Part shown: positions 1 through 64,000 of the stretch, in pieces
Position numbering within the stretch: the first letter of the stretch is position 1
How the letters are laid out: every line of letters starts with the position of its first letter
Source: a virus
Virus record (IMG/VR): IMGVR_UViG_3300046779_001442
Coordinates: 46,901 to 110,900 of that record
Length of the DNA: 64,000 nt
Strand: one strand, 5' to 3'
Made by a program: the position numbers and the translations under genes
The notes under the pieces: generated by a model
The model's database searches: none
The model's input: the letters and a program-made list of their open reading frames with translations, nothing else
Told to the model about the DNA's origin: nothing

Positions 1-2
1 TA

Positions 3-2051
3 AAGGCATACAACATTCTCAGAGATGCAGGATATGATTCTGCCACTGCTTTGTCACTTGTAAATGATGAAACTCTAAGGTCTGAAATTTTAGCTGCAGG
101 TGCAGCAGATAAATTGGGCGAGTTTGGGGTAAAGCTTAAAGAGTATGCTGGCCTAGTGGCACAATGGAATAAGATCAGCAGCTCTGGCGGTGGCGGAAGT
201 GGCAAAAAGACACCTCTTCAGGAAGCACTAGAGTCACTAAAGGAACAAAGAGGTAATATTCTAAATGCAGCAACAGCATATAGTAAACTAAGAAAGGCAA
301 ATATTGATGTTTCAACTTCTTGGAAGTACGCAAATGATGCAACTGTCGCAGCTGGTCTAGCCTCAGCAAAAACAGCTAAGCAAGTTAAACAAATTGTTGC
401 TGCCATTAAGGAGCTAGAAAAGGCAACAGCCAAGAATGCATGGGGCAACTTCTCAAAGCAAACAGCTGATGCCAAGATTGCATTGCAGAATCAATCCAAG
501 ATGGCAACAATTCTTGGTAACGTTGGTGCGTCTGCTGAAGAAATTGACGCATTGATAAATGATGAAGGTCTTGCAGCAGGCTTTAAGGCTGGAACAGTAA
601 CAGCAGCACAGCTAGAAGAAGCTCTCAAGAGAATTCGTGCAAATTCTGACATTGAGCTGAAAATTAAGATGACCACTCCAGAAGGAATGCAGTCAATATT
701 TGACGAGGCTTACGGCAAGGTACAAGAAGCTTTCTCTGCAAAAGAAACACAAATTGAGCTTGACTTTAAGCTTGGAACTAATCTTAGCGGACAAAACAAA
801 GATTTGGTCAACACTAAAGCTATTGATGAAACTATCAAGAATGCTGAAGAACAGATTGATGGTCTTAACTATAAAATTGATGATTACGAGGCTGGCGTTC
901 AAGAAATTGCTTGGCAAGAAGATGAAGTTAACAAGAAGTATGATGCTAGAGGTAAGGCTCTAGATAAGATTCAAAAGGTTAATGAGAATATTGCTAGACA
1001 AAATAAGGCTCAGTTAACTATTGCGGATGCTCTTAGCCAGGGAGATATCGCTGCTGCTGCACGTGCAATAGAAGATGCAAGAGCAGAAGATGCAGCTGCA
1101 GCAATTGATGCACAAAAGCAGGCACTTGATACAGCAAAAGAGCAGGAGCTTGCTTCCCTTACAGACTCTCAGGGCAGAACACGTGCTCAGCTTGAGGCAT
1201 CAATTCTTGACCTTAAAAAGCAAATTTTTACAATTGAAGAGCAAACACTTGAGCCAGCTCAAAAGGCAAAATCCGAAGCAGAGGCAATTAAGCAAGCTGC
1301 TATCGATAGCATAACTGTTCTTGGCAAGAACAAGGATGAGTGGGAGGCAATTAAAAATAAAGCTGATATTGCTCGTGTTAATTCAGATAAATATGCTAAG
1401 GCTATACAAGGTGCCCTTGATATTGTCAATGATCTTGTTAAAAAATGGGGTGGCCTAGATGGCAAGGTTGTAACAACCACACATGTTATCAACACAATAA
1501 CAAATGGTTCGAGTACTGGATCTACAGGAAGTTCTACCACAACTACAAAACCTATTACAACTACAAAGCCTACCACATCTACAATTACTCCTGCACAAGG
1601 ACAAGCACTTGTAGCAAGACTTACGGGCGGTGCTCCAGTTTCATCATTCAGTGCTGCTGAAAGAGCATATCTTAACCTTAACTCTGGTGGTTCAGTGCCA
1701 GGAATAGGTGACTATGACAAGGTTCCTTCAATGCTAACACCTGGAGAATTTGTTATGAACAGATCAGCCGTTGGTAAGTATGGCGTTGGCATGATGAGGG
1801 CCATTAACGCTGGAAGTTTTGTACCTTCTATGTCAGCACCAACAGTCTCTATGCCAGCTACAGATGGTGGCAACGCCCCAGAAGTATCAAATTCTGGAGT
1901 ATCTGCTACAAATAACAACTCAGCAGTGTATAATTATAATCTAAGCGTTAATGTGTCTTCATCTAATGCAGGTGCACAAGAAATTGCAAATGCAGTAATG
2001 GGAAGAATTAAAGCTGTCAATTCACAGCGAGTAAGAGGAGTTAGAATTTAA
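3..2051 (+). CDS. Tape measure protein, C-terminal part (5' truncated by window)
   Basis: Frame open from window start; long Ala/Lys/Gln-rich helical sequence; C-terminal GGxVPG...VPSMLTPGEFVM motif typical of tape measure proteins; followed by tail genes. Confidence 0.85.
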   Translation, partial: KAYNILRDAGYDSATALSLVNDETLRSEILAAGAADKLGEFGVKLKEYAGLVAQWNKISSSGGGGSGKKTPLQEALESLKEQRGNILNAATAYSKLRKANIDVSTSWKYANDATVAAGLASAKTAKQVKQIVAAIKELEKATAKNAWGNFSKQTADAKIALQNQSKMATILGNVGASAEEIDALINDEGLAAGFKAGTVTAAQLEEALKRIRANSDIELKIKMTTPEGMQSIFDEAYGKVQEAFSAKETQIELDFKLGTNLSGQNKDLVNTKAIDETIKNAEEQIDGLNYKIDDYEAGVQEIAWQEDEVNKKYDARGKALDKIQKVNENIARQNKAQLTIADALSQGDIAAAARAIEDARAEDAAAAIDAQKQALDTAKEQELASLTDSQGRTRAQLEASILDLKKQIFTIEEQTLEPAQKAKSEAEAIKQAAIDSITVLGKNKDEWEAIKNKADIARVNSDKYAKAIQGALDIVNDLVKKWGGLDGKVVTTTHVINTITNGSSTGSTGSSTTTTKPITTTKPTTSTITPAQGQALVARLTGGAPVSSFSAAERAYLNLNSGGSVPGIGDYDKVPSMLTPGEFVMNRSAVGKYGVGMMRAINAGSFVPSMSAPTVSMPATDGGNAPEVSNSGVSATNNNSAVYNYNLSVNVSSSNAGAQEIANAVMGRIKAVNSQRVRGVRI

Positions 2052-2689
2052 TGGCTACACAAACATATATGGATGGACGCAAGAAGTATTCTCGTCCACA
2101 TGCTATGATGTGGTCAAAGCAGGCCCCACTTATTATTAATGGAAAATATGTTCCATATGGTCTCGAAGTTAACGACTATGTAGAGTCACAAGTTGATGCA
2201 GTGCTACAGGATCAGTTCTTAATTTTGTCTGACGATAACAGAGAGCCACTAGCCTTTAAAACAGATAGAATTCAGACGAGAAAGCGTATGGTTAACGGAC
2301 AGATGCGTTCATACCATATTGCTGATAAATTAAATATTTCTACATCTTGGAGCATGCTGCCATCTCGTGGATTTGCTACATACCCAAATTTTGATACTGC
2401 AACTGGAGAACCAAACCAGGCACTAATTAGTTCTCAGATGATAACTACTGATGGCGGTGCAGGTGGCGTTGATATGTTGCAATGGTATGAAAATAATCAA
2501 GGTTCTTTTTGGGTTTACCTTTCATACGATAAGTACAATGAATTTGCTGAAGATCAGTTTAGATTTGAAAGACTTGGAGAATATCCGCAGGCACTTGAAA
2601 TGTATATCGCATCTTTCGACTATGACGTTGTAAAGCGTGGCGGTAGTCATGACCTGTGGAACATATCAATTTCTCTAGAAGAGGTATAA
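2051..2689 (+). CDS. Minor tail / distal tail-like protein
   Basis: Immediately after tape measure with TAATG overlap; size and position. Confidence 0.55.
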   Translation: MATQTYMDGRKKYSRPHAMMWSKQAPLIINGKYVPYGLEVNDYVESQVDAVLQDQFLILSDDNREPLAFKTDRIQTRKRMVNGQMRSYHIADKLNISTSWSMLPSRGFATYPNFDTATGEPNQALISSQMITTDGGAGGVDMLQWYENNQGSFWVYLSYDKYNEFAEDQFRFERLGEYPQALEMYIASFDYDVVKRGGSHDLWNISISLEEV

Positions 2690-5600
2690 TGTTTGGTAAT
2701 AAAACACTTCTTTCTCATCTAGAAAAATCATCCAATGTAAGTATTTCATCAGCTATATTTGCTGAGTGGAATATGAACATCCCACAAAATTTTGCAAAGA
2801 TTGGTAACTATAGATATAGACCAACATCTTCGTCAATATACCAAACTATACTGTCTTCATATGACAAATACGATACTGGCAATTTTTATACTGGTGCAAC
2901 TGATGCAGACATAACAATAGACGGTGGCATAGATGATGATGACCAGCCACTAGCATTCACTTCTCCAAAAGAACAGACAAAGCTTCTCTTCTCTCTTGAA
3001 GAATGTTTTAATAAGTTTAGACCAAGATCAGGAATTAATAAGGCAAAATATTTTGCAGACAGATATTTTCACTATAGTGATAAAGATATGGCTAAGCGTC
3101 CAAGGTACTATGTTGCCACCAAGGGAGACGCATTTAAGTACTGGACTTCAGATAGAACTGAGGATGGAATCAGGGGTGTGTCCTATCCAGTAAGAGTTGG
3201 AAACTTTACTAATTATTTTATTGATGATGCAGCACCATTTATAGTATATTCAGAAAGTGTGCCAGCAAATAGGATAGTGGTAAAAATGCAAACCCACATT
3301 GGCACAATTAATAAGGGGCCATTCCTTTCTCCTGCTGGAACTACTCTAGCTGATCCATTCTATGGACAGGAGAATAGCAAAACTCCAACAAAGTGGAGAA
3401 TACAGTATTTGGATGAGAATGATACATGGGTAGATGCTGCTGTATTTTTGCCAACAGACAAAAGAATAGATGGTACACCAATCGTTGGGCCAGACGGATA
3501 TGTCGAGGTATATTATGGTGCAATAATTCCATCAGAGTACTCATCAATTTTTAATTATAAAAGAAGCTTTGTATCTGCACAAATGATCCCATTATCTCCA
3601 GATGTTGGATCTGCCTACTTGGTTAAGTCTTCTGCTACAGATCCTGGAAGATTCTACATATACACATCATCTGGTTACCAGTCATTTGCTGCCAAATATG
3701 GATGGTCTTTATCACAGACTGAGGTACTTGATTTTAGAAATACTGTAGACGCAACAGCATCTTCAGAATATTTTGTTGACCCACTTTCTGGAAAAAAGAA
3801 TTACTCAAAATACCAACATATAAATGGTATCCGTGTTGTCGTAGATCAGATGAATACTACAAACTCTTCATTTGATTTGATTGAAATGTCGCCAAGGCTT
3901 GTTCTAGATTTTACAGGCATGGTTGAGTCATGCAACGTTACAAAAAGCATGTCTGACCTTGGAAATGCTGGTATGCCAGTAGGTCAACTTTTAGCTTCTG
4001 TTGGAAGCCTTTCAATGTTTGACTATAATGAAGTATTCAATGAAAACAACAAGACAAGCGTAATATCTAAATATCTAGATCAAATAATTAAGTTTATGAT
4101 ATATGAAAGAATAACTGATAAGTCTGGAAATCAGTATCTTGTGCCAATTAAATTTATGTACTCTGCAAATAAGCCATCGCTTTCAGCCACAACAAGAGAC
4201 CTGTCTATTGAGCTTAGAGATCTAACATTCTGGTTTGAACAATCAATGTCCCCAGAGCTTTTTATGGTTGATGTCTCAATGAGTGTAGCTATATCTACTT
4301 TGCTGGATTCAATAGGTTTTTCAAATTATAAATTCCTTCGCATGGATGGAGAGAAAGATTTAATAATTCCATATTTCTATACAAGTAGCGAACAGTCTGT
4401 TATGGAGGTATTGCAAGATATTGCAGTGTCCACACAATCAGCAATATTTCTAGATGAAGAAAATAATCTAATAGTTATGTCTAAAGATTATTTGCTACCA
4501 AGTTCATCCTTGCCTAGGGCTACAGATATGATTCTTAGTGGAGAAAAAACTAATTTAATAGATGCAAATATTGAGGATATTGCTGTACAAGAATCTAAGG
4601 TATTTAATGGTGGAACAATTAATTATCAAGAAAAGTATATTCAAAGATCATATGGGTCAATCAAACAATCATCAATGATTGATAGAAATAAGACATGGAT
4701 ATATAAGCCAGCATTGTTATGGGAAGCATCTGGCTCCCTAAACACAAAGTCTCAGAATGGACAGCTAACAAATCAGTCAGCATATTCTCTAGCTGCTATA
4801 CCATTGAACTCCACCCTTCCTGCCACTATCCCGTCAGTTGTTAATGGGTCAATTATTAATAACATTATTGATTTTGGAGAAGGCGTATATTTTACAACAA
4901 GATACAATGGATACTTCTTTGCAAATGGTGAGATTGTAAGATACGATGCAGTAGAATATAGCATGACTGGCCAAGCTGCCCCAGTTTGGATTCAAAGTAC
5001 ACAAGAATACTCAAACTATTTCCAGCAGCTCAAGTTTGGTGGGACAATGTACCCAACAGGACGTGTAAGAATATATTGCGAGCCAAAGTATGAGGTTGTA
5101 AATGGAGTAACAAGATTTAAGGATGGTGCTGTAAACAAACATGGTCGTGGTCAGTTTGGAACTCCTATAGTTGCTCACGAGGCAGGCCTGTCATCTGTGT
5201 GGACTAATTCAGATGGATCAAATCCGACTCGTGGATGCAAAATGTCGTTCTCCGAACTGCTTTCATTTGACGAGACTACAGCACAGACTAAGAGCAAGTC
5301 TTTGTCTACTGGTGCTGCAGGTGTAGCAAACTCTACAGTTGTAAGTGCAAGCAGAAGCGGAATTATCAGAAACTCATTAAGTGGTAACTATAAGACAGAT
5401 GCACAAATTAATCAGCTAAAAATAACTGAGTTTGGAACCGTTCAGTCTTCTGCATTAGTGTTTAATGGTCCAAACTTTACAACAGATGTAAAGGCTACAG
5501 ACCACATTAGCTATATCCCAAAAAATTTAAATAGAACATATTCTCATTTTGGAACTAGAATGAGAATCATTGGTAGGGCTGAGAATGGCACAAACAAGCT

Positions 5601-6948
5601 ACAAACCCCAACTGGATCTATGGGATATTACCAAGATGGTAAGGTTGGTGGAGCTTCTGGCGGATTAGCAGTTATGTTAAATTCAGCCACCAACAACGGA
5701 TACTATTTTGAAATCATGGCACTAACTGGAGACACAGTTCTTGGAGAAGAAGATGTTATTCTCAATAACGTAGTTTTTTATAAGATTAAGTCTGACTCTA
5801 GTGGCAATGCTGTTCCAGTTAGACTATGGTCTGGAATTGCAAATATAGTAGTAGATTCTGGAAATTTTGCAGGGCAGTCAAGAACAAACACACAAGAAAA
5901 TCCATCAGTATATGACCTAGCTATAGAGTACGAAGAAGTCGATAAAAGATCTGCAAGAAGATTCTACCTATACATAAATAATAAGTGTGTGGCAATTATT
6001 GATGATACAGACCCTCTACCAGCATATCAAAATATTGCACCATTCATTCGTGGCACATCAAGAGTAATGTTTGAAAACATTTATGCCCTTGCAAAGAAAT
6101 ACTCTGTAGATGCTGCTGGTAGCTTGTCAACACCAATTAATTCAGTATTTGGAGATAGTTCAGTTGATGTATCAGAGTCAATGAGAAAATATGCTTTATC
6201 TGGTGCAGTGCAAAAGACATATTTGTCAGACATTAATGGACAACAGGGACCAGGATACGACATGTATTTTGAAGAGTTCGGTACTATTATGCGTGAGGCA
6301 GCATACTTTAATATTAAGTTTGACAAGGCATATCCAGCACTAAGTGCTAAAATATCTCCAACATTCAATAAGGTTAAGGGATATACAGTTTCTGGCTTTA
6401 TGCCAAATGCATATGGTGCAGAGTTTTTAGTATTTAACCATACCGATAGTGTTATAAGTCTTGATGAGACTACTGGAAACTATCTAAGAATTCAGGGCGT
6501 AACCTTTACTCAAAACTCAGATAGAAAGCTAACTCTAGACGACTATTATAAGTATAATAGCGACTTATCAAATGTTGACCATGTTGTATCAGGAACAAAC
6601 TCACCGTTTAAGGCAGAGAAAGAATTTTTTGATATCAAGGCAAGTCGTGCAACATATGGTACGAATGAGTTTTCTCTTAATGCTAAGTATATTCAGACAG
6701 AAGATGCTGCTCGTGATCTTATGGGTTGGGTGATTTCAAAAACTATTAAGCCTAGAAAATCAGTTGGTATGAATGTGTTTGCTGGATCTGTGCTGCAATT
6801 GGGAGATATTGTTCAGATTTTTTGGACTGATGATGACGGAACAGATCAGCTGTTTGATAGAAACAAGAAGTTTGTGGTGTATAGTATTGACTATACGATT
6901 AGTCCAAATGGGCCAACTTCGACTGTATATGTTAGTGAGGTAATCTAA
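2689..6948 (+). CDS. Large minor tail / baseplate hub protein
   Basis: About 1420 aa, beta-rich; C-terminal LQLGDIV motif typical of tail hub proteins; start placed at the TAATG overlap (2689). Confidence 0.6.
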   Translation: MFGNKTLLSHLEKSSNVSISSAIFAEWNMNIPQNFAKIGNYRYRPTSSSIYQTILSSYDKYDTGNFYTGATDADITIDGGIDDDDQPLAFTSPKEQTKLLFSLEECFNKFRPRSGINKAKYFADRYFHYSDKDMAKRPRYYVATKGDAFKYWTSDRTEDGIRGVSYPVRVGNFTNYFIDDAAPFIVYSESVPANRIVVKMQTHIGTINKGPFLSPAGTTLADPFYGQENSKTPTKWRIQYLDENDTWVDAAVFLPTDKRIDGTPIVGPDGYVEVYYGAIIPSEYSSIFNYKRSFVSAQMIPLSPDVGSAYLVKSSATDPGRFYIYTSSGYQSFAAKYGWSLSQTEVLDFRNTVDATASSEYFVDPLSGKKNYSKYQHINGIRVVVDQMNTTNSSFDLIEMSPRLVLDFTGMVESCNVTKSMSDLGNAGMPVGQLLASVGSLSMFDYNEVFNENNKTSVISKYLDQIIKFMIYERITDKSGNQYLVPIKFMYSANKPSLSATTRDLSIELRDLTFWFEQSMSPELFMVDVSMSVAISTLLDSIGFSNYKFLRMDGEKDLIIPYFYTSSEQSVMEVLQDIAVSTQSAIFLDEENNLIVMSKDYLLPSSSLPRATDMILSGEKTNLIDANIEDIAVQESKVFNGGTINYQEKYIQRSYGSIKQSSMIDRNKTWIYKPALLWEASGSLNTKSQNGQLTNQSAYSLAAIPLNSTLPATIPSVVNGSIINNIIDFGEGVYFTTRYNGYFFANGEIVRYDAVEYSMTGQAAPVWIQSTQEYSNYFQQLKFGGTMYPTGRVRIYCEPKYEVVNGVTRFKDGAVNKHGRGQFGTPIVAHEAGLSSVWTNSDGSNPTRGCKMSFSELLSFDETTAQTKSKSLSTGAAGVANSTVVSASRSGIIRNSLSGNYKTDAQINQLKITEFGTVQSSALVFNGPNFTTDVKATDHISYIPKNLNRTYSHFGTRMRIIGRAENGTNKLQTPTGSMGYYQDGKVGGASGGLAVMLNSATNNGYYFEIMALTGDTVLGEEDVILNNVVFYKIKSDSSGNAVPVRLWSGIANIVVDSGNFAGQSRTNTQENPSVYDLAIEYEEVDKRSARRFYLYINNKCVAIIDDTDPLPAYQNIAPFIRGTSRVMFENIYALAKKYSVDAAGSLSTPINSVFGDSSVDVSESMRKYALSGAVQKTYLSDINGQQGPGYDMYFEEFGTIMREAAYFNIKFDKAYPALSAKISPTFNKVKGYTVSGFMPNAYGAEFLVFNHTDSVISLDETTGNYLRIQGVTFTQNSDRKLTLDDYYKYNSDLSNVDHVVSGTNSPFKAEKEFFDIKASRATYGTNEFSLNAKYIQTEDAARDLMGWVISKTIKPRKSVGMNVFAGSVLQLGDIVQIFWTDDDGTDQLFDRNKKFVVYSIDYTISPNGPTSTVYVSEVI

Positions 6949-7955
6949 TGGCAGAAAAACCAAAGGCATCACCAAAAGCTTTATTGCCAACACTTAAACC
7001 AGTTACAACTGGCGTACCAAAGTCTTTGCAAAAGCCAGCTCTGACCTTACAGCAACAGTCTGATAGATCTAGAACAGCATCACGAGCTGCATTTCAAGCT
7101 TCTCCAGCAAAGAAAGAAAGAAATAAAGCAACTCAAAGCGTAATAGCTGCAAATAAAAAAGTTGATCAACTAAAAGCTTCTGCTAATGCTCCAGGGCTAA
7201 CTGCTCAGCAAAAATCAGATAGGATGCGTACTCTTGGTAGGGCACAAAATCAACAGTCAAAAGCAAAGGCTAACCTTAACAAAATAACTGGATATAAGAA
7301 ACCAGTAAAAAAGAGTGATCCAGTCAACACCAAGCCAACAAAGCCAAAAACTACAAAACCAAAGACTACAAAACCAAAGACCACAAAACCAAAAACTACT
7401 AAACCACAAACTGGTAACAATTCTACACTGCCACAAACTACGTCCCCAGTTGATGCTACGGAAAATCCTGTAGTTTCTGCTACCCCAGAGTCTCCATCTC
7501 CAGGAGTTACTTCAGAAGCAGAAAGTGTAAAGACCTATAAGCCTGCTACTCCAGATTTGATTCAGTTACAGGAAGACGAATTTCCAGTAGAGATTATTAC
7601 AGACTTGTTGTTTGAGGATATTGGCGGTACAGAAATTTTAAATTTAGCAAGGCATGACCTTGTGAGTGGTATAGATATAAAATATCAGCAAATATCAAAT
7701 CTTTCCAAGATTGAGGCTGTGTATGGTGGAGCAAACTTGGTTGCACTACAAAACACATCTGAACAAGTGTTTAGTAAATATCCACTCAGAAGATATCAAT
7801 TTATACCAACAGTCACAGATGATCCATCTGGACTAAATAGCCATGTCTACCTTGATGCTGCTGGAGACTTGGTGATAGAGCTAATCAACATAGACAACTC
7901 ATACCAAATAGAGGTAGAGTTCCAGGCAGCAGACATTAATGATATAATATATTGA
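6948..7955 (+). CDS. Probable virion protein with basic N-terminus and PKTTK repeats
   Basis: In tail module, coupled start; low-complexity Lys/Pro/Thr region followed by acidic globular C-terminus. Confidence 0.5.
   Translation: MAEKPKASPKALLPTLKPVTTGVPKSLQKPALTLQQQSDRSRTASRAAFQASPAKKERNKATQSVIAANKKVDQLKASANAPGLTAQQKSDRMRTLGRAQNQQSKAKANLNKITGYKKPVKKSDPVNTKPTKPKTTKPKTTKPKTTKPKTTKPQTGNNSTLPQTTSPVDATENPVVSATPESPSPGVTSEAESVKTYKPATPDLIQLQEDEFPVEIITDLLFEDIGGTEILNLARHDLVSGIDIKYQQISNLSKIEAVYGGANLVALQNTSEQVFSKYPLRRYQFIPTVTDDPSGLNSHVYLDAAGDLVIELINIDNSYQIEVEFQAADINDIIY
7341..7406 (+). repeat. 15-bp tandem repeat (about 4.4 copies) encoding KPKTT
   Basis: aagccaaaaactaca aaaccaaagactaca aaaccaaagaccaca aaaccaaaaactact aaacca. 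Confidence 0.9.
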
Positions 7956-7964
7956 GGTAAAAAC

Positions 7965-9341
7965 ATGATAACTAATAAAGGTCAACAGCTAATAACCAAG
8001 TATATGATTGGTCAGGCATCTTCATATGCTTCACATGTTGCAGTTGGATGTGGACCAATGCCATACAATGCTCAGTCATCTGTTACGCAAGCAGAAATTG
8101 CTACACAAAGACTTAAGCAGAACCTAGACTTTGAGATGTTTCGTGTACCAATTACTTCTCGTGGATATGTTACAGAGGAATCTGGATCTGCATCAATCAG
8201 CGGAGTAGCGGTGGCAAACAATGTTGTGACGTATACCACATCAACAAATTCTTTCTTGACTGGAGACCGTGTAACCGTATCTGGAGTAAATCCCTCACAA
8301 TTTAATATATCAGATGCGATTATTATTGACTCATCACCAACTAGTTTTTCTATTCAAGGGTCTCCGTCTGGTACCTATGTTTCTGGAGGAATTGCAAAAA
8401 CATATTATACAGACATAGTTTTGACTGCAGAGCTGCCAACTGAAGAAAGATATGAAATTACTGAAGTTGGAATTTTTTCTGCACAGTCTAACCCAGATGC
8501 AGGTTCTTATGATAGTAGAACTATATATTCGTTTTCTCAAAATGAAAACTGGCAGTATCACGGGGTAAACATTGAGCCAATTCCAGTAGTATATACACCG
8601 CTAGATCCAAATCAGGCTAACGTCCTTGAAGGAATATACACAGTAAATGGTGAGCAAAAAGACTGCAAGGCATTGCACACAAATGCTGACAATACATTGT
8701 TTGCAAATGAGAATAGAATTCTTAGATATGAGACATGTAGATATTTAAATAATATTGTTGCTTTGCGTGGCAATTTGTCTAATTTGTCTTATGATTCTGT
8801 CACAAAAAGAGTTTCATATAACTCTGGAGATCACATACACCTAAACAATGTTAAATTAAATTTTGACAGAAACTCTCCTTCAGACGAGATCAAGCTTGCA
8901 TTTTCTGTTATTAATAAAAGAGGAAGTATTTCAGAAAACCCATCTGAAGTAAATCTTATTATAGAATTTTCAAATGCAGACTCTAACGCTACACAATCTG
9001 CAAAGCTAGAAGTACATCTAAATTCATCAGATTACAATTTTTCTAACAATAGATATTTTGTAGTTTCTAAAAAAATTAGTGAGTTGATCACATCTCAGTA
9101 TTTTTCATGGGGGCAGGTAACAACTATTAAGGTGTTTGCCTCAGCAAAAGATACAGATGGTGCAGTGTCAGACCTGTTCTATATCTGTCTAGATGCACTT
9201 AGACTAGAAAATACTCAAACAATAAATCCATTATATGGAATGTCTGGATACTCTGTTGTTAAAACAACAAACGGAACTACTGTGAAAAAGCTAGAAAATA
9301 CTACAAACTACATAGAGTTTAGATTTGGTGTTGATATATAG
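7965..9341 (+). CDS. Probable tail/baseplate structural protein
   Basis: MITNKG start and ITEVGIF motif resemble tail-collar/fibre N-terminal domains; tail module. Confidence 0.5.
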   Translation: MITNKGQQLITKYMIGQASSYASHVAVGCGPMPYNAQSSVTQAEIATQRLKQNLDFEMFRVPITSRGYVTEESGSASISGVAVANNVVTYTTSTNSFLTGDRVTVSGVNPSQFNISDAIIIDSSPTSFSIQGSPSGTYVSGGIAKTYYTDIVLTAELPTEERYEITEVGIFSAQSNPDAGSYDSRTIYSFSQNENWQYHGVNIEPIPVVYTPLDPNQANVLEGIYTVNGEQKDCKALHTNADNTLFANENRILRYETCRYLNNIVALRGNLSNLSYDSVTKRVSYNSGDHIHLNNVKLNFDRNSPSDEIKLAFSVINKRGSISENPSEVNLIIEFSNADSNATQSAKLEVHLNSSDYNFSNNRYFVVSKKISELITSQYFSWGQVTTIKVFASAKDTDGAVSDLFYICLDALRLENTQTINPLYGMSGYSVVKTTNGTTVKKLENTTNYIEFRFGVDI

Positions 9342-9757
9342 TGGCAAATAAAAAGATTAGAATTGAAAAGTCGTCTTTACCACTAGTCAATTTTGAAAAT
9401 AAACACTTAGTTAGATACAAAATTGTTTTTGATAAAACAAAATCATCAGACTGGTCAAATATATATGCATTGTCTGCACCTGCCATCGTCACAGTAAATG
9501 GGGTGGTAAGATACTCCAGCGGTGTAATTGATGTTATCTGGGATAATACAAATAGACTATCATCTTATGATATATTTGTCAAGTATGATCTGTCTGAAAG
9601 CTATAAGCATCATGGAACAACTACCGCAAATAACTACTCGGTCATACCCAAAACAGGGGCATCTCAGATTTATGTCTTAATTCAGGCAGCATCTAGCAGC
9701 AAGAAAGTTTCTACCCCAAATAAGCTTTTGGTTTTTGAGGGTAATGTCAGCTGGTAA
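9341..9757 (+). CDS. Hypothetical protein (beta-rich, probable virion)
   Basis: Coupled ORF in tail module. Confidence 0.45.
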   Translation: MANKKIRIEKSSLPLVNFENKHLVRYKIVFDKTKSSDWSNIYALSAPAIVTVNGVVRYSSGVIDVIWDNTNRLSSYDIFVKYDLSESYKHHGTTTANNYSVIPKTGASQIYVLIQAASSSKKVSTPNKLLVFEGNVSW

Positions 9758-9781
9758 TGGTATAATTAATTAGGAGATATT

Positions 9782-10228
9782 ATGGCAAACATCGTTAGAA
9801 CACCAAGTGCAGGTCAGCCAATTGACGCTACCTATTTATTAGAATTGGCTAACGCCATCAACACATTGGCAAGTAACATATCAACTTCGCCAACCATGAA
9901 GCTGACAAGCATCAACACACCATCAGCAGGTGTGCAAACAGTAAAAACATCCGAAGCAGCTTTTGTTGGCGGATACGTTGAGGTATCTAGCGGTAACGTA
10001 GCAGCAGGAACTGCAGTTAAGTGGGACTACTCTTTCCCATCATACTTTAAGTATCCTCCAGTAGTTACCGCAACACCAATTAGCGTATCTGGTGCAGATG
10101 CAGGAACTGGCGTTAGCGTTATGATCAAGTCTGTTGGTCAAAATCTTGTAAGTGGAACTGTGACTTTTGCTAGTACTGGAAATCTAACTGTTGGCTTAAA
10201 CTTAATCATTGTTGGCATTCCTAACTAG
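9782..10228 (+). CDS. Probable tail fibre-like protein
   Basis: AGGAG RBS; C-terminal F..PPVVTAT...IIVG pattern of fibre-tip beta-sandwiches. Confidence 0.45.
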   Translation: MANIVRTPSAGQPIDATYLLELANAINTLASNISTSPTMKLTSINTPSAGVQTVKTSEAAFVGGYVEVSSGNVAAGTAVKWDYSFPSYFKYPPVVTATPISVSGADAGTGVSVMIKSVGQNLVSGTVTFASTGNLTVGLNLIIVGIPN

Positions 10229-10234
10229 GATATT

Positions 10235-10786
10235 ATGGAAAAGAAGCAACATCGCCTTGGGGCAATGTCTATTGAGGACTACAATAATGCCCCGATTATA
10301 CCTGGAAGTAAAAAGGTTTATTTTTTGAATGGTGACCTTGTTAGGGTACATCATCTAAATAAGTCTAATGGTATTATGTCTGTTTATAATATTACACAGG
10401 ACAGAATAGAAAGTTGTCTTATTAGTGATTTTAAGAAAAATAGGGAAAGAGCGTTCACTGTTGGCGAGACTGCTAGTTTAGTTAATCGTCATAAAAAGTA
10501 TATGCCGTCTTTGGTAAGGAGAGGCATTGTTCCTCCTGCTACTGGCTCCCAGAAGGGCGGAGATACTGGGTGGCAGGTAAGGTCTTACTACTCAGAGTCG
10601 CAAGTTTTTGAACTTCGTGATATACTAGCTTCATACCACATTGGTGGTCCACGAAAAGATAAGTTAATAACGAACAATATTACTCCAACACGCCAAGAGT
10701 TGACAAGGCGTATGGGAGATGGTATACTTACATATACCAAAACAGAAGATGGCAGATTCATTCCAGTGTGGTCTGAATCTATATAG
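10235..10786 (+). CDS. MerR-like helix-turn-helix DNA-binding protein
   Basis: FTVGETASLVNR...LVRRGIVPP...RSYYSESQV resembles MerR-type HTH and wing. Confidence 0.55.
   Translation: MEKKQHRLGAMSIEDYNNAPIIPGSKKVYFLNGDLVRVHHLNKSNGIMSVYNITQDRIESCLISDFKKNRERAFTVGETASLVNRHKKYMPSLVRRGIVPPATGSQKGGDTGWQVRSYYSESQVFELRDILASYHIGGPRKDKLITNNITPTRQELTRRMGDGILTYTKTEDGRFIPVWSESI
10700..10728 (+). promoter_or_regulatory. SigA/sigma70-type promoter inside 3' end of upstream CDS
   Basis: TTGACA-17nt-TATACT with TG extension; would drive replication genes. Confidence 0.7.
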
Positions 10787-10800
10787 TAAGGAAAACGGGT

Positions 10801-11004
10801 ATGGAAAACGAAAACACTAAAGTTGGTGTAACTCTTGGTTACACTCTAAATCTAGGCAACTTCCAGTCACTAAGGATTGACCTAAACGTAATTGATAATA
10901 AGCGTGAGAGCGAAAGCATCAATGAGGCATTTGATCGTGTCTACTCTTTTGTAGAGACCAAGCTTGCCGAAAAGATTACAGAAGCTAAGTCAGAAGTAGA
11001 ATAA
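10801..11004 (+). CDS. Hypothetical phage protein
   Basis: RBS, coupled to next gene. Confidence 0.7.
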   Translation: MENENTKVGVTLGYTLNLGNFQSLRIDLNVIDNKRESESINEAFDRVYSFVETKLAEKITEAKSEVE

Positions 11005-11312
11005 TGGCAGAACGCAAAGACCGTATGGCTTTGCTTAGTCGCTACTCAAAGCTTTACACTCAAAAATACGAGCAGAAGCCACAGATCAACATAAACGTTG
11101 AGCAATGGGCTGCAGACGCTTTAATTGAATCATATGGCATATCAGAATGCTATGATCTTCTGGCACACTATTTTGATGTTGCACAGAATCCAAGTTGGAA
11201 ATACTTTGCCAACTACGCACAAGATATAATTGATAAAAAAGCACAACTACAAGAAGATATTAAAGAAAGGGCAAAGAGAAGAGAGATGGCAAAGAGGTGG
11301 CTAAGTGAGTAA
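11004..11312 (+). CDS. Hypothetical phage protein
   Basis: Coupled ORF just before helicase. Confidence 0.7.
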   Translation: MAERKDRMALLSRYSKLYTQKYEQKPQININVEQWAADALIESYGISECYDLLAHYFDVAQNPSWKYFANYAQDIIDKKAQLQEDIKERAKRREMAKRWLSE

Positions 11313-12525
11313 TTCAGAGTCTAAACTAATCTCTGCTGTTTTGCAAGATAAACAGATTCACGTACTGCTACAGGCAAACGTTGATAACATTCTCAAGACC
11401 CATAAAGATATCTGGAACTTTATTAGATTATATTTTGAGCAGAATGGTTCAACTCCTCCGCAATCACTAGTTGTAGAGAAGTTCCGTGACTTTCAGCCAG
11501 AATCTGGTGTAGGTGCAACAAAACACCACCTAGAAGAGTTGCAAGCAGAGTTTATGACTGATAGCCTAAAGGATATCATTAGGACTGCTGCTGCAGAGGT
11601 TCAGGCAGATAAGGGTCTAGATGCCCTTGAGTTGCTAATTTCAAAAACATCTGAGCTCAGAAAGAACACTGCAGCAATTCGTGATATTGATGCTACAGAT
11701 CTTGAGTCTGCAATTGCTTACTATGAAAATGTAAAGAAGCAGGCAGAGCTAGGTTTGGCTGGTATCAAGACTGGTTTGCCAGGATTCGACAACTATCTTC
11801 CAGCAGGAATTATGCCAGGACAACTAGGAGTAATGCTTGCATATCCAGGTATTGGTAAGTCATGGCTATCTCTATACTTTGCGGTACAGGCATGGAAGCA
11901 AGGCAAGTCACCAATGATTGTATCACTTGAAATGAGTGAGACAGAAGTCCGTAACCGTGTATTTGCAATTATGGGAGAAGGGCTTTGGTCACACAGAAAG
12001 CTTTCTGCTGGACAAATTGAGATTGATGACCTAAAGATGTGGCACCAAAAGGCACTTCAAGGTAAGCCAGAATTTCATATTATCTCTAATGATTCTGGTG
12101 GAGAAGTTACGCCATCTGTGTTGCGTGGTAAGATTGACCAGTATAAGCCAGACTTTGTTGTGGTTGACTACCTTCAACTTATGTCTCCAAACCAAAAGTC
12201 AGATAATGAAACTGTGCGTATGAAGAACTTGTCTCGTGAGCTAAAGCTTATGGCTATCTCAGAAGAAGTTCCTATTATTGCTATCTCATCTGCTACTCCT
12301 GATGATGTCACTAAGCTTGACACAGTTCCAACACTTGGACAGACAGCATGGTCACGTCAGATTGCTTACGATGCTGACTGGGTGCTTGCTCTTGGTCGTG
12401 GGACTAATTCTGATATTATTGAATGTGTATTTAGAAAGAATCGTAATGGCTTCATGGGAGAGTTTTTAGTTCAGGCAGACTTCGATAGAGGATATTACAA
12501 GTACAAGGATTTTGAGGACAATTAA
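11305..12525 (+). CDS. dnaB: DnaB-like replicative helicase
   Basis: Walker A AYPGIGKS, SLEMS, VVVDYLQLM, IAYDAD, KNRNG. Confidence 0.95.
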   Translation: MSNSESKLISAVLQDKQIHVLLQANVDNILKTHKDIWNFIRLYFEQNGSTPPQSLVVEKFRDFQPESGVGATKHHLEELQAEFMTDSLKDIIRTAAAEVQADKGLDALELLISKTSELRKNTAAIRDIDATDLESAIAYYENVKKQAELGLAGIKTGLPGFDNYLPAGIMPGQLGVMLAYPGIGKSWLSLYFAVQAWKQGKSPMIVSLEMSETEVRNRVFAIMGEGLWSHRKLSAGQIEIDDLKMWHQKALQGKPEFHIISNDSGGEVTPSVLRGKIDQYKPDFVVVDYLQLMSPNQKSDNETVRMKNLSRELKLMAISEEVPIIAISSATPDDVTKLDTVPTLGQTAWSRQIAYDADWVLALGRGTNSDIIECVFRKNRNGFMGEFLVQADFDRGYYKYKDFEDN

Positions 12526-13442
12526 TGGCCACATATACATCCGACCAAATTAAAAAAGTGCTAATTGGTGCAGGGCTAACCATTGAAAAAGAAATTGACT
12601 CTGACTATATAATCTTCTGTCCTTTTCATGCCAACAATAGAACTCCAGCAGGAGAAGTAGACAAGATTACTGGAAAGTTTTTTTGTTTTTCCTGTCACCA
12701 TGTTGCAGATTTGATTGAAGTAGTAATGCATACAACAGCACGTAGCTATTTTGAAGCAGCACGGTATATCAAATCAAAAGAAGGGCTATCTTCAATTATT
12801 GGTGATGTAGAGAAAAAGCTTATTAGTATTCCAGAGTATATCCAGTATGATCAAGTAATTATTAAGAGACTTAATCAACAAGCATTAGAGTCGCCAAGAG
12901 CGATGAGATATTATTCTGGTAGACTCATAACAGAGGCATCTGTTAAAAAGTTTCAGCTTGGATACTCAGAAAAACAGGATATGGTTACAATACCAATAGC
13001 TGCACCAGATGGCATGGAGGTTGGTTTTGTTGGCAGGTCAATCGAGGGCAAAGATTTTAAAAATACCCCTGGATTGCCAAAGTCAAAAATTCTATTTAAC
13101 TTGCATAGAGTTAAAACATCTAATAGGGTTTATGTGGTAGAATCGTCTTTCGATGCTATTCGTTTAGATCAAGTTGGAATTCCAGCTGTTGCTACACTAG
13201 GTGCAATGGTATCTACAAAACAGATAGAGCTTCTTCGTAAGTATTTCAACTCTGTTTTTGTTATTGCAGATAATGATGAGGCAGGAAGTAACATGAGAGA
13301 TAAGATTATCAAAAGTCTTGGAGCAATGGTTACAACTGTCAAGCTAGACTCTGCTTACAAAGACATTGGGGATATGCAAGATGAAGATATAAAAAGGCTA
13401 GATATGTCATTTGACAAATCAATAATGGCCATGCTACAATAA
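12525..13442 (+). CDS. dnaG: DNA primase (CHC2 zinc finger + TOPRIM)
   Basis: CPFH...CFSC zinc finger; VVESSFDA; ADNDEAG; KDIGD. Confidence 0.92.
   Translation: MATYTSDQIKKVLIGAGLTIEKEIDSDYIIFCPFHANNRTPAGEVDKITGKFFCFSCHHVADLIEVVMHTTARSYFEAARYIKSKEGLSSIIGDVEKKLISIPEYIQYDQVIIKRLNQQALESPRAMRYYSGRLITEASVKKFQLGYSEKQDMVTIPIAAPDGMEVGFVGRSIEGKDFKNTPGLPKSKILFNLHRVKTSNRVYVVESSFDAIRLDQVGIPAVATLGAMVSTKQIELLRKYFNSVFVIADNDEAGSNMRDKIIKSLGAMVTTVKLDSAYKDIGDMQDEDIKRLDMSFDKSIMAMLQ
13411..13440 (+). promoter_or_regulatory. Promoter for SSB/DnaE
   Basis: TTGACA-18nt-TACAAT with TG extension. Confidence 0.6.
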
Positions 13443-13470
13443 TACAACAAACAAAAATAAGGAGAACACC

Positions 13471-14124
13471 ATGGGTGTAATTAAAGGGCTAAAGGATATC
13501 AATGCAATTCTTGATAAGCCAAAGTATGAAAGCACAGGAACAAAGGTTCGTTGGGTAAAGCTAGCTGACGGACAGGCTGCAAAGATTCGTTTCGTAGAGG
13601 AATTGGATCAGGATTCAGCACACTACGACGAGGCTCGTGGCCTTTCTGTAGTAATCGCACAGCACACAAATCCAAAGGACTACAAGCGTATGGCTGCATG
13701 TACTATGGAGACTGAAGGTCGCTGCTTCGCATGTGAGATGGCACGTAAGGAGCCAAAGGCTGGTTGGCGTTCAAAGCTTCGCTTCTACTGCAACGTGCTG
13801 GTAGAGGATGGCCTTGAGGCACCATACATTGCAGTTTGGTCACAGGGTGTTACCAAGCAGTCCGCATTCAATACTATTCGTGAGTATGCACTAGAGACTG
13901 GCTCAATCTCAAACCTTGAGTGGAAGCTAAAGCGTAATGGTCAGGGAACTGAAACCAACTATACACTTCTTCCTACCAAGCCAGACTCAGAGCCATTCGT
14001 ATGGGGAGACTACGAATTCCACAACCTTGAGAAGGTTGTACGAGAAGTCCCATACCCAGAGCAGGAAGCATTCTACTTTGGATTCGACACTCCGTCTGTT
14101 ACATCAACCAATATTGATTGGTAA
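13471..14124 (+). CDS. Single-stranded DNA-binding protein (gp32-like)
   Basis: Between primase and polymerase; H...C...CxxC; LKRNGQGTETNYTL; biased high-expression codons. Confidence 0.7.
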   Translation: MGVIKGLKDINAILDKPKYESTGTKVRWVKLADGQAAKIRFVEELDQDSAHYDEARGLSVVIAQHTNPKDYKRMAACTMETEGRCFACEMARKEPKAGWRSKLRFYCNVLVEDGLEAPYIAVWSQGVTKQSAFNTIREYALETGSISNLEWKLKRNGQGTETNYTLLPTKPDSEPFVWGDYEFHNLEKVVREVPYPEQEAFYFGFDTPSVTSTNIDW

Positions 14125-14132
14125 TTAAGTTT

Positions 14133-14164
14133 GATGTGGGGGTAACTTCGGTTGCCCCCATCTC
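14133..14164 (+). terminator. Stable UUCG hairpin (terminator or stabiliser)
   Basis: tgggggtaac-TTCG-gttgccccca; no clear U-tract. Confidence 0.55.
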
Positions 14165-14214
14165 ATCCTATCCTATAGAAATTATTAAAAGAAAAACTAA
14201 CAAAAAGGAAATAA

Positions 14215-17200
14215 ATGAGTTACGCTGGTCTACATGTCCACACACACTACTCGCTATTTGACGGAATTGCAACACCACAGGAATATGTGGACCGTGCCGT
14301 AGAGCTGGGCATGCCAGCAATCGCAATCACTGACCACGGATCTCTATCTGGTCACCGTGAAATGTATCGTGCTGCTAAAGAAGCAGGCATCAAGCCAATC
14401 CTTGGTATCGAAGGGTATATTACAAAAGACCGTTTTGACCACACAGATAAGAAGGAAAAGAATGACCCTCTTGATCTAAACTATAACCACCTAATCATTA
14501 TTGCAAAGAATGCTAAGGGTCTACAGAACCTAAATAAGCTTAATGAGATTGCTTGGACAGAAGGATTTTACAAGAAGCCACGTATTGACTGGGACATCCT
14601 TGAAGAGTATAAGGATGGACTTATCATTACTTCTGGATGCCTATCTGGTGTTCTTGCTAAGGCCATTGAGGCTAATGAATTTGCCTATGCAAAAGAGCAC
14701 ATTCAAAAGTGCAAGACTATTTTCGGTGATGACTATTACATTGAGGTAATGCCACATAACCCACCAGAGATTAATAAGGCTCTTCTAGATCTTGCAGATG
14801 AATTTGGTGTAAAGCCTGTTGTAACTCCAGACTGTCACCACTCTGACCCATCTCAGAAAGAGATTCAGGAGCTTAAGCTAATCCTTAACTCATACTCAAA
14901 TAAGGTTGAGAAGGGTGCTACATATGAAGGCTCAAAGAAGTATGACAATCTAATGGACCGTCTAGATTATCTTTATGGTGCAGATCGTCAAATGTCATTT
15001 AACAAGTTTGAAATTCATCTGCTATCTGATGAAGAAATGCACAATGCCATGAAGGCCCAAGGTATTGACCGTGAAGATATGTATGACACTACTCGTGAAA
15101 TTGTTGACAAGGTAGAAGACTACAAGATTAAGGATCACCAAGATCTACTTCCAGTTCAGTACCAGAATCCAAACAAAGAGCTTAAAGAGCTTGCTCTTGC
15201 TGGTCTAAAAGAACGTGGAATTGAAACACAAGAATACTTAGCACGTCTAGATGAAGAGCTAGAAGTGATTGAAGCAAAGAACTTTGGACCATACTTCCTT
15301 GTTGTACGCTCAATGATTTCCTGGGCTAAAAAAGAAGGAATCATGGTTGGTCCAGGTCGTGGTTCTGCAGCAGGCTCACTGCTCTGCTATGCTCTAGGAA
15401 TTACAGACATTGATCCAATTCAGCATGGACTATTGTTCTTCCGATTTATCAACCCAGAGCGTAATGACTTCCCAGATATTGATACTGATATTCAGGACTC
15501 ACGTCGTGAAGAAGTAAAGGATTACCTAGTACGTCAATATAAGCATGTTGCGTCTATTGCAACATTTTTACAGTTCCGTGGCAAAGGTATGGTTCGTGAT
15601 ATTGCACGTACACTCAACGTACCACTTGCAGATGTAAATAAGGTTCTAAAGGTTGTTGACGATTGGGACGACTACTGTTCTTCAAAGCAGTCAGCATGGT
15701 TCCGTGAAAAGTATCCTGAGATTGAAACTTACGGAGATCTTCTACGAGGTCGTATTCGTGGTACTGGTATTCACGCTGCAGGTGTTGTAACATCTAAGCA
15801 GCCTATCTTTAAGTTCGCACCACTAGAAACTCGTACCTCACCAGGAAACAAAGAGCGTATCCCAGTTGTGGCGGTAGACATGGAAGAAGCAGAGCGTATT
15901 GGTCTAATTAAGATTGATGCACTTGGACTCAAGACATTGTCTGTTCTACGAGACACTCTAGACATTATTGAAGAACGTCATGACAAGAAGATTGACTTAT
16001 TGTCAATTGATATGGATGATGCAAATGTATATAGAATGCTATCTGATGGATATACAAAGGGTGTGTTTCAGTGTGAAGCAACACCATATACAAATCTTTT
16101 GGTAAAGATGGGTGTAAAGAACCTAGATGAGCTTGCTGCTTCTAATGCTCTAGTTCGTCCAGGTGCTGCAAATACAATTGGTAAGGACTACATTGCACGT
16201 AAGCAGGGTAGACAGAATATTGATTATAAGCACCAAGTTATGAAGTCTTTTACTGCAGAGACCTATGGCTGCATCTTGTACCAGGAACAGGTTATGCAGG
16301 CTTGTACAGAGCTTGGTGGCATGACAATGGCTGAGGCCGATAAGGTTCGTAAGATCATTGGTAAGAAGAAAGATGCTAAAGAGTTTGACCAATTCAAGGA
16401 TAAGTTTGTTGATGGGGCTAGTAAGTTCATTTCTCCTAACGCTGCTATGGATCTATGGCACGATTTTGAAGCACACGCAGGCTATTCTTTCAACAAGTCC
16501 CATGCCGTTGCCTACTCAACACTTTCATACTGGACAGCGTGGCTAAAGTATCACTATCCACTAGAGTTTATGTACTCAATACTTAAAAACGAAAAAGACA
16601 AGGATGCACGTACTGAATATCTAATTGAGACAAAGCGTATGGGAATTCCTATCAAGCTTCCACACGTTAATGATTCAGATGCTGACTTTAAGATTGAGGG
16701 CAAAGGCATAAGGTTTGGTCTAACTGGAATTAAGTATATTTCTGACAATATTGCATCTAAGTATATGGCTGCTCGTCCATTTAATAGCTATAAAGAACTT
16801 GAAGAGTTTACGTTCGGCAAGGGCAATGGAGTAAATAGTCGTGCACTGCAAGCAATGAGAGTTGTTGGTGCTGCAACATTCCACGATCAACCACGAAACG
16901 ACCAAGAAATTCGTGAGAACTTATATGAGTACTTAAACCTTCCAGAGTTTAATATCTCTGTTCCTCAACACTATCACGCATTTGTTAGTGATGTAGAAGA
17001 GTTCGAGGAAAAGGGATCATTTATTCTAATGGGGATGGCAAAAGAGATTAAGCGTGGCAAGGGTTGGTCACGTGTAGAGATTCTAGATAAAACAGGAAGC
17101 GTAGGTATCTTTGATGATGAGCAGTCTGCAATCGAAACTGGAAAGACATATCTTATTTTGGCTAGCGATAATCGCATTACTGAGGCCATCCAGATTGATG

Positions 17201-17490
17201 AGATTGGTAAGGTTGATTCGGCACTTGTGAAGTATCTTAATTATAAGCAATTGCCTTATAAAGATGAAGAAATGTTTGTTGTCTCATTCAAGTCACGCAT
17301 AACAAAGGCTGGCAAGAAGATGGCAACACTAACTTTAGCAGATGCCTCTAGAGAACTGCACCCTGTGACAGTATTCCCTACTGCATATGCTAAGGCTTAT
17401 ATGAAGATTCAAGAAGGGTCTGCATACAAATTTGATTTGGGTAAAACAAAGGATGGAACAATAATTATGGAGGATGCACATGCAATTTGA
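14215..17490 (+). CDS. dnaE: DNA polymerase III alpha subunit
   Basis: PHP domain LHVHTHYS, AITDHG; GRGSAAGS; PDIDTD; HAAGVV; YSFNKSHA. Confidence 0.97.
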   Translation: MSYAGLHVHTHYSLFDGIATPQEYVDRAVELGMPAIAITDHGSLSGHREMYRAAKEAGIKPILGIEGYITKDRFDHTDKKEKNDPLDLNYNHLIIIAKNAKGLQNLNKLNEIAWTEGFYKKPRIDWDILEEYKDGLIITSGCLSGVLAKAIEANEFAYAKEHIQKCKTIFGDDYYIEVMPHNPPEINKALLDLADEFGVKPVVTPDCHHSDPSQKEIQELKLILNSYSNKVEKGATYEGSKKYDNLMDRLDYLYGADRQMSFNKFEIHLLSDEEMHNAMKAQGIDREDMYDTTREIVDKVEDYKIKDHQDLLPVQYQNPNKELKELALAGLKERGIETQEYLARLDEELEVIEAKNFGPYFLVVRSMISWAKKEGIMVGPGRGSAAGSLLCYALGITDIDPIQHGLLFFRFINPERNDFPDIDTDIQDSRREEVKDYLVRQYKHVASIATFLQFRGKGMVRDIARTLNVPLADVNKVLKVVDDWDDYCSSKQSAWFREKYPEIETYGDLLRGRIRGTGIHAAGVVTSKQPIFKFAPLETRTSPGNKERIPVVAVDMEEAERIGLIKIDALGLKTLSVLRDTLDIIEERHDKKIDLLSIDMDDANVYRMLSDGYTKGVFQCEATPYTNLLVKMGVKNLDELAASNALVRPGAANTIGKDYIARKQGRQNIDYKHQVMKSFTAETYGCILYQEQVMQACTELGGMTMAEADKVRKIIGKKKDAKEFDQFKDKFVDGASKFISPNAAMDLWHDFEAHAGYSFNKSHAVAYSTLSYWTAWLKYHYPLEFMYSILKNEKDKDARTEYLIETKRMGIPIKLPHVNDSDADFKIEGKGIRFGLTGIKYISDNIASKYMAARPFNSYKELEEFTFGKGNGVNSRALQAMRVVGAATFHDQPRNDQEIRENLYEYLNLPEFNISVPQHYHAFVSDVEEFEEKGSFILMGMAKEIKRGKGWSRVEILDKTGSVGIFDDEQSAIETGKTYLILASDNRITEAIQIDEIGKVDSALVKYLNYKQLPYKDEEMFVVSFKSRITKAGKKMATLTLADASRELHPVTVFPTAYAKAYMKIQEGSAYKFDLGKTKDGTIIMEDAHAI

Positions 17491-17800
17491 TGATTGGGCA
17501 GAAGAGCTACACAAGACTGCCGTAGCCAAGGGATTTTGGCCAGAAGACGTAGATGATATCTTCATTACAAAGCAGCTGATGATGATTGTGTCAGAGGCTG
17601 TAGAGGTCATGGAGGCTATTAGAAAGGATAAGGGAGAAGACCAAATCGCTGACGAAATGGCAGATATCCTTATTAGAACCTTTGATCTATACGCAGGGCT
17701 AGTGGAGCATGGATATACCAGAACCTCTCTAGACTATGCTATGGAAAAGAAGACAAGCTTTAACAAGACAAGACCAGAAAAGCACGGGGTAAAGTTCTAA
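17474..17800 (+). CDS. MazG-like nucleotide pyrophosphohydrolase
   Basis: SEAVEVMEA...DEMADILIR acidic helices. Confidence 0.8.
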   Translation: MHMQFDDWAEELHKTAVAKGFWPEDVDDIFITKQLMMIVSEAVEVMEAIRKDKGEDQIADEMADILIRTFDLYAGLVEHGYTRTSLDYAMEKKTSFNKTRPEKHGVKF

Positions 17801-18813
17801 TGACAGTAACAGTAGAAGATGTATTGGCACAGCTTAATCCAAAGCTACGTAAGAATATTATGGTTGGAGATTCAGTTCCAGAGACAGAGTTTCAGCCAAC
17901 ACCAAGCTTTGGTCTTAATAGAGCACTAAATGGTGGACTTCCATATGGTCGTCAGGTATTGATTTGGGGATCTAAGTCATCTGCAAAGTCATCTGTATGC
18001 CTACAGACAATTGCTCTTGCACAAAAAGATGGAAAGATCTGTGCCTGGATTGATGCTGAAATGTCATATGATAAGTCATGGGCAGAACGTTTGGGTGTAG
18101 ATACATCAAAGCTTATTGTGTCTCAGGCACGTACGATTAATGACATGGTTGATGTTGGTACACAGCTTATGAATGCTGGAGTAGATATAATTGTTGTTGA
18201 CTCAATCACATCACTACTGCCTGCAATCTACTTTGAGAAAGATTCTGATGAGCTTAAGCAGTTAGAGAATACTAAGCAGATTGGTGCAGAAGCCAGAGAC
18301 TTTAGCAATGCAGTAAAGATGCTTAACTATGCAAATAATAAAGTTAAGCCTACGCTACTAATCTTTATTAGTCAGTCTAGAAACAATATTAGTGCAATGT
18401 ATACTAGCCAGCAACCAACTGGAGGCACATCAGTTAAGTTCTACTCGTCTACTATCATTAAGCTGTTCTCATCCGAGTCAGATAATCAAGCAATAAAGGG
18501 GAAGATCCATGTTGGAGATAAGCTCATTGAGGAAAAGATTGGTAGAAAAGTTCGTTGGGATTTACAGTTCTCTAAAACATCTCCTGCTTTTCAGGGTGGC
18601 GAATATGACTTTTATTTTAGGGGAGATGATGTTGGTGTTGATGCCATTGGCGATTTGGTTGATACTGCAGAGTCTCTAGGCATTGTAGCAAGAACTGGTG
18701 CATGGTATCAGCTTGAGGATGGAACAAAGGTTCAGGGAAGAGAGGCTTTTATCGCAAGGGTAAAGGAAGATCTAGATCTACAGGAATCAATCAAGGCAAA
18801 GCTAAATGGCTAA
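17800..18813 (+). CDS. recA: RecA-like recombinase
   Basis: GGLPYGR, GSKSSAKS Walker A, WIDAE, IVVDS, TGG, GAWY. Confidence 0.93.
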   Translation: MTVTVEDVLAQLNPKLRKNIMVGDSVPETEFQPTPSFGLNRALNGGLPYGRQVLIWGSKSSAKSSVCLQTIALAQKDGKICAWIDAEMSYDKSWAERLGVDTSKLIVSQARTINDMVDVGTQLMNAGVDIIVVDSITSLLPAIYFEKDSDELKQLENTKQIGAEARDFSNAVKMLNYANNKVKPTLLIFISQSRNNISAMYTSQQPTGGTSVKFYSSTIIKLFSSESDNQAIKGKIHVGDKLIEEKIGRKVRWDLQFSKTSPAFQGGEYDFYFRGDDVGVDAIGDLVDTAESLGIVARTGAWYQLEDGTKVQGREAFIARVKEDLDLQESIKAKLNG

Positions 18814-18982
18814 GTACACGGTATATAGCGGTAAATTTCAATGTCATACCTGCAAGGCAGAGGTTACATCTCTAAGATCATATCCAGAAACAAAAGAATT
18901 AACTTGGATGTGCAAGGATGGACACATTAGTAGGGTGTCGCTAGCAACAAAGAAGAAAAGGGACTATGAGCGAGAGAAGTGA
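18806..18982 (+). CDS. Small zinc-ribbon protein (58 aa, not in ORF track)
   Basis: Hand translation MAKYTVYSGKFQCHTCKAE...WMCKDGH...; fills gap and overlaps both neighbours. Confidence 0.7.
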   Translation: MAKYTVYSGKFQCHTCKAEVTSLRSYPETKELTWMCKDGHISRVSLATKKKRDYEREK

Positions 18983-19250
18983 GAGCAAGAGAATAGGAGC
19001 TAAGCAGCATAAGAATTCTGGTAGAAATACCAAGAAGGGCGATGCCACTTGGCACAACTTCACTGTTGACTTCAAAGAGTATCCCAAGGGTTTTACAGTA
19101 AACAAGGACAACTGGGCTAAGGCAGTTACAGATGCAATCAGGAATGGTAATGACCCAGCAATCTTTGTTGTTCTTGGCGAGGGTAACCAGAAGGTAAGGC
19201 TGGCTATTGTTGAGCTAGAGTTACTAGAACAATTAATTGATGAGGTATAA
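18966..19250 (+). CDS. Holliday junction resolvase-like PD-(D/E)xK nuclease
   Basis: SG...KGDA...VDFKE motif. Confidence 0.65.
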   Translation: MSERSESKRIGAKQHKNSGRNTKKGDATWHNFTVDFKEYPKGFTVNKDNWAKAVTDAIRNGNDPAIFVVLGEGNQKVRLAIVELELLEQLIDEV

Positions 19251-19257
19251 TATTATT

Positions 19258-19818
19258 ATGCAAAAATATGTAAAAGGTGTTTTCTCAGAAGAACAGGTTT
19301 TATACCTAAAAAAGTATATAGCAGATGAGCTGTCAAAGAGAACGGTTTATGTCTGGGATGAACATAAAACCAAAGAGACATTTCCACAAGAAGTATTTAT
19401 GGATACGTCTAAATATCTTAACAATGTTTCTCTTGGAAAAATTATACTAGAGCTAAAACTTAGACAAGATATCAAAGATAGGGTTGTTGAAATTGCCAGA
19501 AATAATGGGTTTGATGTAGACTTTTTTGATGCAACATACACCGAATATTCTGCAAAATATGGTAGGCCAAATCTTGAGTCGCATACAGATTTCCAAAACT
19601 TTTGTTTGATGGATTACCAGCTAGAGGCAAATATTTCTTGGCCACTTTACATAGAAGACATAACTTATGATCTTCAGGATAACGAATCAATAACCTTTGT
19701 GCCTTCAAAGCTAATTCATGGTAGAATAGACAAAGAGTTTAAAGACGGAGATGTAGTAAAAATGATATTTTTCAATATGACTTTTAAAAATGAAACAGGA
19801 GATAAAAATGAAAATTAA
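19258..19818 (+). CDS. 2OG-Fe(II) oxygenase family protein (leaderless start)
   Basis: LESHTD...DYQL...WPLY...IHGR; TATAAT ends 6 nt before ATG 19258. Confidence 0.7.
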   Translation: MQKYVKGVFSEEQVLYLKKYIADELSKRTVYVWDEHKTKETFPQEVFMDTSKYLNNVSLGKIILELKLRQDIKDRVVEIARNNGFDVDFFDATYTEYSAKYGRPNLESHTDFQNFCLMDYQLEANISWPLYIEDITYDLQDNESITFVPSKLIHGRIDKEFKDGDVVKMIFFNMTFKNETGDKNEN

Positions 19819-20626
19819 TCCACAAACAGGTCTTCCGCTAAATGTTGCACCAATGCACAAGTGGCTAACAGACTTTGACAAATACAATGAAAAGCTTCCA
19901 ATTTATATTGAGAAGCCATTTACAGATGAACAGATTGAGCAGCTTAGATCAGTAATTGAGGCCAATCGTGCATTAATGACTGAAGGTCAGTATGATAGAC
20001 TTCAGGGTAGTCAGGAGCAGTACTACGGTCAAACACGATTCCATCCAAAGAAGATTGTTCATATGTCTAGACTTCTTATCGAGTTTAACTGCCCACCAGA
20101 AATTGAAGCGGTAATGGATTCTTATGCCAAGCCACTTCATAAGGACCCAATCAGGCTTACCCACTACAATTACATTGACTATAATATTAAGTATGGGGAT
20201 GGAAAGCATGCACCAGCACTACCACCACATCTAGATGCAGATGAAAATCTAGTAACCTTTAACTACTGTCTTGACCAGAACATTGAGGACTGGGAAGTTT
20301 GGGTAGAAGACAAGCCATATAATCTTAAGAAAGGTGATGCCCTTATCTTTAGTGCTGTAAACCAGGTACACTGGAGACCAAAGCGAAAGTGGAAAGAGGG
20401 AGAGTTTGTAGAAATTGTAAGCTTTGACTATTGCCCAGTAACAAACTATCGCTGGACTGGTCAGTTTAACCCTATTGATCCAAGGTTCTGCCATGAAGAG
20501 AGAGAAGCATATGGTGATCAGGTAGCAAAGCATCCAAAAATGATGGCTGCATGGGATATCTATAATGAAATGGGTCTAAAAGACGGAATCCATCAATCAG
20601 AGATTGCAGGATTTGTGAATGAGTAA
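19808..20626 (+). CDS. 2OG-Fe(II) oxygenase family protein
   Basis: LPPHLD...GDALIF...VHWR; GGAG RBS before 19808. Confidence 0.75.
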   Translation: MKINPQTGLPLNVAPMHKWLTDFDKYNEKLPIYIEKPFTDEQIEQLRSVIEANRALMTEGQYDRLQGSQEQYYGQTRFHPKKIVHMSRLLIEFNCPPEIEAVMDSYAKPLHKDPIRLTHYNYIDYNIKYGDGKHAPALPPHLDADENLVTFNYCLDQNIEDWEVWVEDKPYNLKKGDALIFSAVNQVHWRPKRKWKEGEFVEIVSFDYCPVTNYRWTGQFNPIDPRFCHEEREAYGDQVAKHPKMMAAWDIYNEMGLKDGIHQSEIAGFVNE

Positions 20627-20921
20627 TGAGACAACTCTTGACATGATTAATGGTCTTGCAGAAGTTGCAGACTATATGCAGGATGAAGAGCTTACTACAG
20701 CACTTACATTTATTGCAAAACTAATAGTAAAACCAGACATTCCTCTGAATGTCGCAACAATTGAGATCGTACGCCTACAGGCAATTGCTGCTAAAATGTC
20801 CTTTAAGGCAACCTGGATGGCTAACGTAGATAAGGGAGATAGAGCGAAGAAGAACCTATACTTTACCGCTGCAGAATCAATCAATAACTTGGTTGCTGCA
20901 CTAAAGTATATTACTCGCTAA
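20619..20921 (+). CDS. Hypothetical phage protein
   Basis: Coupled helical ORF. Confidence 0.7.
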   Translation: MSNETTLDMINGLAEVADYMQDEELTTALTFIAKLIVKPDIPLNVATIEIVRLQAIAAKMSFKATWMANVDKGDRAKKNLYFTAAESINNLVAALKYITR

Positions 20922-20929
20922 GTGGTATT

Positions 20930-21763
20930 ATGGCTAAAAATTTATTAAGTCAGGTAATGTTAAAAAAGGTTGAAGAAAAGCCTAACATGTTTATCAAGCC
21001 TGAAGAACTGATTGCAAAAATTCATCATGGATACACTGTAACTCGTGTAGCAAAGTTTCAAAAGAAGAAGACTTTTGCTCCTAGTACAATCGCATACTCT
21101 CATGGAGAGTGTCCAAGATATTGGTACCTAGCTTTTGATGGTGCCATGTTTGAAGACAATGCAGATGCTTATGGTGTAGCAAATATGACATCTGGAACTT
21201 TGTCTCATGACAGAATTCAGACTGCAATGCTTAACTCTGGCCTCGCTAAAGAGTTTGTTGATGACAATGGTCAGAAAACTACAGAGTTTAAGATTGTAAG
21301 TCAAGATCCACCAATCTTTGGATATGGTGATGCAATGTTGGAGTGGGCTGGCGAAGACGTTGTTGGAGAAATTAAAACCATGCCAAGCGAAGGATTTGAG
21401 TATAGAAAGGCTCATGGTAAGCCAAAGACTGGCCACCTTGTTCAGCTTCTTATCTATATGAAGATTCTTGGCAAAACTAAGGGTGTTCTTATATATGAGA
21501 ATAAGAATAACCACGACTTGTTGGTATTGCCTATTGAGGTTAAACCAGGAAGTTATCTAGTATCGTGGGTAAACCAGGCATTTGATTGGATGAGAACTGT
21601 TCGAAAGGCATGGACAGATAGAACCTTGCCAGAAAAGAACTATAGGTCTAATTCAAAAATTTGCAAGACATGTCCTATTCAGGCTGCATGTGCTGAAGCT
21701 GGTAAGGGAGATATTAAAATTAAATCTCTGGAGCCAATAGATGAAGCACTGTCAATGGTGTGA
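20930..21763 (+). CDS. Cas4-like / RecB-family exonuclease
   Basis: CPRY, GxxxH, GYGD, EIKT, QLLIY, C-terminal CxxCPxxxxC. Confidence 0.85.
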   Translation: MAKNLLSQVMLKKVEEKPNMFIKPEELIAKIHHGYTVTRVAKFQKKKTFAPSTIAYSHGECPRYWYLAFDGAMFEDNADAYGVANMTSGTLSHDRIQTAMLNSGLAKEFVDDNGQKTTEFKIVSQDPPIFGYGDAMLEWAGEDVVGEIKTMPSEGFEYRKAHGKPKTGHLVQLLIYMKILGKTKGVLIYENKNNHDLLVLPIEVKPGSYLVSWVNQAFDWMRTVRKAWTDRTLPEKNYRSNSKICKTCPIQAACAEAGKGDIKIKSLEPIDEALSMV

Positions 21764-22064
21764 TACACACTTTAGTCCAAAAACTTCTTATCAAATATAT
21801 TGCTCTTCCTTGTGTAGGGATCAGGCTACAAAAGAAAAAATAGCCCAGCGTTACGAGAGAACAAGGCGTGAGCGACGAAAGAATAAGGATCGTAGATGCA
21901 AGATTTGCAATAATGTTTTGTCATTTTATAACGATGAAAAGACATGTGAGTCATGCAAGGTTGATCCAAAAGAAATTAACAGAGTACTTAGACAAATAAA
22001 AGGAATGGCAAATGGTAAAGTTGAACTCGATAGTGGGGAAGCCAACCAAAATTCTGGCAATTGA
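21741..22064 (+). CDS. Cys-rich hypothetical protein
   Basis: CxxC...YCSxxC...CxxC...CxxC. Confidence 0.6.
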   Translation: MKHCQWCDTHFSPKTSYQIYCSSLCRDQATKEKIAQRYERTRRERRKNKDRRCKICNNVLSFYNDEKTCESCKVDPKEINRVLRQIKGMANGKVELDSGEANQNSGN

Positions 22065-22590
22065 TGCAAGCACAAATAGTCTTGCATTTGCACTGTTTGA
22101 TTCAAAGTCTTTGGTATCTTTCGGTAAAATAAAGTATAGTGGCATTACAACATACGACAAGGTCATAGATGCATGCAAGAAAACTAAGGCTTTCTTAGAC
22201 ATCTATGGCCCTGTTGGTGCCATTGTGATTGAGCACACAGTATTTATGAATAGTCCTAAAACTGCAGCAGACCTAGCTCTAGTTCAGGGTGGGCTGCTTG
22301 GGGCAGCTGGTTTGGCTGGGGTAACACAGATTAAGTCAGTAGCTCCAATCACATGGCAAAACTACATTGGCAACAAGAAACTAACTAAAGAGGAAAAGCT
22401 TGCTATTCGTAACCAAAATCCTGAAAAGTCTGAGTCATGGCTTAAAACATATGAAAGAAATCTCAGAAAAGAAAAAACTATTAATTATATTAATATTCAA
22501 TATGACAGGATGGTTAGCGATAATGACGTTGCTGACGCAATTGGCATTGGGCATTATGCAATAAACAACTGGGAAAGGTTGACAAGCTAA
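22012..22590 (+). CDS. RuvC-like Holliday junction resolvase
   Basis: ILAIDAS, IVIE, DNDVADAIGI. Confidence 0.85.
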   Translation: MVKLNSIVGKPTKILAIDASTNSLAFALFDSKSLVSFGKIKYSGITTYDKVIDACKKTKAFLDIYGPVGAIVIEHTVFMNSPKTAADLALVQGGLLGAAGLAGVTQIKSVAPITWQNYIGNKKLTKEEKLAIRNQNPEKSESWLKTYERNLRKEKTINYINIQYDRMVSDNDVADAIGIGHYAINNWERLTS

Positions 22591-22742
22591 TGGCAAAGCT
22601 GTATACTAGTGAGGCATGGCTTCGTAAACGTTTTATAATGGATAAGAAGTCTCCAGAAGATATTGCCAAGGAGTGCGGAGTTAGTCTAGAGACTATCTAT
22701 GTATATCTTGCAAAATTTGGACTAAGAAAGAGCAGACGATGA
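22590..22742 (+). CDS. Small HTH protein (50 aa, not in ORF track)
   Basis: MAKLYTSEAWLRKRF...SPEDIAKECGVSLETIYVYLAKFGL; coupled on both sides. Confidence 0.75.
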   Translation: MAKLYTSEAWLRKRFIMDKKSPEDIAKECGVSLETIYVYLAKFGLRKSRR

Positions 22743-22975
22743 GTGATAAGTTAAAGATTACGGTTGATCAGGTAAATCACCCAACACACTATACCAGCCA
22801 TCCAAGCGGTATTGAGGCATTACAGATTACTAGACACATGAACTTCAATTTAGGTAATGCAATGAAGTATATCTGGAGAGCTGGAATTAAGAGCGAAGAG
22901 AAGCACATTGAGGATCTTGAGAAGGCTATCTTTTATATTCAGGACGAGATCAAGCGTATTAAGGGTGAGTTTTAG
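22739..22975 (+). CDS. DUF3310-like protein
   Basis: VNHPTHY, GNAMKYIWR, EDLEKAIFY. Confidence 0.85.
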   Translation: MSDKLKITVDQVNHPTHYTSHPSGIEALQITRHMNFNLGNAMKYIWRAGIKSEEKHIEDLEKAIFYIQDEIKRIKGEF

Positions 22976-23272
22976 TTGGGTCGTAAGAAGAATGCTGCAC
23001 CAGTAGCTCCTAGTAAATTTACTAGAGAGCATTCAATGCTAGTTAATGGCTTTGAGATAGTTCGTGGTGATATAATTAAAGTTAGTGGAGAATATGGACT
23101 CAAGTTCAAATTCGATGCTGTAGTAACCAACATGGAGACAGGATCTAGTTGGGTAGACTGCTTTGAACTATTCAGAGGGCAAAGCCATAGCTACAGATCG
23201 TTTTCCTTGGACAAGGTCAAAAGAATACCGCAGAAGGGCAAGAGGGCAAAAAAGAATGTCTCATCAGATTGA
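22976..23272 (+). CDS. Hypothetical phage protein
   Basis: Fills gap; TTG start. Confidence 0.6.
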   Translation: MGRKKNAAPVAPSKFTREHSMLVNGFEIVRGDIIKVSGEYGLKFKFDAVVTNMETGSSWVDCFELFRGQSHSYRSFSLDKVKRIPQKGKRAKKNVSSD

Positions 23273-23996
23273 ATATCTTGACTCACCAACAAGGGTCTGG
23301 ATTATTGACGACTTCTTGAGTACAGAGCTTGCAACACAGCTTTCTGACGAATTCTATAAGTATGAAGATGAAAGATGGCTAACAAGAAACAACTCAGAGT
23401 TTGAGGAAAAGCTTCTTTCTACACATTGGGACTGGTACCCTAAATCTTTTTATAAAACATTTTTTGATTTGACATCTGTTAATTTTACAAAAGAGTTAGA
23501 AGACCTAACTGGTATTGATGGGCTTATCGCAGACTATGGCCTACATGCTGGTGGAATGCATCTACACGCAAGCAACGGCAGACTTAATCTACACCAGGAT
23601 GCAAAGGTGCATCCGAAACTTGACCTAGTAAGAAAGCTAAACTTAATCGTTTATCTAAATAAAAACTGGGAAGATAAATGGGGTGGAGAGCTAGAGTTCT
23701 GGAGTGATAAAGACGGAGAGCCTAATGAGCTAGAGTTCTATGTCGAACCAAAGTTTAATCGTGCAGTACTGTTTGAAACAGATAGAGATTTTTGGCATGG
23801 GCTTCCAGAGATGATTGCTGCACCTAATGGCGAAAACAGACAAAGCATCGCTATTTTTTATTACATTAAATCTGACAAAAGTATAGACATGCCAACAAGA
23901 GCAAAGTTTGCACTCACTGATGAGCAGAAAATGAATCCAGAGCTTGTCGCTAAGAGTGAAGAAAGAATGAGAACGGCCTTTAAATATGGAAGATAA
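23256..23996 (+). CDS. 2OG-Fe(II) oxygenase (prolyl hydroxylase-like)
   Basis: LHQD, LNLIVYLN, WGGELE, PKFNRAVLF, WHG, RQSI. Confidence 0.9.
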   Translation: MSHQIEYLDSPTRVWIIDDFLSTELATQLSDEFYKYEDERWLTRNNSEFEEKLLSTHWDWYPKSFYKTFFDLTSVNFTKELEDLTGIDGLIADYGLHAGGMHLHASNGRLNLHQDAKVHPKLDLVRKLNLIVYLNKNWEDKWGGELEFWSDKDGEPNELEFYVEPKFNRAVLFETDRDFWHGLPEMIAAPNGENRQSIAIFYYIKSDKSIDMPTRAKFALTDEQKMNPELVAKSEERMRTAFKYGR

Positions 23997-24516
23997 GCTA
24001 ATAGAGCACCTTGATAATGTAAACAAGGTTGTAGAAAAATACCTTGCTGGTAGCGATCCAACACAGATTTCAAAAGAACTGTCTATGTCAAGACAGACTG
24101 TCGTTGGATACATTAGCGAATGGAGACAGATGGCTGCAGATAATGCAGCTATTCGTGCTCGTGCCAAAGAGGCACTAGTTGGTGCTGATACGCATTACAG
24201 CAAGCTAATTTCAAAAGCTTATGAAGTTATTGAAGAGGCCACGACTACTGCAAATCTTAGTGCAAAAACGCAGGGCATTAAACTCGTAATGGACCTAGAA
24301 AAGACACGAATTGAGATGCTACAAAAAGCTGGACTACTTGAAAATAAAGAGCTAGCAGAAGAAATGATTGAGATTGAGGAAAAGCAGGAAGCACTTATCC
24401 AAATCCTAAAAGACATCGCATCTGAATATCCAGAAATTCGTGATGAAATCATGAGAAGACTCTCTAGACTTAGTAAAGATAAAGAGACTGTAGTGATTGT
24501 GAATAATAATGTTTGA
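23986..24516 (+). CDS. HTH protein, probable terminase small subunit
   Basis: N-terminal HTH (TQISKELSMSRQTV); overlaps large terminase start. Confidence 0.6.
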   Translation: MEDKLIEHLDNVNKVVEKYLAGSDPTQISKELSMSRQTVVGYISEWRQMAADNAAIRARAKEALVGADTHYSKLISKAYEVIEEATTTANLSAKTQGIKLVMDLEKTRIEMLQKAGLLENKELAEEMIEIEEKQEALIQILKDIASEYPEIRDEIMRRLSRLSKDKETVVIVNNNV

Positions 24517-26287
24517 TGATTTCTTAGATGCACTGAAGTCCGATAACTTTGATGAGCGTCCAGTAGATGCCAAAACCTTCGTTGAAGGAGAGGACTATCT
24601 GAACCAACCACCACTATCTGATGTTCAGTACGACATTGTAGAGGCTATGAGCCAAATCTACAAACTAGAAGATCTTATTGATCTTATGGGAGAAACAGAT
24701 GGAAGAAGATACTACAAGAAATATACCAAGAACGAAGTCATTCTTCAGCTCGGAAAAGGCTCTGGAAAAGATTTTACTTCTACGGTTGCGTGTGCTTATA
24801 TTGTCTATAAGCTACTTTGCCTTAAAGATCCTGCACGTTATTTTGGTAAGCCTAGTGGCGATGCCATTGATATCATTAACGTTGCGATCAACGCACAACA
24901 GGCGAAGAACGTATTCTTTAAAGGCTTTAAAACTAAGATTGAGAAATCGTCTTGGTTTGCTGGAAAATATAACCCAAAAGCGGAATCAATTGAATTTGAT
25001 AAATCTATCACAGTATACTCAGGTCACTCAGAAAGAGAGTCGCATGAGGGTCTTAACCTTATCCTTGCAGTTCTTGACGAGATCTCTGGTTTTGCTACAG
25101 AAATTGGAACAGGAAATGATCAGGGTAAGACGGCTGACAATATCTACAAAGCGTTTCGTGCGTCTGTTGACTCACGTTTCCCAGACTTAGGTAAAGTAGC
25201 ACTTCTTTCGTTTCCACGTTTCCCTGGAGACTTCATCTCTACAAGATATGATGCAGTAATTGCAGAAAAAGAAGTAGTAACCAAGCAGCATAAATTTATT
25301 ATGAATGAAGATCTTCCAGAAGATGCAGAAGGAAACTCGCTTGAAATTTCATGGGATGAAGACACAATTGTTTCTTATAAGTATCCAGGAATGTTTGCAC
25401 TTAAGCGTCCTACCTGGGTAGTTAATCCTACTCGTAAGATTGATGACTTCAAGTTGGCATTCTTTACAGACATGGGAGATGCTATGCAACGTTTTGCTTG
25501 TGTTCCAACATACATGTCAGATGCTTTCTTTAAGCAGAGAGACAAGGTTCGTGCAGCAATGACTGTACGCAACCCACTAGATTCATTTAGAAGGTTTGAG
25601 CCTTCATTTGAACCAGATCCAGAAAAAATTTACTATGTGCATGCTGACCTTGCACAGAAGCATGATAAATGTGCTGTAGCTATTGCTCACGTTGAAAAGT
25701 GGGTAAATGTTCAGGTAGTAAAAGACTACCAACAAATTGCACCAATTGTAGTTGTAGATGCAGTAGCGTATTGGGAACCAAAAGTAGAAGGCCCAGTAGA
25801 TTTGTCTGAAGTAAAACAGTGGATACAAAACCTAAGAAGAATTGGTTTCAACATAGGGCTTGTATCTTTTGACCGCTGGCAGTCATTTGACATTCAGAAT
25901 GAGCTAAAACAGATTGGTATGAGAACTGATACTGTTTCTGTTGGTAAAAAGCATTATGAAGATATGGCTATGCTAGTATATGAAGAAAGACTTGCTATGC
26001 CAGCAGTCGAACTTTTGTTCGAAGAGCTGACAGAGCTAAAGATCACTAAGAATGGTAAGAATGTTGACCACCCACGTAAGCTGTCCAAGGACTTAGCTGA
26101 CGCTGTGTGTGGCTCTATTTTTGGTGCTATAAGTCACACACCAAGGGATCTAAACCTTGAAGTTGAGGTGCATACCTTTAGGGATAGACCTAAAACTGAA
26201 CTTGACAAGCAAAAAGATAGTGTGATACAATATAAACCTATGCCAAAAGAGGTAAAAGACTATTTGGATAGGTTCAATTTAATCTAA
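24509..26287 (+). CDS. Terminase large subunit
   Basis: GKGSGKD Walker A, AVLDE Walker B, HADLA, FDRWQ, DH...KDLADA nuclease motifs. Confidence 0.9.
   Translation: MFDDFLDALKSDNFDERPVDAKTFVEGEDYLNQPPLSDVQYDIVEAMSQIYKLEDLIDLMGETDGRRYYKKYTKNEVILQLGKGSGKDFTSTVACAYIVYKLLCLKDPARYFGKPSGDAIDIINVAINAQQAKNVFFKGFKTKIEKSSWFAGKYNPKAESIEFDKSITVYSGHSERESHEGLNLILAVLDEISGFATEIGTGNDQGKTADNIYKAFRASVDSRFPDLGKVALLSFPRFPGDFISTRYDAVIAEKEVVTKQHKFIMNEDLPEDAEGNSLEISWDEDTIVSYKYPGMFALKRPTWVVNPTRKIDDFKLAFFTDMGDAMQRFACVPTYMSDAFFKQRDKVRAAMTVRNPLDSFRRFEPSFEPDPEKIYYVHADLAQKHDKCAVAIAHVEKWVNVQVVKDYQQIAPIVVVDAVAYWEPKVEGPVDLSEVKQWIQNLRRIGFNIGLVSFDRWQSFDIQNELKQIGMRTDTVSVGKKHYEDMAMLVYEERLAMPAVELLFEELTELKITKNGKNVDHPRKLSKDLADAVCGSIFGAISHTPRDLNLEVEVHTFRDRPKTELDKQKDSVIQYKPMPKEVKDYLDRFNLI
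26202..26231 (+). promoter_or_regulatory. Promoter for 26314 gene
   Basis: TTGACA-18nt-TACAAT. Confidence 0.55.
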
Positions 26288-26313
26288 ATAATATAGAAAA
26301 GGAAAACATATAT

Positions 26314-27333
26314 ATGACTTCACTTAAGAAGATCGCATTCGCATTGGTTGCAGCCTCTGCCCTTGCAACATCAGTAATTGCAACACCTGCAAGTGCTGCA
26401 GTATCTACTGCTCTAACAGTTGGCGGAAACGCTGCGGTTGGCGGTACTGCTGTATCAGCACCAGTAGCACTACCAGTACCTGCAGACAACTCTGTAGATG
26501 CTGTAGATGCACTAAAGATTGCTCTAACAGGCCTTGACACTGGAACAACTGTTTCTGCTGTCGCAACTAATGGTAAGATCGTTACTGCACTTGCTGCTGT
26601 TAACGCTCCTGTATCTGCTTCTGCAGGTGTTTCAAATGTATCAATTAACACTGGTACTGGAACTACTGCAGATATCTACGTATTTACTACAACCACTGCA
26701 GTTGGTACTGTAGCAGTTACTGTCGGTGGAAACACAACTACATACTACTTCCAGGGTACTGCTGGTGCACTAAACGCAATTGAACTTGCTGGTGCAACTT
26801 CAGGTGCTGCAGGAACTACATATACTGCATCAGTACGTGGTGTTGACGTTTTTGGCAATGCAAAGGGTGGTGCATCAATCAGCCTTCAGGTTGTTACAAA
26901 CACCACATCCACTACATACGCACTAACAACTGACACTGCAACTGCAACTCTTGGAACAAAGACTCAGGATGTAACACTTCCTGCTGCTGGCACTGTTCGT
27001 TTGATCGCAACTGCAACTGTCGCATCTGCTGTTACTGGTCTAGCAACTCCTGTTGCTGTTCGTGTTGCTGATGTTACAGTTCGTGACCTTGCATCAGAGC
27101 TAACTGCTAAGACTGCAGAACTAACTGTCGCTCAGGCTGCACTTGCTGCTGAAAAGGTTGCACACGATGCAACTAAGGCTGAACTTGCTAAGGTAAAGGC
27201 TGAACTTGCTCTTGAGCAGGCAAAGGCTATTGCTGAGGCTAAGAATACAGCATCTGCAAAGGCAAAGTACAATGCACTTGCTAAAAAGTGGAACAAGAAG
27301 TTCCCAAAGACTAAGGTCGCATTGCTTAAGTAA
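26314..27333 (+). CDS. Secreted Ala/Thr/Val-rich surface-layer-like protein
   Basis: Signal peptide ending PASA; Ig-like strands; C-terminal coiled coil and basic tail; strongly biased codons. Confidence 0.6.
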   Translation: MTSLKKIAFALVAASALATSVIATPASAAVSTALTVGGNAAVGGTAVSAPVALPVPADNSVDAVDALKIALTGLDTGTTVSAVATNGKIVTALAAVNAPVSASAGVSNVSINTGTGTTADIYVFTTTTAVGTVAVTVGGNTTTYYFQGTAGALNAIELAGATSGAAGTTYTASVRGVDVFGNAKGGASISLQVVTNTTSTTYALTTDTATATLGTKTQDVTLPAAGTVRLIATATVASAVTGLATPVAVRVADVTVRDLASELTAKTAELTVAQAALAAEKVAHDATKAELAKVKAELALEQAKAIAEAKNTASAKAKYNALAKKWNKKFPKTKVALLK

Positions 27334-27346
27334 TTAAAGCATAACT

Positions 27347-27381
27347 TGTAGGGGGAGGGAGTAAAATCTCTCCCCTTACTT
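27347..27381 (+). terminator. Hairpin terminator
   Basis: gtaggggggaggga-gtaaaa-tctctccccttac after stop codon. Confidence 0.55.
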
Positions 27382-27409
27382 GTCTCAAAATATGGTAGGA
27401 GCATATAAG

Positions 27410-27803
27410 GTGTCAATAAAGTTGGTATACTTTTCTAACCATTCTGGAAATACCAGAAGGTTCGTTGAGAAGCTAGCCTACGAGGCACAGCAAATTCCAA
27501 TTAGATGGAATGAAGATGACCCACTTATTGTTGACTTTAAATATGTATTATGTGTGCCAACATATGGTGGTGGAAATGACAATACATCAATCCCAAAACA
27601 AGTCAAAAAGTTTTTAAATGTTCCAGCAAATAGATCAAATTTAGTTGGTATAATAGGTTTCGGAAATACGAATTTTGGAGAACATTTCTGCAAAGCTGCA
27701 GATCTGATATCTCAAAAAACTGGGGCACCAGTAATTGCAAGAGTAGAAATTTTTGGCACGTCAGAAGATGTGCAAAGAGTAACAGATAGGTTGGAAGAGA
27801 TAA

Positions 27804-27817
<14 letters not shown>
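27410..27817 (+). CDS. nrdI: Class Ib RNR flavodoxin NrdI
   Basis: [25 protein letters not shown]; GTG start after AGGAG. Confidence 0.95.
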
Positions 27818-30877
<3,060 letters not shown>

Positions 30878-30891
30878 AACTAAATAAGATT

Positions 30892-30916
30892 GGCCCCTCT
30901 TCGGAGGGGCTTTTCT
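30892..30916 (+). terminator. Rho-independent terminator
   Basis: gcccctc-TTCG-gaggggc followed by ttttct. Confidence 0.85.
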
Positions 30917-30978
30917 ATTATTAAAGTGGTGTATAATTAAACTACTAAGCTTCTAACCCCACAAAGGAGACCCCAACT

Positions 30979-33204
30979 TTGAAGAAGTCTTGGGCTATAA
31001 TTGCCCTACTTTTACTCACAGGAGTGATGACACTCTGGCCACTTTCTGCATATGCTGATGAAGTGGTAAATAGTGCTACCGTAACTGTTGTTCAGCAGGA
31101 TGAGCTGACTACTGTGGTTGTTGCAATAGAAACTGCCAACTCAGACCTGGTTGTTGTTTCTCAAAATATGGATGCTGCGGTACAGCAATCAGGATCTGTT
31201 TCAGTGACAGAAACAATTGCCAATGCTATAACTACAGCAACTAATGCCATATCTGTTGCCTCAGATGCCGTAGATCAAGCTGAGGTAGCTGTTGAGCAAG
31301 CAAATATAAAGATTTCTATAGCCGATGGAGCTACAGCAACTGTAGAGCAGGCTGAGGCAAACCTAAGTGTAGCACAGCAAGATTTGGTAAATGCAACAGC
31401 AGACCTAGCAGAGGCAACTGCAAATGTTGATGCTCAAGAGGTTATAGTAGCTACAGACATTCAGAATGTACAGGCTGCACAAGCTGCAGTGGATCAAGCT
31501 ATTGGTAGTGCCCCTGGCCTTAAGGCTGAGGTATATAATATGGTTGGCTACAATAATGCACCACCACTGCCAGAAACAATTGGCAAGACTCCAGTGGTTA
31601 CAACAACAGTAACTCAGATTAGTTTTGACTGGGGTGGGGGTACAGCATTCAATGCATTGTCCGAAGACTTTATAGTTAAGTTTAGTGGTAACATTACCTC
31701 TCAATATACTGGAACTATTGGGCTATACGCCCCTGCTGATGATGGAGTTATCCTTAAGCTAGATGGACAAACAGTTATTAATGACTGGTATGACAAGGGT
31801 GGCGGTGGAACTGCTGTTACATATAATGTGCAGGCAGGAGACCCAATTCCGCTAACACTATACTATTATGAAAATGGTGGTGGAGCACATGTTAACCTAA
31901 TGTGGACTCAAGGTGGTAGTTGGTCTATTGTTCCAGCAAGTGCATTCACCACTACAACAGGAACTGCTACACAAGAACAATTGAGTACACTTTCAAGTGC
32001 ACAAACACAATTGCAATCTGATCAAACAGCACTAGCTGGGTTACAGCAAATTGAAACTAGCATGCAAAATAATTTTAACTCATCCTCTGACACTCTTGCA
32101 ACAGCAGTGCTTGCAGTAGTTGAAGCAGAGGAGTCGGAGACAGCAGCAATACAGGATGCTAATCAAGCAATTCAAACTGCAGTAGAGTTATCTGCAACTG
32201 CTACACAGGCTGTTGAGGATGCAGGGCAGTCCGTATCTAATTTGTCTACAGTTATTGCTCAGCAATCTGCAGCAGAAGAAGCTGCTAGACAGGCAGCTAT
32301 TGCTGCTGAGCAAGCAAGACTAGCAGCAGAAGCTGCAGCAAGAGCAGAGGCGGAAAGATTAAGGCTAGAGGCAGAGGCTAAAGCTGCTGCAGAAGCAGCT
32401 GCAAAAGCAGAAGCAGAAAGATTAGCTGCTGAAGCAAAAGCTGCAGAAGAAGAAAGATTGAGACTTGAAGCAGAAGCCAAGGCAGCTGAAGAAGAAAGAC
32501 TGAGGCTTGAGGAAGAGGCAAGACTAGCTGCAGAAGCAGAAGCCAAGGCCAAGGCAGAAGCAGAAGCACTTGCCAAAGCTGAAGAAGAGGCAAGGATAGA
32601 AGCAGAAAGATTAGCTGCAGAAGAAGCTGCTAAAGCTGAGGCAGAAAGATTAGAAGCAGAAGCACTTGCAGAGGCAGAAAGATTGGCAGAAGAAAAAGCA
32701 AGGTTAGAGGCAGAACAAAAGGCTGCAGAAGAAGCTGCAAAGATTGAAAACGTTGTAAAAGATGCTGAGGCAGACGGGGTAGTTACAGAAGAAGAGAAAG
32801 AGGCTATTGTCTCATCTCTAATAGAAGAGCTAAAGCCAGGAGAAGCATTGTCTAGCGAACAGATACAGGCAGCAGGAATATCCTACTCTGATCTACCACC
32901 TTCAACACCAGTTGATGTTAGAACAGATGAGAGTGGAAATGCTGTTGTAATTACTGCTGAGGTAGCAGCAGACATTGAATTGATTTCTGACCCAGGAGCA
33001 TTCGTAGGAGAATTGCTTTCTGATCCAGGAGCAGCCATTGCTGCCCTTGGTTCTATTGGTGCAGATATGAGCCCTGCTGAGAGAGAAGAGGCTCAACACA
33101 TGGTAGTCGCAACAGTAGTTGCTGCAGGTGCAGCGATGAACGCAGTTTCTGTTGCATCATCAGGTGGTACTACAGGTGGGTCTAACAATACAAGGAGATC
33201 ATAA
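30979..33204 (+). CDS. Secreted coiled-coil protein with PA14 domain
   Basis: Signal peptide; PA14 motifs GLKAEVYN, ISFDWG, ADDGVIL, YYENGGGA; A/E/R/K helical repeats; hydrophobic C-terminus. Confidence 0.75.
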   Translation: MKKSWAIIALLLLTGVMTLWPLSAYADEVVNSATVTVVQQDELTTVVVAIETANSDLVVVSQNMDAAVQQSGSVSVTETIANAITTATNAISVASDAVDQAEVAVEQANIKISIADGATATVEQAEANLSVAQQDLVNATADLAEATANVDAQEVIVATDIQNVQAAQAAVDQAIGSAPGLKAEVYNMVGYNNAPPLPETIGKTPVVTTTVTQISFDWGGGTAFNALSEDFIVKFSGNITSQYTGTIGLYAPADDGVILKLDGQTVINDWYDKGGGGTAVTYNVQAGDPIPLTLYYYENGGGAHVNLMWTQGGSWSIVPASAFTTTTGTATQEQLSTLSSAQTQLQSDQTALAGLQQIETSMQNNFNSSSDTLATAVLAVVEAEESETAAIQDANQAIQTAVELSATATQAVEDAGQSVSNLSTVIAQQSAAEEAARQAAIAAEQARLAAEAAARAEAERLRLEAEAKAAAEAAAKAEAERLAAEAKAAEEERLRLEAEAKAAEEERLRLEEEARLAAEAEAKAKAEAEALAKAEEEARIEAERLAAEEAAKAEAERLEAEALAEAERLAEEKARLEAEQKAAEEAAKIENVVKDAEADGVVTEEEKEAIVSSLIEELKPGEALSSEQIQAAGISYSDLPPSTPVDVRTDESGNAVVITAEVAADIELISDPGAFVGELLSDPGAAIAALGSIGADMSPAEREEAQHMVVATVVAAGAAMNAVSVASSGGTTGGSNNTRRS
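32270..32745 (+). repeat. Degenerate helical repeats (AEAERL/AEAKAAEEERLRLE)
   Basis: Repeated gcagaaagattag and gcagaagaag units. Confidence 0.85.
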
Positions 33205-33206
33205 GA

Positions 33207-33377
33207 ATGGTTAAATTCTTTAAAGATATGGTAGACCAACTTTGGACGCTCCTAGGCATGTTTATTGCTTGGGTAGTTCTTGATGGTAGTGCCAAAACAA
33301 TCGTTGGGTATGCGATATTAGGAACCCTATTTGCATGGGTTGTTACCTATCCTATCAGAAACAGAGAGGAAGACTAA
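33207..33377 (+). CDS. Small two-TM membrane protein (56 aa, not in ORF track)
   Basis: MVKFFKDMVDQLWTLLGMFIAWVVLDGSAKTIVGYAILGTLFAWVVTYPIRNREED; AGGAG upstream; TAATG coupling. Confidence 0.75.
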   Translation: MVKFFKDMVDQLWTLLGMFIAWVVLDGSAKTIVGYAILGTLFAWVVTYPIRNREED

Positions 33378-33667
33378 TGGCAACTAAAAAAGAAGCAGGA
33401 ACAGTGCCAGCAAAACCCCAGGGCCAAAAGGCTCTGTCTAATGTCCTCATGAGAATCGTAGCAGTATTCGCTGCAAACGGTCTTGGAGTTCTTGGTGCAG
33501 GAGCCGTTGTTGGTATTGATACAGCACAGGCAGTATTTCTTGCAGGTTTGCTGGGCGTAGCCACAGTCGTAGAGAAGCTCGCAAGAGCATTTCTTGATGA
33601 TGGCAAGCTCACAATCACTGAAATTAATGACGCATTCGCTACAGTCGATAAGAAACAAGTTAAATAG
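33377..33667 (+). CDS. Small membrane protein
   Basis: Two hydrophobic segments, DDGKLT motif; start at TAATG overlap. Confidence 0.7.
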   Translation: MATKKEAGTVPAKPQGQKALSNVLMRIVAVFAANGLGVLGAGAVVGIDTAQAVFLAGLLGVATVVEKLARAFLDDGKLTITEINDAFATVDKKQVK

Positions 33668-33684
33668 TCATTATTTGGGGTCAA

Positions 33685-33745
33685 TTGACAGAATCCCCTA
33701 GCTAGTGTATACTTATATGTAGGTATCTAAGGCTAGGGGATTTTT
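33685..33745 (+). promoter_or_regulatory. Promoter nested within an inverted repeat/terminator
   Basis: TTGACA-17nt-TATACT; aatcccctagc ... gctaggggatt followed by T-run. Confidence 0.65.
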
Positions 33746-33747
33746 GT

Positions 33748-34272
33748 ATGACATGTATAGTTGCAGCACGTCACGAAGATAAAATTTATATGGCAGGTGA
33801 CCGTGGTGCATCTGAAAACAATTTAATTATGTCTCTTACAAGTCCAAAAGTTTGGAAGCATGGAGAATATGTTTTTGGATATTGTGGTTCAATGGATGGC
33901 GATAGGATGAAGTATAATTTTAAGCCACCTGCACCAAAGGGCGATGACGTAGATAAGTTTATGTATACTGATTTTCTAATTGCTCTACGTGTATTCTATG
34001 AAAATTGGTGGGTAGATGTATCAAATGACTCAGACTTTGGATTGCTCATTGGTGTTCGTGGAAAGATATATGAACATAATGCTGTTGATATGTCACTAAA
34101 CCAATACATGCATGACTATATAGCAATGGGGTCTGGATCAGAATATGCATATGGTTCTATGTATTCTACAGAAAATTTAAAAGATACACGCAAGCGTGTC
34201 ATGAAAGCTGTTAGTGCTGCTATTAAATTCTCAACTTCTTGCCAAGGTCCAGTTGACATTGTCAGCACCTAG
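33748..34272 (+). CDS. Ntn-hydrolase (HslV / proteasome beta-like peptidase)
   Basis: M-T-CIVA N-terminus, MAGDR, SPKV, AMGSGSEYAYG. Confidence 0.8.
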   Translation: MTCIVAARHEDKIYMAGDRGASENNLIMSLTSPKVWKHGEYVFGYCGSMDGDRMKYNFKPPAPKGDDVDKFMYTDFLIALRVFYENWWVDVSNDSDFGLLIGVRGKIYEHNAVDMSLNQYMHDYIAMGSGSEYAYGSMYSTENLKDTRKRVMKAVSAAIKFSTSCQGPVDIVST

Positions 34273-34287
34273 TGATAGAATATATTT

Positions 34288-34485
34288 ATGGAAAACAATA
34301 ACGACATTATTATTTTAGATAAGCAAGACATGTGGGAATGGCTACAGGTAGGCATTGATAAGGGATGGGTAACTGAGCCATTTTGCTATACACATGATGG
34401 CGACCCATATATGACAGAAGAAGAGCAGCAAGAATGGGAAGAGGGCGGAGACCCTTGTGCACCAGTAGTTAAACTTATTCAGTAG
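34288..34485 (+). CDS. Small acidic hypothetical protein (leaderless)
   Basis: TTGACA-17-TAGAAT then 6 nt to ATG; CYTHDG...DPC. Confidence 0.7.
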   Translation: MENNNDIIILDKQDMWEWLQVGIDKGWVTEPFCYTHDGDPYMTEEEQQEWEEGGDPCAPVVKLIQ

Positions 34486-34492
34486 AGGATTT

Positions 34493-35605
34493 TTGGGTAT
34501 GAAAAAATTTGCAACTGTTTTAACAACAGCATTTTTGCTAACTGGATTCGTTAATGCGTCTGAAGCTGCTGTATTCCAGCCTTGCTCTGCAAAAAAAGTA
34601 AATGTAGTAAGCAATAATAAGATATGCAAAAAGGTTGGAATTTTTTATAGGTGGGTTAGTCTACCAACAAAAAGCAAGGCTCCAATTGCCACACCCAAGC
34701 CAAGTCCAACTATAACGGCACAGCCAATAACTGCAACAGACTATTCAGTGCTGCTGACATCATTTGACGATGTTGATAAGTATCTGTTTGTTAATGACTA
34801 CAGGCTACCAACTAATAATATAAAATTTGGTCCAAGCCTTGATCCAAAAATTGTGTCTAATGGTACTGAGGCCTTTGTCTCTATTGCAAGTGTGTTCTCT
34901 ACTTTTTATTCTCCATCATATTATTATGCAATAGTTACATCAGAAAAGGACCGTGAGTGGGCAGCATCACCATCAATCAACAAGATTGACTCTAGGTTTA
35001 CTGGACTATATGGCAATACCTGTGAAAACGGTAATAGCGGAAATGAGTGGAGTTCAATTTCATGCACCTGGTCTGATAAAACAGAGTGGTACAGAATGGA
35101 ATTGCTTGCACATGAATATACTCATAGCGTAATCTATAGCACTGGAGGAACAAAGACTGGTGCAGTTAGCAACTACCAAAGGGCATTTGACATTCCTTCT
35201 TGGCTCAATGAGGGTGCTGCAACATACTATGGATGGTGGCTAGGATCTATAAAAGATAAAAACATTTCTGCACATATAAAGGGCCACCTTAACGGATTTG
35301 CATGCAGCGTTCCAGGCTATTCAGATTTACCAAACCCAGAAAAGCTAGCATCTGAGATGAAGCAGATAGAAACTGGTGCAGGGCATTCATTTAAACAATA
35401 TGGGTACGGTGCTATTGCTGTAGCAGAATTAGTATCAAAGTATGGAGGGCACAAAGCAATGCTTGACTTCTATACACAGATGCGTTATACTAGTAATTGG
35501 AAAGATGCATTTGAAAAGTCATTTGGAGTTACTCCAGATAAGTTTTATGTTGAACAATATAAAGATTTTATTAAAATGCTTCCAGACTTGACATGTAAAC
35601 GATAA
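34493..35605 (+). CDS. Secreted zinc metallopeptidase-like protein
   Basis: Signal peptide, Pro/Thr linker, HEYTH...WLNEG gluzincin motif. Confidence 0.75.
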   Translation: MGMKKFATVLTTAFLLTGFVNASEAAVFQPCSAKKVNVVSNNKICKKVGIFYRWVSLPTKSKAPIATPKPSPTITAQPITATDYSVLLTSFDDVDKYLFVNDYRLPTNNIKFGPSLDPKIVSNGTEAFVSIASVFSTFYSPSYYYAIVTSEKDREWAASPSINKIDSRFTGLYGNTCENGNSGNEWSSISCTWSDKTEWYRMELLAHEYTHSVIYSTGGTKTGAVSNYQRAFDIPSWLNEGAATYYGWWLGSIKDKNISAHIKGHLNGFACSVPGYSDLPNPEKLASEMKQIETGAGHSFKQYGYGAIAVAELVSKYGGHKAMLDFYTQMRYTSNWKDAFEKSFGVTPDKFYVEQYKDFIKMLPDLTCKR

Positions 35606-35616
35606 CGTGTTATAAT
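35588..35616 (+). promoter_or_regulatory. Consensus promoter for tRNA array
   Basis: TTGACA-17nt-TATAAT with TG extension. Confidence 0.85.
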
Positions 35617-35633
35617 AAAATACAACTTAATAA

Positions 35634-35706
35634 TGCCCTATAGCTCAGCTGGCAGAGCGTCCGACTGTTAATCGGCAGGTCCCTGGTTCGATCCCAGGTG
35701 GGGCAG
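35634..35706 (+). tRNA. tRNA-Asn(GTT)
   Basis: Cloverleaf; anticodon loop ctGTTaa; GTTCGA T-loop. Confidence 0.92.
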
Positions 35707-35710
35707 CAAA

Positions 35711-35890
35711 CACATTAACGACGGTTGATGTGGAGTATGACCGAATAATTCCCAGAGTCAAATGGGGGGAATAAGGTACTATCGGATCTTAGCGGATCGT
35801 CTTAGCGGACAAACGGTAGGTGTGCTCAAAGCGGTACTTGACGAGCCGTATTGACTAGGCACTGGTGGTAAAATGCAATCCACCTACTCA
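35711..35890 (+). ncRNA. Candidate structured ncRNA A
   Basis: No long ORF; several stems, twin TTAGCG-loop hairpins. Confidence 0.55.
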
Positions 35891-35894
35891 CTTT

Positions 35895-35965
35895 GCGAAT
35901 GTTGCATAATGGTAGTGCCTCTGCCTTCCAAGCAGAAGGTGAGAGTTCGATTCTCTCTATTCGCT
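35895..35965 (+). tRNA. tRNA-Gly(TCC)
   Basis: Cloverleaf; loop ctTCCaa. Confidence 0.92.
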
Positions 35966-35966
35966 C

Positions 35967-36136
35967 TATAGGCTAATCACCTATACGTGTACAAGTGTAC
36001 GTAAAAATTCAACACTTGAGAATGTCCAGGCATTGGTTTAATCTGGCGTGTAGGCACCTCACGATATAGGTTCGGAGCTAGTCACTCGTCTTAGGAAACG
36101 ACTCAGGGATATAGATCTGATTAATCTGATATCCCA
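35967..36136 (+). ncRNA. Candidate structured ncRNA B
   Basis: No long ORF; several hairpins, e.g. gggatatagat-ctgatta-atctgatatccc. Confidence 0.5.
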
Positions 36137-36139
36137 CTT

Positions 36140-36213
36140 GGTCTCATAGTTCAGTTGGTTAGAACGCCACCCTGTCACGGTGGAGGTCAGGGGTTCAAGT
36201 CCCCTTGGGATCG
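36140..36213 (+). tRNA. tRNA-Asp(GTC)
   Basis: Cloverleaf; loop ctGTCac. Confidence 0.93.
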
Positions 36214-36220
36214 CTCAGAA

Positions 36221-36379
36221 GCATAAGTCTGAACAACTTATGTGGAGATTGTTATACCGAAACCTGCACTGTGGACGCATCATACGAAGGGGTTCAGCCC
36301 GATGGAGATTGCTCTGCTAACCCACTAGGTATAACAGCCAATGGCAAACTTCCTTAACCAAAAGGTGAGCACGATTGGC
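36221..36379 (+). ncRNA. Candidate structured ncRNA C
   Basis: gcataagt/acttatgt hairpin; tgttatacc/ggtataaca closing stem; gccaat/attggc stem. Confidence 0.55.
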
Positions 36380-36383
36380 AAAT

Positions 36384-36457
36384 GCTTCCTTAGCTCAGTT
36401 GGCCAGAGCAATCGCCTTGTAAGCGATAGGTCGTCAGTTCGAACCTGACAGGGAGCT
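36384..36457 (+). tRNA. tRNA-Thr(TGT)
   Basis: Cloverleaf; loop ctTGTaa. Confidence 0.93.
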
Positions 36458-36461
36458 CGAT

Positions 36462-36533
36462 GGCCCCATCGTCTATCGGTTAGGACTCCAGATTTTCAAT
36501 CTGGCAAGACGGGTTCGATTCCCGTTGGGGCTA
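36462..36533 (+). tRNA. tRNA-Glu(TTC)
   Basis: Cloverleaf; loop ttTTCaa. Confidence 0.92.
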
Positions 36534-36565
36534 CTATAGCATAAAAAGTATGCTATACTATAACT

Positions 36566-36661
36566 ATGGAGCTAACTATGAAGTATTCAAACCAGCAATC
36601 GCATGTGCGATTTAGTCTGGCGTACTCTTGGCATTTAGCCAGTCTCCAGCCGAGTATCTAA
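36566..36661 (+). CDS. Putative leaderless 31-aa leader peptide
   Basis: TGCTATACT + 6 nt + ATG; MELTMKYSNQQSHVRFSLAYSWHLASLQPSI. Confidence 0.45.
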   Translation: MELTMKYSNQQSHVRFSLAYSWHLASLQPSI

Positions 36662-36748
36662 TCTAACTCGCTTAAACAAATAGATTATCTAATAAAAATC
36701 CAAACAATCACAATTTAATACAATACCAAACAGTTAGTTCCATAACAT

Positions 36749-36822
36749 ATCGTATTGGTGTAGTGGTAGCACAACAGCTTCCAAACCTGTTGGCGTGGGT
36801 TCGATTCCTACATACTTTGCCA
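36749..36822 (+). tRNA. tRNA-Trp(CCA), atypical
   Basis: Cloverleaf with loop ttCCAaa and encoded CCA; two acceptor-stem mismatches and C31:C39. Confidence 0.75.
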
Positions 36823-36895
36823 CCTGATATAGCTCAATTGGTAGAGCGTCTGTTTGAAGCACAGAAGGTTCTTGGTTCGATTCCAAGTGTTAGGA
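36823..36895 (+). tRNA. tRNA-Phe(GAA)
   Basis: Cloverleaf; loop ttGAAgc. Confidence 0.88.
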
Positions 36896-36896
36896 C

Positions 36897-36925
36897 TTGA
36901 CAACTAAATATAGAAAAGATATAAT
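36897..36925 (+). promoter_or_regulatory. Internal consensus promoter in tRNA array
   Basis: TTGACA-17nt-TATAAT; tRNA-Met starts after 6 nt. Confidence 0.85.
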
Positions 36926-36931
36926 ATACAT

Positions 36932-37009
36932 TGCGGAGTAGAGCAGTTCGGACAGCTCAGCAGCCTCATAAGCTGAAGGTCGTGGGTTCAAATCCCACCT
37001 CCGCAACCA
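36932..37009 (+). tRNA. tRNA-Met(CAT), initiator-like
   Basis: Loop ctCATaa; fMet-like D arm and TTCAAAT T-loop; encoded CCA. Confidence 0.85.
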
Positions 37010-37010
37010 A

Positions 37011-37082
37011 CTAGATATAGTGAAGCGGTATCACGCCTGTTTTGGGAACAGGAGATCGCAGGTTCAATCCCTGCTATCTAGA
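37011..37082 (+). tRNA. tRNA-Pro(TGG)
   Basis: Cloverleaf; loop ttTGGga. Confidence 0.9.
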
Positions 37083-37086
37083 CGAT

Positions 37087-37162
37087 AGATGTATGGCCAA
37101 GTGGTTAAGGCACTGCTCTGATAAGGCAGGGATCGCTGGTTCAAATCCAGCTACATCTACCA
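37087..37162 (+). tRNA. tRNA-Ile(GAT)
   Basis: Loop ctGATaa; encoded CCA. Confidence 0.9.
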
Positions 37163-37163
37163 T

Positions 37164-37235
37164 ACCAATATAGCTCAGCGGAAGAGCAATGGTCTACGAA
37201 GCCATGAGTCAAAGGTTCGAATCCTTTTATTGGTA
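37164..37235 (+). tRNA. tRNA-Arg(ACG)
   Basis: Loop ctACGaa. Confidence 0.9.
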
Positions 37236-37238
37236 CGA

Positions 37239-37321
37239 GGAAGTGCGTCGCAGTTGGAGAGGCGAGGCGGTCTGTAAAACCGTTGGGTGCACCTGAGTCA
37301 GTTCGAATCTGACCACTTCCA
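37239..37321 (+). tRNA. tRNA-Tyr(GTA)
   Basis: Loop ctGTAaa; long variable arm. Confidence 0.9.
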
Positions 37322-37323
37322 CT

Positions 37324-37397
37324 GTGGTACTAGTTCAATGGTAGAACGCTTGGTTGTGGTCCAAGGAATGAGGGTTCAATTCCCTCGTATCACCCCA
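37324..37397 (+). tRNA. tRNA-His(GTG)
   Basis: Loop ttGTGgt; C73 and encoded CCA. Confidence 0.9.
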
Positions 37398-37470
37398 GGG
37401 TCTTTAGCTCAATTGGGAGAGCGTCTGGTTTGCATCCAGAAGGCTAGGAGTTCGATTCTCCTAAGATCCA
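37398..37470 (+). tRNA. tRNA-Ala(TGC)
   Basis: Loop ttTGCat; G3:U70. Confidence 0.92.
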
Positions 37471-37474
37471 CAGC

Positions 37475-37545
37475 AGTCCATTAGCTCAATGGTAGAGCAG
37501 CTGGCTTACATCCAGTAGACAGGAGTTCGATTCTCTTATGGACTA
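37475..37545 (+). tRNA. tRNA-Val(TAC)
   Basis: Loop ctTACat. Confidence 0.9.
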
Positions 37546-37546
37546 C

Positions 37547-37619
37547 GCTTCTCTAGCCCAACGGTAGAGGCAGTAGTCTTAGAAGCTACAAAGTGTGAGT
37601 TCAAATCTCACGGGAAGCA
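37547..37619 (+). tRNA. tRNA-Leu(TAG), short variable loop
   Basis: Loop ctTAGaa. Confidence 0.88.
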
Positions 37620-37620
37620 C

Positions 37621-37710
37621 GGAAGGACAATCCGATTGGCGACGGAACCTGTCTTGAAAACAGTTGAGGTGTTAAAGCCCTTGGGAGTTCGACTCTCCCT
37701 CCTTCCGCCA
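37621..37710 (+). tRNA. tRNA-Ser(TGA)
   Basis: Loop ctTGAaa; long variable arm; GCCA end. Confidence 0.92.
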
Positions 37711-37711
37711 A

Positions 37712-37784
37712 GCTTCTCTAGTCCAACGGTAGAGACATCAGATTCAAACCCTGATCAGTATAGGTTCAAATCCTATGGGAAGCA
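37712..37784 (+). tRNA. tRNA-Leu(CAA), short variable loop
   Basis: Loop ttCAAac; same acceptor stem as Leu(TAG). Confidence 0.85.
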
Positions 37785-37788
37785 CAAA

Positions 37789-37861
37789 GCCCTTATAGCC
37801 CAGTGGTAGAGGTAAGCGACTTAAAATCGTTTCAGCGATGGTTCGAATCCATCTGGGGGCA
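37789..37861 (+). tRNA. tRNA-Leu(TAA), short variable loop
   Basis: Loop ctTAAaa. Confidence 0.88.
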
Positions 37862-37862
37862 C

Positions 37863-37949
37863 GGAAGCATGGCAGAGTGGTCCATTGCAGCGGTTTGCTA
37901 AACCGTGGGTGTAACAGCCCCGTAGGTTCGAATCCTACTGTTTCCGCCA
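37863..37949 (+). tRNA. tRNA-Ser(GCT)
   Basis: Loop ttGCTaa; long variable arm; GCCA end. Confidence 0.92.
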
Positions 37950-37950
37950 T

Positions 37951-38022
37951 GCCCCTATAGCTCAGCGGTAGAGCTGCGGACTTTTAATCCGTAGGCCCTT
38001 GGTTCGATCCCAAGTGGGGGCA
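37951..38022 (+). tRNA. tRNA-Lys(TTT)
   Basis: Loop ctTTTaa. Confidence 0.93.
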
Positions 38023-38026
38023 CTAT

Positions 38027-38097
38027 TCTCCCTTCGTCCAACGGCAGGACACTAGGTTTTGGCCCTAGGAATCGTGGTTCGAATCCACGGGGGAGAG
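38027..38097 (+). tRNA. tRNA-Gln(TTG)
   Basis: Loop ttTTGgc. Confidence 0.9.
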
Positions 38098-38142
38098 CAA
38101 GATAAAGCGATTAATGCTATAATAGGTTGGAAAGGTTTGGAT

Positions 38143-38823
38143 ATGGAAAAGCCTCCTATAATAACGCACGAGATTAATAATTTTGATATTTGGTATAACA
38201 CCAAAGATCCATTTTTCACAGAGCTGTCTCAGAAATCAAACATACCATTTAATTGGCTTGCATACAAAACAGTGCTTTCTGGAGAGAACAAAGACTCAGT
38301 GATAAAGCCAATTAATAGATATGTTGAGAGACTGGTACCGCCACCAGATCTGATAAGTATAAATAATAATATAGTAACACTTCGTCAACGTAACCATGCT
38401 GAGTTTTTTCTATTAGAAAAAGAAGATGGATCATTTTATAACGTTGATAGACCATGGCAAAGACAATACTATAATTCTGCACTAGACTTTGATGCAGATA
38501 ACTGCTATCCTGGAACATTTAAATTCTATGTACCATGGTTTATTGATGAATCAGTTGTTGCATATTTTCATCCACCAAAAGAAGATACCCCATTCCACAC
38601 ATATTCAAGCATAGCAAACTATGGCAGGGTTCCAGATGATGCAAGGTTTGTAGAGCCACACTTCGTTCCCTTTAGATTTAAGAGGGTGGGGCCACACATG
38701 ATTGATGATAAGTTTGGTAAAATACCAATAGGATCTGCAATGTATGACATAATGTTCTACGCAGATGATATAATAATAGAAAGAGTAAAGGAATTCTATG
38801 AAAAACAAAGCAAACATAATTAG
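38143..38823 (+). CDS. Hypothetical protein, possible distant relative of next two genes
   Basis: TGCTATAAT and AAAGG upstream; start moved out of tRNA-Gln; KFYVPWFI and KIPIGSAM segments. Confidence 0.6.
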   Translation: MEKPPIITHEINNFDIWYNTKDPFFTELSQKSNIPFNWLAYKTVLSGENKDSVIKPINRYVERLVPPPDLISINNNIVTLRQRNHAEFFLLEKEDGSFYNVDRPWQRQYYNSALDFDADNCYPGTFKFYVPWFIDESVVAYFHPPKEDTPFHTYSSIANYGRVPDDARFVEPHFVPFRFKRVGPHMIDDKFGKIPIGSAMYDIMFYADDIIIERVKEFYEKQSKHN

Positions 38824-39529
38824 CTTTTATCCTCTGAATGAAGAGGTACGAAATTTTGTCCCAGAGCCAGTACCAGCTTCACGGAACTTACCACAGTGGT
38901 ACAAGGACACACCTGGTTCAATTGATAACGGTGAAATGATGGCACAAATGGGTCAGCCAGCTAGTACAGTAAAGAAGTGCATGCCCATCTTTGATGCAAT
39001 TACTGCAGGATATATTTTGAGAATGCCTATGGATGTCTATGTAGATGCGACTGGCGAAAAACTAACCTATCAAATACCACTAGCTATGTCAAAGTTCAAG
39101 GGTGATCTTTTTGCTACACATGAACGTAGACAATATGAGAAGTATCCATATGGAGACAAGTGGCACCAAGACCTACTTAGAATCATGCCTATGTGGATCA
39201 TTAAGACACCAAAGGGCTTTAGCACACTGATCACTCAGCCATTTCATGGAGATTCATCACCGCTATATGCAGTACATGGTCTTGTTGATACTGATGGGTT
39301 TGCTACTGATGGGCACTTTTCTTTCTGGGTTGAAAAAGGTTTCAAGGGCACAATCCCACAGGGCACACCAATTGCACAGGTAATTCCTTTCAGACGTGAT
39401 GATTGGCAGATGGAAATTCTTACGGCAGAAGATACGCAAAAGGATATTCTTCCACAAAGACTAACTCTGCGTAGTACATTTAATAATGGATATAAGAATA
39501 AGTTTAGAAGCCGTAAAGAATATAAATAA
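38798..39529 (+). CDS. DUF6065-like / dUTPase-like-fold hypothetical protein, paralog 1
   Basis: PEPVPA...PQWYK, KKCMPIFDAITAGY, GLVDTD, IPQGTPIAQVIPFRR. Confidence 0.55.
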   Translation: MKNKANIISFYPLNEEVRNFVPEPVPASRNLPQWYKDTPGSIDNGEMMAQMGQPASTVKKCMPIFDAITAGYILRMPMDVYVDATGEKLTYQIPLAMSKFKGDLFATHERRQYEKYPYGDKWHQDLLRIMPMWIIKTPKGFSTLITQPFHGDSSPLYAVHGLVDTDGFATDGHFSFWVEKGFKGTIPQGTPIAQVIPFRRDDWQMEILTAEDTQKDILPQRLTLRSTFNNGYKNKFRSRKEYK

Positions 39530-40302
39530 TGTCTGAACCGCTAAAGATTACTTTTATACCTGCTCACGCAGAGCCGTATAGGCTAAAAGAGATGAGCCCA
39601 CCAGAACCAGCTGTAAGGCATATTCCTGAGTGGTACAGGTCTTTGGCAAGACATGACAAGTCTAATAGTGATATAACTCTTAGGCCAGAGAATCATATTG
39701 GCACTGATGGTGCACAGGTATCTACAAAAATGTGCATGCCTTATTTTGATGCAATAACTGCAGGGTATCAGTACTGTTTAGAGGATGATCTATATGTTGA
39801 TATGGATGAGAATGGTCATCCTATTATGCATTGGAAGGGTAATGTTATGTTGGTTGATACACGACCAATCTTTGACGTTCCGCTACCAGACAACTGCCAC
39901 CCAATACATTTTGGCTGGAGAATGAATTGGTTCTATGAGACTCCTCCAGGATACTCTGTTCTAATTACACACCCAATGAATAGGCACGATCTTCCATTCT
40001 ATACTCTTTCTGGAATAGTTGATGCTGACATTTGGGGACTACCCGTATTTACCGCATTCTTTTTAAAGCGTAACTTCCGTGGTGTAATTCCAAAGGGCAC
40101 ACCAATTTTTCAGATGATACCATTCAAGCGTGACAACTGGGAGTTAGATGTTGATAGCTCACAGGAAACGATTGATGAACACTGGTTCCGTGGAGAAAAT
40201 AGAAGATCTATGCTATATGGATACTATAAGAAGACAGCTTGGCGTAAAAAGATATTTGGTATTTTTGGCAAAAAAGAAAAAGAAGTTTCCCATGATGAAT
40301 AG
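39529..40302 (+). CDS. DUF6065-like / dUTPase-like-fold hypothetical protein, paralog 2
   Basis: PEPA...PEWYR, KMCMPYFDAITAGY, GIVDAD, IPKGTPIFQMIPFKR. Confidence 0.55.
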   Translation: MSEPLKITFIPAHAEPYRLKEMSPPEPAVRHIPEWYRSLARHDKSNSDITLRPENHIGTDGAQVSTKMCMPYFDAITAGYQYCLEDDLYVDMDENGHPIMHWKGNVMLVDTRPIFDVPLPDNCHPIHFGWRMNWFYETPPGYSVLITHPMNRHDLPFYTLSGIVDADIWGLPVFTAFFLKRNFRGVIPKGTPIFQMIPFKRDNWELDVDSSQETIDEHWFRGENRRSMLYGYYKKTAWRKKIFGIFGKKEKEVSHDE

Positions 40303-41161
40303 CACAAACCTTACAATAGTTGTAGTGTCTTATAAAGATAAGAATCTTTTTGATTTTGTAAATAATCTAGATAAGAACACTATTTCTGATCATTCAATTG
40401 AGGTATTTGAGCAGCACCCAGTAGACCACTATAAAGATTTCTGGGAGATACCTAAATGCTCTTATGAACATAAAATATGGGATGATATCGCTGGACTAAC
40501 CGTCAAAAAAATAAGTAAGATTGAACCAAGGTTAGATTCGTCAACACATATATGCATTATAACTCCAGACTCTGTTCTCTCTTATGGATGGGACAAAGAG
40601 TTGCTTGAGTTCATGAATAGCAATGACAATGTAGTAATTTCTGGTGGTGGGTTAATATCTGTAACACATAAGGATTTGTTCTCGCTTGAGGCAAAGTATG
40701 TCCCATCAAAGCATTTTTCAAAAACAAATTTTATAAATAAAAATTTCATATTTGCAAAATCAGAAGCATTTAATAATATTGTTATGCCTAATTTCTTAAA
40801 ATACTACGGAGAAGACGAATATTGGACTCTTGCCTTTATGTCTAATGGGTATGAAATATTCTCATGCCCAGATAATATATATGTAGATAAGATGTATAGG
40901 TCTATAGAAAATACATATCATACATTTTCATCTGAGCATAACTATAATGTAGTTGTAGATATTTTAAATAAAATTGACAACGATAGGTATGGAATCACTG
41001 ATGAAGCAATTGATAGATTTGCTAATTTTCACAAGATTGACACTGCAAAAATACTGAAGCTGCCATATCAAACAAATGATGTTTTATATGATCCATATGA
41101 CTTAAAAATGCATGATGTGGATGCAAGAAGATTTATAGCAGGGACTAAGGCGGTATACTAA
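40292..41161 (+). CDS. Divergent GT-A glycosyltransferase (GT60-like, altered DxH)
   Basis: IVVVSYKD, GWD, FIFAK, YGEDE...SNGYEI align with neighbouring GT60-like genes; IDSH replaced by ITPD. Confidence 0.55.
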   Translation: MMNSTNLTIVVVSYKDKNLFDFVNNLDKNTISDHSIEVFEQHPVDHYKDFWEIPKCSYEHKIWDDIAGLTVKKISKIEPRLDSSTHICIITPDSVLSYGWDKELLEFMNSNDNVVISGGGLISVTHKDLFSLEAKYVPSKHFSKTNFINKNFIFAKSEAFNNIVMPNFLKYYGEDEYWTLAFMSNGYEIFSCPDNIYVDKMYRSIENTYHTFSSEHNYNVVVDILNKIDNDRYGITDEAIDRFANFHKIDTAKILKLPYQTNDVLYDPYDLKMHDVDARRFIAGTKAVY

Positions 41162-41162
41162 G

Positions 41163-41774
41163 ATGGAGGAAAAAATGCATAGAATAGAAATTGTAAGTAA
41201 CTTCTTAGAAGAAGATGATGCTAAGCTTTATGTAAAAGAAGCAGATCATCCATCAGCCATAGAGCCATTTCCAGAATACTATAAGGAAAGATTTGGTGGC
41301 ACAGCTCTTCAGTATAATGAGAACACCAGATATCTTAATAAAAAGTACGGAAGAAAGGCTGCTGAGTATGTAAAAAAGCTTTATGGCTTTAAGCGTCCAG
41401 TATATGTATACAAGGTGTTTATGAATCATACTACAGAGATAGGATATACTGGTGGACTGCATACAGACTCTGTAAATCCAGAACCTTGGATCGAATGGAG
41501 TGTTGTTGCCTACCCAGAGAATAATTTTGAGGGAGGAAAGCTACACTTTCCAAATCAAGAATTTGTGTATGATCCAGTGCCACTAGAAGCAGTTTTTTTC
41601 CCAAGTGCAGGACACGAATATATTCATGGAATATCAGAGATGACTGCTGGAGAAAGATTTTCAATAGTTATTTGTCTGACAAGTCTTCCATGGCATGCAG
41701 ATCAGGACATGCTGGAGCCAGAAGATGATATGGAATGGATTCCAAACATTTATAATTTGAAAGAAGATAACTAA
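41163..41774 (+). CDS. 2OG-Fe(II) oxygenase (prolyl 4-hydroxylase-like)
   Basis: LHTD, FEGGKLHFP, AVFFP, YIHG, ERFS. Confidence 0.88.
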   Translation: MEEKMHRIEIVSNFLEEDDAKLYVKEADHPSAIEPFPEYYKERFGGTALQYNENTRYLNKKYGRKAAEYVKKLYGFKRPVYVYKVFMNHTTEIGYTGGLHTDSVNPEPWIEWSVVAYPENNFEGGKLHFPNQEFVYDPVPLEAVFFPSAGHEYIHGISEMTAGERFSIVICLTSLPWHADQDMLEPEDDMEWIPNIYNLKEDN

Positions 41775-42736
41775 TGTTTATAAATAAAGATAAAACAATT
41801 TTTATGACTGTTCCAGCATACAATGATCCATCTCTTATTAGGACTATAGAGAGTGCCATAGACAATGCACTTTTTCCAGAAAGAGTATTCTTTTGTATTG
41901 GTATGCAATATGACGAAGATAAAATGCCAGATATTTCTAAATACTTGGATAACCCTAATTTCAATTTTATTTTTTATGATGTGAAAGAAAGGCCAGGGGT
42001 TTATTGGATTAGACGTGAAATGGCTGAGCAACACCAGGGCCAAGATTACTTCTTGATGATTGACTCTCACATGTTATTTTCTAAATACTGGGATGCAAAA
42101 CTAATAAATGACTATGAAGATCTTAGAAGATTGCATGGTGACAGAACCATCATATCTAGACCAACCATGGATGGTTTGGGAGAAGCTATTACAAGCGGTT
42201 TGATTAATGATAAATCGCACTGGATCGTTGACTGGAATAATCAAAAAGATAGTATTGAGCGTACGATATTACCTTGGACATCACAGTTTCCTTGGGAAGG
42301 TGAGAGATATCAGTATACCCTATACTCATGCAGTCACTTTTTTTTCACAAACAAAGACTATCTTTCTGATGTAGGGTTTCATAAAACAATAAGGTCATAT
42401 TCCGAGGAATATACTATTGCAATAAGTAGCTTCTTATCTGGATGGGATTACTATATGCTTCCAGAGTATGTACATATAGGACATGACGATAGGGCAACAG
42501 CTCAGGCAATTTATGGTAAAGATAAGCATACCTTGGGTAGCGATGGTAAGAGATATCAGGCCTTGTTTGAGACACCAGAAGAAAAACTGGAGATATCAAA
42601 GTTTGTTTTGCTAGACAATTCTAAAATGTTTAAGGTTAAAAACCAGAGAAGAAACATAGAAGAATTCTATCAAATAGCTGGAAAAGAACTTTCCGATGCT
42701 AGAGATACCTTTATAGCAATGCTAAATTTAAATTAA
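41774..42736 (+). CDS. GT60/Gnt1-like glycosyltransferase
   Basis: IFMTVPAYNDP, PGVYWIR, YFLMIDSHMLF..YWD, SEE...SGWDY. Confidence 0.8.
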   Translation: MFINKDKTIFMTVPAYNDPSLIRTIESAIDNALFPERVFFCIGMQYDEDKMPDISKYLDNPNFNFIFYDVKERPGVYWIRREMAEQHQGQDYFLMIDSHMLFSKYWDAKLINDYEDLRRLHGDRTIISRPTMDGLGEAITSGLINDKSHWIVDWNNQKDSIERTILPWTSQFPWEGERYQYTLYSCSHFFFTNKDYLSDVGFHKTIRSYSEEYTIAISSFLSGWDYYMLPEYVHIGHDDRATAQAIYGKDKHTLGSDGKRYQALFETPEEKLEISKFVLLDNSKMFKVKNQRRNIEEFYQIAGKELSDARDTFIAMLNLN

Positions 42737-43642
42737 TTTGCATGTTACTGGATCATACCCTATAAAGCTAATATAGTCTTCAATAGATCTTTTAGTTAGT
42801 GCACCGTTCTTTGGGTGGTATATCTTTTCTACAAATATTGACTTGAAATATTCGTGGTCTTGCTCTTCTTTTTTCCCCCAAAGACTATTCCATCTTGGAT
42901 CCTTATACCTAGAGTGCTTAACATATGAGTCTTTATCTGCATGCTCATAGTCAAAACCGCAGAGATATGATCCTGAAGGGCCTACTACATTGTATCCACC
43001 AGTATATGCCCTAAGCATCATCATAGGCTGTTCATATTTAAATAATATGTTATCTGCTTGTGGAACATCACGTAAAAATTGTGTCTCACCAAATAAATGT
43101 CCAGCACATATAAATTTTTCTAGAGTTTGTATTGGTTGCTTGACTACCTGCCTGCCCATGATTGGTCCGCCATATATTTTGAACCACTCTTCATCGGCTT
43201 CTGCTGTCCACAAACACCCCTTAAAGTCTTCATCCCAGTCTGTAAATATTGTTGGTATGTATCCACCAATTACACTTTTACCAAATTGGCGATTAGCATC
43301 TTCTAGCTCATTAATAAAGTGTAAGTCCCAGTTTGGTGCAAATTTTGTGTGGGAGTCAACCTGTAAAAAATATCTCTCATCCCTAACTAACGTCATGGCT
43401 ATATCGCCACGTATTTTGGTAAGTGATAGAGGAGCTGTCTCTGCGTCAATCCAAATAAACCTAACCTCTGGTCCAAGGTTATTTATTTCTTTAATCATCC
43501 ATCTATCTTCTTCATACCCCTGAAAGACACAGCCAAAAACCAGCCCATCCTTATTTGATGCAGAGTTATATGCAGATAGGATTGTATTAATTACAAACGG
43601 ATCTCTCCATGCAGATATCTGAACTATTATCTTATTTTTCAC
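42728..43642 (-). CDS. GT60/Gnt1-like glycosyltransferase
   Basis: IIVQISAWRDP, YFLQVDSHTKFAPNWD, AGHLF, EQ...RAYTGGY. Confidence 0.8.
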   Translation of the reverse strand: MKNKIIVQISAWRDPFVINTILSAYNSASNKDGLVFGCVFQGYEEDRWMIKEINNLGPEVRFIWIDAETAPLSLTKIRGDIAMTLVRDERYFLQVDSHTKFAPNWDLHFINELEDANRQFGKSVIGGYIPTIFTDWDEDFKGCLWTAEADEEWFKIYGGPIMGRQVVKQPIQTLEKFICAGHLFGETQFLRDVPQADNILFKYEQPMMMLRAYTGGYNVVGPSGSYLCGFDYEHADKDSYVKHSRYKDPRWNSLWGKKEEQDHEYFKSIFVEKIYHPKNGALTKRSIEDYISFIGYDPVTCKLI

Positions 43643-43694
43643 AGCTTTCCTAACATGATATAATTAGTATACCAGAAGGCCTAGGGGAGGTATT

Positions 43695-44273
43695 ATGGCA
43701 AATAAAAACACGGCAGCCCTACTAGTTGAGGTTGCAAAGAAAGAACTTGGGACTATTGAAGGACCAAAAGATAATGAGACCAAATATGGTAAATTTACAA
43801 AGGTAAACTTTCAGCCTTGGTGCGGAAGTTTCGTTATGTGGTGTGCAGATCAAGCAGGGGTAAAGGTGCCAAACACTGTCTACACACCAGCAGGTGCAGC
43901 ATCATTTGAAAAAATGGGTGCATGGATTGATGCAAAGAGTGGAGAATCACCACAGCCAGGAGACATCCTGTTTTTTGATTTTCCAGAAGATGGTGTCAAT
44001 AGAATATCTCATGTAGGTATTTGCATTAAGGCTGGAAGAGATGGGCTATGCACAACTGTAGAAGGCAACACATCTGGGACTGCAAAGGGAGACCAGAGAA
44101 ATGGCGGAATGGTTGCAGAAAAGATTCGTGGATATGCAAAGAATAAAAAGGGTATTCAGGTGTCTATTGTTGGATGGGGCAGACCAAAGTTTGCATCTAA
44201 CACTTCTGCATCAGAGAAACCTTTTGACACAGACTCGGTAGTGGAAATTTATTGCGATTATCTAGAAGCATAA
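43695..44273 (+). CDS. CHAP-domain peptidoglycan hydrolase
   Basis: PWCGSFV, PGDILFF, HVGI, VEGNT. Confidence 0.88.
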   Translation: MANKNTAALLVEVAKKELGTIEGPKDNETKYGKFTKVNFQPWCGSFVMWCADQAGVKVPNTVYTPAGAASFEKMGAWIDAKSGESPQPGDILFFDFPEDGVNRISHVGICIKAGRDGLCTTVEGNTSGTAKGDQRNGGMVAEKIRGYAKNKKGIQVSIVGWGRPKFASNTSASEKPFDTDSVVEIYCDYLEA

Positions 44274-44308
44274 TGTGTTAAAATATATTTATACAGAAGG
44301 AGGGCCAT

Positions 44309-45079
44309 ATGGCCAAGTATCAATATCCGATTGACGGAGGAAAAAACAAAGGCTGGAAAATCAGCAGTAAGATGGGCTGGAGAATCCACCCAGTTCAGAA
44401 AACCAAAAAGCACCACAATGGAACTGACATCTTTGGGCTTGGAAAGAAGCCATGGTACATCGAAGCATTTGCAGATGGAAAGGTTCTAAAGGCACAGAAG
44501 TCGACTGCTGCAGGTGGTGGATTTGGATACTATGTAGTGCTTTTACACAAGATTGATGGAGTATTTTACACATCGCTATATGCTCACATGGAAGAAGGAT
44601 CTATTCAGGTAAAGGTTGGTCAGACTGTTAAGGCTGGTACAGTTCTTGGTAAGATGGGAACTACTGGTATGTCAACTGGTGTTCACCTTCACTGGGAGAT
44701 CTGGAAGGGCAAAGAACATGGCTGGTCTGCAGATGGCAAGGGCTTCGTTGAGCCAGTTGGTTTCGTAGAAGCACTTATGGCAGCAGAGAAGGCAAAGGCA
44801 TCAGCTGATGAGGTAACTCCTGCTGACGCTCCAGCACAGCCACTGCCAGCTCACTCGGCCATGCCAGAGGAAAAGCCAAAGCCAGCACCAAAGACTGCAT
44901 CTAAACCAGCTGCTAAGCCAGTTGCAAAGACAGCAGCAAAGATATATACTGTTAAGTCAGGAGATACTCTTGGTGCTATTGCAACTAAGAACAAAACTAC
45001 TGTTGCTAATCTTGTTAAGATTAATGGACTTAAAGATGCTAACAAGATTTCTGTTGGTCAGAAAATTAAGCTTGGCTAG
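44309..45079 (+). CDS. M23 peptidase + LysM endolysin
   Basis: HNGTD, YAHM, STGVHLHWE; Pro/Ala/Lys linker; YTVKSGDTL LysM. Confidence 0.92.
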   Translation: MAKYQYPIDGGKNKGWKISSKMGWRIHPVQKTKKHHNGTDIFGLGKKPWYIEAFADGKVLKAQKSTAAGGGFGYYVVLLHKIDGVFYTSLYAHMEEGSIQVKVGQTVKAGTVLGKMGTTGMSTGVHLHWEIWKGKEHGWSADGKGFVEPVGFVEALMAAEKAKASADEVTPADAPAQPLPAHSAMPEEKPKPAPKTASKPAAKPVAKTAAKIYTVKSGDTLGAIATKNKTTVANLVKINGLKDANKISVGQKIKLG

Positions 45080-45108
45080 TTGACAAGATCTACACTGGGT
45101 GGTATACT
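45080..45108 (+). promoter_or_regulatory. Promoter
   Basis: TTGACA-17nt-TATACT with TG extension. Confidence 0.75.
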
Positions 45109-45150
45109 TTATATAGTATGCCACCCTTTGTGGCCTTTATAGGAGGAAAT

Positions 45151-45351
45151 ATGGAATCCAATAAAAGAAGTATGATTAAGACATTGAGCTGGGAGACATT
45201 CCATCTCGTTGGAGTGGCTGGTGTGATTTATCTTTTCACTGGCGAATGGGAGTACGCAAGCCTTGGAGCACTAATTTACATTGCTTGGGAATCTCTTGGA
45301 TATTATATCCATGAGCGTCTTTGGGCTAAGTTTGGTAAGAAGGTAAAGTAG
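45151..45351 (+). CDS. DUF2061-like small membrane protein
   Basis: RSMIKTLSW...YYIHERLW; AGGAGG RBS. Confidence 0.8.
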   Translation: MESNKRSMIKTLSWETFHLVGVAGVIYLFTGEWEYASLGALIYIAWESLGYYIHERLWAKFGKKVK

Positions 45352-45530
45352 TGCCAGTATACGAATACGCATGCACATCCTGTGACCATTCATTTAAAGA
45401 AACTAGAAGCATCCACGATCCATCTCCAGAGCATATGTGTGAAAAATGTGGATATAGAATGAAGCAAGTGCTAGGCACTCCTGCAGTTCATTTTAAGGGT
45501 AGTGGATTTTATCGTACGGACAATAAATAA
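45351..45530 (+). CDS. FmdB-family zinc-ribbon protein (59 aa, not in ORF track)
   Basis: MPVYEYACTSC...CEKCG...FKGSGFYRTD. Confidence 0.88.
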   Translation: MPVYEYACTSCDHSFKETRSIHDPSPEHMCEKCGYRMKQVLGTPAVHFKGSGFYRTDNK

Positions 45531-45766
45531 TGACAGAAGAGACAGTAAAAGAGTGGGTTCTAACTGCCAATGATCGCTGTGATAGTTGTGGTGCTCAGGC
45601 ATATGTACAGGTTACTGGAGTAACTGGATCTTTGCTCTTCTGCAGCCATCACTATAATAAGATTATGGATAATGCAGTAGGATATGACAAGATGATGAAG
45701 TTTGCGTATGAGTTTATTGATGAGCGTGAACGTCTACAAGAGAATCGAACAAAAGGTGAAGACTAA
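45530..45766 (+). CDS. Small zinc-binding hypothetical protein
   Basis: DRCDSCGAQAY...LLFCSHH. Confidence 0.75.
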   Translation: MTEETVKEWVLTANDRCDSCGAQAYVQVTGVTGSLLFCSHHYNKIMDNAVGYDKMMKFAYEFIDERERLQENRTKGED

Positions 45767-46760
45767 AAGAATTTTACTAACAGGTGGTGCTGGTTTTGTT
45801 GGAAGCCATGTGCTAAAGCGTATTCTTGATACCACTGACTGGGAAGTTGTTTTGCTAAAAACATTTCAGCATCATGGATGGCAGGACAGAATAGTTTGGG
45901 CAACTGATAGCAATGATGTAAAACTAAACAGAATTAAGCTAATCACATGCGACCTATCTGCACCAATTTCACCAATCACATCGAAAGAGATTGGGCATAT
46001 TGATTATGTAATTAATCTTGCAAGTGAAAGCCATGTTGATAGAAGTATTCAGTCACCCACCCCCTTTATTGTCAACAATGTTCAAGTTATTTGCCATATG
46101 CTTGACTGGGCTCGTGAGGCAAAGCCAGAAAAATTTGTGCATGTTTCTACTGACGAAGTGTTTGGTCCGTACCAAGATAGAAACTTTGTTGAGTGGGACA
46201 CACACCTACCTAGTAACCCATATAGTGCATCTAAAGCAGCACAAGAGGATATTATTTTTGCATATTGGAGAACCTATAGCATTCCAGTAGCAATTGTGAA
46301 TATCATGAATATTGTAGGCGAATGTCAAAACGTAGAGAAATTTACACCAATGGCAATTAAAAAAATTGTCAACGGTGAGACTCTAGACATCCACACTTAT
46401 GATGGCGACAAGATCGGAAGAAGATACTGGCTATATGCTGGAAATAAGGCATCAGCACTACTTCATACACTTGATCAGCCTTTTAGGCTGCCATCAGAGA
46501 CAAATCGTCCACTTAGATTTAATATTGCTGGAGATGCAGAATACTCTAATCTAGAGTGGGCACAGAAGATTGCAGATATTATTGGTAAGCCATTAAACTA
46601 CAGGCTTGTTGATTCTTCTATATCAAGGCCTGGATATGATTCAAGTTATGGGCTAGATAATAGCAAGATTCTCGATTCTGGATGGAAACCGCCATATAGT
46701 TTAGACGAGGCATTAGAAAAAATTGTTAATTGGTATTTGGAGCATCCAGAATGGTTATAA
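45756..46760 (+). CDS. NDP-glucose 4,6-dehydratase (RmlB-like)
   Basis: TGGAGFVG, ASESHVDRSI, STDEVFG, YSASK. Confidence 0.92.
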   Translation: MKTKRILLTGGAGFVGSHVLKRILDTTDWEVVLLKTFQHHGWQDRIVWATDSNDVKLNRIKLITCDLSAPISPITSKEIGHIDYVINLASESHVDRSIQSPTPFIVNNVQVICHMLDWAREAKPEKFVHVSTDEVFGPYQDRNFVEWDTHLPSNPYSASKAAQEDIIFAYWRTYSIPVAIVNIMNIVGECQNVEKFTPMAIKKIVNGETLDIHTYDGDKIGRRYWLYAGNKASALLHTLDQPFRLPSETNRPLRFNIAGDAEYSNLEWAQKIADIIGKPLNYRLVDSSISRPGYDSSYGLDNSKILDSGWKPPYSLDEALEKIVNWYLEHPEWL

Positions 46761-47947
46761 GAAATAAATGTCGTGCATGCGACAGCCCTAAACTATTTTT
46801 AGCTATTGACCTTGGCATACAGCCATTAGCTGGTGGATTTGTAAAAGAAAAAGAGCCATCATATCTGTATCCAAACAAAATGATGGTTTGCAGTGATTGT
46901 GGACTGGGTCAGTTATCAGTTGATATCAAGCCAAGCGAATTGTACAAGAACTATAACTGGAGAACATCAACAAGTAAGTCCTATCTAAATTATATTTATG
47001 AGTTTGCTGATAAACATATTATTCCTAGGATTAACCCAGGTGAATGGGTCTTGGAAATTGCAAGCAACGATGGATACTTACTCAAATATTTGCAATCAAA
47101 TGGAATAGATGTCCTTGGCGTAGATCCTGCAGAAAATATCTCTAGGTACGCTATTTGTGATGGTGTTCCAGTAATCACAGACTTTTTTGGAACCAAGGTA
47201 GCAGAAGATGTAGTCAGGCTAAAGGGTAAACCTAAGTGGATTATTGCTAACAATGTTATGGCACACACACCAGACATTCAAGATTTTATGGCAGGCATAT
47301 CAATGCTATGTGATAGAGATACGATTGTTACTGTGGAAAATCCGACCATAATGAACATCATTGACCATGACCACTTTGATGTGATCTTCCATGAACATTA
47401 CTCATATTTGTCTGCACACGCTGTTGCAAAGCTTGCAAATAAGATGGGCCTATCTCTATTCAACGTTCAGTCAGTGCCTCCGCAAGGTGGTTCCAATAGG
47501 TATTGGATCAAGCAGGGTGGGGAGCCAACTGAGGGAGTTAGGGTAGCAATCAGGGAAGAGCTGCAGTATGGTCTTTTAGATAGAAACAAATGGTCTGAGA
47601 CACAAGATAGAATTCGCCAATCAGCAAATAGTTTTAATGGCAGGGTTGAATCTATCTGGCAATCTGGTGGAGTTGTATGTGGTGTTGGTGCATCTGCAAA
47701 GTCAACAGTGGTTCTTAATTTTGCTGGCGTACAGTCAAAAAGAATTTCAGCAATTGCTGATGATGTAAAAGAGAAGCAGGGACACTATGTCCCTGGACCC
47801 AACATTCCAATCATAAGTATGGATGAAATGCTAAAAATGAATCCAACTGATATAATAGTTTTTGCTTGGAACATTCGAGAAGAGCTAGAAAATAAGCTAA
47901 GAAATTTAGGATACACTGGAAAAGTCTGGGTATGGAACGGAGAATAA
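46751..47947 (+). CDS. NDP-hexose C-methyltransferase family protein
   Basis: CRAC...CSDC zinc motif, LEIASNDG, NNVMAH, FHEHYSY, GASAK, FAWN. Confidence 0.88.
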   Translation: MVIRNKCRACDSPKLFLAIDLGIQPLAGGFVKEKEPSYLYPNKMMVCSDCGLGQLSVDIKPSELYKNYNWRTSTSKSYLNYIYEFADKHIIPRINPGEWVLEIASNDGYLLKYLQSNGIDVLGVDPAENISRYAICDGVPVITDFFGTKVAEDVVRLKGKPKWIIANNVMAHTPDIQDFMAGISMLCDRDTIVTVENPTIMNIIDHDHFDVIFHEHYSYLSAHAVAKLANKMGLSLFNVQSVPPQGGSNRYWIKQGGEPTEGVRVAIREELQYGLLDRNKWSETQDRIRQSANSFNGRVESIWQSGGVVCGVGASAKSTVVLNFAGVQSKRISAIADDVKEKQGHYVPGPNIPIISMDEMLKMNPTDIIVFAWNIREELENKLRNLGYTGKVWVWNGE

Positions 47948-47948
47948 T

Positions 47949-48362
47949 ATGTATGAATATTATGTAAATGAAGTAACGAACGTAGTAGATGGAGATACCA
48001 TTGACGTTGTAATTGATTTAGGATTTGATATCCTGTTTAAGAGTCGTGTACGCTTAGCTGGAATTGATACCCCAGAATCTCGTACCTCAGATAAAGCAGA
48101 GAAGGCATTGGGTCTTGAAGCAAAAGAGTACCTAAAGAAAAACATTAAGGCTGCAAAGCATATAGTTATTCGTACCGAGAAGATGGACTCATCTGAAAAG
48201 TATGGTCGTATTCTTGGCTGGGTATATCTAGACGGTGCATCCGAATCAATTAATAATAAGATGATCGCTGATGGGTATGCTTGGGGATATCTTGGAGAGA
48301 CCAAGATCAAAGATTTTGATGCACTTGCAAAAGCACGTGCTAAAGCAAATCTATCTAAGTAA
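47949..48362 (+). CDS. Thermonuclease (SNase-like)
   Basis: VVDGDT, VRLAGIDTPE, KYGRIL. Confidence 0.92.
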   Translation: MYEYYVNEVTNVVDGDTIDVVIDLGFDILFKSRVRLAGIDTPESRTSDKAEKALGLEAKEYLKKNIKAAKHIVIRTEKMDSSEKYGRILGWVYLDGASESINNKMIADGYAWGYLGETKIKDFDALAKARAKANLSK

Positions 48363-48387
48363 TAACTAATAGCAGTATAATATTACT

Positions 48388-48825
48388 ATGGAATACATAC
48401 TTGGTGCCATAATAACATTAGGGACTGTAGCTTTTGTCTCTAACAGGTTTAACAAAAGCAAAGCCATGAAGGTTTCTGTTAATGTTAGATACAGTCAGTC
48501 AAGAGCATTTGAGCTAATGAAGCCATTAAATATTTTTAGCCAGATGCTTGAGATGGCACAGAACCCAATGATTACTCAGACTACCAAGCATAACGATTCT
48601 ATGCATGTCAAAGTGGTGATTGCTGATAATGAGGCTTACTGGATATCCAACAATAAGTTTTATGTTGCTGACGTTAGAGATAAGATGGTTGTCCAGGAAT
48701 CAACCAGAGAAGTTGACACAATGGCTATGGATGATGTAGAATTAAAGAAGATAAGTGAAATTGTAGAAATATTGAGAAAGGAAGATAAAAATGATCGTGG
48801 TAGTTCAGGGAACAAAAAACTTTAA
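48388..48825 (+). CDS. Hypothetical protein with N-terminal TM (leaderless)
   Basis: TATAAT + 6 nt + ATG. Confidence 0.7.
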   Translation: MEYILGAIITLGTVAFVSNRFNKSKAMKVSVNVRYSQSRAFELMKPLNIFSQMLEMAQNPMITQTTKHNDSMHVKVVIADNEAYWISNNKFYVADVRDKMVVQESTREVDTMAMDDVELKKISEIVEILRKEDKNDRGSSGNKKL

Positions 48826-49141
48826 TGACTACTCAATCTTTTTGTCTGGCATGCGTTCAGCTCTAATCAGAAGAGATGAATCTGATAAAGAGTTAATAGT
48901 ATTTACAGCAGGACCCATAAACATTAATAACATGGCTATGGAGTTTCTTAATGTAACGGAGCGAAGTCTTAAGGCTAAGGGCATTAAGACCAAGCTTGTA
49001 AAGATTCCACCAAAGTGGATTGAAGATAATCATTCCGATATTGATTACTTCGCCTATTACTGCTTACCAAAAGAGTCAGTTTCTAGCTCTGTAGAATTTG
49101 CAAGAGCCAAAGACATTGACGTGCAGATATATAGGCACTAA
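48791..49141 (+). CDS. Hypothetical protein, SLOG/DUF2493-like N-terminus
   Basis: IVVVQGTKNFNDY. Confidence 0.45.
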   Translation: MIVVVQGTKNFNDYSIFLSGMRSALIRRDESDKELIVFTAGPININNMAMEFLNVTERSLKAKGIKTKLVKIPPKWIEDNHSDIDYFAYYCLPKESVSSSVEFARAKDIDVQIYRH

Positions 49142-49177
49142 CAAAAACAAGATATATACACATAAGGGGTATGTAAA

Positions 49178-49387
49178 ATGAACATAAAGTCTCTAGAAAA
49201 AATGGAGTCAATTGTTAAGTCAAATAGGTCGCTCAGCTGGCAGGGATGGGACGTGGTAAACATCATTCCAAATCCAACTGCATGGACAAAGCCACACGGT
49301 GCTTTTGTTCGAGGCCGTTGGTATATCAAGCAGGTATTTCCTGTTACAGAAAATGGTTGGGACATTCCAGATAGATTCACGAGGTAG
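49178..49387 (+). CDS. Hypothetical phage protein
   Basis: RBS; Trp-rich small ORF. Confidence 0.65.
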   Translation: MNIKSLEKMESIVKSNRSLSWQGWDVVNIIPNPTAWTKPHGAFVRGRWYIKQVFPVTENGWDIPDRFTR

Positions 49388-49389
49388 CT

Positions 49390-49677
49390 ATGGCTAGATC
49401 TAAAGACGATTGGGTAGATAGTGCAAGATGTAAAAACTTTGACACAAACCTATTCTTTGATACATATGAAGAAGATCTTGAGATACGTGAAGATGTAGAA
49501 ACTCTTTGCTCCATGTGTCCTGTTGCAAGACATTGCTTTGCAGTAGGAGTCTCGCAAAAGGGCTGGGGTGTCTGGGGTGGCATATATCTAGAAGATGGAG
49601 AAATCTCTCGTGAATTTAACAGACATAAAACTAAGGCTAAGTGGGCTGCCACCTGGAAGTATTTGACGGTAGACTAA
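49390..49677 (+). CDS. whiB: WhiB-family Fe-S transcription factor
   Basis: W...ARC...LFF...CxxCPV...C...WGVWGG. Confidence 0.9.
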   Translation: MARSKDDWVDSARCKNFDTNLFFDTYEEDLEIREDVETLCSMCPVARHCFAVGVSQKGWGVWGGIYLEDGEISREFNRHKTKAKWAATWKYLTVD

Positions 49678-50243
49678 TGGACGGAACTGTATGGTCAGTT
49701 AACAAAACAATCATGTTTTCTCCTAGTACAATAGATGAGAACACATTATCCGAAGATGGCAAAGAACTACACATGCAGATGCTTGGCAATGCAAAAAGCA
49801 AGTTTGACATCTTTAATGTTTTTAGTGGCAATATGGAGGGACTAAGTAATATCCATAGTCTAGTAGCATTAGACGACGGAACCATAGAGTTTCCAGATTT
49901 TAATGTTATCTATAATGTAGGGCGTGGAGATCTTGTTGCTTATAGAGATGAGCTGACTGTCAAAAAGACAGCACACTTCATTGAAAAACTATTTGCATAC
50001 AATGACTCTCCAAAAACTTTTGGTTCTGGAAGCAATTTGTACGAGGTCGTTGCAACGATTAGGGATGACTACAAGATTTCTGTCTATGCCGATAATCCAG
50101 AAGATGCCCTGCGTATAGCAAATGAAACTTCAATCTCTGAGTGGAGACACCCAGATGTTTCTGAAGATTCACACCTAGAAGATAGAAGAATTATTAGACA
50201 TGCAAGATGGGGAAACCTTTCTGTAACTGAGGTTAAACAATAA
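49677..50243 (+). CDS. Hypothetical protein with degenerate oxygenase-like segment
   Basis: GTIEFPDFNVIYNVGRGDLV resembles 2OG oxygenase strands but no HxD. Confidence 0.55.
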   Translation: MDGTVWSVNKTIMFSPSTIDENTLSEDGKELHMQMLGNAKSKFDIFNVFSGNMEGLSNIHSLVALDDGTIEFPDFNVIYNVGRGDLVAYRDELTVKKTAHFIEKLFAYNDSPKTFGSGSNLYEVVATIRDDYKISVYADNPEDALRIANETSISEWRHPDVSEDSHLEDRRIIRHARWGNLSVTEVKQ

Positions 50244-50244
50244 T

Positions 50245-50487
50245 ATGTATACAAATGAGATGAGAACGGCATTTAAATCTCTGAGCCACTATGCCCCAAA
50301 GGGGTTTAAGGTTACAGTAGTTGACAATGATACGTTTATAACAATTAAGGCTAGTGAGCCAGATTTTATGAAGCTACTTGATGAAGATAAACGTCGTGCA
50401 GTAGAGTATATGGTAAGAGTAAAAAAAGCCTTTGAAGATAATGGTGCAATTGTTTTATTAGTCAGAGAGGGTGGTCAAGACCTATGA
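50245..50487 (+). CDS. Hypothetical phage protein
   Basis: Compact ORF in operon. Confidence 0.7.
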   Translation: MYTNEMRTAFKSLSHYAPKGFKVTVVDNDTFITIKASEPDFMKLLDEDKRRAVEYMVRVKKAFEDNGAIVLLVREGGQDL

Positions 50488-50633
50488 AAAAGAAGATTAA
50501 GATTCTTTCTATAGCTGGAATTAGCCTCTGGATTGCTACGCTACTATATGCAGCCTCGCAGTTGACAAAGCTGCGTGATTTAGATATACTAGATGTATCA
50601 ATAGAAGACGAAGAAGACGAGTGGGGATTTTAA
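50484..50633 (+). CDS. Small membrane protein (49 aa, not in ORF track)
   Basis: MKKKIKILSIAGISLWIATLLYAA...acidic tail; ATGA and TAATG coupling. Confidence 0.65.
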   Translation: MKKKIKILSIAGISLWIATLLYAASQLTKLRDLDILDVSIEDEEDEWGF

Positions 50634-51127
50634 TGCAAACATTTTTGCCATCAATGGACTTTGATACTGCTGCCAATATGCTTGATTCTAAAAGACTAAA
50701 CAAGCAAATCCTTGAAGCATATCAAATTCTAAAGGTGTTATCAAACAAAGATCCAAAAGCTGCATGGCGTAACCATCCTGCTGTAAAAATGTGGCGTGGT
50801 CACGAACATGGCCTATTTGTTTATGCACTTGCAATGGTTAAAGAAGCTAACAAGCGTGGCATAAAGACCGATAAGAATATGGAAAACCTTATTGCCCTAC
50901 GTATTGTGCACCTAAAAAATTGGGGTCACGGAATGCCATCGTGGTATCAAAATGCTGAAGAAATGAAAAAGATTACCGTCACTCATCGTGCTAGACTAAG
51001 TGTGAAAGATCCAATATACTATGGACATTTTTCAATGTTTGCTGATCATGAAGACAACACGCCATGTTGTAATTCATGCCAGTATTATTGGCCAACACAT
51101 ATTTCTGATAGAAAGGTTCTAAAGTGA
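50633..51127 (+). CDS. Pyrimidine dimer DNA glycosylase-like (T4 endonuclease V-like family)
   Basis: MQTFLP...LDSKRLNKQILE...HPAVKMW. Confidence 0.8.
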   Translation: MQTFLPSMDFDTAANMLDSKRLNKQILEAYQILKVLSNKDPKAAWRNHPAVKMWRGHEHGLFVYALAMVKEANKRGIKTDKNMENLIALRIVHLKNWGHGMPSWYQNAEEMKKITVTHRARLSVKDPIYYGHFSMFADHEDNTPCCNSCQYYWPTHISDRKVLK

Positions 51128-51543
51128 TTGAAACTATAGTCATTGCAGTGCAATCAGTTTTGCTTATTTTTGCACTGTATGGATTAGCCTTTCTGAAGAA
51201 GGGGCAAATCAATCTTGTACTAAAGCTTGCTCAGTCTAAGATAGATATTGCCATACTTAACGATAAGATTGCTCAGATGCATGAAGACAAAAAGCTTGTT
51301 GAGTCAGAGGAGTTTATGGCTTTTATCACATCAAGCAGAGACTATGCGTTTGAGTATATTGAGGCAGTTCAAGAGGCAATTACTGATTATAATGCAGTGC
51401 TTGAGCCAATCATTGACTACCACAGAACTTATGGGATGGCGTTTGGTATGGACAGCGTCCCATATACTAATTTGGAAAAGATAGCAAAAGCACATGATGC
51501 ACTCATGGAAATTATGCCAGCTGATCCAAACAAAATAAACTAA
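51124..51543 (+). CDS. Hypothetical membrane-anchored protein
   Basis: N-terminal TM; SRDYAFEYIE. Confidence 0.65.
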   Translation: MIETIVIAVQSVLLIFALYGLAFLKKGQINLVLKLAQSKIDIAILNDKIAQMHEDKKLVESEEFMAFITSSRDYAFEYIEAVQEAITDYNAVLEPIIDYHRTYGMAFGMDSVPYTNLEKIAKAHDALMEIMPADPNKIN

Positions 51544-51551
51544 GGAATATA

Positions 51552-51710
51552 ATGAGAGACATTTTCTTTTCAGTTTTGACTGGCTTTATTTGTGGTGTAG
51601 CATTTGCTGCATTCAGACTGCCAGTTCCTGCACCACCAGTGTTCGCTGGGGTAGCAGGCATCATCGGCCTATGGGCTGGTTATGCTATACTAATAAAGGT
51701 AATATCCTAG
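51552..51710 (+). CDS. XapX/DUF1427-like small membrane protein (52 aa, not in ORF track)
   Basis: G..CG..F...RLPVPAPP..AGVAGIIG...GY. Confidence 0.85.
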   Translation: MRDIFFSVLTGFICGVAFAAFRLPVPAPPVFAGVAGIIGLWAGYAILIKVIS

Positions 51711-51720
51711 GAGGAAAACC

Positions 51721-52011
51721 ATGAATGAACAACTAAAAGCAATGATTGCATCATACGGACGCTCTGTCCTTGGTGCTGCATCAACACTATACCTAGCTGG
51801 AGTGACTGATCCACTAGATTTAGTCTGGTCACTTGTAGGTGCTCTCGCACCAGTAGCAATTCGCTACATCAATCCAAATGACCCAGCATTTGGTCGTGTA
51901 CCAAAGGTTGAAGAGGTAGAGGTTGCTCTTGCAGCAGCAAAACCTGCTAAGGCACCTGTAAAGAAGGCACCTGCTAAGAAGGCTACTACAAAGAAGCCTG
52001 CTTCAAAGTAA
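51721..52011 (+). CDS. Putative holin-like membrane protein with Lys/Ala tail
   Basis: AGGAGG RBS; two hydrophobic segments, NPNDPAFG; KKAPAKK tail. Confidence 0.5.
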   Translation: MNEQLKAMIASYGRSVLGAASTLYLAGVTDPLDLVWSLVGALAPVAIRYINPNDPAFGRVPKVEEVEVALAAAKPAKAPVKKAPAKKATTKKPASK

Positions 52012-52026
52012 TATAAATAAAGATTG

Positions 52027-52058
52027 GGCAGGCTGCAATATGTGGCCTGCCTTTTCTT
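52027..52058 (+). terminator. Rho-independent terminator
   Basis: ggcaggctgca-ata-tgtggcctgcc followed by T-run. Confidence 0.8.
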
Positions 52059-52074
52059 ATGCTATAATAATCTT

Positions 52075-52356
52075 ATGACTCAACATGCACTACTAACTCT
52101 TTCAAGCTCTATAGCTACTAGACTAACCCCCAATGGAATACACTCTGGTCTCGACATCACAATTCAAAATGTAGATGACTCTGCATATGTTTATGTTGGC
52201 GGAGAGGGAGTCACCGCACTAAGCTACGGATACAGAATTGCTCCTGGTCACGCAATTTCTTGGGAGCTCCCAGGAAACGACTCTTTGTATGCTATTACAG
52301 ACACGAATCTATCAAAATTAGCAGTATTAAAAACAAGTCTTGAGAGCGGTAGCTGA
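52075..52356 (+). CDS. Hypothetical beta-rich protein (leaderless)
   Basis: TGCTATAAT + 6 nt + ATG. Confidence 0.65.
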   Translation: MTQHALLTLSSSIATRLTPNGIHSGLDITIQNVDDSAYVYVGGEGVTALSYGYRIAPGHAISWELPGNDSLYAITDTNLSKLAVLKTSLESGS

Positions 52357-52802
52357 TGGCTAGATTTACACATCCAAGCATTTCTATGTCAGCAACTACG
52401 GCAGACGGGACATGGACTATTGAGGGTGGAACTTTAAATGGATCTCAGCCGACATTTGATGGGTCACCAATGTTTTCTGGGGAATGGCTTTTAATCGGAA
52501 AACTCTGTCACTTCTCTATTGATGTAGATATGGACAACATTACAAGCTTTGGTTCTGGCCAATATTATGTCAAGCTTCCATTCGCATCTAAACAAAACTA
52601 TTTAATGTCCGATGGATGCTTACATGACATCTCAACTGGTGATGAGTATGCAGTGCTTGGGCATGTTCAGGCTGGCTCAGATACCCTGTCACTTTTGACA
52701 ACTACATCAAATGGAAAGCAGAACCCATTTAATAGTGGTGTTCCAGTAAATCTAAATCAACAAGATAATTTTCATATCAGCGGAACATACATCATCGAAT
52801 AA
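52356..52802 (+). CDS. Hypothetical protein, fibre-tip-like domain
   Basis: GEWLLIGKLC...YVKLPF...ISGTY pattern; TGATG coupling. Confidence 0.5.
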   Translation: MARFTHPSISMSATTADGTWTIEGGTLNGSQPTFDGSPMFSGEWLLIGKLCHFSIDVDMDNITSFGSGQYYVKLPFASKQNYLMSDGCLHDISTGDEYAVLGHVQAGSDTLSLLTTTSNGKQNPFNSGVPVNLNQQDNFHISGTYIIE

Positions 52803-52810
52803 GGAGAAAA

Positions 52811-53365
52811 GTGATGACAGACAATATAAACGACTACATACTTAAGCAATCACCATGTTGGGATGGCTACGTTCAGCGTGGAATGAAGCCCAAAGATGGC
52901 AAGATGGTTCCAAACTGTGTGCCTGCTGCAAAGGCTGACGACTTATGGGAAGATGACGACGATGTTGTCTATGATAGCGAATCGGTGTCTAAGGCAGACG
53001 GATACTCTCCTCCTTCGGGAGCAAGATCTGCTGCTCGTAGGGCAATTAAGTTTAAAGAAGATGGAAAAGCTAATGGTGCTGGAACTGCAGTTGGATGGAC
53101 CCGTGCAGGGCAGCTAGCAAGAGGTGAGTCGTTATCTCTAAGCACTGTAAAGCGTATGTACTCTTACTTCTCACGCCATGAAGTAGATAAGAAGGGCAAG
53201 GACTGGGGAAACTCTGCAAATCCTTCTAATGGATACATCATGTGGCTTGCTTGGGGTGGTGACGCAGGCTATTCTTGGTCTCGTAGAATTGTAGAAAGCG
53301 AAAAGAATAAGGCCCTGTTTGCTGATTTTGGTAAAGATTATACAAAGACTACTAGAATTATATAA
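52811..53365 (+). CDS. Hypothetical phage protein (possible head-associated)
   Basis: PCWDGY...VPNCVP module plus GT.VGW.RA.QLA...RM.SYFSRH...WGG domain. Confidence 0.55.
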   Translation: MMTDNINDYILKQSPCWDGYVQRGMKPKDGKMVPNCVPAAKADDLWEDDDDVVYDSESVSKADGYSPPSGARSAARRAIKFKEDGKANGAGTAVGWTRAGQLARGESLSLSTVKRMYSYFSRHEVDKKGKDWGNSANPSNGYIMWLAWGGDAGYSWSRRIVESEKNKALFADFGKDYTKTTRII

Positions 53366-53367
53366 GT

Positions 53368-54018
53368 ATGGACTTTAATTTTAAGCCAAAAATTATAAAA
53401 AATTTACTGTCTGATGAAGAAAGACAAGAGCTTAAAAACGCTATACGATCTGTTCGTGAAGGACAAATAGAGTGGTCCGAAAAGGTTCAGTTTCAATGGT
53501 GGGGAAGAATAAATCATAGTATTCCAATTCCAGAATCTGTAATGCGAAAATTTTTAGAGGTAGCACATAGAGAAGGCTCCCCAGAACTAGAAAGAACTGA
53601 TCACGCATCATTCTGTTATGACATTAAGTATGGTGATTATACACAGCTACCACCACATTTAGATGCTCCAAAGAATCAGTTTCAAATGGATTATCAGGTA
53701 GAGTCAAATACAAAATGGGCAATTGTAGTTGAAGGTGAAAGATTTGAACTAGAAGACAATGATGTTTTATTGTTTGCTGGTGGATATCAAATGCACTGGA
53801 GAGAAGAAAAAACACTACAGCCTGGAGAATATGTAGACATGTTTGACATATCTTTTGCTGTTCCTAATTTTCAAGAAAGATACGATGCTGGAGAGTTTGC
53901 AATTTCACCAGAACATATTGATATACGACACGCAAGGGCATTGGGAATGCAAAAACCTATCAAGCGTGGGGAATGCAGAAGCACAGACCAAATAGATCAT
54001 TCAATGTGTAATCACTAA
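53368..54018 (+). CDS. 2OG-Fe(II) oxygenase family protein
   Basis: LPPHLD...DYQ...MHWR; paralog of 19258 and 19808 genes. Confidence 0.78.
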   Translation: MDFNFKPKIIKNLLSDEERQELKNAIRSVREGQIEWSEKVQFQWWGRINHSIPIPESVMRKFLEVAHREGSPELERTDHASFCYDIKYGDYTQLPPHLDAPKNQFQMDYQVESNTKWAIVVEGERFELEDNDVLLFAGGYQMHWREEKTLQPGEYVDMFDISFAVPNFQERYDAGEFAISPEHIDIRHARALGMQKPIKRGECRSTDQIDHSMCNH

Positions 54019-54038
54019 CAAAGTGATATAATATTATT

Positions 54039-54127
54039 GTCTCTCACACAGGCTATCGCTCTTAGGATGGATTAGTTACCTATTTTATGACCGTGCGTCT
54101 AGCAGGTAGGATGTCTGTGTGAGAGAT
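54039..54127 (+). ncRNA. Candidate 89-nt small RNA with its own promoter
   Basis: TGATATAAT + 6 nt, then 15-bp terminal stem gtctctcacacaggc / gtctgtgtgagagat. Confidence 0.6.
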
Positions 54128-54870
54128 TATTTAATGCCCAAATCTTTATGTCTTCTATCAAACGCATCTAATGCATTATGATAATCATCCATTAGCTTAT
54201 TTGTTAGGTGAAACTTCTCAACCATTTCTCTGATTATATTATACTCTTCTGGCTTTTCTACTGGAAAAGCATTAGCAGCACCACTCTTATAATTTATATC
54301 ATTTTTAGCATGCTCTATATGACCTGCAAGGTGTTGGTCAATCTGTTCTTTTGTCTTCATGTTGCACTCTCCAGTGCCTCCAGAAAGCCTATAGAGGTGT
54401 GGAAGAACATTCTCAAGGTCTTCTGTTACCTGCTCGAATGTAAAGGGAACTATGCGGTCTAGAGCTAGCATTGAGCCATATGTATATCCTTCCCACATCC
54501 TAGATTCCTGATACATAGACTCTTTAATAAACTCTTCCTTTTTATCACGGAAGAATGCCATATTTCCTTCAACAATTTCTGGTCTTCCTGCAATGGTCGC
54601 TCCACCAAAACCATAAGACGTTTTTAAAATTTGCGAGGTAACTGCATCAATTGGATTTCTCATTACGGTTGTAACAGTAACTCCTGGAAGGTCTGCCCTA
54701 AATAATAGTGGTTCATGACACAATATGATCCAGTTGTCAGTCTGGCTCCATTCGCCAGCAATTCTTGGATCTTTTCCATCCCTATCATTGTGACCATACA
54801 TATCTCTAATTAGATCAAAAAAGAAAAACCCTGCCGTTCTTGGCATTGTATTTAAAATAATTTTATACAT
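54127..54870 (-). CDS. Sulfotransferase-like protein
   Basis: PRTAG (5'-PSB-like) and RNPIDAVTS (3'-PB-like) motifs; coupled behind GT60-like gene. Confidence 0.6.
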   Translation of the reverse strand: MYKIILNTMPRTAGFFFFDLIRDMYGHNDRDGKDPRIAGEWSQTDNWIILCHEPLLFRADLPGVTVTTVMRNPIDAVTSQILKTSYGFGGATIAGRPEIVEGNMAFFRDKKEEFIKESMYQESRMWEGYTYGSMLALDRIVPFTFEQVTEDLENVLPHLYRLSGGTGECNMKTKEQIDQHLAGHIEHAKNDINYKSGAANAFPVEKPEEYNIIREMVEKFHLTNKLMDDYHNALDAFDRRHKDLGIK

Positions 54871-55993
54871 TGTGAAAACTACCAACCTTTACTGTAAATG
54901 AGTCATCAACGATTTTATACGTATTAATTTTACCATACCCACCCTGATAGGCTACCTCTAATAGCGTGTCATGGAATAGTTTGTCGCTAACAAATTGTGC
55001 ATTCTCTAAATCTATTTTTGGGGCTCTTTTTATCTCTAAAGTTATTGGGTCATATCCAATAAAATTAATATATTCACGTATAGTCCTCACACTAAAAGCC
55101 CCATTCTCAAGATGGTATCCAGCATTGCTGCTAAGGTTAAATATCTTTTGGTACTCTTCAAATGACTCAAGGTTAGCAATCTTGTACCTTTTGTTACGCT
55201 CCTCATTATCCCATCTATAGTGCCTGATAAAGCTATCACCTTTGGATCCCTCTTCCCTCCAATAGTTAAAGTTATTTGTATATAAATATGATGGAGAGAT
55301 AACGTTATATCCAGCTGTCCATGCACGTAACATCATTGTCTGTTGCTCAAAACATTGTGCTACCTTTTCTGGGAATGGAACTTCTCTGACGTAATAAGAG
55401 TATGCAAAGACCATGTTTCCATTATAAAATTTTTCCTGAATCATAAGATTGTTTGGCTTAGTAACCACTCTTCCATTTAGAGATATTTCGTGTTCAAAAT
55501 TCACATTTTCACGAATCCAGCTCCACTCTTCGTTAGAAGCATAAGATGTAAGTGGGTCAGCAATAAATGGATCTGACCAAGATGTAAAGTAAGATGTTTG
55601 TGAATTTATAATGCTTTTACCAAACAATCTATTTGCTATAAGCAACTCTGTCTTGAGCATTATGTCCCAATTTTTTCTAAACTTAGTATGGGAGTCAATC
55701 TGTAGGTAATAAGATTCATCAGTCATTAGTTTGTCTGACACAGCTTTTTTAATTTCACATAAATATATTGATGCATTATCTCCATTAACCATCTCTATTT
55801 TAATATTTACATGAGATAGATTAGTCTTTAGCTTTTCAATCATCCAAGCATCTTCTTCGTAACCCTGAAAATATACACCAAACACTAAAGACTCTTTGTC
55901 AAATGCCTGTTCGTATGCAGACTTAATTGTCTCATATACAAAAGGATCTCTCCAACAAGGTATAGCAATAAATATTTTATTATTCATGAACAC
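54863..55993 (-). CDS. GT60/Gnt1-like glycosyltransferase
   Basis: IFIAIPCWRDP, YYLQIDSHTKFRKNWD, EQ...RAWTAGY. Confidence 0.82.
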   Translation of the reverse strand: MFMNNKIFIAIPCWRDPFVYETIKSAYEQAFDKESLVFGVYFQGYEEDAWMIEKLKTNLSHVNIKIEMVNGDNASIYLCEIKKAVSDKLMTDESYYLQIDSHTKFRKNWDIMLKTELLIANRLFGKSIINSQTSYFTSWSDPFIADPLTSYASNEEWSWIRENVNFEHEISLNGRVVTKPNNLMIQEKFYNGNMVFAYSYYVREVPFPEKVAQCFEQQTMMLRAWTAGYNVISPSYLYTNNFNYWREEGSKGDSFIRHYRWDNEERNKRYKIANLESFEEYQKIFNLSSNAGYHLENGAFSVRTIREYINFIGYDPITLEIKRAPKIDLENAQFVSDKLFHDTLLEVAYQGGYGKINTYKIVDDSFTVKVGSFHNV

Positions 55994-56222
55994 CCCTTTC
56001 GTATTCTCTCTGTTTGTGACAGTTTGAGCAAACTACATCGCATTTTTTTACTTCCTTCCATGCTGCATCTTTACCGTATTTTCTGAGTACACGATAAACC
56101 ACATCAACCTTCTTAACCCCTGGCCTATGGTCAAACTCTAATATGTAATGGGGGTAGTGGACTTTGCAATCCTTGCACCCCATCTTTTCTTTATAAGCCT
56201 GAAACTGAGAGTATTGATTCAT
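55980..56222 (-). CDS. HNH-like small nuclease domain protein
   Basis: CKDC...LEFDH...KCDVVCSNCH. Confidence 0.75.
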   Translation of the reverse strand: MNQYSQFQAYKEKMGCKDCKVHYPHYILEFDHRPGVKKVDVVYRVLRKYGKDAAWKEVKKCDVVCSNCHKQREYERGVHE

Positions 56223-56258
56223 TACTTATATTATAGCAAACAGCGGTATAATAATAAT

Positions 56259-56483
56259 ATGAATTTTGAAGCTTTCGACTACAATTTAGATGAAAGGCAT
56301 GCTTTACTTTTGCAGAGAATTGACGATATAACATCAGAGATATATTCTATTGGTGCATATGAAGAGAGAAAAGCCATTTTTGATCACATACGTGAACTAA
56401 TTCAGCAAAAAGACATCGCTGGAGATATGATTGCCGTAGAGGTCCTCTGCTGGACCCTAGATCAAATTGCGTCTGAAGCGTAA
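56259..56483 (+). CDS. Hypothetical protein (leaderless)
   Basis: TATAAT + 6 nt + ATG. Confidence 0.6.
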   Translation: MNFEAFDYNLDERHALLLQRIDDITSEIYSIGAYEERKAIFDHIRELIQQKDIAGDMIAVEVLCWTLDQIASEA

Positions 56484-56597
56484 GTCTGATATAATTGTAA
56501 AAATAAATCATTTTGTTATCAAAATGTAATCATTGAATTCAAAAAACACTCTAATACGATTGTATAATTGTATTCTTATAACCTAAAGGAGATATTT

Positions 56598-56819
56598 ATG
56601 ACTACGGTTTATTCAAAACCAGCCTGTGTCCAATGTGACATGACAAAGAAAATGCTAGATAAGAATGGGATTGAATATACTGTGATAGATATCACACAAG
56701 ATGCACAAGCCTATGACAAAATTGTTAGTATGGGATTTATGTCAGTACCAGTTGTCATTTCTGGAGACCAGGCTTGGGCAGGCTTTCAGCCAGACAAGAT
56801 AACTGCACTAGCAGCTTGA
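56598..56819 (+). CDS. nrdH: Glutaredoxin-like NrdH
   Basis: VYSKPACVQC, VPVV, WAGFQPDKI; AGGAG RBS. Confidence 0.93.
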   Translation: MTTVYSKPACVQCDMTKKMLDKNGIEYTVIDITQDAQAYDKIVSMGFMSVPVVISGDQAWAGFQPDKITALAA

Positions 56820-56870
56820 CATAAACCCACACAATTGCTATAATCTATACTATAGAGAAATGGGTATTTA

Positions 56871-57032
56871 GTGAATTGGCATTTAATTTGGGACATGCTT
56901 TCTGATATAAACCATATTGTTGTAGACTTTTTTTGGAATACTATATATGAGTTGACAGTAGCAGTTATTTCCTATAAAATTATAGTTAAGAAATTAGAAA
57001 AGAGATTCAAAAATAATGATGGACAAAATTAA
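56871..57032 (+). CDS. Small membrane protein, FFWN paralog 1 (53 aa, not in ORF track)
   Basis: Downstream of TTGACA-17-TATAAT (56816-56844); HIVVDFFWNTIY. Confidence 0.6.
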   Translation: MNWHLIWDMLSDINHIVVDFFWNTIYELTVAVISYKIIVKKLEKRFKNNDGQN

Positions 57033-57726
57033 GGTATTAGATGATGGCTATGTCAGATTGGTTGATGTTCTTGGAAACGACCTTAGCGTTGTTAACGCTG
57101 CTCGTGTTAGTTATGATAAGGAAAGTGACGAATTCTCTCAACGAGATCAAAGACTCATTGAATTCCTTGTCCGAGAAGGTCACACATCTCCGTTCAGACA
57201 CGCAGCAATCACCTTGGAAGTTTACGCACCGCTCTTTGTCGCAAGACAATGGTGGAAGTATGCAGTCGCATCAACACATGTAGATGATCAAAATGGATGG
57301 AACGAATCTTCTAGACGATATATCACAGAAGATGAGGAGTTCTACGTACCACTTTCTGATGAATGGCGTAGCAAGCCAGAGAATAGTAAGCAGGGCAGCG
57401 GTGAACCAATTGATGAAGAAAAGGGTGCTTGGTACTTTGAAAAGCTAATTCAGACCATTGCATCTGGAACTAGCCTATACCATCAGGCCATGGAAGACAA
57501 CATTGCACCAGAGCTTGCTAGGCTATTTTTGCCAGCATATGGAATGTACGTACGTTGGCGTTGGACAGCCTCCCTACAGGCAATTATGACCTTCCTAGAC
57601 CAGCGTCTAGAGCATGATGCTCAGTGGGAAATTCAGCAATACGCAAAAGCGGTACGGGACTTGACAAATGATGTTTTTCCACGTACAATGGAGCTATACA
57701 AAACATTTAAGGAGAATAATGATTAA
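57016..57726 (+). CDS. thyX: FAD-dependent thymidylate synthase
   Basis: VNAARVSY, HTSPF, PLFVARQ, NESSRRY, PELAR, AQWEI. Confidence 0.92.
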   Translation: MMDKIKVLDDGYVRLVDVLGNDLSVVNAARVSYDKESDEFSQRDQRLIEFLVREGHTSPFRHAAITLEVYAPLFVARQWWKYAVASTHVDDQNGWNESSRRYITEDEEFYVPLSDEWRSKPENSKQGSGEPIDEEKGAWYFEKLIQTIASGTSLYHQAMEDNIAPELARLFLPAYGMYVRWRWTASLQAIMTFLDQRLEHDAQWEIQQYAKAVRDLTNDVFPRTMELYKTFKENND

Positions 57727-58009
57727 GCCACTAGAAGATAAAGTAGTAGTAAAGCCAATTGAAGAATCTGAGAAGACAAGTGCAGGCGGTTTGATTATTG
57801 CCAATGTAAACAATGAGAAGCCAACTGAAGCTATTGTTATTGCAGTTGGTCCAGGATTCACTGCTGCAAATGGTGATAAGGTTACTATTGATCTAAAGCC
57901 AGGAGACAAGGTAATCTATTCAAAGTATTCTGGCACAGAGATTGAGCACAACTATGAGAAGCTAATTATCCTTCCATACCGTGACATCTTTGCAGTAGTT
58001 GAGGGATAA
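57719..58009 (+). CDS. groES: Co-chaperonin GroES
   Basis: IKPLEDKVVV, SAGGLII, VIAVGPG, GDKVIYSKYSGTEI. Confidence 0.93.
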   Translation: MIKPLEDKVVVKPIEESEKTSAGGLIIANVNNEKPTEAIVIAVGPGFTAANGDKVTIDLKPGDKVIYSKYSGTEIEHNYEKLIILPYRDIFAVVEG

Positions 58010-58182
58010 TGCACACTGAAGATCTATTAGAAGTTGTTTTTGGTCTAGAGCACATTATTGCAGAATTTTTCTGGAATGCTGTATTTGCAATTGCAGTATT
58101 GGCCTTATCAAAATCAAAGGCACTAAGTCGAATTCATAAGTACATTGACGACAGGCACGAGGTAAAGCATGACAAGTACTGA
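58009..58182 (+). CDS. Small membrane protein, FFWN paralog 2 (57 aa, not in ORF track)
   Basis: TAATG coupling to groES; HIIAEFFWNAVF. Confidence 0.7.
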   Translation: MHTEDLLEVVFGLEHIIAEFFWNAVFAIAVLALSKSKALSRIHKYIDDRHEVKHDKY

Positions 58183-58381
58183 GCTAAAGTGTAATTGGCC
58201 ACATGGTTATTTACACGTAACACAGCAACTCCTAGATGACCAGAAGAAGCATCAGAGACTTAATACATATAATGAAATGATTAAAGATCTTGAGTCAGAA
58301 CTATATGCAAACAAGAATGAAGACCCTTACTATGCATACTATGTAAAGGCAGTAATCGAACGAATACAATCTAAGATATAA
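58169..58381 (+). CDS. Hypothetical protein
   Basis: GAGG RBS; overlaps previous ORF. Confidence 0.6.
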   Translation: MTSTELKCNWPHGYLHVTQQLLDDQKKHQRLNTYNEMIKDLESELYANKNEDPYYAYYVKAVIERIQSKI

Positions 58382-58387
58382 AGTCTT

Positions 58388-58464
58388 GGGGCAGTAGTTC
58401 AGTTGGTTAGAGCACCACTCTTATAAGGTGGTTGTCGTGGGTTCAAGTCCCACCTGCCCTACCA
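58388..58464 (+). tRNA. tRNA-Ile(TAT)
   Basis: Cloverleaf; loop ctTATaa; A73 and encoded CCA. Confidence 0.9.
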
Positions 58465-58465
58465 T

Positions 58466-58537
58466 CTCTCCATAGCTCAGCGGAAGAGCAGCAGGTTTCT
58501 ACCCTGCGTGTCGGGAGTTCGAATCTCTCTGGGGAGG
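58466..58537 (+). tRNA. tRNA-Arg(TCT)
   Basis: Cloverleaf; loop ttTCTac. Confidence 0.9.
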
Positions 58538-58557
58538 CAAATGATATAATGGAAAAT

Positions 58558-59115
58558 ATGAAAGAAATACAAGTAATAGAGAATCTCATCTCTAGCGATG
58601 ATGCACAAACAATCATAGATTTTATTGAAGATAAGCTAGGCTTATTTGTATACAACAAAGAGCGTAAAAGATATATGCTTAGATTTGGGTATGACGAAGA
58701 GTTACCAGAGCAAGCAATTCATTCTATGTTTATTGTAAGACCAATCAAAGATGTTTTATTAAAAATATTTCAAAGAGCTAATAATATGGTTGGCGATGAC
58801 CTATTTTTAACATCTTGGTTTATTTCAAAACAAGTTCCTGGAGCAAAGCTGTTGCCACATAAAGATGGGACTGCAGGAATGAATGATCATTTAGAATACA
58901 CAGCAATGCTATATTTAAATAATTTAGACAACAATGGCATAATAACATTCCCAGATTTAGACATCAACATAACTCCTAAACTTGGAGACCTTGTTATATT
59001 TAGATCTTTAGATCATGAACACATGGTTTCTGAAATAACTCAAGATAGATATTCTATCCCAATGTGGTTCACAAAAGATGAAAGCTTAAAGTTTAATGGA
59101 CAAAATATTTATTAA
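58558..59115 (+). CDS. 2OG-Fe(II) oxygenase (prolyl 4-hydroxylase-like)
   Basis: PHKD, MLYLN, PKLGDLVIF, HMV, RYSIPMW; TGATATAAT 7 nt upstream. Confidence 0.88.
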   Translation: MKEIQVIENLISSDDAQTIIDFIEDKLGLFVYNKERKRYMLRFGYDEELPEQAIHSMFIVRPIKDVLLKIFQRANNMVGDDLFLTSWFISKQVPGAKLLPHKDGTAGMNDHLEYTAMLYLNNLDNNGIITFPDLDINITPKLGDLVIFRSLDHEHMVSEITQDRYSIPMWFTKDESLKFNGQNIY

Positions 59116-60034
59116 TATTGCAGCATATAGAGACCCACTTCTAGTAAGGACACTTCATCAGGCGTTAGATAATGCTGATAATCCAGAGCTTTTGGTTTTT
59201 GGAATTGGAATGCAATATGAAAAAGCTATATATCCAACACTTTCATTTGTTCCAAAAGAACAGTTAAAAATAATTGATTATGATATTCAAAATCGTCCAG
59301 GTGTAACAAAAATTAGATATGAAATAACTAGCTTTCTTTATAACCAAGAAAAATATTTTTTAATGATTGACTCTCATAGTAAGTTTGAAAAAGGCTGGGA
59401 CACTTATTTGAAAAAATCTCTTGATAGTCTTGGGACTCGTACAATAATTACTGGTCTTGGACATATTGAAGATGGCAAAATATTGTTGGCAAAGTCAGTG
59501 ATTGAGCAGGGTAGGAGAGAGCTAGCGTTTGTTAGACAAAACTATTCACAAGACTTTAAAGAGGATGATGCTGGATCTTTCATTAAATGCCCATACATTG
59601 TTTGTGGTTTTATGTTTACATATGGATCGTTTATCTCTGAAGTTGGATTTGATGAGTATAGTCAGTTTGGATCAGAAGAACCATATCTATCTTGGAGAGC
59701 ATTTATGTCTGGATGGGACATATATCATACATCATATTGGCCAATAGTTCATGCCCCAGACGAGTACTATGATGCAGCATGGGGTGGCCATGAAAACAGA
59801 ACGTTCTTGAGGAAAGAGTCTGAGTCTTTATTTAAACTACACAGATTGATGCAACAGTCTTTAGCTTATGTTTATAACGACTATTCTATTTATGCTATTA
59901 AAAATTCACAAAAAAATCCGATAGATTGGTTTTTGGCAAACGGTCACACCAAGAGCGATTATGTAAAAATAAAAGATCATTTTGACAAAATGATACGAAA
60001 TCAAGCAACAGAGCATGATATAATAATACTATGA
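59096..60034 (+). CDS. GT60/Gnt1-like glycosyltransferase
   Basis: IFINIAAYRDP, YFLMIDSHSKFEKGWD, CGFMF, GSEE...RAFMSGWDIY. Confidence 0.85.
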   Translation: MDKIFINIAAYRDPLLVRTLHQALDNADNPELLVFGIGMQYEKAIYPTLSFVPKEQLKIIDYDIQNRPGVTKIRYEITSFLYNQEKYFLMIDSHSKFEKGWDTYLKKSLDSLGTRTIITGLGHIEDGKILLAKSVIEQGRRELAFVRQNYSQDFKEDDAGSFIKCPYIVCGFMFTYGSFISEVGFDEYSQFGSEEPYLSWRAFMSGWDIYHTSYWPIVHAPDEYYDAAWGGHENRTFLRKESESLFKLHRLMQQSLAYVYNDYSIYAIKNSQKNPIDWFLANGHTKSDYVKIKDHFDKMIRNQATEHDIIIL

Positions 60035-60219
60035 CAGATAGTCCTAAATGTACCTTTTGCGGTAATGACAATATGGCAGAGATTAAGTATGGATACCCAA
60101 CTCCAGTAATGATCGAACGTGCACGTCAAGAATTGATTGCACTTGGTGGAATTAAAGATGTTGGCTATACGCACTACTGCTACTCATGTAATGAGACATT
60201 TCCACCTACAGAGTGGTAA
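60031..60219 (+). CDS. Small zinc-binding protein (leaderless)
   Basis: CTFC...YGYP...LGG...CYSC; TGATATAAT + 6 nt + ATG. Confidence 0.7.
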   Translation: MTDSPKCTFCGNDNMAEIKYGYPTPVMIERARQELIALGGIKDVGYTHYCYSCNETFPPTEW

Positions 60220-60240
60220 ATATCACATTTTACTAAAAAT

Positions 60241-60269
60241 TTGACACCAATTCAATAACCTGCTATACT
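60241..60269 (+). promoter_or_regulatory. Promoter for transglycosylase gene
   Basis: TTGACA-17nt-TATACT with TG extension. Confidence 0.75.
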
Positions 60270-60329
60270 ATATAGTAAGTACAGACACCCTTCAATAAGG
60301 TGTCTTTGCTTTTCTACAGGAGGAAGCGA

Positions 60330-60917
60330 ATGATACAACCAGAAAATAATGGTAAGATTGCACTTGCATTCACTACCGTTGTCGTTATGTTGGCATTTAT
60401 CACTTCAAGTGCTAATGCTGCTACTGTTACTGCAATTTCATCTACCGATGCAAATAAGCAAAAGTATTTGAATGTAACAGTTGCGACAAAGCCAAGCCCG
60501 TTAGAACAAGCTACAAAGGTAGTAAAAATTGTTTCTAAAACTAAGTATGACACCAATGACATGCTTACGGCTGAGGAGCTCAAAGCTGTACTATTCAGCG
60601 TTGGCTTCCGTGGCAACAACCTAAAAGAAGCATGGGCAATTGCGATGAAAGAGTCAAACGGGAGACCAATGGCTCACAATCGTAATTCCAGCACAGGAGA
60701 CAACTCGTATGGTCTATTTCAGATTAATATGATTGGATCACTTGGCCCAGATAGATTGAAGAAGTTTGACCTTAAGTCTAACTCTGATTTATTTGATCCA
60801 GTAACAAGTGCTAAAATTGCATTCTTTATGTCTAATGGAGGCCAAGACTGGTCTGCATGGCATGGGATTACATCAAGAACTAAAGAGTTCATGAAGGACT
60901 TCCCTAGTGGTTCATAA
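60330..60917 (+). CDS. Secreted lytic transglycosylase (SLT/lysozyme-like)
   Basis: AGGAGG RBS; signal peptide; AMKESNG, YGLFQIN, DP...A, WSAW. Confidence 0.85.
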   Translation: MIQPENNGKIALAFTTVVVMLAFITSSANAATVTAISSTDANKQKYLNVTVATKPSPLEQATKVVKIVSKTKYDTNDMLTAEELKAVLFSVGFRGNNLKEAWAIAMKESNGRPMAHNRNSSTGDNSYGLFQINMIGSLGPDRLKKFDLKSNSDLFDPVTSAKIAFFMSNGGQDWSAWHGITSRTKEFMKDFPSGS

Positions 60918-61332
60918 TTTAATGCAGGACGTTTACCCTCACCCAGAGAAGTTTTGGATTACTCTTGAAACCCAAAATGTCCTGGGTGGGGTGAACTTCT
61001 TGGGAGACGGCCCAAACCAAACACTTACTATACCGTTTGAAAATCTAGATAGAGATCCATATGCTACTGAGGATCCATACTTAAGATATGAGATAAAGAC
61101 ATTAAGGTATTTTGTAGACTCTAAGCTAGAGAGATATCTTGGTGGATTGCAGCGTGTTGAAAGCTTGATCATCAACAGGGTGTATGACCCGTCATCCTTT
61201 GTGTTTCCAGAGCAAGAATATGTTATATATTTTCCAACAACAAATACTTTAGCTCTAAAGCAGCATTTACCAGTAGACAGAAAAGTCTTCGAAACAAACC
61301 CGATATTCGTTGTTATTCTTCTGAAATGGTAG
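60907..61332 (+). CDS. Hypothetical protein
   Basis: ORF overlapping previous stop; start uncertain. Confidence 0.5.
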   Translation: MVHNLMQDVYPHPEKFWITLETQNVLGGVNFLGDGPNQTLTIPFENLDRDPYATEDPYLRYEIKTLRYFVDSKLERYLGGLQRVESLIINRVYDPSSFVFPEQEYVIYFPTTNTLALKQHLPVDRKVFETNPIFVVILLKW

Positions 61333-61765
61333 CCCATTTAATAATATTACATTGACCATGAGATGGTCTAACATTTTCAATTGTGTCTAAGCCACCCTTA
61401 GACAATGGAAACACATGATCAATATGCAAAGACTTTTCCCATCCTGGCTTTCCGCATTGTCTGGGGGCATCAAGATCGATAGGACCAAGACAAATATGAC
61501 ATCTAGCTCCATACATCTGTACAACCTCGATGTCAGAATATAAGCCAACATCGCCCTTGTATCTTCTACCACGCCTATTACCACCTGGCGTACGCTGTCT
61601 CCAAGCCCTTCTAAGGATGTTTATCTCTTGATTACGCTCTACACGCATACGCTTCCAGTGTGCCCTCATAGCCTCCCTGCAGGGCTCACACGGCTCTTCT
61701 CGTAGCTTTCGTGTGTGTTTGTTGTAGCCATTCATAGTGCCACATGTAGATAGCTGAGATGTCAT
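61313..61765 (-). CDS. HNH endonuclease
   Basis: CHIC...HIDHVFPLSKGG...NVRPSHGQCN; N-terminal CGT...CEPC. Confidence 0.88.
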   Translation of the reverse strand: MTSQLSTCGTMNGYNKHTRKLREEPCEPCREAMRAHWKRMRVERNQEINILRRAWRQRTPGGNRRGRRYKGDVGLYSDIEVVQMYGARCHICLGPIDLDAPRQCGKPGWEKSLHIDHVFPLSKGGLDTIENVRPSHGQCNIIKWATISEE

Positions 61766-61766
61766 A

Positions 61767-61985
61767 TTATTTTGGGGAACAAACATTGCAAGAATCGCTT
61801 GAGCAATCTTGACAGCTGTGTGTAACCTCTCTAAGAGTGTTTATATTACGATAATCAAAGTTAAAAGTTATGCAGGCTACGTGTTCTCCACGCATACCTA
61901 ATAGCCAAGCCACTGCGTTTAGTATTTTTGATTTCCATTCTGGCATGTTCAACACAGTCATAGATGTTACATCTTTATCAATCAC
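61767..61985 (-). CDS. Hypothetical protein, Cys-rich C-terminus
   Basis: GTG start overlapping GT8 stop; start uncertain. Confidence 0.5.
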   Translation of the reverse strand: MIDKDVTSMTVLNMPEWKSKILNAVAWLLGMRGEHVACITFNFDYRNINTLREVTHSCQDCSSDSCNVCSPK

Positions 61986-62776
61986 AAAAGCTCTTCTCCA
62001 AAAATTTTTGCATAGCATTCGTGCCACGCTCTTTCCCACTTTGTATTTCTAAATTTGTTTATCCATGGTTTGCTTGGTCCAACAAAATGAACTATTACTG
62101 GATTGTCATTTTCTTTTGCAAGATGCTCCATGCTTTCCATGTATGTATGAAAGCTATTAAATGAAAAGGGTAGCGGTGACCAGACATCTATAAAGGCATA
62201 GTTCATTGCATCCTGTTCTGGACATAGGGTTGGACCATTATCTTTTGTAAATTGATTCATTCTATCCTCTGCCCCAGAATCTCTCCAGTAATTTAGGTCA
62301 GCGATAAATACCCCGTTATTAAAGTATGGTCTATCAAAATCGTAGAAGCTTTTTACATTCATCGATGAGTATTCCAATGCTGCCAATAACTTATTCCTCA
62401 TTGGATACATAAGGAGAGGAGAAATACTTCTTAATATAATCGTATCTGGATCTATATATATAGCCTTATCAAAGTCTGGCAAAACAGACCCAAGAAATAT
62501 TCTATGATTGCAATGACTAGAAATGTACCCAGACTCATGTGCATTGCCACTTTCCAACATACCCAAAAACTTATCTGAGCAGCGGAACTCTATGTTTAGA
62601 TTTGATACATTAAGCACATCTCTATACCAGCTTACCATTGGTAGAACATCTTGCGGTACTAGACAAACAACGCTCAATGGGTTGGCACCATCATAATTAT
62701 CAGACAAGGACTTCATAAATACCATAGATGGCATTAAATAATTTTTGTCAAATGACGTAACAATGGTAGTTTTCAT
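61982..62776 (-). CDS. Glycosyltransferase family 8
   Basis: DKNY, KAIYIDPD, YFNNGV, EQDAMN, IVHFVG..KPW. Confidence 0.9.
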   Translation of the reverse strand: MKTTIVTSFDKNYLMPSMVFMKSLSDNYDGANPLSVVCLVPQDVLPMVSWYRDVLNVSNLNIEFRCSDKFLGMLESGNAHESGYISSHCNHRIFLGSVLPDFDKAIYIDPDTIILRSISPLLMYPMRNKLLAALEYSSMNVKSFYDFDRPYFNNGVFIADLNYWRDSGAEDRMNQFTKDNGPTLCPEQDAMNYAFIDVWSPLPFSFNSFHTYMESMEHLAKENDNPVIVHFVGPSKPWINKFRNTKWERAWHECYAKIFGEELL

Positions 62777-62828
62777 ACATATATTATCGCACACATTTTA
62801 TTTCTTGTCAAGGTGATATAATAGTTTT

Positions 62829-62993
62829 ATGGATCTTCACGAGGAAATTGGCAAGGTATTGTTCAAGATAGGGCAGGACGTAAAAATACACAAAATGCCA
62901 GACGGACACCTAATAGTTGATATTGACTATGAGGATTACATAGAAGAGATTGTCTGTTTATTTGATGATTTCCTTGATGAGATAGCTGAGTGA
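62829..62993 (+). CDS. Small acidic protein (54 aa, leaderless, not in ORF track)
   Basis: TGATATAAT + 6 nt + ATG; MDLHEEIGKVLFKIGQ... Confidence 0.65.
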   Translation: MDLHEEIGKVLFKIGQDVKIHKMPDGHLIVDIDYEDYIEEIVCLFDDFLDEIAE

Positions 62994-62994
62994 T

Positions 62995-63270
62995 TTGAGT
63001 AAAATATCTGATGTGGCTAGGCCATATGTACAGCAATTTAAGAGGTCTCCACTTTGGGTAAAAGCAATAGCAATACTGTGTGTGCTTTGGCTCACAATGC
63101 CAATTGATCCGTGGGATATCTTGTTTCCATGGTTAGCATTTCACGATGATATATTTGTTGCAACTATATTACTAAAGCTTTTACACAAATATGGTAGTCT
63201 TCCAGATGAAGATAAGACAACTCCAAAAGATATAGTTAATAAGTTAGTTAGAAAAAAACATAAGCATTAA
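62995..63270 (+). CDS. DUF1232/YkvA-like membrane protein
   Basis: LTMPIDP.D..FPWL..HDD. Confidence 0.7.
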   Translation: MSKISDVARPYVQQFKRSPLWVKAIAILCVLWLTMPIDPWDILFPWLAFHDDIFVATILLKLLHKYGSLPDEDKTTPKDIVNKLVRKKHKH

Positions 63271-63854
63271 TCTATTTCAGTCCAAAAAGGTACTGTAAAT
63301 CTAGTTCCACTAATAACCTCAGTTACTTCATGTGCATAGTTTAGGTTACCTGGAAAGATTATAAGATCAAACTTTTTAGGCTTAATGTGCAGATTGTGGG
63401 TTGGGAATACAATGCTGCCACCAGAATAGTCTTCATTTATATATAGAACTGCTGATAAGTGGTTTTCTCCAGAGCCAAGGTCATCAACATGTAGATCCAT
63501 CTTCTTTCCACTCCCCCACTTTACAAGGTAGGAACCACCACAAAAGTGAGAATTGACCCCAAACCTTTCATTAATAATATTGACTGTCTTTTCTTTATAT
63601 TTGTCCAAAATTTCAAATACCTCTGGTCCAGAAAATATCATCTCACTCCATTGCCCAGGAGCATCTTGAGGGTTTAGTCTGTTTGTTAGATTAATTAATG
63701 ATTCTGCATCTTCTTGTGATATAAAATTATTTATAACATGTATATTGTTGCTGCTAGATCCAATTCGATCAAAAAATTCTGTATAGCTTTCAGTTCGGGC
63801 GAATGAGTCTGGACTGTGTCCAACGCCTTTTCCGTTAATGCGATAATCATTCAT
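63267..63854 (-). CDS. 2OG-Fe(II) oxygenase (prolyl 4-hydroxylase-like, leaderless)
   Basis: LHVD, VLYINEDYSGG, LIIFPG, HEV, RFTVPFW; TGATATACT + 6 nt + ATG. Confidence 0.9.
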   Translation of the reverse strand: MNDYRINGKGVGHSPDSFARTESYTEFFDRIGSSSNNIHVINNFISQEDAESLINLTNRLNPQDAPGQWSEMIFSGPEVFEILDKYKEKTVNIINERFGVNSHFCGGSYLVKWGSGKKMDLHVDDLGSGENHLSAVLYINEDYSGGSIVFPTHNLHIKPKKFDLIIFPGNLNYAHEVTEVISGTRFTVPFWTEID

Positions 63855-63915
63855 AACAAAAGTATATCACGTATAAAGCTCGGCGGTAAATAAGAAGATA
63901 ATCCAAGCCAAAGGC

Positions 63916-63944
63916 TTGACAAATTCTCCCATCCGTGACATAAT
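63916..63944 (+). promoter_or_regulatory. Promoter for leaderless ORF starting at 63951 (runs off window)
   Basis: TTGACA-17nt-CATAAT + 6 nt + ATG. Confidence 0.6.
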
Positions 63945-64000
63945 AGATACATGTTAAAAGATGACCCTATCATTACTCTAGAACATACAGATAAGTTCTT

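Follow-up and report, generated by a model that had tools for sequence, protein, structure and literature searches.

A compact manA RNA packed between two tRNA genes of an actinophage-like virus

The spacer between tRNA-Asn and tRNA-Gly in the tRNA array of an uncultivated virus holds a full-length manA RNA (RF01745) of a compact subtype. The element has the orientation of the tRNAs, starts 5 nt past tRNA-Asn, and ends 0 nt before tRNA-Gly, and manA RNAs packed against tRNAs recur in unrelated phages. On balance, we favor the view that the RNA is cut from the tRNA precursor as a free molecule of ~188 nt that acts in trans and may form closed homo-oligomers. The DNA analyzed here, referred to as the window, is a 64,000-nt stretch of a viral genome (positions 46,901 to 110,900 of IMG/VR record IMGVR_UViG_3300046779_001442), and coordinates refer to it unless a contig is named.

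The spacer element is a manA RNA

Scanning with Rfam 15 identified positions 35713-35894 of the plus strand as manA RNA, at 65.8 bits over the full length of the model (1-192/192; E = 5e-17), where the gathering score of the family is 55.2 bits; the whole window was scanned at the gathering threshold and the interval was then scanned alone. A first-pass annotation had described the element as a novel noncoding RNA that matches no known RNA, and the claim of novelty falls because the full-length match exceeds the gathering score. What stands of that description is its narrower part: the interval gave no covariance-model match (E up to 1) to tmRNA, RNase P, SRP, or known ribozymes, nor to GOLLD or ROOL, and the scan of the interval alone with the same limit returned no Rfam family besides manA. 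There is exactly one manA copy in the entire 110.9-kb virus record, and our own covariance model, R1 (see below), likewise finds one copy in the window. In the remainder of the tRNA array, the Rfam scan returned tRNA-type matches and chance subthreshold matches only.

All three unpaired core motifs of the family, UGACYGAAUAA, UAAGGU, and the GGUA...AAUCC signature of the 3' hairpin, are present in the window copy (Table 1), and their columns are invariant in both the compact and the classical subtype. The covariance score, this conserved core, a multi-helix architecture with compensatory changes, and the pseudoknot all mark the element as a member of the family. The window copy differs from the family in its setting, since Rfam types manA as "Cis-reg," for placement in 5' UTRs before protein-coding genes, whereas the window copy is flanked by tRNA-Asn and tRNA-Gly and no ORF follows it. 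It also differs in its carrier, an actinophage-like virus as opposed to a T4-like cyanophage or a gamma-proteobacterium. Placement in a 5' UTR is typical of manA, not defining, and the seed alignment itself includes tRNA-flanked copies.

Shorter peripheral arms account for the lower score of the window copy, 66 bits compared with 170-180 bits for cyanophage copies. Reduced arms of this kind, together with two UUAGCG hexaloops, are common to the window copy, its relatives, the copy in Rhodococcus phage Francesca, and a copy on viral contig L132. This compact subtype is already present in the seed alignment of Weinberg et al. (2010), as JCVI_SCAF_1101668133563, and the same alignment has a copy with tRNAs on both sides, BABC01000017. 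Neither the subtype nor the tRNA-flanked setting is therefore new; both have been on record since 2010.

Fold and covariation

The interval folds with a minimum free energy (MFE) of -59.6 kcal/mol (z = -3.03), a value equaled by 0 of 200 shuffles, and the MFE and centroid structures coincide and agree with the Rfam architecture in nearly every helix (Table 1). Rfam-derived pairs were projected onto an alignment of the window copy, two relatives, and the Francesca copy (A3), which gave covariance model R1, and covariation was counted in A4, an alignment of 29 diverse elements that was guided by the model. In A4, 36 of the 42 base pairs change on both sides, and standard pairs occupy 95.5% of cells, compared with 64% in shuffled alignments and 38-47% with partners slid by 1-3 columns; because A4 was fitted to the structure of the model, these pairing figures are inflated for all helices save the pseudoknot. 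Two cross-subtype alignments made with MAFFT (A1 and A2) placed the peripheral arms in structurally wrong positions and were excluded from the pair counts. When run on viral contigs, R1 picks up the canonical manA RNAs of cyanophages with E values of 1e-16 to 1e-7; it had never been shown the classical form, and the compact and classical forms are therefore homologous.

The pseudoknot is absent from R1, and in A4 three of its five pairs are compensatory and 90.9% of its cells pair. Its strands read GUCAA/UUGAC in the window, GUUAG/CUAAC in Francesca, and GGCAU/AUGCC in canonical copies, a form of covariation that does not separate an intramolecular from an intermolecular contact. The pairing of AGUCAA with UUGACU had been put forward as a possible pseudoknot in the first-pass annotation, and it was right, since it covaries independently of R1. 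It probably corresponds to the contact labeled "pseudoknot?" in Fig. 2 of Weinberg et al. (2010), between a hairpin loop and the 3' side of the long arm.

Most of the helices proposed earlier also hold. The cacattaac-GACG-gttgatgtg hairpin is present and covaries, as does the 3' ggtgg/ccacc hairpin, which stacks straight onto the outer stem, and the two adjacent TTAGCG-loop hairpins are where they were proposed. The gagta/tactc closure turns out to be the outer stem of the family, with five of five pairs changing on both sides. The attccc/gggaat hairpin exists, but the ccga/tcgg closure that had been drawn around it is unsupported: the family consensus pairs AC 35740-41 with GU 35776-77 and places tcgg in the junction stem. 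An alternative gtaggtg/cacctac closure clashes with two covarying helices and is likewise unsupported. Within the molecule, we found no convincing partners complementary to the twin UUAGCG loops and no convincing self-complementary kissing loops, and relatives do not keep the UGCA of the 3' loop.

Table 1. Elements of the manA locus and their positions in the window
Feature	Position	Strand	Remarks
Sigma-70-type promoter, TTGACA-17-TATAAT with TG extended -10	35588..35616	+	12/12 matches; would drive first tRNA unit
tRNA-Asn(GUU)	35634..35707	+	Acceptor stem ends at 35705; discriminator G35706; CCA not encoded
manA RNA (RF01745), compact subtype	35713..35894	+	Predicted released RNA ~35707-35894 (~188 nt)
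5' hairpin, GACG loop (family consensus GAcg)	35711..35732	+	Helix 1; 6/6 pairs change on both sides
Outer closing stem, 5' strand GAGUA	35733..35737	+	Pairs with UACUC 35885-35889; helix 2, 5/5 covary, 97% paired
Single-stranded conserved core UGACCGAAUAA (consensus UGACYGAAUAA)	35738..35748	+	Invariant columns; partner motif UAAGGU 35772-35777
Hairpin with pseudoknot loop GUCAA (35757-35761)	35749..35771	+	Loop pairs with UUGAC 35851-35855; helices 4 and 5
Junction stem 35780-84/35814-18 around two tandem hairpins	35780..35818	+	Helix 6; 5/5 pairs covary
Tandem UUAGCG-hexaloop hairpins	35785-35798, 35799-35810	+	Both loops kept in Francesca and L132
Long arm	35822..35862	+	Outer helix 35822-28/35856-62; inner hairpin 35832-37/35848-53; helices 7 and 8
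3' hairpin GGUGG-UAAAAUGCAAU-CCACC (signature GGUA...AAUCC)	35864..35884	+	Helix 9; 100% paired, 3/5 covary
Single-stranded tail ACUUU, the 5' leader of tRNA-Gly	35890..35894	+	Predicted RNase P site at 3' end
tRNA-Gly(UCC)	35895..35966	+	Starts 0 nt past manA match

The tRNA array and its carrier

ARAGORN places 22 tRNA genes on the plus strand between positions 35634 and 38098. The spacer that contains manA had been singled out for its length and its GC content, and both observations are borne out: its GC fraction is 0.465 compared with 0.394 for the whole window, and the gap between the two tRNAs measures 187 nt, not the 180 nt given at first, where the later tRNA spacers are, as had also been noted, mostly 0-6 nt. 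CCA is not encoded in 17 of 24 tRNAs, tRNA-Asn included. The promoter ahead of the array lies ~17 nt upstream of tRNA-Asn (Table 1), and a second perfect TTGACA-17-TATAAT promoter, at 36897-36925 just upstream of tRNA-Met, divides the array into two transcription units, the first with 7 tRNAs and 4 long spacers and the second with 15 tightly packed tRNAs. No terminator-like site was found between the two promoters (35617-36896), no ORF of at least 60 amino acids overlaps the interval on either strand, and neither a mobility gene nor a target-site duplication was seen next to manA.

The other long spacers of the first unit were considered as possible diverged manA copies, and this was rejected, as neither R1 nor Rfam gave a match at 35967-36139, 36215-36383, or 36535-36748. 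The last of these, a 214-nt spacer between tRNA-Glu and tRNA-Trp with no Rfam match, folds at -50.6 kcal/mol (z = -5.97 versus shuffles) into a structure that is closed by a long-range stem of 13 bp and includes a 5' hairpin of 9 bp; its identity to the relative L124 is 99.5%. The folds of the other two are unremarkable (z = -1.4 and -1.3, respectively). Spacer C (36215-36383) is 95-96% conserved in L124, L125, and L131, and spacer B (35967-36139) and tRNA-Gly are found, among the relatives, in the window and L126 only. The tRNA at 37621-37706 is called tRNA-Sec by Rfam (47.8 bits; gathering score, 47) and tRNA-Ser(UGA) with a long variable arm by ARAGORN, and the tRNA-Sec label is probably an artifact.

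The window has genes for a family-A-type DNA polymerase, a DnaB-like helicase, a UvsX-like recombinase, and a class Ia ribonucleotide reductase. Its terminase (24509-26287) has ~55% identity with the terminases of tRNA-rich Streptomyces phages of ~128 kb (Stanwilliamsviridae) and matches those of Gordonia and Rhodococcus phages more weakly. The carrier is an uncultivated phage with a genome of 111 kb; it resembles large actinophages and is not a T4-like cyanophage. Streptomyces and its phages have GC contents far above the 0.394 of the window, and a different, lower-GC host is therefore probable despite the Streptomyces-phage-like terminase. manA is missing from Streptomyces phages Francob, Gilson, and Coruscant, the isolated phages that terminase comparison places nearest to the window phage. 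Inheritance of manA with the phage lineage does not agree with its absence from these three phages, and its occurrence is accordingly sporadic.

Conservation and tRNA exchange among relatives

Five viral contigs (L069, L124, L125, L126, and L131) are relatives of the window phage. Identity among them reaches 96-99% for manA and 100% for tRNA-Asn; for the neighboring protein gene upstream it is ~69% in L069. As judged from these identities, manA is under strong purifying selection. Two genomes have tRNA-Gly downstream of manA and three have tRNA-Asp, with the point of exchange placed exactly at the 5' end of the tRNA. Because the downstream tRNA swaps precisely at this boundary, manA behaves as a discrete module.

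Recurrence of manA beside tRNAs

A search of isolated phages by blastn with the manA interval returned Francesca only. In this Rhodococcus phage, a 72.9-bit manA lies between tRNA-Met and tRNA-Lys, with gaps of 3-4 nt and 1 nt. In a viral contig present as L071 and L096, a manA-like RNA lies between tRNA-Gly and tRNA-Pro (51.8 bits, slightly below the Rfam cut-off; E = 8e-14), and in contig L073 another lies immediately past tRNA-Thr. The association extends to canonical cyanophage copies of 170-180 bits, which abut a downstream tRNA in L033, L118, L077, L051, and L008 and have a tRNA directly upstream in L013 and L089. A first scan that did not depend on the window lineage gave 68 confirmed elements, of which 8 lay within 30 nt of a same-strand tRNA, compared with 0.75 for random placement within the same loci (at most 4 in any of 2000 trials). 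In that scan of 68 elements, no tRNA on the opposite strand lay within 300 nt of manA. In the sample as a whole, adjacent tRNAs were on the strand of manA in 14 of 14 cases.

About 85% of sampled manA elements are not beside tRNAs. Terminator-like sites occur upstream of 28 of 64 elements and within 110 nt downstream of 12 of 67, and a Shine-Dalgarno sequence with a start codon lies within 60 nt in 11 of 67. For copies away from tRNAs, these data do not contradict a cis-regulatory reading as 5'-UTR leaders. The converse generalization, that every manA is a separate RNA with a 3' terminus of its own, is not supported, given that downstream terminator-like sites are so few and most cyanophage copies are leader-like.

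Carriers of manA include cyanophages, actinophage-like phages, and the Bifidobacterium megaplasmid pMP7017. No match was obtained by blastn against plasmids with either the window interval or the Francesca copy. A subtype-specific pattern gave 22 matches in 185,579 bacterial and archaeal genomes; none had any further hallmark of the element, and all were set aside as due to chance.

Several further elements were noted in the course of these searches. Three manA-like RNAs that score below the gathering threshold (L096 6321-6494, equivalent to L071 501-674; L073 1999-2223; and L079 3886-4092) carry the GACG-loop hairpin, the UGACYGAAUAA...UAAGGU core, and the GGUA...AAUCC hairpin, and two of the three are in tRNA arrays. 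Because such copies score below gathering, Rfam-based annotation undercounts tRNA-embedded variants. AT-rich elements at L123 9016-9174, L128 2970-3122, and L130 1048-1200 have a GAAUAAUUCC...AUAAGG core and one UUAGCG loop, and match R1 weakly (E = 0.01-0.04). There is no tRNA in their vicinity, and either a further divergent relative or a chance resemblance may account for them. On the minus strand of L132 (4839-5016) is an independent compact member with twin UUAGCG loops and no tRNA nearby; it is followed directly by an AAGGAGG Shine-Dalgarno sequence and ATG, and the compact subtype therefore occurs in a leader position too. In L077, a cyanophage-type contig, canonical manA sits 2 nt upstream of tRNA-Asn, and a glutamine riboswitch aptamer (RF01739, 38 bits; 2333-2381) is found ~400 nt upstream of this manA.

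Release from the tRNA precursor and alternative readings

The favored route to a free manA RNA can be set out step by step. The promoter upstream of tRNA-Asn would drive transcription of a polycistronic precursor, Asn-manA-Gly and onward, in which manA is the second element. The established specificity of RNase P is the basis for a predicted cut at the 5' end of tRNA-Gly, which would make the 3' end of manA. Because CCA is not encoded, the 3' end of tRNA-Asn needs an RNase Z-type cut or trimming, and such processing past its discriminator would make the 5' end of manA. By the established rules of tRNA processing, the two events together would leave the ~188-nt RNA of Table 1. Excision as a free RNA is the most likely outcome because there is no expression platform, terminator, or ORF and tRNAs touch the element on both sides. 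The earlier proposal of a structured RNA released by tRNA processing keeps its fold, which covariation supports, and fits this context, with release as the step that the processing rules predict; the word "novel" is what has been refuted.

Once excised, the RNA, with its multi-helix junction, pseudoknot, and twin UUAGCG loops, would work in trans by means of its tertiary structure. Homology with the family members examined by cryo-electron microscopy (cryo-EM) suggests that it may also assemble into closed homo-oligomers. There is precedent for the first part of this scheme in phage T4, whose stable RNAs species 1 and 2 (rnaC and rnaD) are small RNAs in the T4 tRNA cluster that are cotranscribed with the phage tRNAs and freed by host tRNA-processing enzymes; these RNAs are not known to be members of the manA family or to oligomerize. 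For the second part, a recent preprint reports that manA RNAs self-assemble in vitro into RNA-only cages of 8, 10, and 60 chains, built of pentamers joined by kissing loops (bioRxiv 10.64898/2026.07.01.735769). Those cages were seen with other family members at high RNA and Mg2+ concentrations, and the preprint does not mention tRNA.

GOLLD and ROOL offer an analogy. These phage and prophage nanocage RNAs form closed RNA-only homo-oligomers and commonly lie close to tRNA islands (PMC12286853). Like manA, they are phage encoded, linked to tRNA islands, and self-assembling (manA in vitro), and the likeness goes no further than analogy: they are unrelated to manA in sequence and fold and are 3-5 times longer, and their cages consist of 8 or 14 long chains, whereas those of manA are 8-, 10-, or 60-mers of chains of <200 nt. 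A bolder extension, which we regard as unlikely, is that manA is a third unrelated self-assembling phage RNA class tied to tRNA islands, after GOLLD and ROOL, made from the tRNA precursor in fixed proportion and acting as a closed oligomer on tRNA or translation biology during infection. The oligomer might, for example, sequester or protect tRNAs or a host factor or counter tRNA-directed host defense, and the covarying "pseudoknot" could then be an intermolecular contact between protomers.

The manA motif was proposed in 2010 by Weinberg et al. as a riboswitch candidate, on the strength of its complex conserved architecture and its positions in 5' UTRs (PMC2864571). Classical riboswitches such as the glutamine riboswitch (glnA RNA, RF01739) of cyanophages resemble manA in having complex, conserved, pseudoknotted folds and in being borne by phages, and most manA copies, like these riboswitches, occupy leader positions. 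The window copy departs from them in having neither an expression platform nor a downstream coding gene. A classical riboswitch working through an expression platform is structurally excluded for the window copy because its anatomy leaves 0 nt before tRNA-Gly, with no terminator and no ORF. A related reading is that manA serves as a cis-acting sensor within the tRNA precursor, binding a metabolite or factor and altering the processing of the adjacent tRNA or the extent of transcription. In its favor, the ACUUU tail doubles as the RNase P leader of tRNA-Gly, and the five canonical copies that abut a downstream tRNA have only that one tRNA after them and nothing ahead of them, a leader-like arrangement. 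Against it, the 0-1 nt to the next tRNA leave no space for an expression platform, and there is neither a terminator nor a ribosome-binding site; moreover, any of several tRNAs (Gly, Asp, Lys, Pro, or Asn) can occupy the downstream position, the MFE and centroid structures show no alternative pairing that overlaps the tRNA, and after 16 years the literature that we located names no ligand for manA. We judge this sensor decidedly improbable.

Still less credible is the suggestion that manA is a horizontally mobile, self-contained RNA module that brings the phage little or no benefit and is tolerated in tRNA islands through clean excision. The sporadic distribution of manA, present in the window lineage and Francesca and missing from the three terminase-related Streptomyces phages, would suit such a module, as would its spread over dissimilar carriers and the exchange of its neighbors exactly at tRNA boundaries. 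However, its unpaired core nucleotides and loops are strongly conserved in very distant carriers, its identity within the lineage far exceeds the 69% of adjacent coding DNA, and the element has neither of the hallmarks of mobility that we looked for beside it. Finally, a DNA-level element (for instance, one used in replication or recombination) or a very small protein-coding gene, with no functional RNA, might explain why the region is GC-richer than its surroundings and has inverted repeats that could serve as DNA cruciforms, but it is effectively refuted because the many covarying G-U pairs (for instance, UG in 10 sequences at columns 46/90) are possible only in the RNA of this strand, and the full-length match to an RNA covariance model, the shared strand of all adjacent tRNAs, and the lack of an ORF of at least 60 amino acids on either strand likewise oppose it.

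Conclusions

A routine Rfam scan is enough to name the element, which has no discovery value as a new RNA. Its value lies in the locus, a clean natural test case in which tRNAs abut manA on both sides and no expression platform is possible. The window copy weakens, for at least part of the manA family, a riboswitch label that is now 16 years old. Release as a free RNA, the reading that we favor, would fit the 2026 report of self-assembling manA particles, and manA would then join GOLLD and ROOL as cage-forming RNAs in phage tRNA islands. The same arrangement is shared by a culturable carrier, Rhodococcus phage Francesca, which makes the biology of tRNA-embedded manA RNAs experimentally approachable.

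Follow-up and report, generated by a model that had tools for sequence, protein, structure and literature searches.

Why should one of the tRNA transcripts of a lake phage of Actinobacteria begin with a conserved mini-gene of 31 codons that is very probably translated? Most discussion of phage tRNA arrays casts them as a fixed addition to the host tRNA pool or as a counter to tRNA-cleaving defences, and to our knowledge the control of their expression is largely unknown. The locus lies on the + strand between tRNA-Glu and tRNA-Trp, in a 64,000-nt stretch of DNA that was analysed as a whole (the window; positions 46,901 to 110,900 of IMG/VR record IMGVR_UViG_3300046779_001442, with coordinates counted from the first letter of the stretch). 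A sequence-only reading had described it as a leaderless mini-ORF with attenuator-like features, possibly a sensor of the tRNA pool. Our best reading of the locus is that it is a small translated gene which also forms the 5′ leader of a tRNA transcription unit of its own.

A family of leader mini-ORFs with two architectures

Pattern scans that did not require the presence of tRNAs recovered 15 loci with 13 distinct ORF sequences. These come in two natural architectures, a long form (which includes the window locus) in which a helix closes the 5′ end and a short form, with six relatives, that lacks this helix; with downstream arrays of 5 to 17 tRNAs, the family provides a ready comparative series. 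DNA searches for close and remote matches in 50,697 phage records, covering cultured phages, gave tRNA matches and chance hits only, and a degenerate-pattern scan of 185,579 species genomes yielded nothing. The element was also sought in seven related contigs found via a neighbouring protein (L002–L008), none of which shows it: the array stops at tRNA-Glu in L002 and L005, the tRNA-Trp of L004 and L008 is a different one that lacks the element, and the L003 and L006 contigs are cut off before the element's position.

Transcription is predicted to begin at or next to the start codon

An extended −10 element, TGC-TATACT (36551-36559), is followed by a 6-nt discriminator, ATAACT (36560-36565), and then directly by an ATG at 36566, just as the sequence-only reading had stated. 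The TAYAMT hexamer and its upstream TG are common to all homologues, and the −10-to-ATG spacing is exactly 6 nt in 14/14 aligned sequences, even though the letters of the spacer differ (ATAACT, AAAACT, ATATCT, ATATAA, AAATAT, ATATCC, TAACAT and AAACAT). That other leaderless genes of this phage share the spacing was also borne out: TAYAMT-N6-ATG occurs 21 times genome-wide versus approximately 7.5 times at other spacings, a roughly three-fold enrichment, and many of the 21 sites head long ORFs. A −10 hexamer 6 nt upstream of the start codon leaves no room for a Shine–Dalgarno sequence, and transcription is predicted from this layout to start at the A of the ATG at 36566 or within a few bases of it. 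The phage carries a WhiB gene, which points to a host among the Actinobacteria; leaderless mRNAs are common in Actinobacteria, and the arrangement of promoter and ATG fits both these mRNAs and those of the phage itself.

The sequence-only reading overlooked that GGAG (36568-36571) forms a Shine–Dalgarno core 6 nt before a second in-frame ATG (36578, codon 5). A start at this second ATG is possible, as is a processed instead of a primary 5′ end. Codons 2–4 show no synonymous variation except CTA/TTA at codon 3.

A further feature that had escaped notice is a perfect 9-bp inverted repeat, TATAGCATA-N5-TATGCTATA (36535-36557), which lies directly 3′ of tRNA-Glu and overlaps the −10 box with its 3′ arm. 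It could be an RNA hairpin that closes the upstream transcript or a DNA operator. The repeat is kept in the group of the window locus, and a 7-bp version is present in L022 and L023. At the window locus the −35 sequence is poor (CTACTA), whereas most relatives without the repeat have a good −35 box at 17 bp (mostly TTGCAA; TTGGCA in L014); in L011, L015 and most short-form relatives the box, mostly TTGCAA, stands where the inverted repeat would be.

The mini-ORF carries the signature of a translated gene

The ORF (36566-36661) comprises 31 codons followed by TAA and encodes MELTMKYSNQQSHVRFSLAYSWHLASLQPSI; homologous ORFs have 30–33 codons. The reading frame and stop are kept in 13/13 distinct sequences, none of which is frameshifted or stops early. 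Three indels fall inside the ORF, each a multiple of 3 in length, while those in the spacer after it mostly measure 1 or 7 nt. Substitutions counted along a minimum spanning tree are 33 synonymous and 43 non-synonymous in the frame (43% synonymous), compared with 12/52 and 7/53 (19% and 12%) in the other two frames on the same tree. The stop codon changes from TAA to TGA in L010, and its position is constant within each form. Because the frame is kept, indels are in frame, the synonymous excess is frame-specific and one stop codon is exchanged for another, the ORF is very probably translated; we hold it to be a real translated unit with considerable confidence, on comparative grounds. The same coding signature disfavours an alternative raised in the sequence-only reading, namely a pure 178-nt non-coding RNA.

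Selection also extends to the peptide. Its core, R(F/Y)SLAYSW..ASLQ, is conserved with a synonymous-biased pattern of substitutions, including many synonymous changes (AGT/AGC, CTG/TTG, GCG/GCC/GCA and TCT/TCA/TCG), whereas the C-terminus is free to vary, as is the N-terminal third beyond MELTMK. Conservation at the amino acid level is not needed by a simple codon gauge and fits a trans-acting micro-protein equally well. The latter is the main rival of a cis-acting leader peptide: the 30–33 residue product would be functional in itself, for example by inhibiting or modulating a factor of the host or the phage, and would merely share its promoter and transcript with the tRNAs, RNase P freeing the mRNA from the tRNA precursor. 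The conserved core with its many synonymous changes and the 13 unbroken frames are what such a gene would show, and small genes do occur among phage tRNA genes, segB inside the T4 tRNA cluster being one (PMC2330249). We nevertheless regard a micro-protein as rather unlikely, for reasons that include the freely variable ends of the peptide and several observations presented below. Moreover, the peptide has no match in Pfam, NCBIfam or PHROGs, no usable hit in the ESM Atlas and no relative among 1.84 billion representatives. The only hits in this last set, two repeat proteins, were rejected as spurious, since their scores sum 6–10 weak stretches and the motif is only loosely similar.

The codon content of the window's mini-ORF is unusual. 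The sequence-only reading was correct in counting 26 distinct codons in 31, with four Leu and four Ser codon types, and in calling CGA, TCG, CCG and GCG rare: each of these is present in the ORF and they are used at 1.6–3.4 per 1000 in the phage genome. It understated the diversity as 'only modestly above random', for 26/31 falls in the top 2.1% of windows in the phage's own genes (mean 21.1), and six codons used at <5 per 1000 place the ORF in the top 0.7% of 31-codon windows in the same genes. A rare-codon excess is not what one would expect of a gene for a trans-acting micro-protein. The composition is skewed towards Gln, Ser, Leu, Arg, His, Tyr and Trp. The window's ORF has no codon for Gly, Asp or Cys, and a search for a Cys codon in all homologues found none. 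There is a single Trp codon and no tandem codon repeat apart from CAG-CAA (Gln-Gln).

It had been anticipated that related phages would keep the frame and the codon diversity but not the peptide. The frame is indeed kept (13/13), but diversity is merely average in the short-form relatives (22 distinct of 33) and the peptide core is conserved. This bears on the full version of the sequence-only reading, in which a peptide of irrelevant sequence and maximal codon diversity serves as a census of the whole tRNA pool, and tnaC-type Rho control turns on every downstream tRNA upon cleavage of host tRNAs. The top-2.1% diversity and the rut-like composition of the tract after the stop codon speak for it. 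Conservation of the peptide, the average diversity of the short form and the uneven codon composition speak against it, as does the distance from Trp to the last codon, which differs between the long form (9 residues) and the short form (12 residues) and likewise weakens the proposed likeness to tnaC. Taken with the promoter arrangement of the array described below, these results make the whole-pool version very improbable.

Conserved RNA structure overlaps the coding sequence

The 214-nt spacer folds more stably than shuffled sequences (z = −6.0), and its helices span both coding and non-coding parts. The pairing of the two ends proposed earlier is real: AGTTAGTTCCAT (36732-36743) pairs with ATGGAGCTAACT (36566-36577) with one G-U, making a helix, P1, of 13 bp if U36565-A36744 is counted. 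Its 5′ strand (36565-36577) covers the first ATG and GGAG, and its 3′ strand (36732-36744), complementary to both, ends 4 nt before tRNA-Trp. P1 shows one compensatory change, C-G to U-A (3 sequences), and one G-C to G-U change, and is absent from the six short-form relatives, which keep the ORF. A 5-bp extension of P1 (GUAUU/AAUAC) was rejected, as it is broken in 2/7 sequences.

Two hairpins lie inside the ORF. Hairpin 1 (36597-36612; AAUCGC, loop AUGU, GCGAUU) keeps its stem, with one C-G to U-G change and four synonymous third positions almost invariant, while the loop varies among relatives (AUGU, ACUU, AUCA, GACA). The stem of hairpin 2 (36629-36641; UGGC, loop AUUUA, GCCA) contains the sole Trp codon and is invariant in 13/13 sequences, around a variable loop of 3 to 8 nt whose length changes in frame. 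A T-box-like reading of this hairpin (UGGC/GCCA) is speculation that finds no support in Rfam and was set aside. Further downstream, CUCCA (36644-36648) is complementary to UGGAG (36567-36571) and is a possible short-range partner of the 5′ end in both forms; RNAalifold pairs the two in the short form, and the pairing is invariant and hence without covariation. Hairpin 3 (36659-36687; UAAUCUA, 15-nt loop, UAGAUUA) is confined to the long form and missing from the six short-form relatives. Its 5′ arm begins with the stop codon, so that the TAA to TGA change in L010 yields a G-U pair; here too the stem is kept and the loop is variable.

Across the four helices, 99% of cells are paired, with one compensatory pair and three wobble-compatible changes. 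All stem changes keep pairing, except at the outermost pair of P1, which is unpaired in two sequences. Third codon positions are variable at 1/8 sites in stems versus 14/19 outside them (Fisher p = 0.008). The conserved stems thus constrain the synonymous sites of the ORF, which a trans-acting micro-protein would not require. Nor would a product needed in quantity be expected to have its start codon hidden, as in the long form, by a covarying helix as soon as the leader has been made in full. The four invariant rare codons are CGA, TCG, CTC and CGC, the first three of which lie in stems or predicted pairings, and structure can therefore explain the rare-codon excess. On the same grounds rare codons as designed pause sites were rejected as the main explanation.

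Could the structured RNA be the functional unit, either as an end-paired stable RNA or as an aid to processing or folding of the tRNA precursor, with translation incidental or secondary? The fold z-score, the four helices, which persist while their loops vary and which show one compensatory pair plus three wobble-compatible changes, and the nearly frozen synonymous sites in the stems all fit this idea. Stable RNAs are co-transcribed in the T4 tRNA cluster, and gaps near our locus hold structured RNAs: one is occupied by a manA RNA (65.8 bits), which is very abundant (metatranscriptome contig depth 2115), and another structured RNA lies in the spacer between array tRNA-Asp and tRNA-Thr (depth 180–230). 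Frame-specific substitutions, in-frame indels, a stop kept within each form and a stop-to-stop change are unexpected of an RNA-only element, however, and P1 and hairpin 3 are missing from six relatives that retain the ORF. In addition, Rfam 15 (including T-box and manA) gave no match at E ≤ 1 over 36535-36748; the sole match at E ≤ 10, HOTAIRM1_4 on the antisense strand (15.1 bits, E = 9.4), is at chance level. We consider this explanation improbable.

The inverted repeats could also have belonged to a MITE-like DNA element with 13-bp terminal inverted repeats, which would co-vary as well. This is disfavoured because the 5′ arm is the conserved start of the ORF in relatives that have no 3′ arm, and because the mismatch at the window locus reads as G-U only in the + strand RNA.

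A G-poor tract connects the stop codon to tRNA-Trp

The 70 nt that follow the ORF (36662-36731) consist of 35 A, 15 C, 2 G and 18 T, confirming the rut-like count of 15 C and 2 G that had been reported, and this is the sole + strand site in the 110.9-kb genome where a 70-nt window has ≤2 G. Beyond hairpin 3 the tract is predicted by folding to be mostly unstructured. Its sequence is poorly conserved; what is conserved is its composition: every homologue has a C/G ratio of 2.1–3.4 between hairpin 2 and the tRNA, and the 33–34 nt of the short-form tails contain no G at all. The tract is more A-rich (50%) than C-rich (21%), and the candidate rut of the short form, at ~63 nt even when the 3′ end of the ORF is included, is short for Rho. 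The resemblance to the rut-like tract that adjoins the stop codon in tnaC-type systems is therefore one of composition only.

No intrinsic terminator-like site was found between 36566 and 36749, which makes Rho the natural candidate effector. A search for mutually exclusive structures in the leader found none, and the helices are compatible with one another. With neither terminator nor alternative structures to point to, the output step of any attenuator is one that we infer outright.

Mini-ORF codons match the downstream tRNAs

In every locus tRNA-Trp comes directly after the ORF unit, with the ORF 33–88 nt upstream of it; this linkage holds even in L014, where two protein genes lie between the ORF unit and tRNA-Glu. 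At the window locus, tRNA-Trp (CCA) and tRNA-Phe (GAA) (36749-36896) precede a perfect consensus promoter, TTGACA-17-TATAAT (36897-36925), predicted to restart transcription at about the first base of tRNA-Met (36932). Since transcription would restart there, the leader could gate only tRNA-Trp and tRNA-Phe in this phage, and not, as had been suggested, the whole downstream array: 15/17 downstream tRNAs are served by a promoter that bypasses it, which is a further strike against the whole-pool census. The 35-nt gap after tRNA-Phe is common to L009, L010, L018 and L020 and absent from the contiguous arrays of L011 and L022.

The sequence-only reading had proposed tRNA sensing through codons. 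In support of this part of the claim, the ORF is enriched in codons read by the tRNAs downstream of it: 25/30 at the window locus (background 0.62), 19/30 in L022 (0.36), 15/32 in L013 (0.13) and 13/32 in L017 (0.12). Counts in the other frames are 17–21/29 at the window locus, 11–12/29 in L022 and 3–6/31 in short-form loci. The match exceeds that of base-composition shuffles (P ≤ 0.003), and the small arrays are fitted better by short-form peptides than by long-form peptides (13–15 versus 9–11). Permutation of arrays among nine loci gives P = 0.001 and permutation within the long and short groups is not significant (P = 0.17 and 0.25), these codon-match statistics resting on only two or three independent lineages. 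Weighing against codon-based sensing is the location of the invariant rare codons, mostly in stems or pairings. A trans-acting micro-protein, for its part, offers no reason for a frame-specific match to the downstream tRNA set.

Two individual correspondences were discarded. F/Y at position 16 tracks tRNA-Phe in 12 loci but fails in L021, and amounts to one phylogenetic event in any case; His is lacking only in L016, the sole array without tRNA-His, a single case that was not counted.

The leader and the first tRNAs are found on one RNA contig. In metatranscriptome run X18 this contig (depth 49) covers 36561 to 36865 without a break, taking in the ORF, the spacer and tRNA-Trp and reaching into tRNA-Phe, with zero depth over the flanking protein genes. 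Its 5′ end lies 5 nt before the ATG, although contigs cannot map a start, and they carry no information on processing sites or relative levels either. No contig bridges from tRNA-Glu; the lack of such a contig upstream of 36561 is not evidence of a start.

A leader peptide that may couple translation to tRNA output

We tentatively favour a cis-regulatory reading, with a confidence that stops a little short of even: a leaderless leader peptide would couple translation to tRNA output, perhaps through Rho. The extended −10 promoter would start transcription on or near the A of the ATG, and a ribosome would then translate the 30–33 codon peptide, which appears to be under selection. The same RNA bears the conserved hairpins and, after the stop codon, the G-poor tract, tRNA-Trp and further tRNAs. 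The codons of the ORF being largely those read by the following tRNAs, the speed of ribosome transit might set the extent of read-through into the tRNA genes. Rho is the most plausible effector and would load on the C-over-G tract that stretches from the last codons to the tRNA, and a ribosome that dwells close to the ORF's end would shield this tract, as in tnaC or the mycobacterial uORF/Rho systems. In the long form, the distal segment would pair with the first 12–13 nt and close off the start codon and GGAG, restricting translation to the period of leader synthesis.

A more specific and doubtful proposal within this cis-regulatory reading is that the mini-gene lets the ribosome gauge the supply of the phage's own tRNAs; its codons would co-evolve with the array, and its signal would be converted to tRNA read-through. 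In the lineage with 5–8 tRNAs, Val, Phe, Pro, CTG and TTA codons would have been swapped for array-read Gln, Tyr, His and TTG codons, and the output of the gauge would consist of Rho loading on the G-free tract together with, in the long form, closure of the 5′ end.

If true, this would amount to feedback attenuation of a tRNA operon, achieved without an intrinsic terminator in a leaderless, actinobacterial setting, and the locus would exemplify a broader class of leader mini-genes that precede phage tRNA arrays. A translated leader that mirrors the tRNAs would give phages a direct, ribosome-measured read-out of decoding capacity, extending leader-peptide control from amino acid and transporter genes to tRNA genes. 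Even without regulation the locus is a clean case of an RNA under simultaneous coding and structural selection, and of an unannotated 31-codon phage gene that can be recognised by comparative data alone.

Comparison with known systems

The trpL, hisL, pheL and leuL leaders are the classical leader-peptide attenuators of amino acid operons. As in this class, a short leader ORF stands directly upstream on the same transcript (one RNA contig spans both), and its codons match the molecules that the operon supplies, which here are tRNAs and not amino acids. The mini-ORF differs in having no tandem regulatory codons, no terminator/antiterminator pair and no U-tract terminator, and its peptide is conserved beyond regulatory codons.

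The T4 tRNA region yields two co-transcribed stable RNAs with no known function, species 1 and 2, and manA RNA (RF01745) is a structured RNA that lies inside phage tRNA clusters (Weinberg et al. 2010, PMC2864571). The leader resembles both as a ~180-nt non-tRNA element co-transcribed with phage tRNAs that would, by analogy, be released by tRNA processing, and in the long form it shares with them the pairing of its ends. Unlike them, it comes with a promoter of its own and a frame that bears a coding signature, and it lacks an Rfam match.

With tnaC-tnaA of E. coli and the uORF/Rho systems, represented by E. coli toiL (PMC12121999; for Rho, see the review PMC12360218) and by the Mbox uORF that is reported to be coupled to Rho termination in M. 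tuberculosis (PMC12810186), the element shares an ORF of ~24–33 codons, a conserved Trp, a C-over-G tract from the end of the ORF and the lack of an intrinsic terminator. It is unrelated to TnaC in sequence, Pfam and NCBIfam having given no hit, and its Trp-to-stop spacing is not conserved; unlike in these systems, the candidate rut is rich in A and, in the short form, of small length, and the putative regulated genes are tRNAs.

The mycobacteria have a landscape of leaderless small ORFs (PMC4633059), among which leaderless short ORFs, such as the polycysteine sORFs, act as attenuators (Canestrari et al., bioRxiv 10.1101/834739). Our mini-ORF differs from the polycysteine sORFs in that it has no run of one codon, is encoded by a phage and has tRNAs downstream; as tRNA genes have no ribosome-binding site, the published mechanism of mycobacterial sORFs, in which a stalled ribosome exposes such a site in the next gene that an RNA duplex had concealed, cannot apply. 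The overall design is nonetheless alike: in both cases the setting is actinobacterial, the mRNA begins, or here is predicted to begin, with the AUG or close beside it, the transcript is polycistronic and opens with a short ORF that had escaped annotation, and the progress of the ribosome on this ORF is proposed to set downstream expression.

tRNA array and the site of the leader

The source virus record (110.9 kb, 39.6% G+C in IMG/VR) carries 22 tRNA genes at 35634-38098 of the window, in an array that is not uniform throughout. Perfect consensus promoters (TTGACA-17-TATAAT) occur at 35588-35616, before tRNA-Asn, and at 36897-36925. The second stops 6 nt short of tRNA-Met (36932), so that the tRNA-Met transcript possibly has no 5' leader, in which case an RNase P cut would be unnecessary. 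Spacers in the first part of the array are ~170-190 nt long. The tRNA-Asn/tRNA-Gly spacer holds a full-length manA RNA (RF01745; 35713-35894; 65.8 bits versus a gathering score of 55.2), here in what appears to be an actinobacterial phage and not in a cyanophage or gamma-proteobacterium. The tRNA-Asp/tRNA-Thr spacer (36208-36377) folds weakly (z = -1.3) and gave no match in an Rfam search; spacers of like length persist in the related loci L002, L004, L005 and L008-L010.

The leader occupies the 214-nt gap between the end of tRNA-Glu (36534) and the start of tRNA-Trp (36749). An extended -10 element (TGC-TATACT, 36551-36559) and a 6-nt spacer precede an ATG at 36566, which opens an ORF of 31 codons, 26 of them distinct, that ends in TAA at 36659-36661. 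What the sequence-only reading had stated about the promoter, spacer, ORF, codons, following tract and end pairing was all correct on recheck; it had overlooked a perfect 9-bp inverted repeat (36535-36557) overlapping the -10 box, and a GGAG (36568-36571) 6 nt before a second in-frame ATG at codon 5. The tRNA-Trp of the window group (36749-36822) has two non-standard acceptor pairs (2-71 U-U and 3-70 C-U), encodes its CCA and, at 47.8 bits, is the lowest-scoring tRNA of the array; in the relatives L011 and L012 the acceptor stem is intact and CCA is not encoded. The leader's GAAGUAU (36580-36586) would outpair the 5' strand of this tRNA-Trp on its 3' acceptor strand, possibly by coincidence.

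Two forms of the leader accompany one tRNA-Trp

Three pattern scans, using the two helix arms, a degenerate back-translation of the peptide core and the tRNA-Trp body, together identified 15 loci, whose ORFs comprise 13 distinct sequences. A search of the cultured-phage collection returned tRNA matches only and no leader homologue, the element was not found on seven related contigs reached via a neighbouring protein, and a scan of 185,579 species genomes found no relative. The ORF is present on every contig with this tRNA-Trp body, and absent from L004 and L008, which have a different tRNA-Trp. In every locus tRNA-Trp lies directly behind the leader; the arrays otherwise vary greatly, with 5-17 downstream tRNAs. 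Even in L014, where two protein genes separate tRNA-Glu from the unit, promoter, ORF and tRNA-Trp are still together. These two genes (L014 5676-7316) are inserted before the leader promoter, the -35 box of which overlaps the end of the second; the first begins MILVTGGAGFIGSH, which we take to be a Rossmann motif, as is characteristic of NAD-dependent sugar epimerases or dehydratases. In the short-form arrays of L012 (2701-2792) and L014 (7880-7972), ARAGORN reports a 92-93 nt tRNA-like gene with an undetermined two-letter anticodon, perhaps a tRNA with an intron or some other irregularity.

In the long form (window, L009-L011, L015, L018-L020, L022 and L023) the ORF has 30-31 codons, and the spacer, 78-88 nt long, closes with an arm that pairs with the ORF start. 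The short form (L012-L014, L016, L017 and L021) has 33 codons and a 33-34 nt G-free tail, without the distal arm and without the hairpin that begins at the long-form stop codon.

Promoter, start site and host

The TG-extended -10 hexamer is kept in all homologues; where the inverted repeat is missing, a good -35 box (TTGCAA in most cases) usually lies at 17 bp spacing. The distance from hexamer to ATG is 6 nt in 14/14 aligned sequences, its six letters occurring in eight variants; this constancy would place +1 on the A of the ATG, which is also the arrangement of further leaderless genes in this phage. That such genes exist had been remarked from sequence, and the remark holds: TAYAMT-N6-ATG occurs 21 times in the genome versus ~7.5 at other spacings, and some fifteen of these sites, each with a perfect TATAAT or TATACT, precede ORFs of 54-231 codons. 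The layout is phage-wide, with genes starting exactly 6 nt after the hexamer, usually with ATGG (for example at window 19258, 48388, 52075, 56259, 60031 and 62829 on the + strand and 63854 on the - strand). Leaderless mRNAs are common in Actinobacteria (PMC4633059). An actinobacterial host fits, in agreement with a WhiB-family gene (PF02467; 45.7 bits, above cut-off) at window 49411-49587 (G000:C1:96311-96487 of the whole virus record) and with the sequencing runs holding the stretch, all freshwater, aquatic or wetland metagenomes. The first 18 nt of the ORF (ATGGAG-N-TAACTATGAAG) do not vary even in nucleotide sequence. As they include GGAG-N6-ATG, an in-frame, Shine-Dalgarno-led start at codon 5 is a possible alternative to the leaderless start.

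The ORF is probably translated, with selection on its peptide

No homologue has a frameshift or early stop. Three indel events inside the ORF are of 3 nt each and the short-form stop shift is also in frame; indels in the spacer behind the stop are mostly of 1 or 7 nt, with one of 9. When the 13 sequences are joined in a minimum spanning tree, the ORF frame shows 33 synonymous and 43 non-synonymous changes, versus 12/52 and 7/53 in the other two frames, and changes at codon positions 1, 2 and 3 number 23, 18 and 35. The peptide core R(F/Y)SLAYSW..ASLQ shows few replacements and repeated synonymous switches (AGT/AGC, CTG/TTG, GCG/GCC/GCA, TCT/TCA/TCG, CAG/CAA), and the stop codon is TGA in L010 and TAA elsewhere. 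Taken together, the kept frame, in-frame indels, synonymous bias and stop-to-stop change make it probable that the frame is translated and the peptide selected. This conservation fits a trans-acting micro-protein as well as it fits a cis-acting leader; we consider the micro-protein the less likely of the two, and unlikely overall.

The sequence-only reading had expected a non-conserved peptide with codon diversity kept, as in a census of all codons. The selected core contradicts the former; as to the latter, the short form uses 22 distinct codons in 33, about average, and we regard the census as very improbable. Of the 31-codon stretches taken from long ORFs of this phage, 2.1% reach the 26 distinct codons of the window's leader ORF, and 0.7% reach its six codons rarer than 5 per 1000.

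RNA structure overlaps the coding sequence

The predicted folding energy of the 214-nt spacer is -50.6 kcal/mol, shuffled sequences averaging -28.9 +/- 3.6 (z = -6.0). The first 12 nt of the ORF can pair, one of the pairs being G-U, with AGTTAGTTCCAT at 36732-36743 as part of an end helix, P1 (36565-36577 with 36732-36744); hairpins 1 (36597-36612) and 2 (36629-36641) lie inside the ORF and hairpin 3 (36659-36687) starts at the stop codon. Across the four long-form helices 99% of cells pair, versus 22-40% with partners slid. In P1 a single pair shows true compensation, from C-G to U-A in three sequences, and another has gone from G-C to G-U. Hairpins 1 and 3 have one wobble-compatible change each; loops vary in sequence and, for hairpin 2, in length too. 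Among degenerate third codon positions, 1/8 in stems vary versus 14/19 outside (Fisher p = 0.008). These frozen positions, along with the coding signature, point to coding and structural selection acting together on the leader RNA; a purely structural RNA, to which the helices alone would be congenial, seems improbable beside that signature. Four rare codons are invariant. Three of them lie in stems or pairings, CGA and TCG within hairpin 1 and CTC as part of a CUCCA that can pair with the 5' UGGAG, so structure can explain much of the rare-codon excess; the fourth, CGC in the short-form C-terminus, is unpaired. As modelled, P1 would hide the first AUG and the GGAG once its distal arm, ~165 nt downstream, has been made.

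Behind the stop, 70 nt comprise A35 C15 G2 T18. On the genome's + strand, 9 of 110,831 70-nt windows have <=2 G, all at this tract, and C/G is 2.1-3.4 from the last codons to the tRNA in all homologues. The tract is a candidate Rho entry site.

Leader and tRNA on one RNA

In the metatranscriptome run X18, flanking protein genes that a DNA run covers at ~260-350 have zero depth, so its signal is RNA. A 326-nt contig (depth 49) is unbroken over 36561-36865, that is, the ORF, spacer, tRNA-Trp and 43 nt of tRNA-Phe, which puts leader and tRNAs on one molecule. It begins 5 nt before the ATG, though contigs cannot define ends. Contig depth, which is no measure of expression, was 2115 for the manA RNA, 180-230 for the Asp-Thr spacer RNA (36208-36377) and 5-10 for later tRNAs.

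Leader codons match the downstream tRNAs

We counted the ORF codons, start codon excluded, that the tRNAs encoded downstream at each locus would read under ordinary wobble rules. In the long form these were 25/30 in the window (background in the phage's genes 0.62), 22/30 in L018 (0.49) and 19/30 in L022 (0.36); in the short form, 18/32 in L012 (0.19), 15/32 in L013 (0.13), 15/32 in L016 (0.12) and 13/32 in L017 (0.12), with binomial P from 0.01 to ~1e-6. The other two frames gave 3-6/31 in short-form loci, the margin being smaller in the long form (17-21/29 in the window, 11-12/29 in L022), and base-composition shuffles read ~5-7 codons for the short form and 17.5 for the window (P <= 0.003), so the match does not simply reflect loops rich in A and C. 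When arrays were permuted among nine loci, P was 0.001, an effect carried by the long/short split; permutation within the long and within the short group was not significant (P = 0.17 and 0.25). On minimal arrays, short-form peptides read 13-15 codons where long-form ones would read 9-11, and the differences between forms run mostly towards array-read codons (GTG to CAG, TTT to TAT, CTG to TTG, TTA to CAT-CAA, CCG lost). Since the data represent two or three independent lineages, the match is suggestive, not proof.

Discussion

We tentatively favour a cis-acting, translated leader, at somewhat less than even likelihood. A ribosome would start on the nascent transcript and have to read codons largely served by the tRNAs encoded behind the ORF; if delayed near the ORF end, it would cover the C-over-G tract, so that RNA polymerase could continue into the tRNA genes. 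P1 would then close the 5' end of the long form and stop further initiation. Several points speak against this mechanism. Its output step is entirely an inference; in the short form the tract offers Rho little length; its richness is in A, not in C; and in this phage only two tRNAs are under the leader, owing to the consensus promoter after tRNA-Phe.

On the coding strand Rfam gave no family, the sole hit at E <= 10 being chance-level antisense, and PHROGs, Pfam, NCBIfam and the ESM Atlas held no relative of the peptide. Two repeat proteins among 1.84 billion representatives were judged spurious, their scores summing 6-10 weak stretches. In the literature searched, no leader peptide of a tRNA operon turned up. 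The leader has no intrinsic terminator, mutually exclusive hairpin pair or run of regulatory codons, which rules out a trpL-type attenuator. Nor is the peptide related to TnaC, its Trp-to-stop spacing differing between the long form (9) and the short form (12). Closer precedents come from the putative host phylum: the leaderless sORF attenuators of mycobacteria (10.1101/834739) and a uORF coupled to Rho termination (PMC12810186).

Follow-up and report, generated by a model that had tools for sequence, protein, structure and literature searches.

Does a phage that carries genes for prolyl-hydroxylase-like oxygenases directly in front of genes for GT60 glycosyltransferases (GTs) hydroxylate proteins and then glycosylate the new hydroxyls? 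This question is raised by the window analysed here, a stretch of 64,000 nucleotides (positions 46,901 to 110,900 of IMG/VR record IMGVR_UViG_3300046779_001442) from the 111-kb genome of an uncultured phage. The initial annotation had read two oxygenase-GT gene pairs in this window as such a two-step system. Genes are named below by their first position in the window (Table 1).

An accessory island of tailoring enzymes

The relatives of the phage infect Actinobacteria, since its DnaE polymerase is 55% identical to those of Streptomyces phages; its hosts are probably freshwater actinobacteria. The right arm of the genome forms an accessory island, whose cytoplasmic enzymes tailor proteins and glycans. 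It holds four intact GT60 genes and one decayed paralog, three oxygenases in the window, a GT8, a sulfotransferase-like gene and nucleotide-sugar genes.

Table 1. Features of the window, together with one oxygenase gene from elsewhere in the genome
Feature	Position	Strand	Evidence and remarks
Tail protein after a 1430-aa minor tail protein	6948-7955	+	Sequence; disordered Lys/Thr/Pro linker with (TKPKT)n
Tandem phrog_7084 paralogs	38798-39529, 39529-40302	+	phrog_7084, E 2.5e-45 and 2e-32; weak DUF6065
Degenerate GT60-like GT-A paralog	40292-41161	+	hhalign against A1: probability 90%, E 1.4e-6, 183 columns
P4H-like 2OG-Fe(II) oxygenase, divergent, 203 aa	41163-41774	+	PHROG 274/61/2297
GT60 glycosyltransferase	41774-42736	+	PF11397, 51.7 bits
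GT60 glycosyltransferase, convergent with 41774	42728-43642	-	PF11397, 77.3 bits
dTDP-glucose 4,6-dehydratase-like SDR	45702-46760	+	PF16363/PF01370; TIGR01181 221 bits, under equivalog cut-off
Sugar C-methyltransferase	46730-47947	+	PF08421/PF08484/PF13489
Sulfotransferase-like protein (lead)	54127-54885	-	Feature search; 23-nt overlap with 3' end of GT 54863, same strand
GT60 glycosyltransferase, 376 aa	54863-55993	-	PF11397, 66.8 bits
tRNA-Ile(UAU) and tRNA-Arg(UCU)	58388-58538	+	ARAGORN; directly 5' of oxygenase 58558
P4H/PHD-fold 2OG-Fe(II) oxygenase, 185 aa	58558-59115	+	PF13640, 37.9 bits
GT60 glycosyltransferase, 312 aa, top-scoring copy	59096-60034	+	PF11397, 97.2 bits
Zinc-ribbon protein (CxxC...CxxC), 62 aa	60031-60219	+	Alignment of 16 orthologs; ATGA-coupled to GT 59096
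GT8 glycosyltransferase	61982-62794	-	PF01501, 119 bits; 473 nt from oxygenase 63267
P4H-like 2OG-Fe(II) oxygenase, third in window, 195 aa	63267-63854	-	PF13640, 43.6 bits; phrog_61/2297
Fourth paralogous oxygenase	genome 28139-28666 (outside window)		Paralogy

The tandem 38798 and 39529 proteins are 31.5% identical to each other, their match to PF19541 is weak and under the cut-off, and hhalign found no relationship between them and the oxygenases. Their genes start a tightly packed run that ends in oxygenase 41163 and GT 41774, and their order is identical in viral contigs L017 and L084. The same two contigs conserve the nucleotide-sugar genes at 45702-47947, which by their predicted products probably supply an unusual donor sugar, a 6-deoxy, C-methylated nucleotide sugar. 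In L084, a GT8 homolog sits between an oxygenase and the 41774-like GT. The sulfotransferase-like gene 54127 adjoins its GT (54863 ortholog) also in L095 and L101. Its protein had no Pfam, PHROG or PDB sequence match, and a sulfotransferase identity is a lead only, taken from the feature search (first match 0.96, 185 shared features; PF00685 in 93% of cluster members). The two tRNA genes have matches in other phages, and oxygenase 58558 begins 20 nt downstream of the tRNA-Arg gene (58466-58538).

GT60 glycosyltransferases and 2OG-Fe(II) oxygenases

All four intact GTs score above the Pfam cut-off of PF11397 (GlcNAc, GT60; 21 bits), in a search that was repeated over the whole genome. The three motifs quoted in the initial annotation are present in their alignment, A1: (Y/W)(R/N)DP with D13 invariant, (I/V)DSHxxFxxxWD with D92, H94, W101 and D102 invariant, and E(E/Q) with E194 invariant. 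The closest paralog of 41774 is 59096 (30% identity over the full length), in agreement with the tree clade, and 42728 and 54863 are 39% identical. There is no 42728 at the corresponding position in L017 and L084, and orthologs of 54863 occur in L012, L093, L095, L101, L102 and L108. The fifth GT-A gene, 40292, has no match in Pfam or PHROG, and its start agrees with 287-aa orthologs in L017 and L084. The DSH of the intact copies is TPD in this protein, with loss of the DxH metal motif, and YKD and GWD are retained; given also the hhalign match to A1, its earlier description as a degenerate copy is therefore correct.

The closest PDB folds to the AF2 model of 59096 (pLDDT 88) are polypeptide GalNAc-transferases (GT27; TM ~0.55, 12-17% identity), a modest structural likeness. 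No signal peptide or membrane anchor was found at its N-terminus. Its BFVD matches are 'Glycosyltransferase, GlcNAc' proteins of uncultured phages. A tblastn search found no homolog in cultured actinophage records, and its sole matches were two Xanthomonas jumbo phages (27% identity). The phage GTs have 23-25% identity to Gnt1-like proteins and fall in a separate clade.

All four phage oxygenases, including the two that the initial annotation had omitted (63267 and the copy outside the window), have a complete HxD...H...R 2-oxoglutarate/iron site. The expected PF13640 match was obtained for 58558 (Pfam cut-off, 27 bits) but not for 41163, which has no Pfam match and is recognised by 2OG-oxygenase PHROGs instead. 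Nevertheless, 41163 shares the HxD...H...R residues that are invariant in the oxygenase alignment, A2, and it has orthologs in L017 (66%) and L084 (44%); orthologs of 63267 are found in L095, L101 and L102. In 58558 the invariant site residues are H101, D103, H155 and R164. The closest PDB folds to its AF2 model (pLDDT 93.8) are PBCV-1 vCPH (a prolyl 4-hydroxylase, PDB 5c5t; top match), PHD2, P. putida PPHD and Dictyostelium PhyA (DdPhyA, 6t8m), with TM 0.6-0.7 and 16-20% identity, a modest structural likeness to prolyl hydroxylases. The GT60 and oxygenase family assignments are far beyond chance.

Oxygenase-GT60 pairing in the phage and its relatives

The five GT-A reading frames and both oxygenase-GT junctions lie where they had been placed. 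The sequence TAATG at 41772-41776 joins the stop of 41163 to the start of 41774, 58558 and 59096 overlap by 20 nt (59096-59115), and 59096 in turn meets 60031 in ATGA at 60031-60034. Two oxygenase genes are thereby translationally coupled to GT60 genes. Two of the four oxygenases adjoin a GT, an adjacency that exceeds chance genome-wide (p=0.015) but is weak inside this single genome, not being significant after allowing for the accessory arm (p=0.11).

The overlapping 58558/59096 pair is kept in 11 related viral contigs and also in the distant L016 (30% and 35% identity), but 7 of 19 orthologs of 58558 have no GT60 within 5 kb (L099, L100 and L103-L107), and there the 60031 ortholog directly follows that of 58558. 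The sole GT60s of L101 and L102 lie 2-4 kb from the 58558 ortholog. Between the 41163 and 41774 orthologs of L017 and L084 there are 2-3 genes, which include another oxygenase and either a carbamoyltransferase or a GT8. In the phage itself, GTs 42728 and 54863 have no adjoining oxygenase, so two of the four active GTs are unpaired. In the GT tree, one clade of 27 unites the four window GTs with their orthologs and with L016 and L013, and 26 of the 27 lie within 5 kb of an oxygenase; in the oxygenase tree, the paired oxygenases cluster with weak support (82). The pairing is neither fixed nor obligate among the relatives.

GT60-oxygenase linkage in other genomes

The best support for a coupling of the two families lies outside this phage, in bacterial fusions and pairs. 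Fused GT60 and PF13640 proteins are found at 7 of 78 bacterial GT60-like loci (five were checked with Pfam: L173, L192, L205, L162 and L168). At a further seven the oxygenase lies within 150 bp of the GT60, and at four more within 5 kb. PF13640 occurs about once per genome, and in a 1.1-Mb SAR86 genome the single copy adjoins a GT60. The linkage in other genomes exceeds chance (14/78 bacterial loci fused or adjacent). Independent viral pairs are present in L016 and L079; in the latter, the oxygenase adjoins an O-FucT+GT60 fusion and a second GT60. Eukaryote-type Gnt1-like sequences neighbour the bacterial fused proteins in the GT tree, and in the oxygenase tree the phage clade differs from the bacterial GT60-linked oxygenases. 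Of the 78 viral GT60 loci, 69 had no such oxygenase within 5 kb, and the same was true of 60 of the 78 bacterial ones.

Candidate acceptors

The zinc-ribbon protein 60031 is a candidate partner or substrate. It has no family match, its conserved motifs are YG(Y/F)PTP and ETFPPTEWP, and in relatives (L095, L099, L101 and L106) its ortholog follows the oxygenase whether a GT is present or not. The linker of tail protein 6948 is a candidate substrate by inference. Orthologs of this protein have hypervariable P/T/K repeats or none: G001 (four GT60s) has PAPK-like and TTTKK repeats and G002 (one GT60) has none. The phage has a single collagen-like stretch, a short one located outside the window.

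In other viral contigs, GT60 genes lie directly downstream of genes for large (Thr-Pro)n proteins with no oxygenase. Of the 72 viral GT60 loci without an oxygenase, 13 have such a protein, often directly 5' of the GT, and direct Thr glycosylation is therefore a sufficient function for the family. No Pro/Thr-repeat protein was found within 5 kb of the oxygenase-bearing viral loci.

Weighing the possible functions

We consider the chances about even that the phage hydroxylates and then glycosylates proteins via its oxygenase-GT60 pairs. The families, the folds, the invariant catalytic residues, the stop/start overlaps and the linkage elsewhere beyond chance speak for this proposal of the initial annotation; the loose pairing among relatives, the many GT60 loci that have no oxygenase nearby and the modest structural likeness speak against it. 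The paired oxygenase would hydroxylate a protein side chain, most probably that of proline, and the GT60 would place the first sugar onto the new hydroxyl, in the manner of PhyA and Gnt1 on Skp1; analogy suggests HexNAc as the donor sugar. The unpaired GT60s, the GT8 and the sulfotransferase would elongate or modify the glycan, or attach sugars directly to Thr/Ser. The candidate acceptors are the phage's own proteins from the same cytoplasm, either the 6948-7955 linker or the 60031 zinc-ribbon. The glycan shield that the initial annotation linked to paralog expansion would be a speculative extension of this scheme. If true, this would be a system that we found described for no phage: the literature searched contained no phage version of the pathway, as had been supposed, but mimivirus L230 provides a viral precedent (PMC9546862).

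It is possible, if somewhat doubtful, that the two enzyme families act independently and are adjacent only because both reside in an accessory island that shuffles fast. The GT60s would then modify phage Ser/Thr directly, mucin-type, like T. cruzi GT60 or GT27, and the oxygenases would have other targets, such as host translation factors, ribosomal proteins or phage fibre proteins. Against such independence speak the fusions and adjacent pairs in several unrelated bacterial lineages, at a base rate of about one oxygenase per genome, the stop/start overlap at both phage pairs and the retention of the 58558/59096 pair down to 30-35% identity in L016. In its favour are the p value within the arm, the persistence of oxygenase orthologs without a GT and of GTs without an oxygenase, and the (Thr-Pro)n proteins at oxygenase-free loci. 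The structural neighbours of 58558 include the EF-Tu prolyl hydroxylase PPHD, the source of one oxygenase ortholog gives it the name Tpa1-like, and the fourth oxygenase is remote from every GT, in a fibre block where other oxygenases are found too, all of which point the same way.

A non-protein acceptor is unlikely. During infection the enzymes would in that case make or alter a glycan, a glycolipid or a small molecule, for example a polymer of the host cell envelope or a metabolite derived from a nucleotide sugar. The island does hold an enzyme set typical of polysaccharide and Nod-factor-type tailoring, namely the nucleotide-sugar genes, the GT8, the sulfotransferase-like gene and, as an additional gene in relatives, a NodU/NolO-type carbamoyltransferase, and CHAP, M23+LysM and SLT cell-wall hydrolases are interspersed among the GT genes. 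To our knowledge, however, both characterised GT60 activities act on polypeptide acceptors; the closest solved GT folds are polypeptide GalNAc-transferases, the closest oxygenase folds act on peptidyl proline, the N-termini of the enzymes show no signal peptide or membrane anchor, and other phage GT60 genes adjoin mucin-like proteins. DNA hypermodification, in which a base is hydroxylated and then glycosylated as in TET/JBP and GT phage systems and base J, is very improbable. The listed structural matches of the oxygenase are almost all prolyl hydroxylases, with TET, JBP and AlkB not among the matches listed, and the GT fold resembles peptide GTs. Searches of the complete genome found no TET/JBP (PF12851) or ThyA-type (PF00303) gene, a weak negative because the first control also matched nowhere. 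Set against this are the cytoplasmic nature of the enzymes, the ThyX, RNR and pyrimidine-dimer glycosylase among the nucleotide metabolism genes of the phage, and weak, non-significant matches to a Naegleria Tet-like dioxygenase (E 0.37-0.53).

Comparison with known systems

The T. cruzi UDP-GlcNAc:polypeptide alpha-GlcNAc-transferases (GT60) and animal GT27 enzymes resemble the phage GTs in GT-A fold, in DxH and, probably, in polypeptide acceptors; their acceptors are Thr/Pro-rich, and other phage GT60 genes lie beside (Thr-Pro)n proteins. Unlike the phage enzymes, they are membrane-anchored in the Golgi, GT27 also with lectin domains, and unlike the proposed hydroxylate-then-glycosylate pathway, they need no prior hydroxylation. 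The mycobacteriophage system reportedly uses other GT families, with direct Ser/Thr glycosylation and no hydroxylase step. Its likeness to the present case is that, in the virion O-glycosylation of mycobacteriophages as cited from Freeman et al. 2023, Cell Host Microbe (in PMC12801897), cytoplasmic GTs encoded by actinobacteriophages glycosylate capsid and tail proteins of the same phage.

Among viral hydroxylases, vCPH gave the best structural match to 58558. Its substrates are Pro/Lys-rich repeats, such as (PAPK)n, and the linkers in tail protein 6948 and in its orthologs are similar to these. We know of no glycosyltransferase partner of vCPH. Mimivirus L230, which combines collagen lysyl hydroxylase and hydroxylysyl glucosyltransferase activities, and R699 (PMC9546862, PMC5802723) offer a further parallel: in both PBCV-1 and mimivirus a viral 2OG oxygenase hydroxylates a viral repeat protein, and in mimivirus the new hydroxyl is then glycosylated. 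In contrast to the proposed phage system, L230 modifies collagen lysine with a PLOD-type GT domain rather than a GT60, and both mimivirus and PBCV-1 infect eukaryotes.

In the Skp1 pathway of Dictyostelium and Toxoplasma, the prolyl 4-hydroxylase PhyA/PHYa is followed by Gnt1/GNT1 (GT60, PF11397) (PMC11570480). Skp1/SCF is absent from bacteria and phages, and the phage target must therefore differ. The phage enzymes are also minimal (185 and 312 aa) and in a clade of their own, there are four GT and four oxygenase paralogs rather than one each, and the pairing varies among relatives. The likenesses are that the same two families are present (PF11397; PF13640/PHD-P4H fold), that the enzymes are soluble and cytoplasmic, that the order from oxygenase to GT is mirrored in gene order and translational coupling, and that more glycosyltransferases are at hand for glycan extension. 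By analogy, it is plausible that the oxygenase-GT60 pairs are a phage analogue of the protist PhyA/Gnt1 pathway.

Family assignment of the transferases and oxygenases

The initial annotation had placed four ORFs, named here by their start positions, in CAZy family GT60, the retaining transferases that use UDP-GlcNAc to put GlcNAc on Hyp or Thr hydroxyls of polypeptides. The profile check confirmed all four: against the PF11397 (GlcNAc) gathering cut-off of 21 bits, 41774 scored 51.7, 42728 77.3, 54863 66.8 and 59096 97.2 bits, and a six-frame search of the genome with PF11397 agreed with these scores. The motifs on which the annotation was based were present in an alignment of the window transferases with 20 homologs, and D13 (YRDP), D92 and H94 (DSH), W101, D102 and E194 were invariant across its 24 sequences. 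ORF 40292 fell below the PF11397 cut-off, had no family match and was linked to the GT profile only by hhalign, at 90%. Since this match is accompanied by loss of the DxH metal motif (DSH to TPD), 40292 is a decayed paralog, in line with its earlier description as a degenerate copy.

Queried with single proteins or the GT profile, the PDB gave no significant sequence match, and fold searches were therefore needed. In the AF2 model of 59096 (pLDDT 88), strands and helices alternate as in a Rossmann fold, and the nearest PDB folds were the GT-A polypeptide GalNAc-transferases of GT27. Among viral models, the nearest were annotated only as 'Glycosyltransferase, GlcNAc' and came from uncultured phages, Megaviridae and Pandoravirus. 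The GT60 ORFs thus combine a GT-A fold, as modelled for 59096, with a DxH metal-binding motif, as seen at D92/H94 in the 24-sequence alignment. Longer, fused relatives of 59096 were not found in the protein collection by a word-based search, which is a weak one. Neither 59096 nor the oxygenase 58558 has a signal peptide or membrane anchor, so both act in the cytoplasm.

For the oxygenases, the PF13640 gathering cut-off is 27 bits. ORF 58558 scored 37.9 bits, and two paralogs absent from the initial annotation, 63267(-) and genome 28139 (outside the window), scored 43.6 and a borderline 27.2 bits. The P4H-like assignment proposed for 58558 and 41163 was therefore upheld by Pfam for the former; 41163 had no Pfam match, but is linked to the family via PHROG matches and the oxygenase alignment, in which it is more divergent than 58558 and retains HxD...H...R. 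Both additional paralogs carry this motif as well. H101, D103, H155 and R164 were invariant in 22 oxygenase sequences, so that the alignment places the HxD...H iron triad and the basic residue for the 2-oxoglutarate C5 carboxylate in all four paralogs. The real start is 58558, because tRNA-Arg lies within the long ORF that opens at 58432. The Foldseek PDB matches listed for the AF2 model of 58558 (pLDDT 93.8) were almost all prolyl hydroxylases, with E-values of 1e-9 to 1e-11 and TM-scores of 0.6-0.7, and included PBCV-1 vCPH, PHD2, P. putida PPHD, B. anthracis P4H, Dictyostelium PhyA (DdPhyA), P3H1 and C-P4H-II. The predicted double-stranded beta-helix of 58558 is thus nearest to known prolyl hydroxylases, a 2OG fold type that also hydroxylates Lys and other substrates. 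Overall, the family assignments are solid. The fourth P4H-like oxygenase is closely preceded by three tandem paralogs that share 43-47% identity (the whole at genome 25978-28666, L008:5978-8666), and a Ser/Thr/Pro-rich protein (genome 25135-25962) adjoins this cluster.

Genome setting and island neighbours

The window covers bases 46901-110900 of a 110.9-kb IMG/VR virus record, which was rated complete by CheckV. Within the window lie genes for a DnaE-type polymerase (55% identity to Streptomyces phage polymerases), a DnaB-like helicase, ribonucleotide reductase, ThyX, a 1430-aa minor tail protein and 24 tRNAs; G+C in the window is ~39%. The polymerase matches fit an actinophage. By blastn, the island had no matches to cultured phages apart from the tRNAs, and the sole tblastn matches of GT 59096 were in two Xanthomonas jumbo phages, at 27% identity. 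Further sugar chemistry is encoded in the island by a dTDP-glucose 4,6-dehydratase-like gene, a sugar C-methyltransferase and a GT8. As a lead only, a sulfotransferase-like gene at window 54127-54885 (-) overlaps the 3' end of GT 54863; it had no Pfam match, was placed among sulfotransferases by the protein atlas (score 0.96) and has a PRTAG loop near its N-terminus. The gene run 38798-42736 is headed by two phrog_7084/DUF6065-like paralogs, which hhalign ruled out as oxygenases. Searches of unknown ORFs against NCBIfam returned nothing, and the promoter/terminator scan was uninformative on operon structure because shuffled sequence yielded more sites. The GT genes are interspersed with three cell-wall hydrolases (window 43695-45079 and 60300-60917). 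A 234-aa left-arm protein outside the window (genome 15764-16468) contains a short collagen-like stretch of nine G-X-Y triplets, and window 52356-52802 is a paralog (30% identity) of its C-terminal part.

Positions of the tRNA genes and cell-wall hydrolases of this phage, and of fused enzymes and repeat proteins in other loci (L numbers)
Feature	Location	Strand	Remark
22-tRNA array	window 35634-38098
tRNA-Ile(UAU)/tRNA-Arg(UCU) pair	window 58388-58538		apart from array; directly 5' of oxygenase 58558
CHAP	window 43695		cell-wall hydrolase
M23 peptidase with LysM and Pro-rich linker	window 44309		cell-wall hydrolase
SLT/lysozyme-like protein	window 60300		cell-wall hydrolase
Fused GT60-oxygenase	L173:1132-2997		bacterial
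Fused GT60-oxygenase	L192:4917-6854		bacterial
Fused GT60-oxygenase	L205:3079-4896	-	bacterial
Fused GT60-oxygenase	L162:98-2986		bacterial
Fused GT60-oxygenase	L168:97-2877		bacterial
(Thr-Pro)n or TPS repeat protein	L046:2984-4870		5' of GT60, no oxygenase nearby
(Thr-Pro)n or TPS repeat protein	L061:313-4905		5' of GT60, no oxygenase nearby
(Thr-Pro)n or TPS repeat protein	L062:2582-4939		5' of GT60, no oxygenase nearby
(Thr-Pro)n or TPS repeat protein	L063:2160-4763		5' of GT60, no oxygenase nearby
(Thr-Pro)n or TPS repeat protein	L088:3376-4965		5' of GT60, no oxygenase nearby

Oxygenase-GT linkage in this phage and its relatives

The overlapping stop and start reported at both oxygenase-GT junctions (41163/41774 and 58558/59096) were confirmed in the sequence. 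Evidence for linkage inside this one genome is weak: a GT adjoins two of the four oxygenases, which gives p=0.015 across the genome but p=0.11 if only the accessory arm is considered. We examined related loci by a scan with the 58558 subfamily alignment, as the all-paralog oxygenase alignment was too divergent. Adjacency held in some relatives and not in others. The overlapping 58558/59096 pair is retained in 11 viral contigs (oxygenase identity 56-83%) and in the distant locus L016 (30% and 35% identity), but is broken in L099-L107. Seven of these contigs (L099, L100 and L103-L107) have the oxygenase directly followed by a 60031 ortholog with no GT60 within 5 kb, and in L101 and L102 the only GT60s lie 2-4 kb from the oxygenase. 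In L017 and L084, the 41163 and 41774 orthologs are set apart by two or three extra genes. Oxygenase-GT pairing is thus not obligate. Judging from the tree of oxygenases, the 58558 clade seems to have had the pair from the outset and to have lost the GT in two subclades. In the close relative L017 (3554-4972), the genes inserted between the 41163 and 41774 orthologs encode a carbamoyltransferase of the NodU/NolO type, a 294-aa protein and one more oxygenase. GT60 gene content also differs among complete relatives, with four in phage genome G001 and one in G002. One clade of 27 in the GT tree comprised L016 and L013 together with all four GTs of the window and their orthologs; 26 of its members had an oxygenase within 5 kb.

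Linkage outside the lineage

GT60-like genes are common, with >570 confirmed stretches in viral contigs and >560 in bacterial genomes. Among 78 bacterial loci, seven encode one protein joining PF11397 to PF13640 (five of them Pfam-confirmed) and seven have an oxygenase <=150 bp from the GT60, for example as divergent pairs in five SAR86 genomes, giving fusion or adjacency in 14 of the 78; a further four have an oxygenase within 5 kb. PF13640-type oxygenases occur about once per genome, and the sole copy in a 1.1-Mb SAR86 genome adjoins its GT60. The strong linkage evidence comes from outside this phage genome, and the cross-lineage linkage is real. It is also patchy: the GT tree placed oxygenase association in several separate clades and none in the large acidobacterial and viral GT60 clades. 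Eukaryote-type Gnt1-like sequences branched beside the bacterial fused proteins.

The five fused proteins of the table, located via their genome loci, are 605-962 aa long, with an N-terminal PF11397 (GT60) and a C-terminal PF13640 oxygenase domain. The MAGs from which the tabulated fusions derive were assigned to Burkholderiales, Alphaproteobacteria, Arenicella and Parasphingorhabdus. At one of these loci, L192:1569-4913(-) codes for a further protein, of 1114 aa, that matches GT60 repeatedly and also has an AhpC/TSA domain. No description of this protein or of the fusions was found in the literature searched. On viral contig L079 (1859-6815), a 416-aa oxygenase is followed by a 914-aa fusion of protein O-fucosyltransferase (PF10250) and GT60, and then by a second GT60.

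Candidate acceptors

Large (Thr-Pro)n proteins are carried by 13 of 72 oxygenase-free viral GT60 loci, and lie directly upstream of the GT60 in L046, L061, L062, L063, L064, L070 and L088. This arrangement suggests that mucin-like phage proteins are glycosylated directly at such loci. None of the 45 oxygenase-bearing viral loci had a (Thr-Pro)n protein within 5 kb.

Two proteins of this genome may serve as acceptors. The first is the tail protein of 6948-7955, whose gene comes after that of the minor tail protein; its linker, at residues about 110-190, consists of (TKPKT)n. Across its orthologs (L209-L226) the C-terminal 160 aa are conserved, and the N-terminal low-complexity linker is hypervariable in close relatives, with repeats of the (TKPKT)n, (KPDPK)n, (KP)n, (TTTKK)n or PAPK-like kind, and missing from others. 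The repeats are present in G001 (four GT60) and absent from G002 (one GT60), an anecdotal comparison within only three complete genomes. A wider test of P/T/K repeats against GT60 failed because the tail gene was held by ten contigs of only 29-73% completeness, fragments in which the accessory arm is missing and no GT60 occurs. The second candidate, at window 60031-60219, is a zinc-ribbon protein (CxxC...CxxC) of 62 aa in which YG(Y/F)PTP and ETFPPTEWP are conserved. In every relative found, and for 16 distinct orthologs, 60031 directly follows the 58558-type oxygenase, or the GT if present.

Proposed pathway and alternatives

We propose that the paired oxygenase would hydroxylate a phage-made protein, probably on Pro, that the GT60 would add the first sugar to the new hydroxyl, and that the other transferases would extend the glycan or glycosylate Thr/Ser directly. 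We give this reading an even chance of being correct. The observations of the initial annotation (genes, motifs and junctions) stood, and its interpretation was supported in part. Linkage in 14 of the 78 bacterial loci, in L016 and in L079 speaks for a dependence of the GT on the oxygenase; the broken pairs in L099-L107, L017 and L084 and the p=0.11 within the arm speak against it. The oxygenases and GTs may instead have independent functions in a shuffling island, which we regard as possible though the less probable account. It is rather unlikely that the acceptor is something other than a protein. DNA hypermodification was rejected as very improbable: no TET/JBP or ThyA-like gene was found in the genome, and the oxygenase fold matches argue against it.

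A more specific form of the hydroxylate-then-glycosylate reading is tentative. Here, the lineage would hydroxylate Pro (or Lys) in the Lys/Thr/Pro tail linkers or in 60031, and the GT60s would build O-glycans with a phage-made C-methyl-6-deoxy sugar and sulfation. If so, a bacterial virus would bear an extensin-like or mucin-like coat. The phage hydroxylate-then-glycosylate system in general is a well-founded hypothesis, not demonstrated.

Comparison with known systems

To our knowledge, glycosylation on hydroxyproline is considered a eukaryotic trait, seen on Skp1 of protists and on the extensins and arabinogalactan proteins (AGPs) of plants, and we know of virus-encoded hydroxylate-then-glycosylate chemistry characterised only in giant viruses. 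The initial annotation knew of no characterised phage version, and our search of the literature, conducted without most subscription journals, likewise found no paper on a phage or bacterial P4H+GT60 system. If the more specific form above holds, no earlier hydroxyamino-acid O-glycosylation system would be on record for the prokaryotic world, and the bacterial GT60-P4H fusions would be the cellular counterpart of the phage one. A phage version of the pathway, taken with these fusions, would trace this chemistry back to prokaryotes and their viruses. Virions or proteins would then be known to carry a further type of modification, with possible effects on adsorption, stability or recognition, and the two enzymes, small and soluble at 185 and 312 aa, could be used to glycosylate proteins site-specifically.

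The Skp1/SCF ubiquitin ligase is eukaryotic. In the protist Skp1 pathway, to which we liken the phage system, PHYa comes first and hydroxylates Pro154, and the resulting Skp1-OH is the substrate of GNT1 (PMC11570480). The target of that pathway is Skp1 and that of the phage must differ, so the phage system is not a member of it. In mimivirus, a viral enzyme that both hydroxylates and glycosylates a repeat protein of the virus has been characterised (L230; PMC9546862); it acts on lysine, and its GT is different from the GT60 of this phage.
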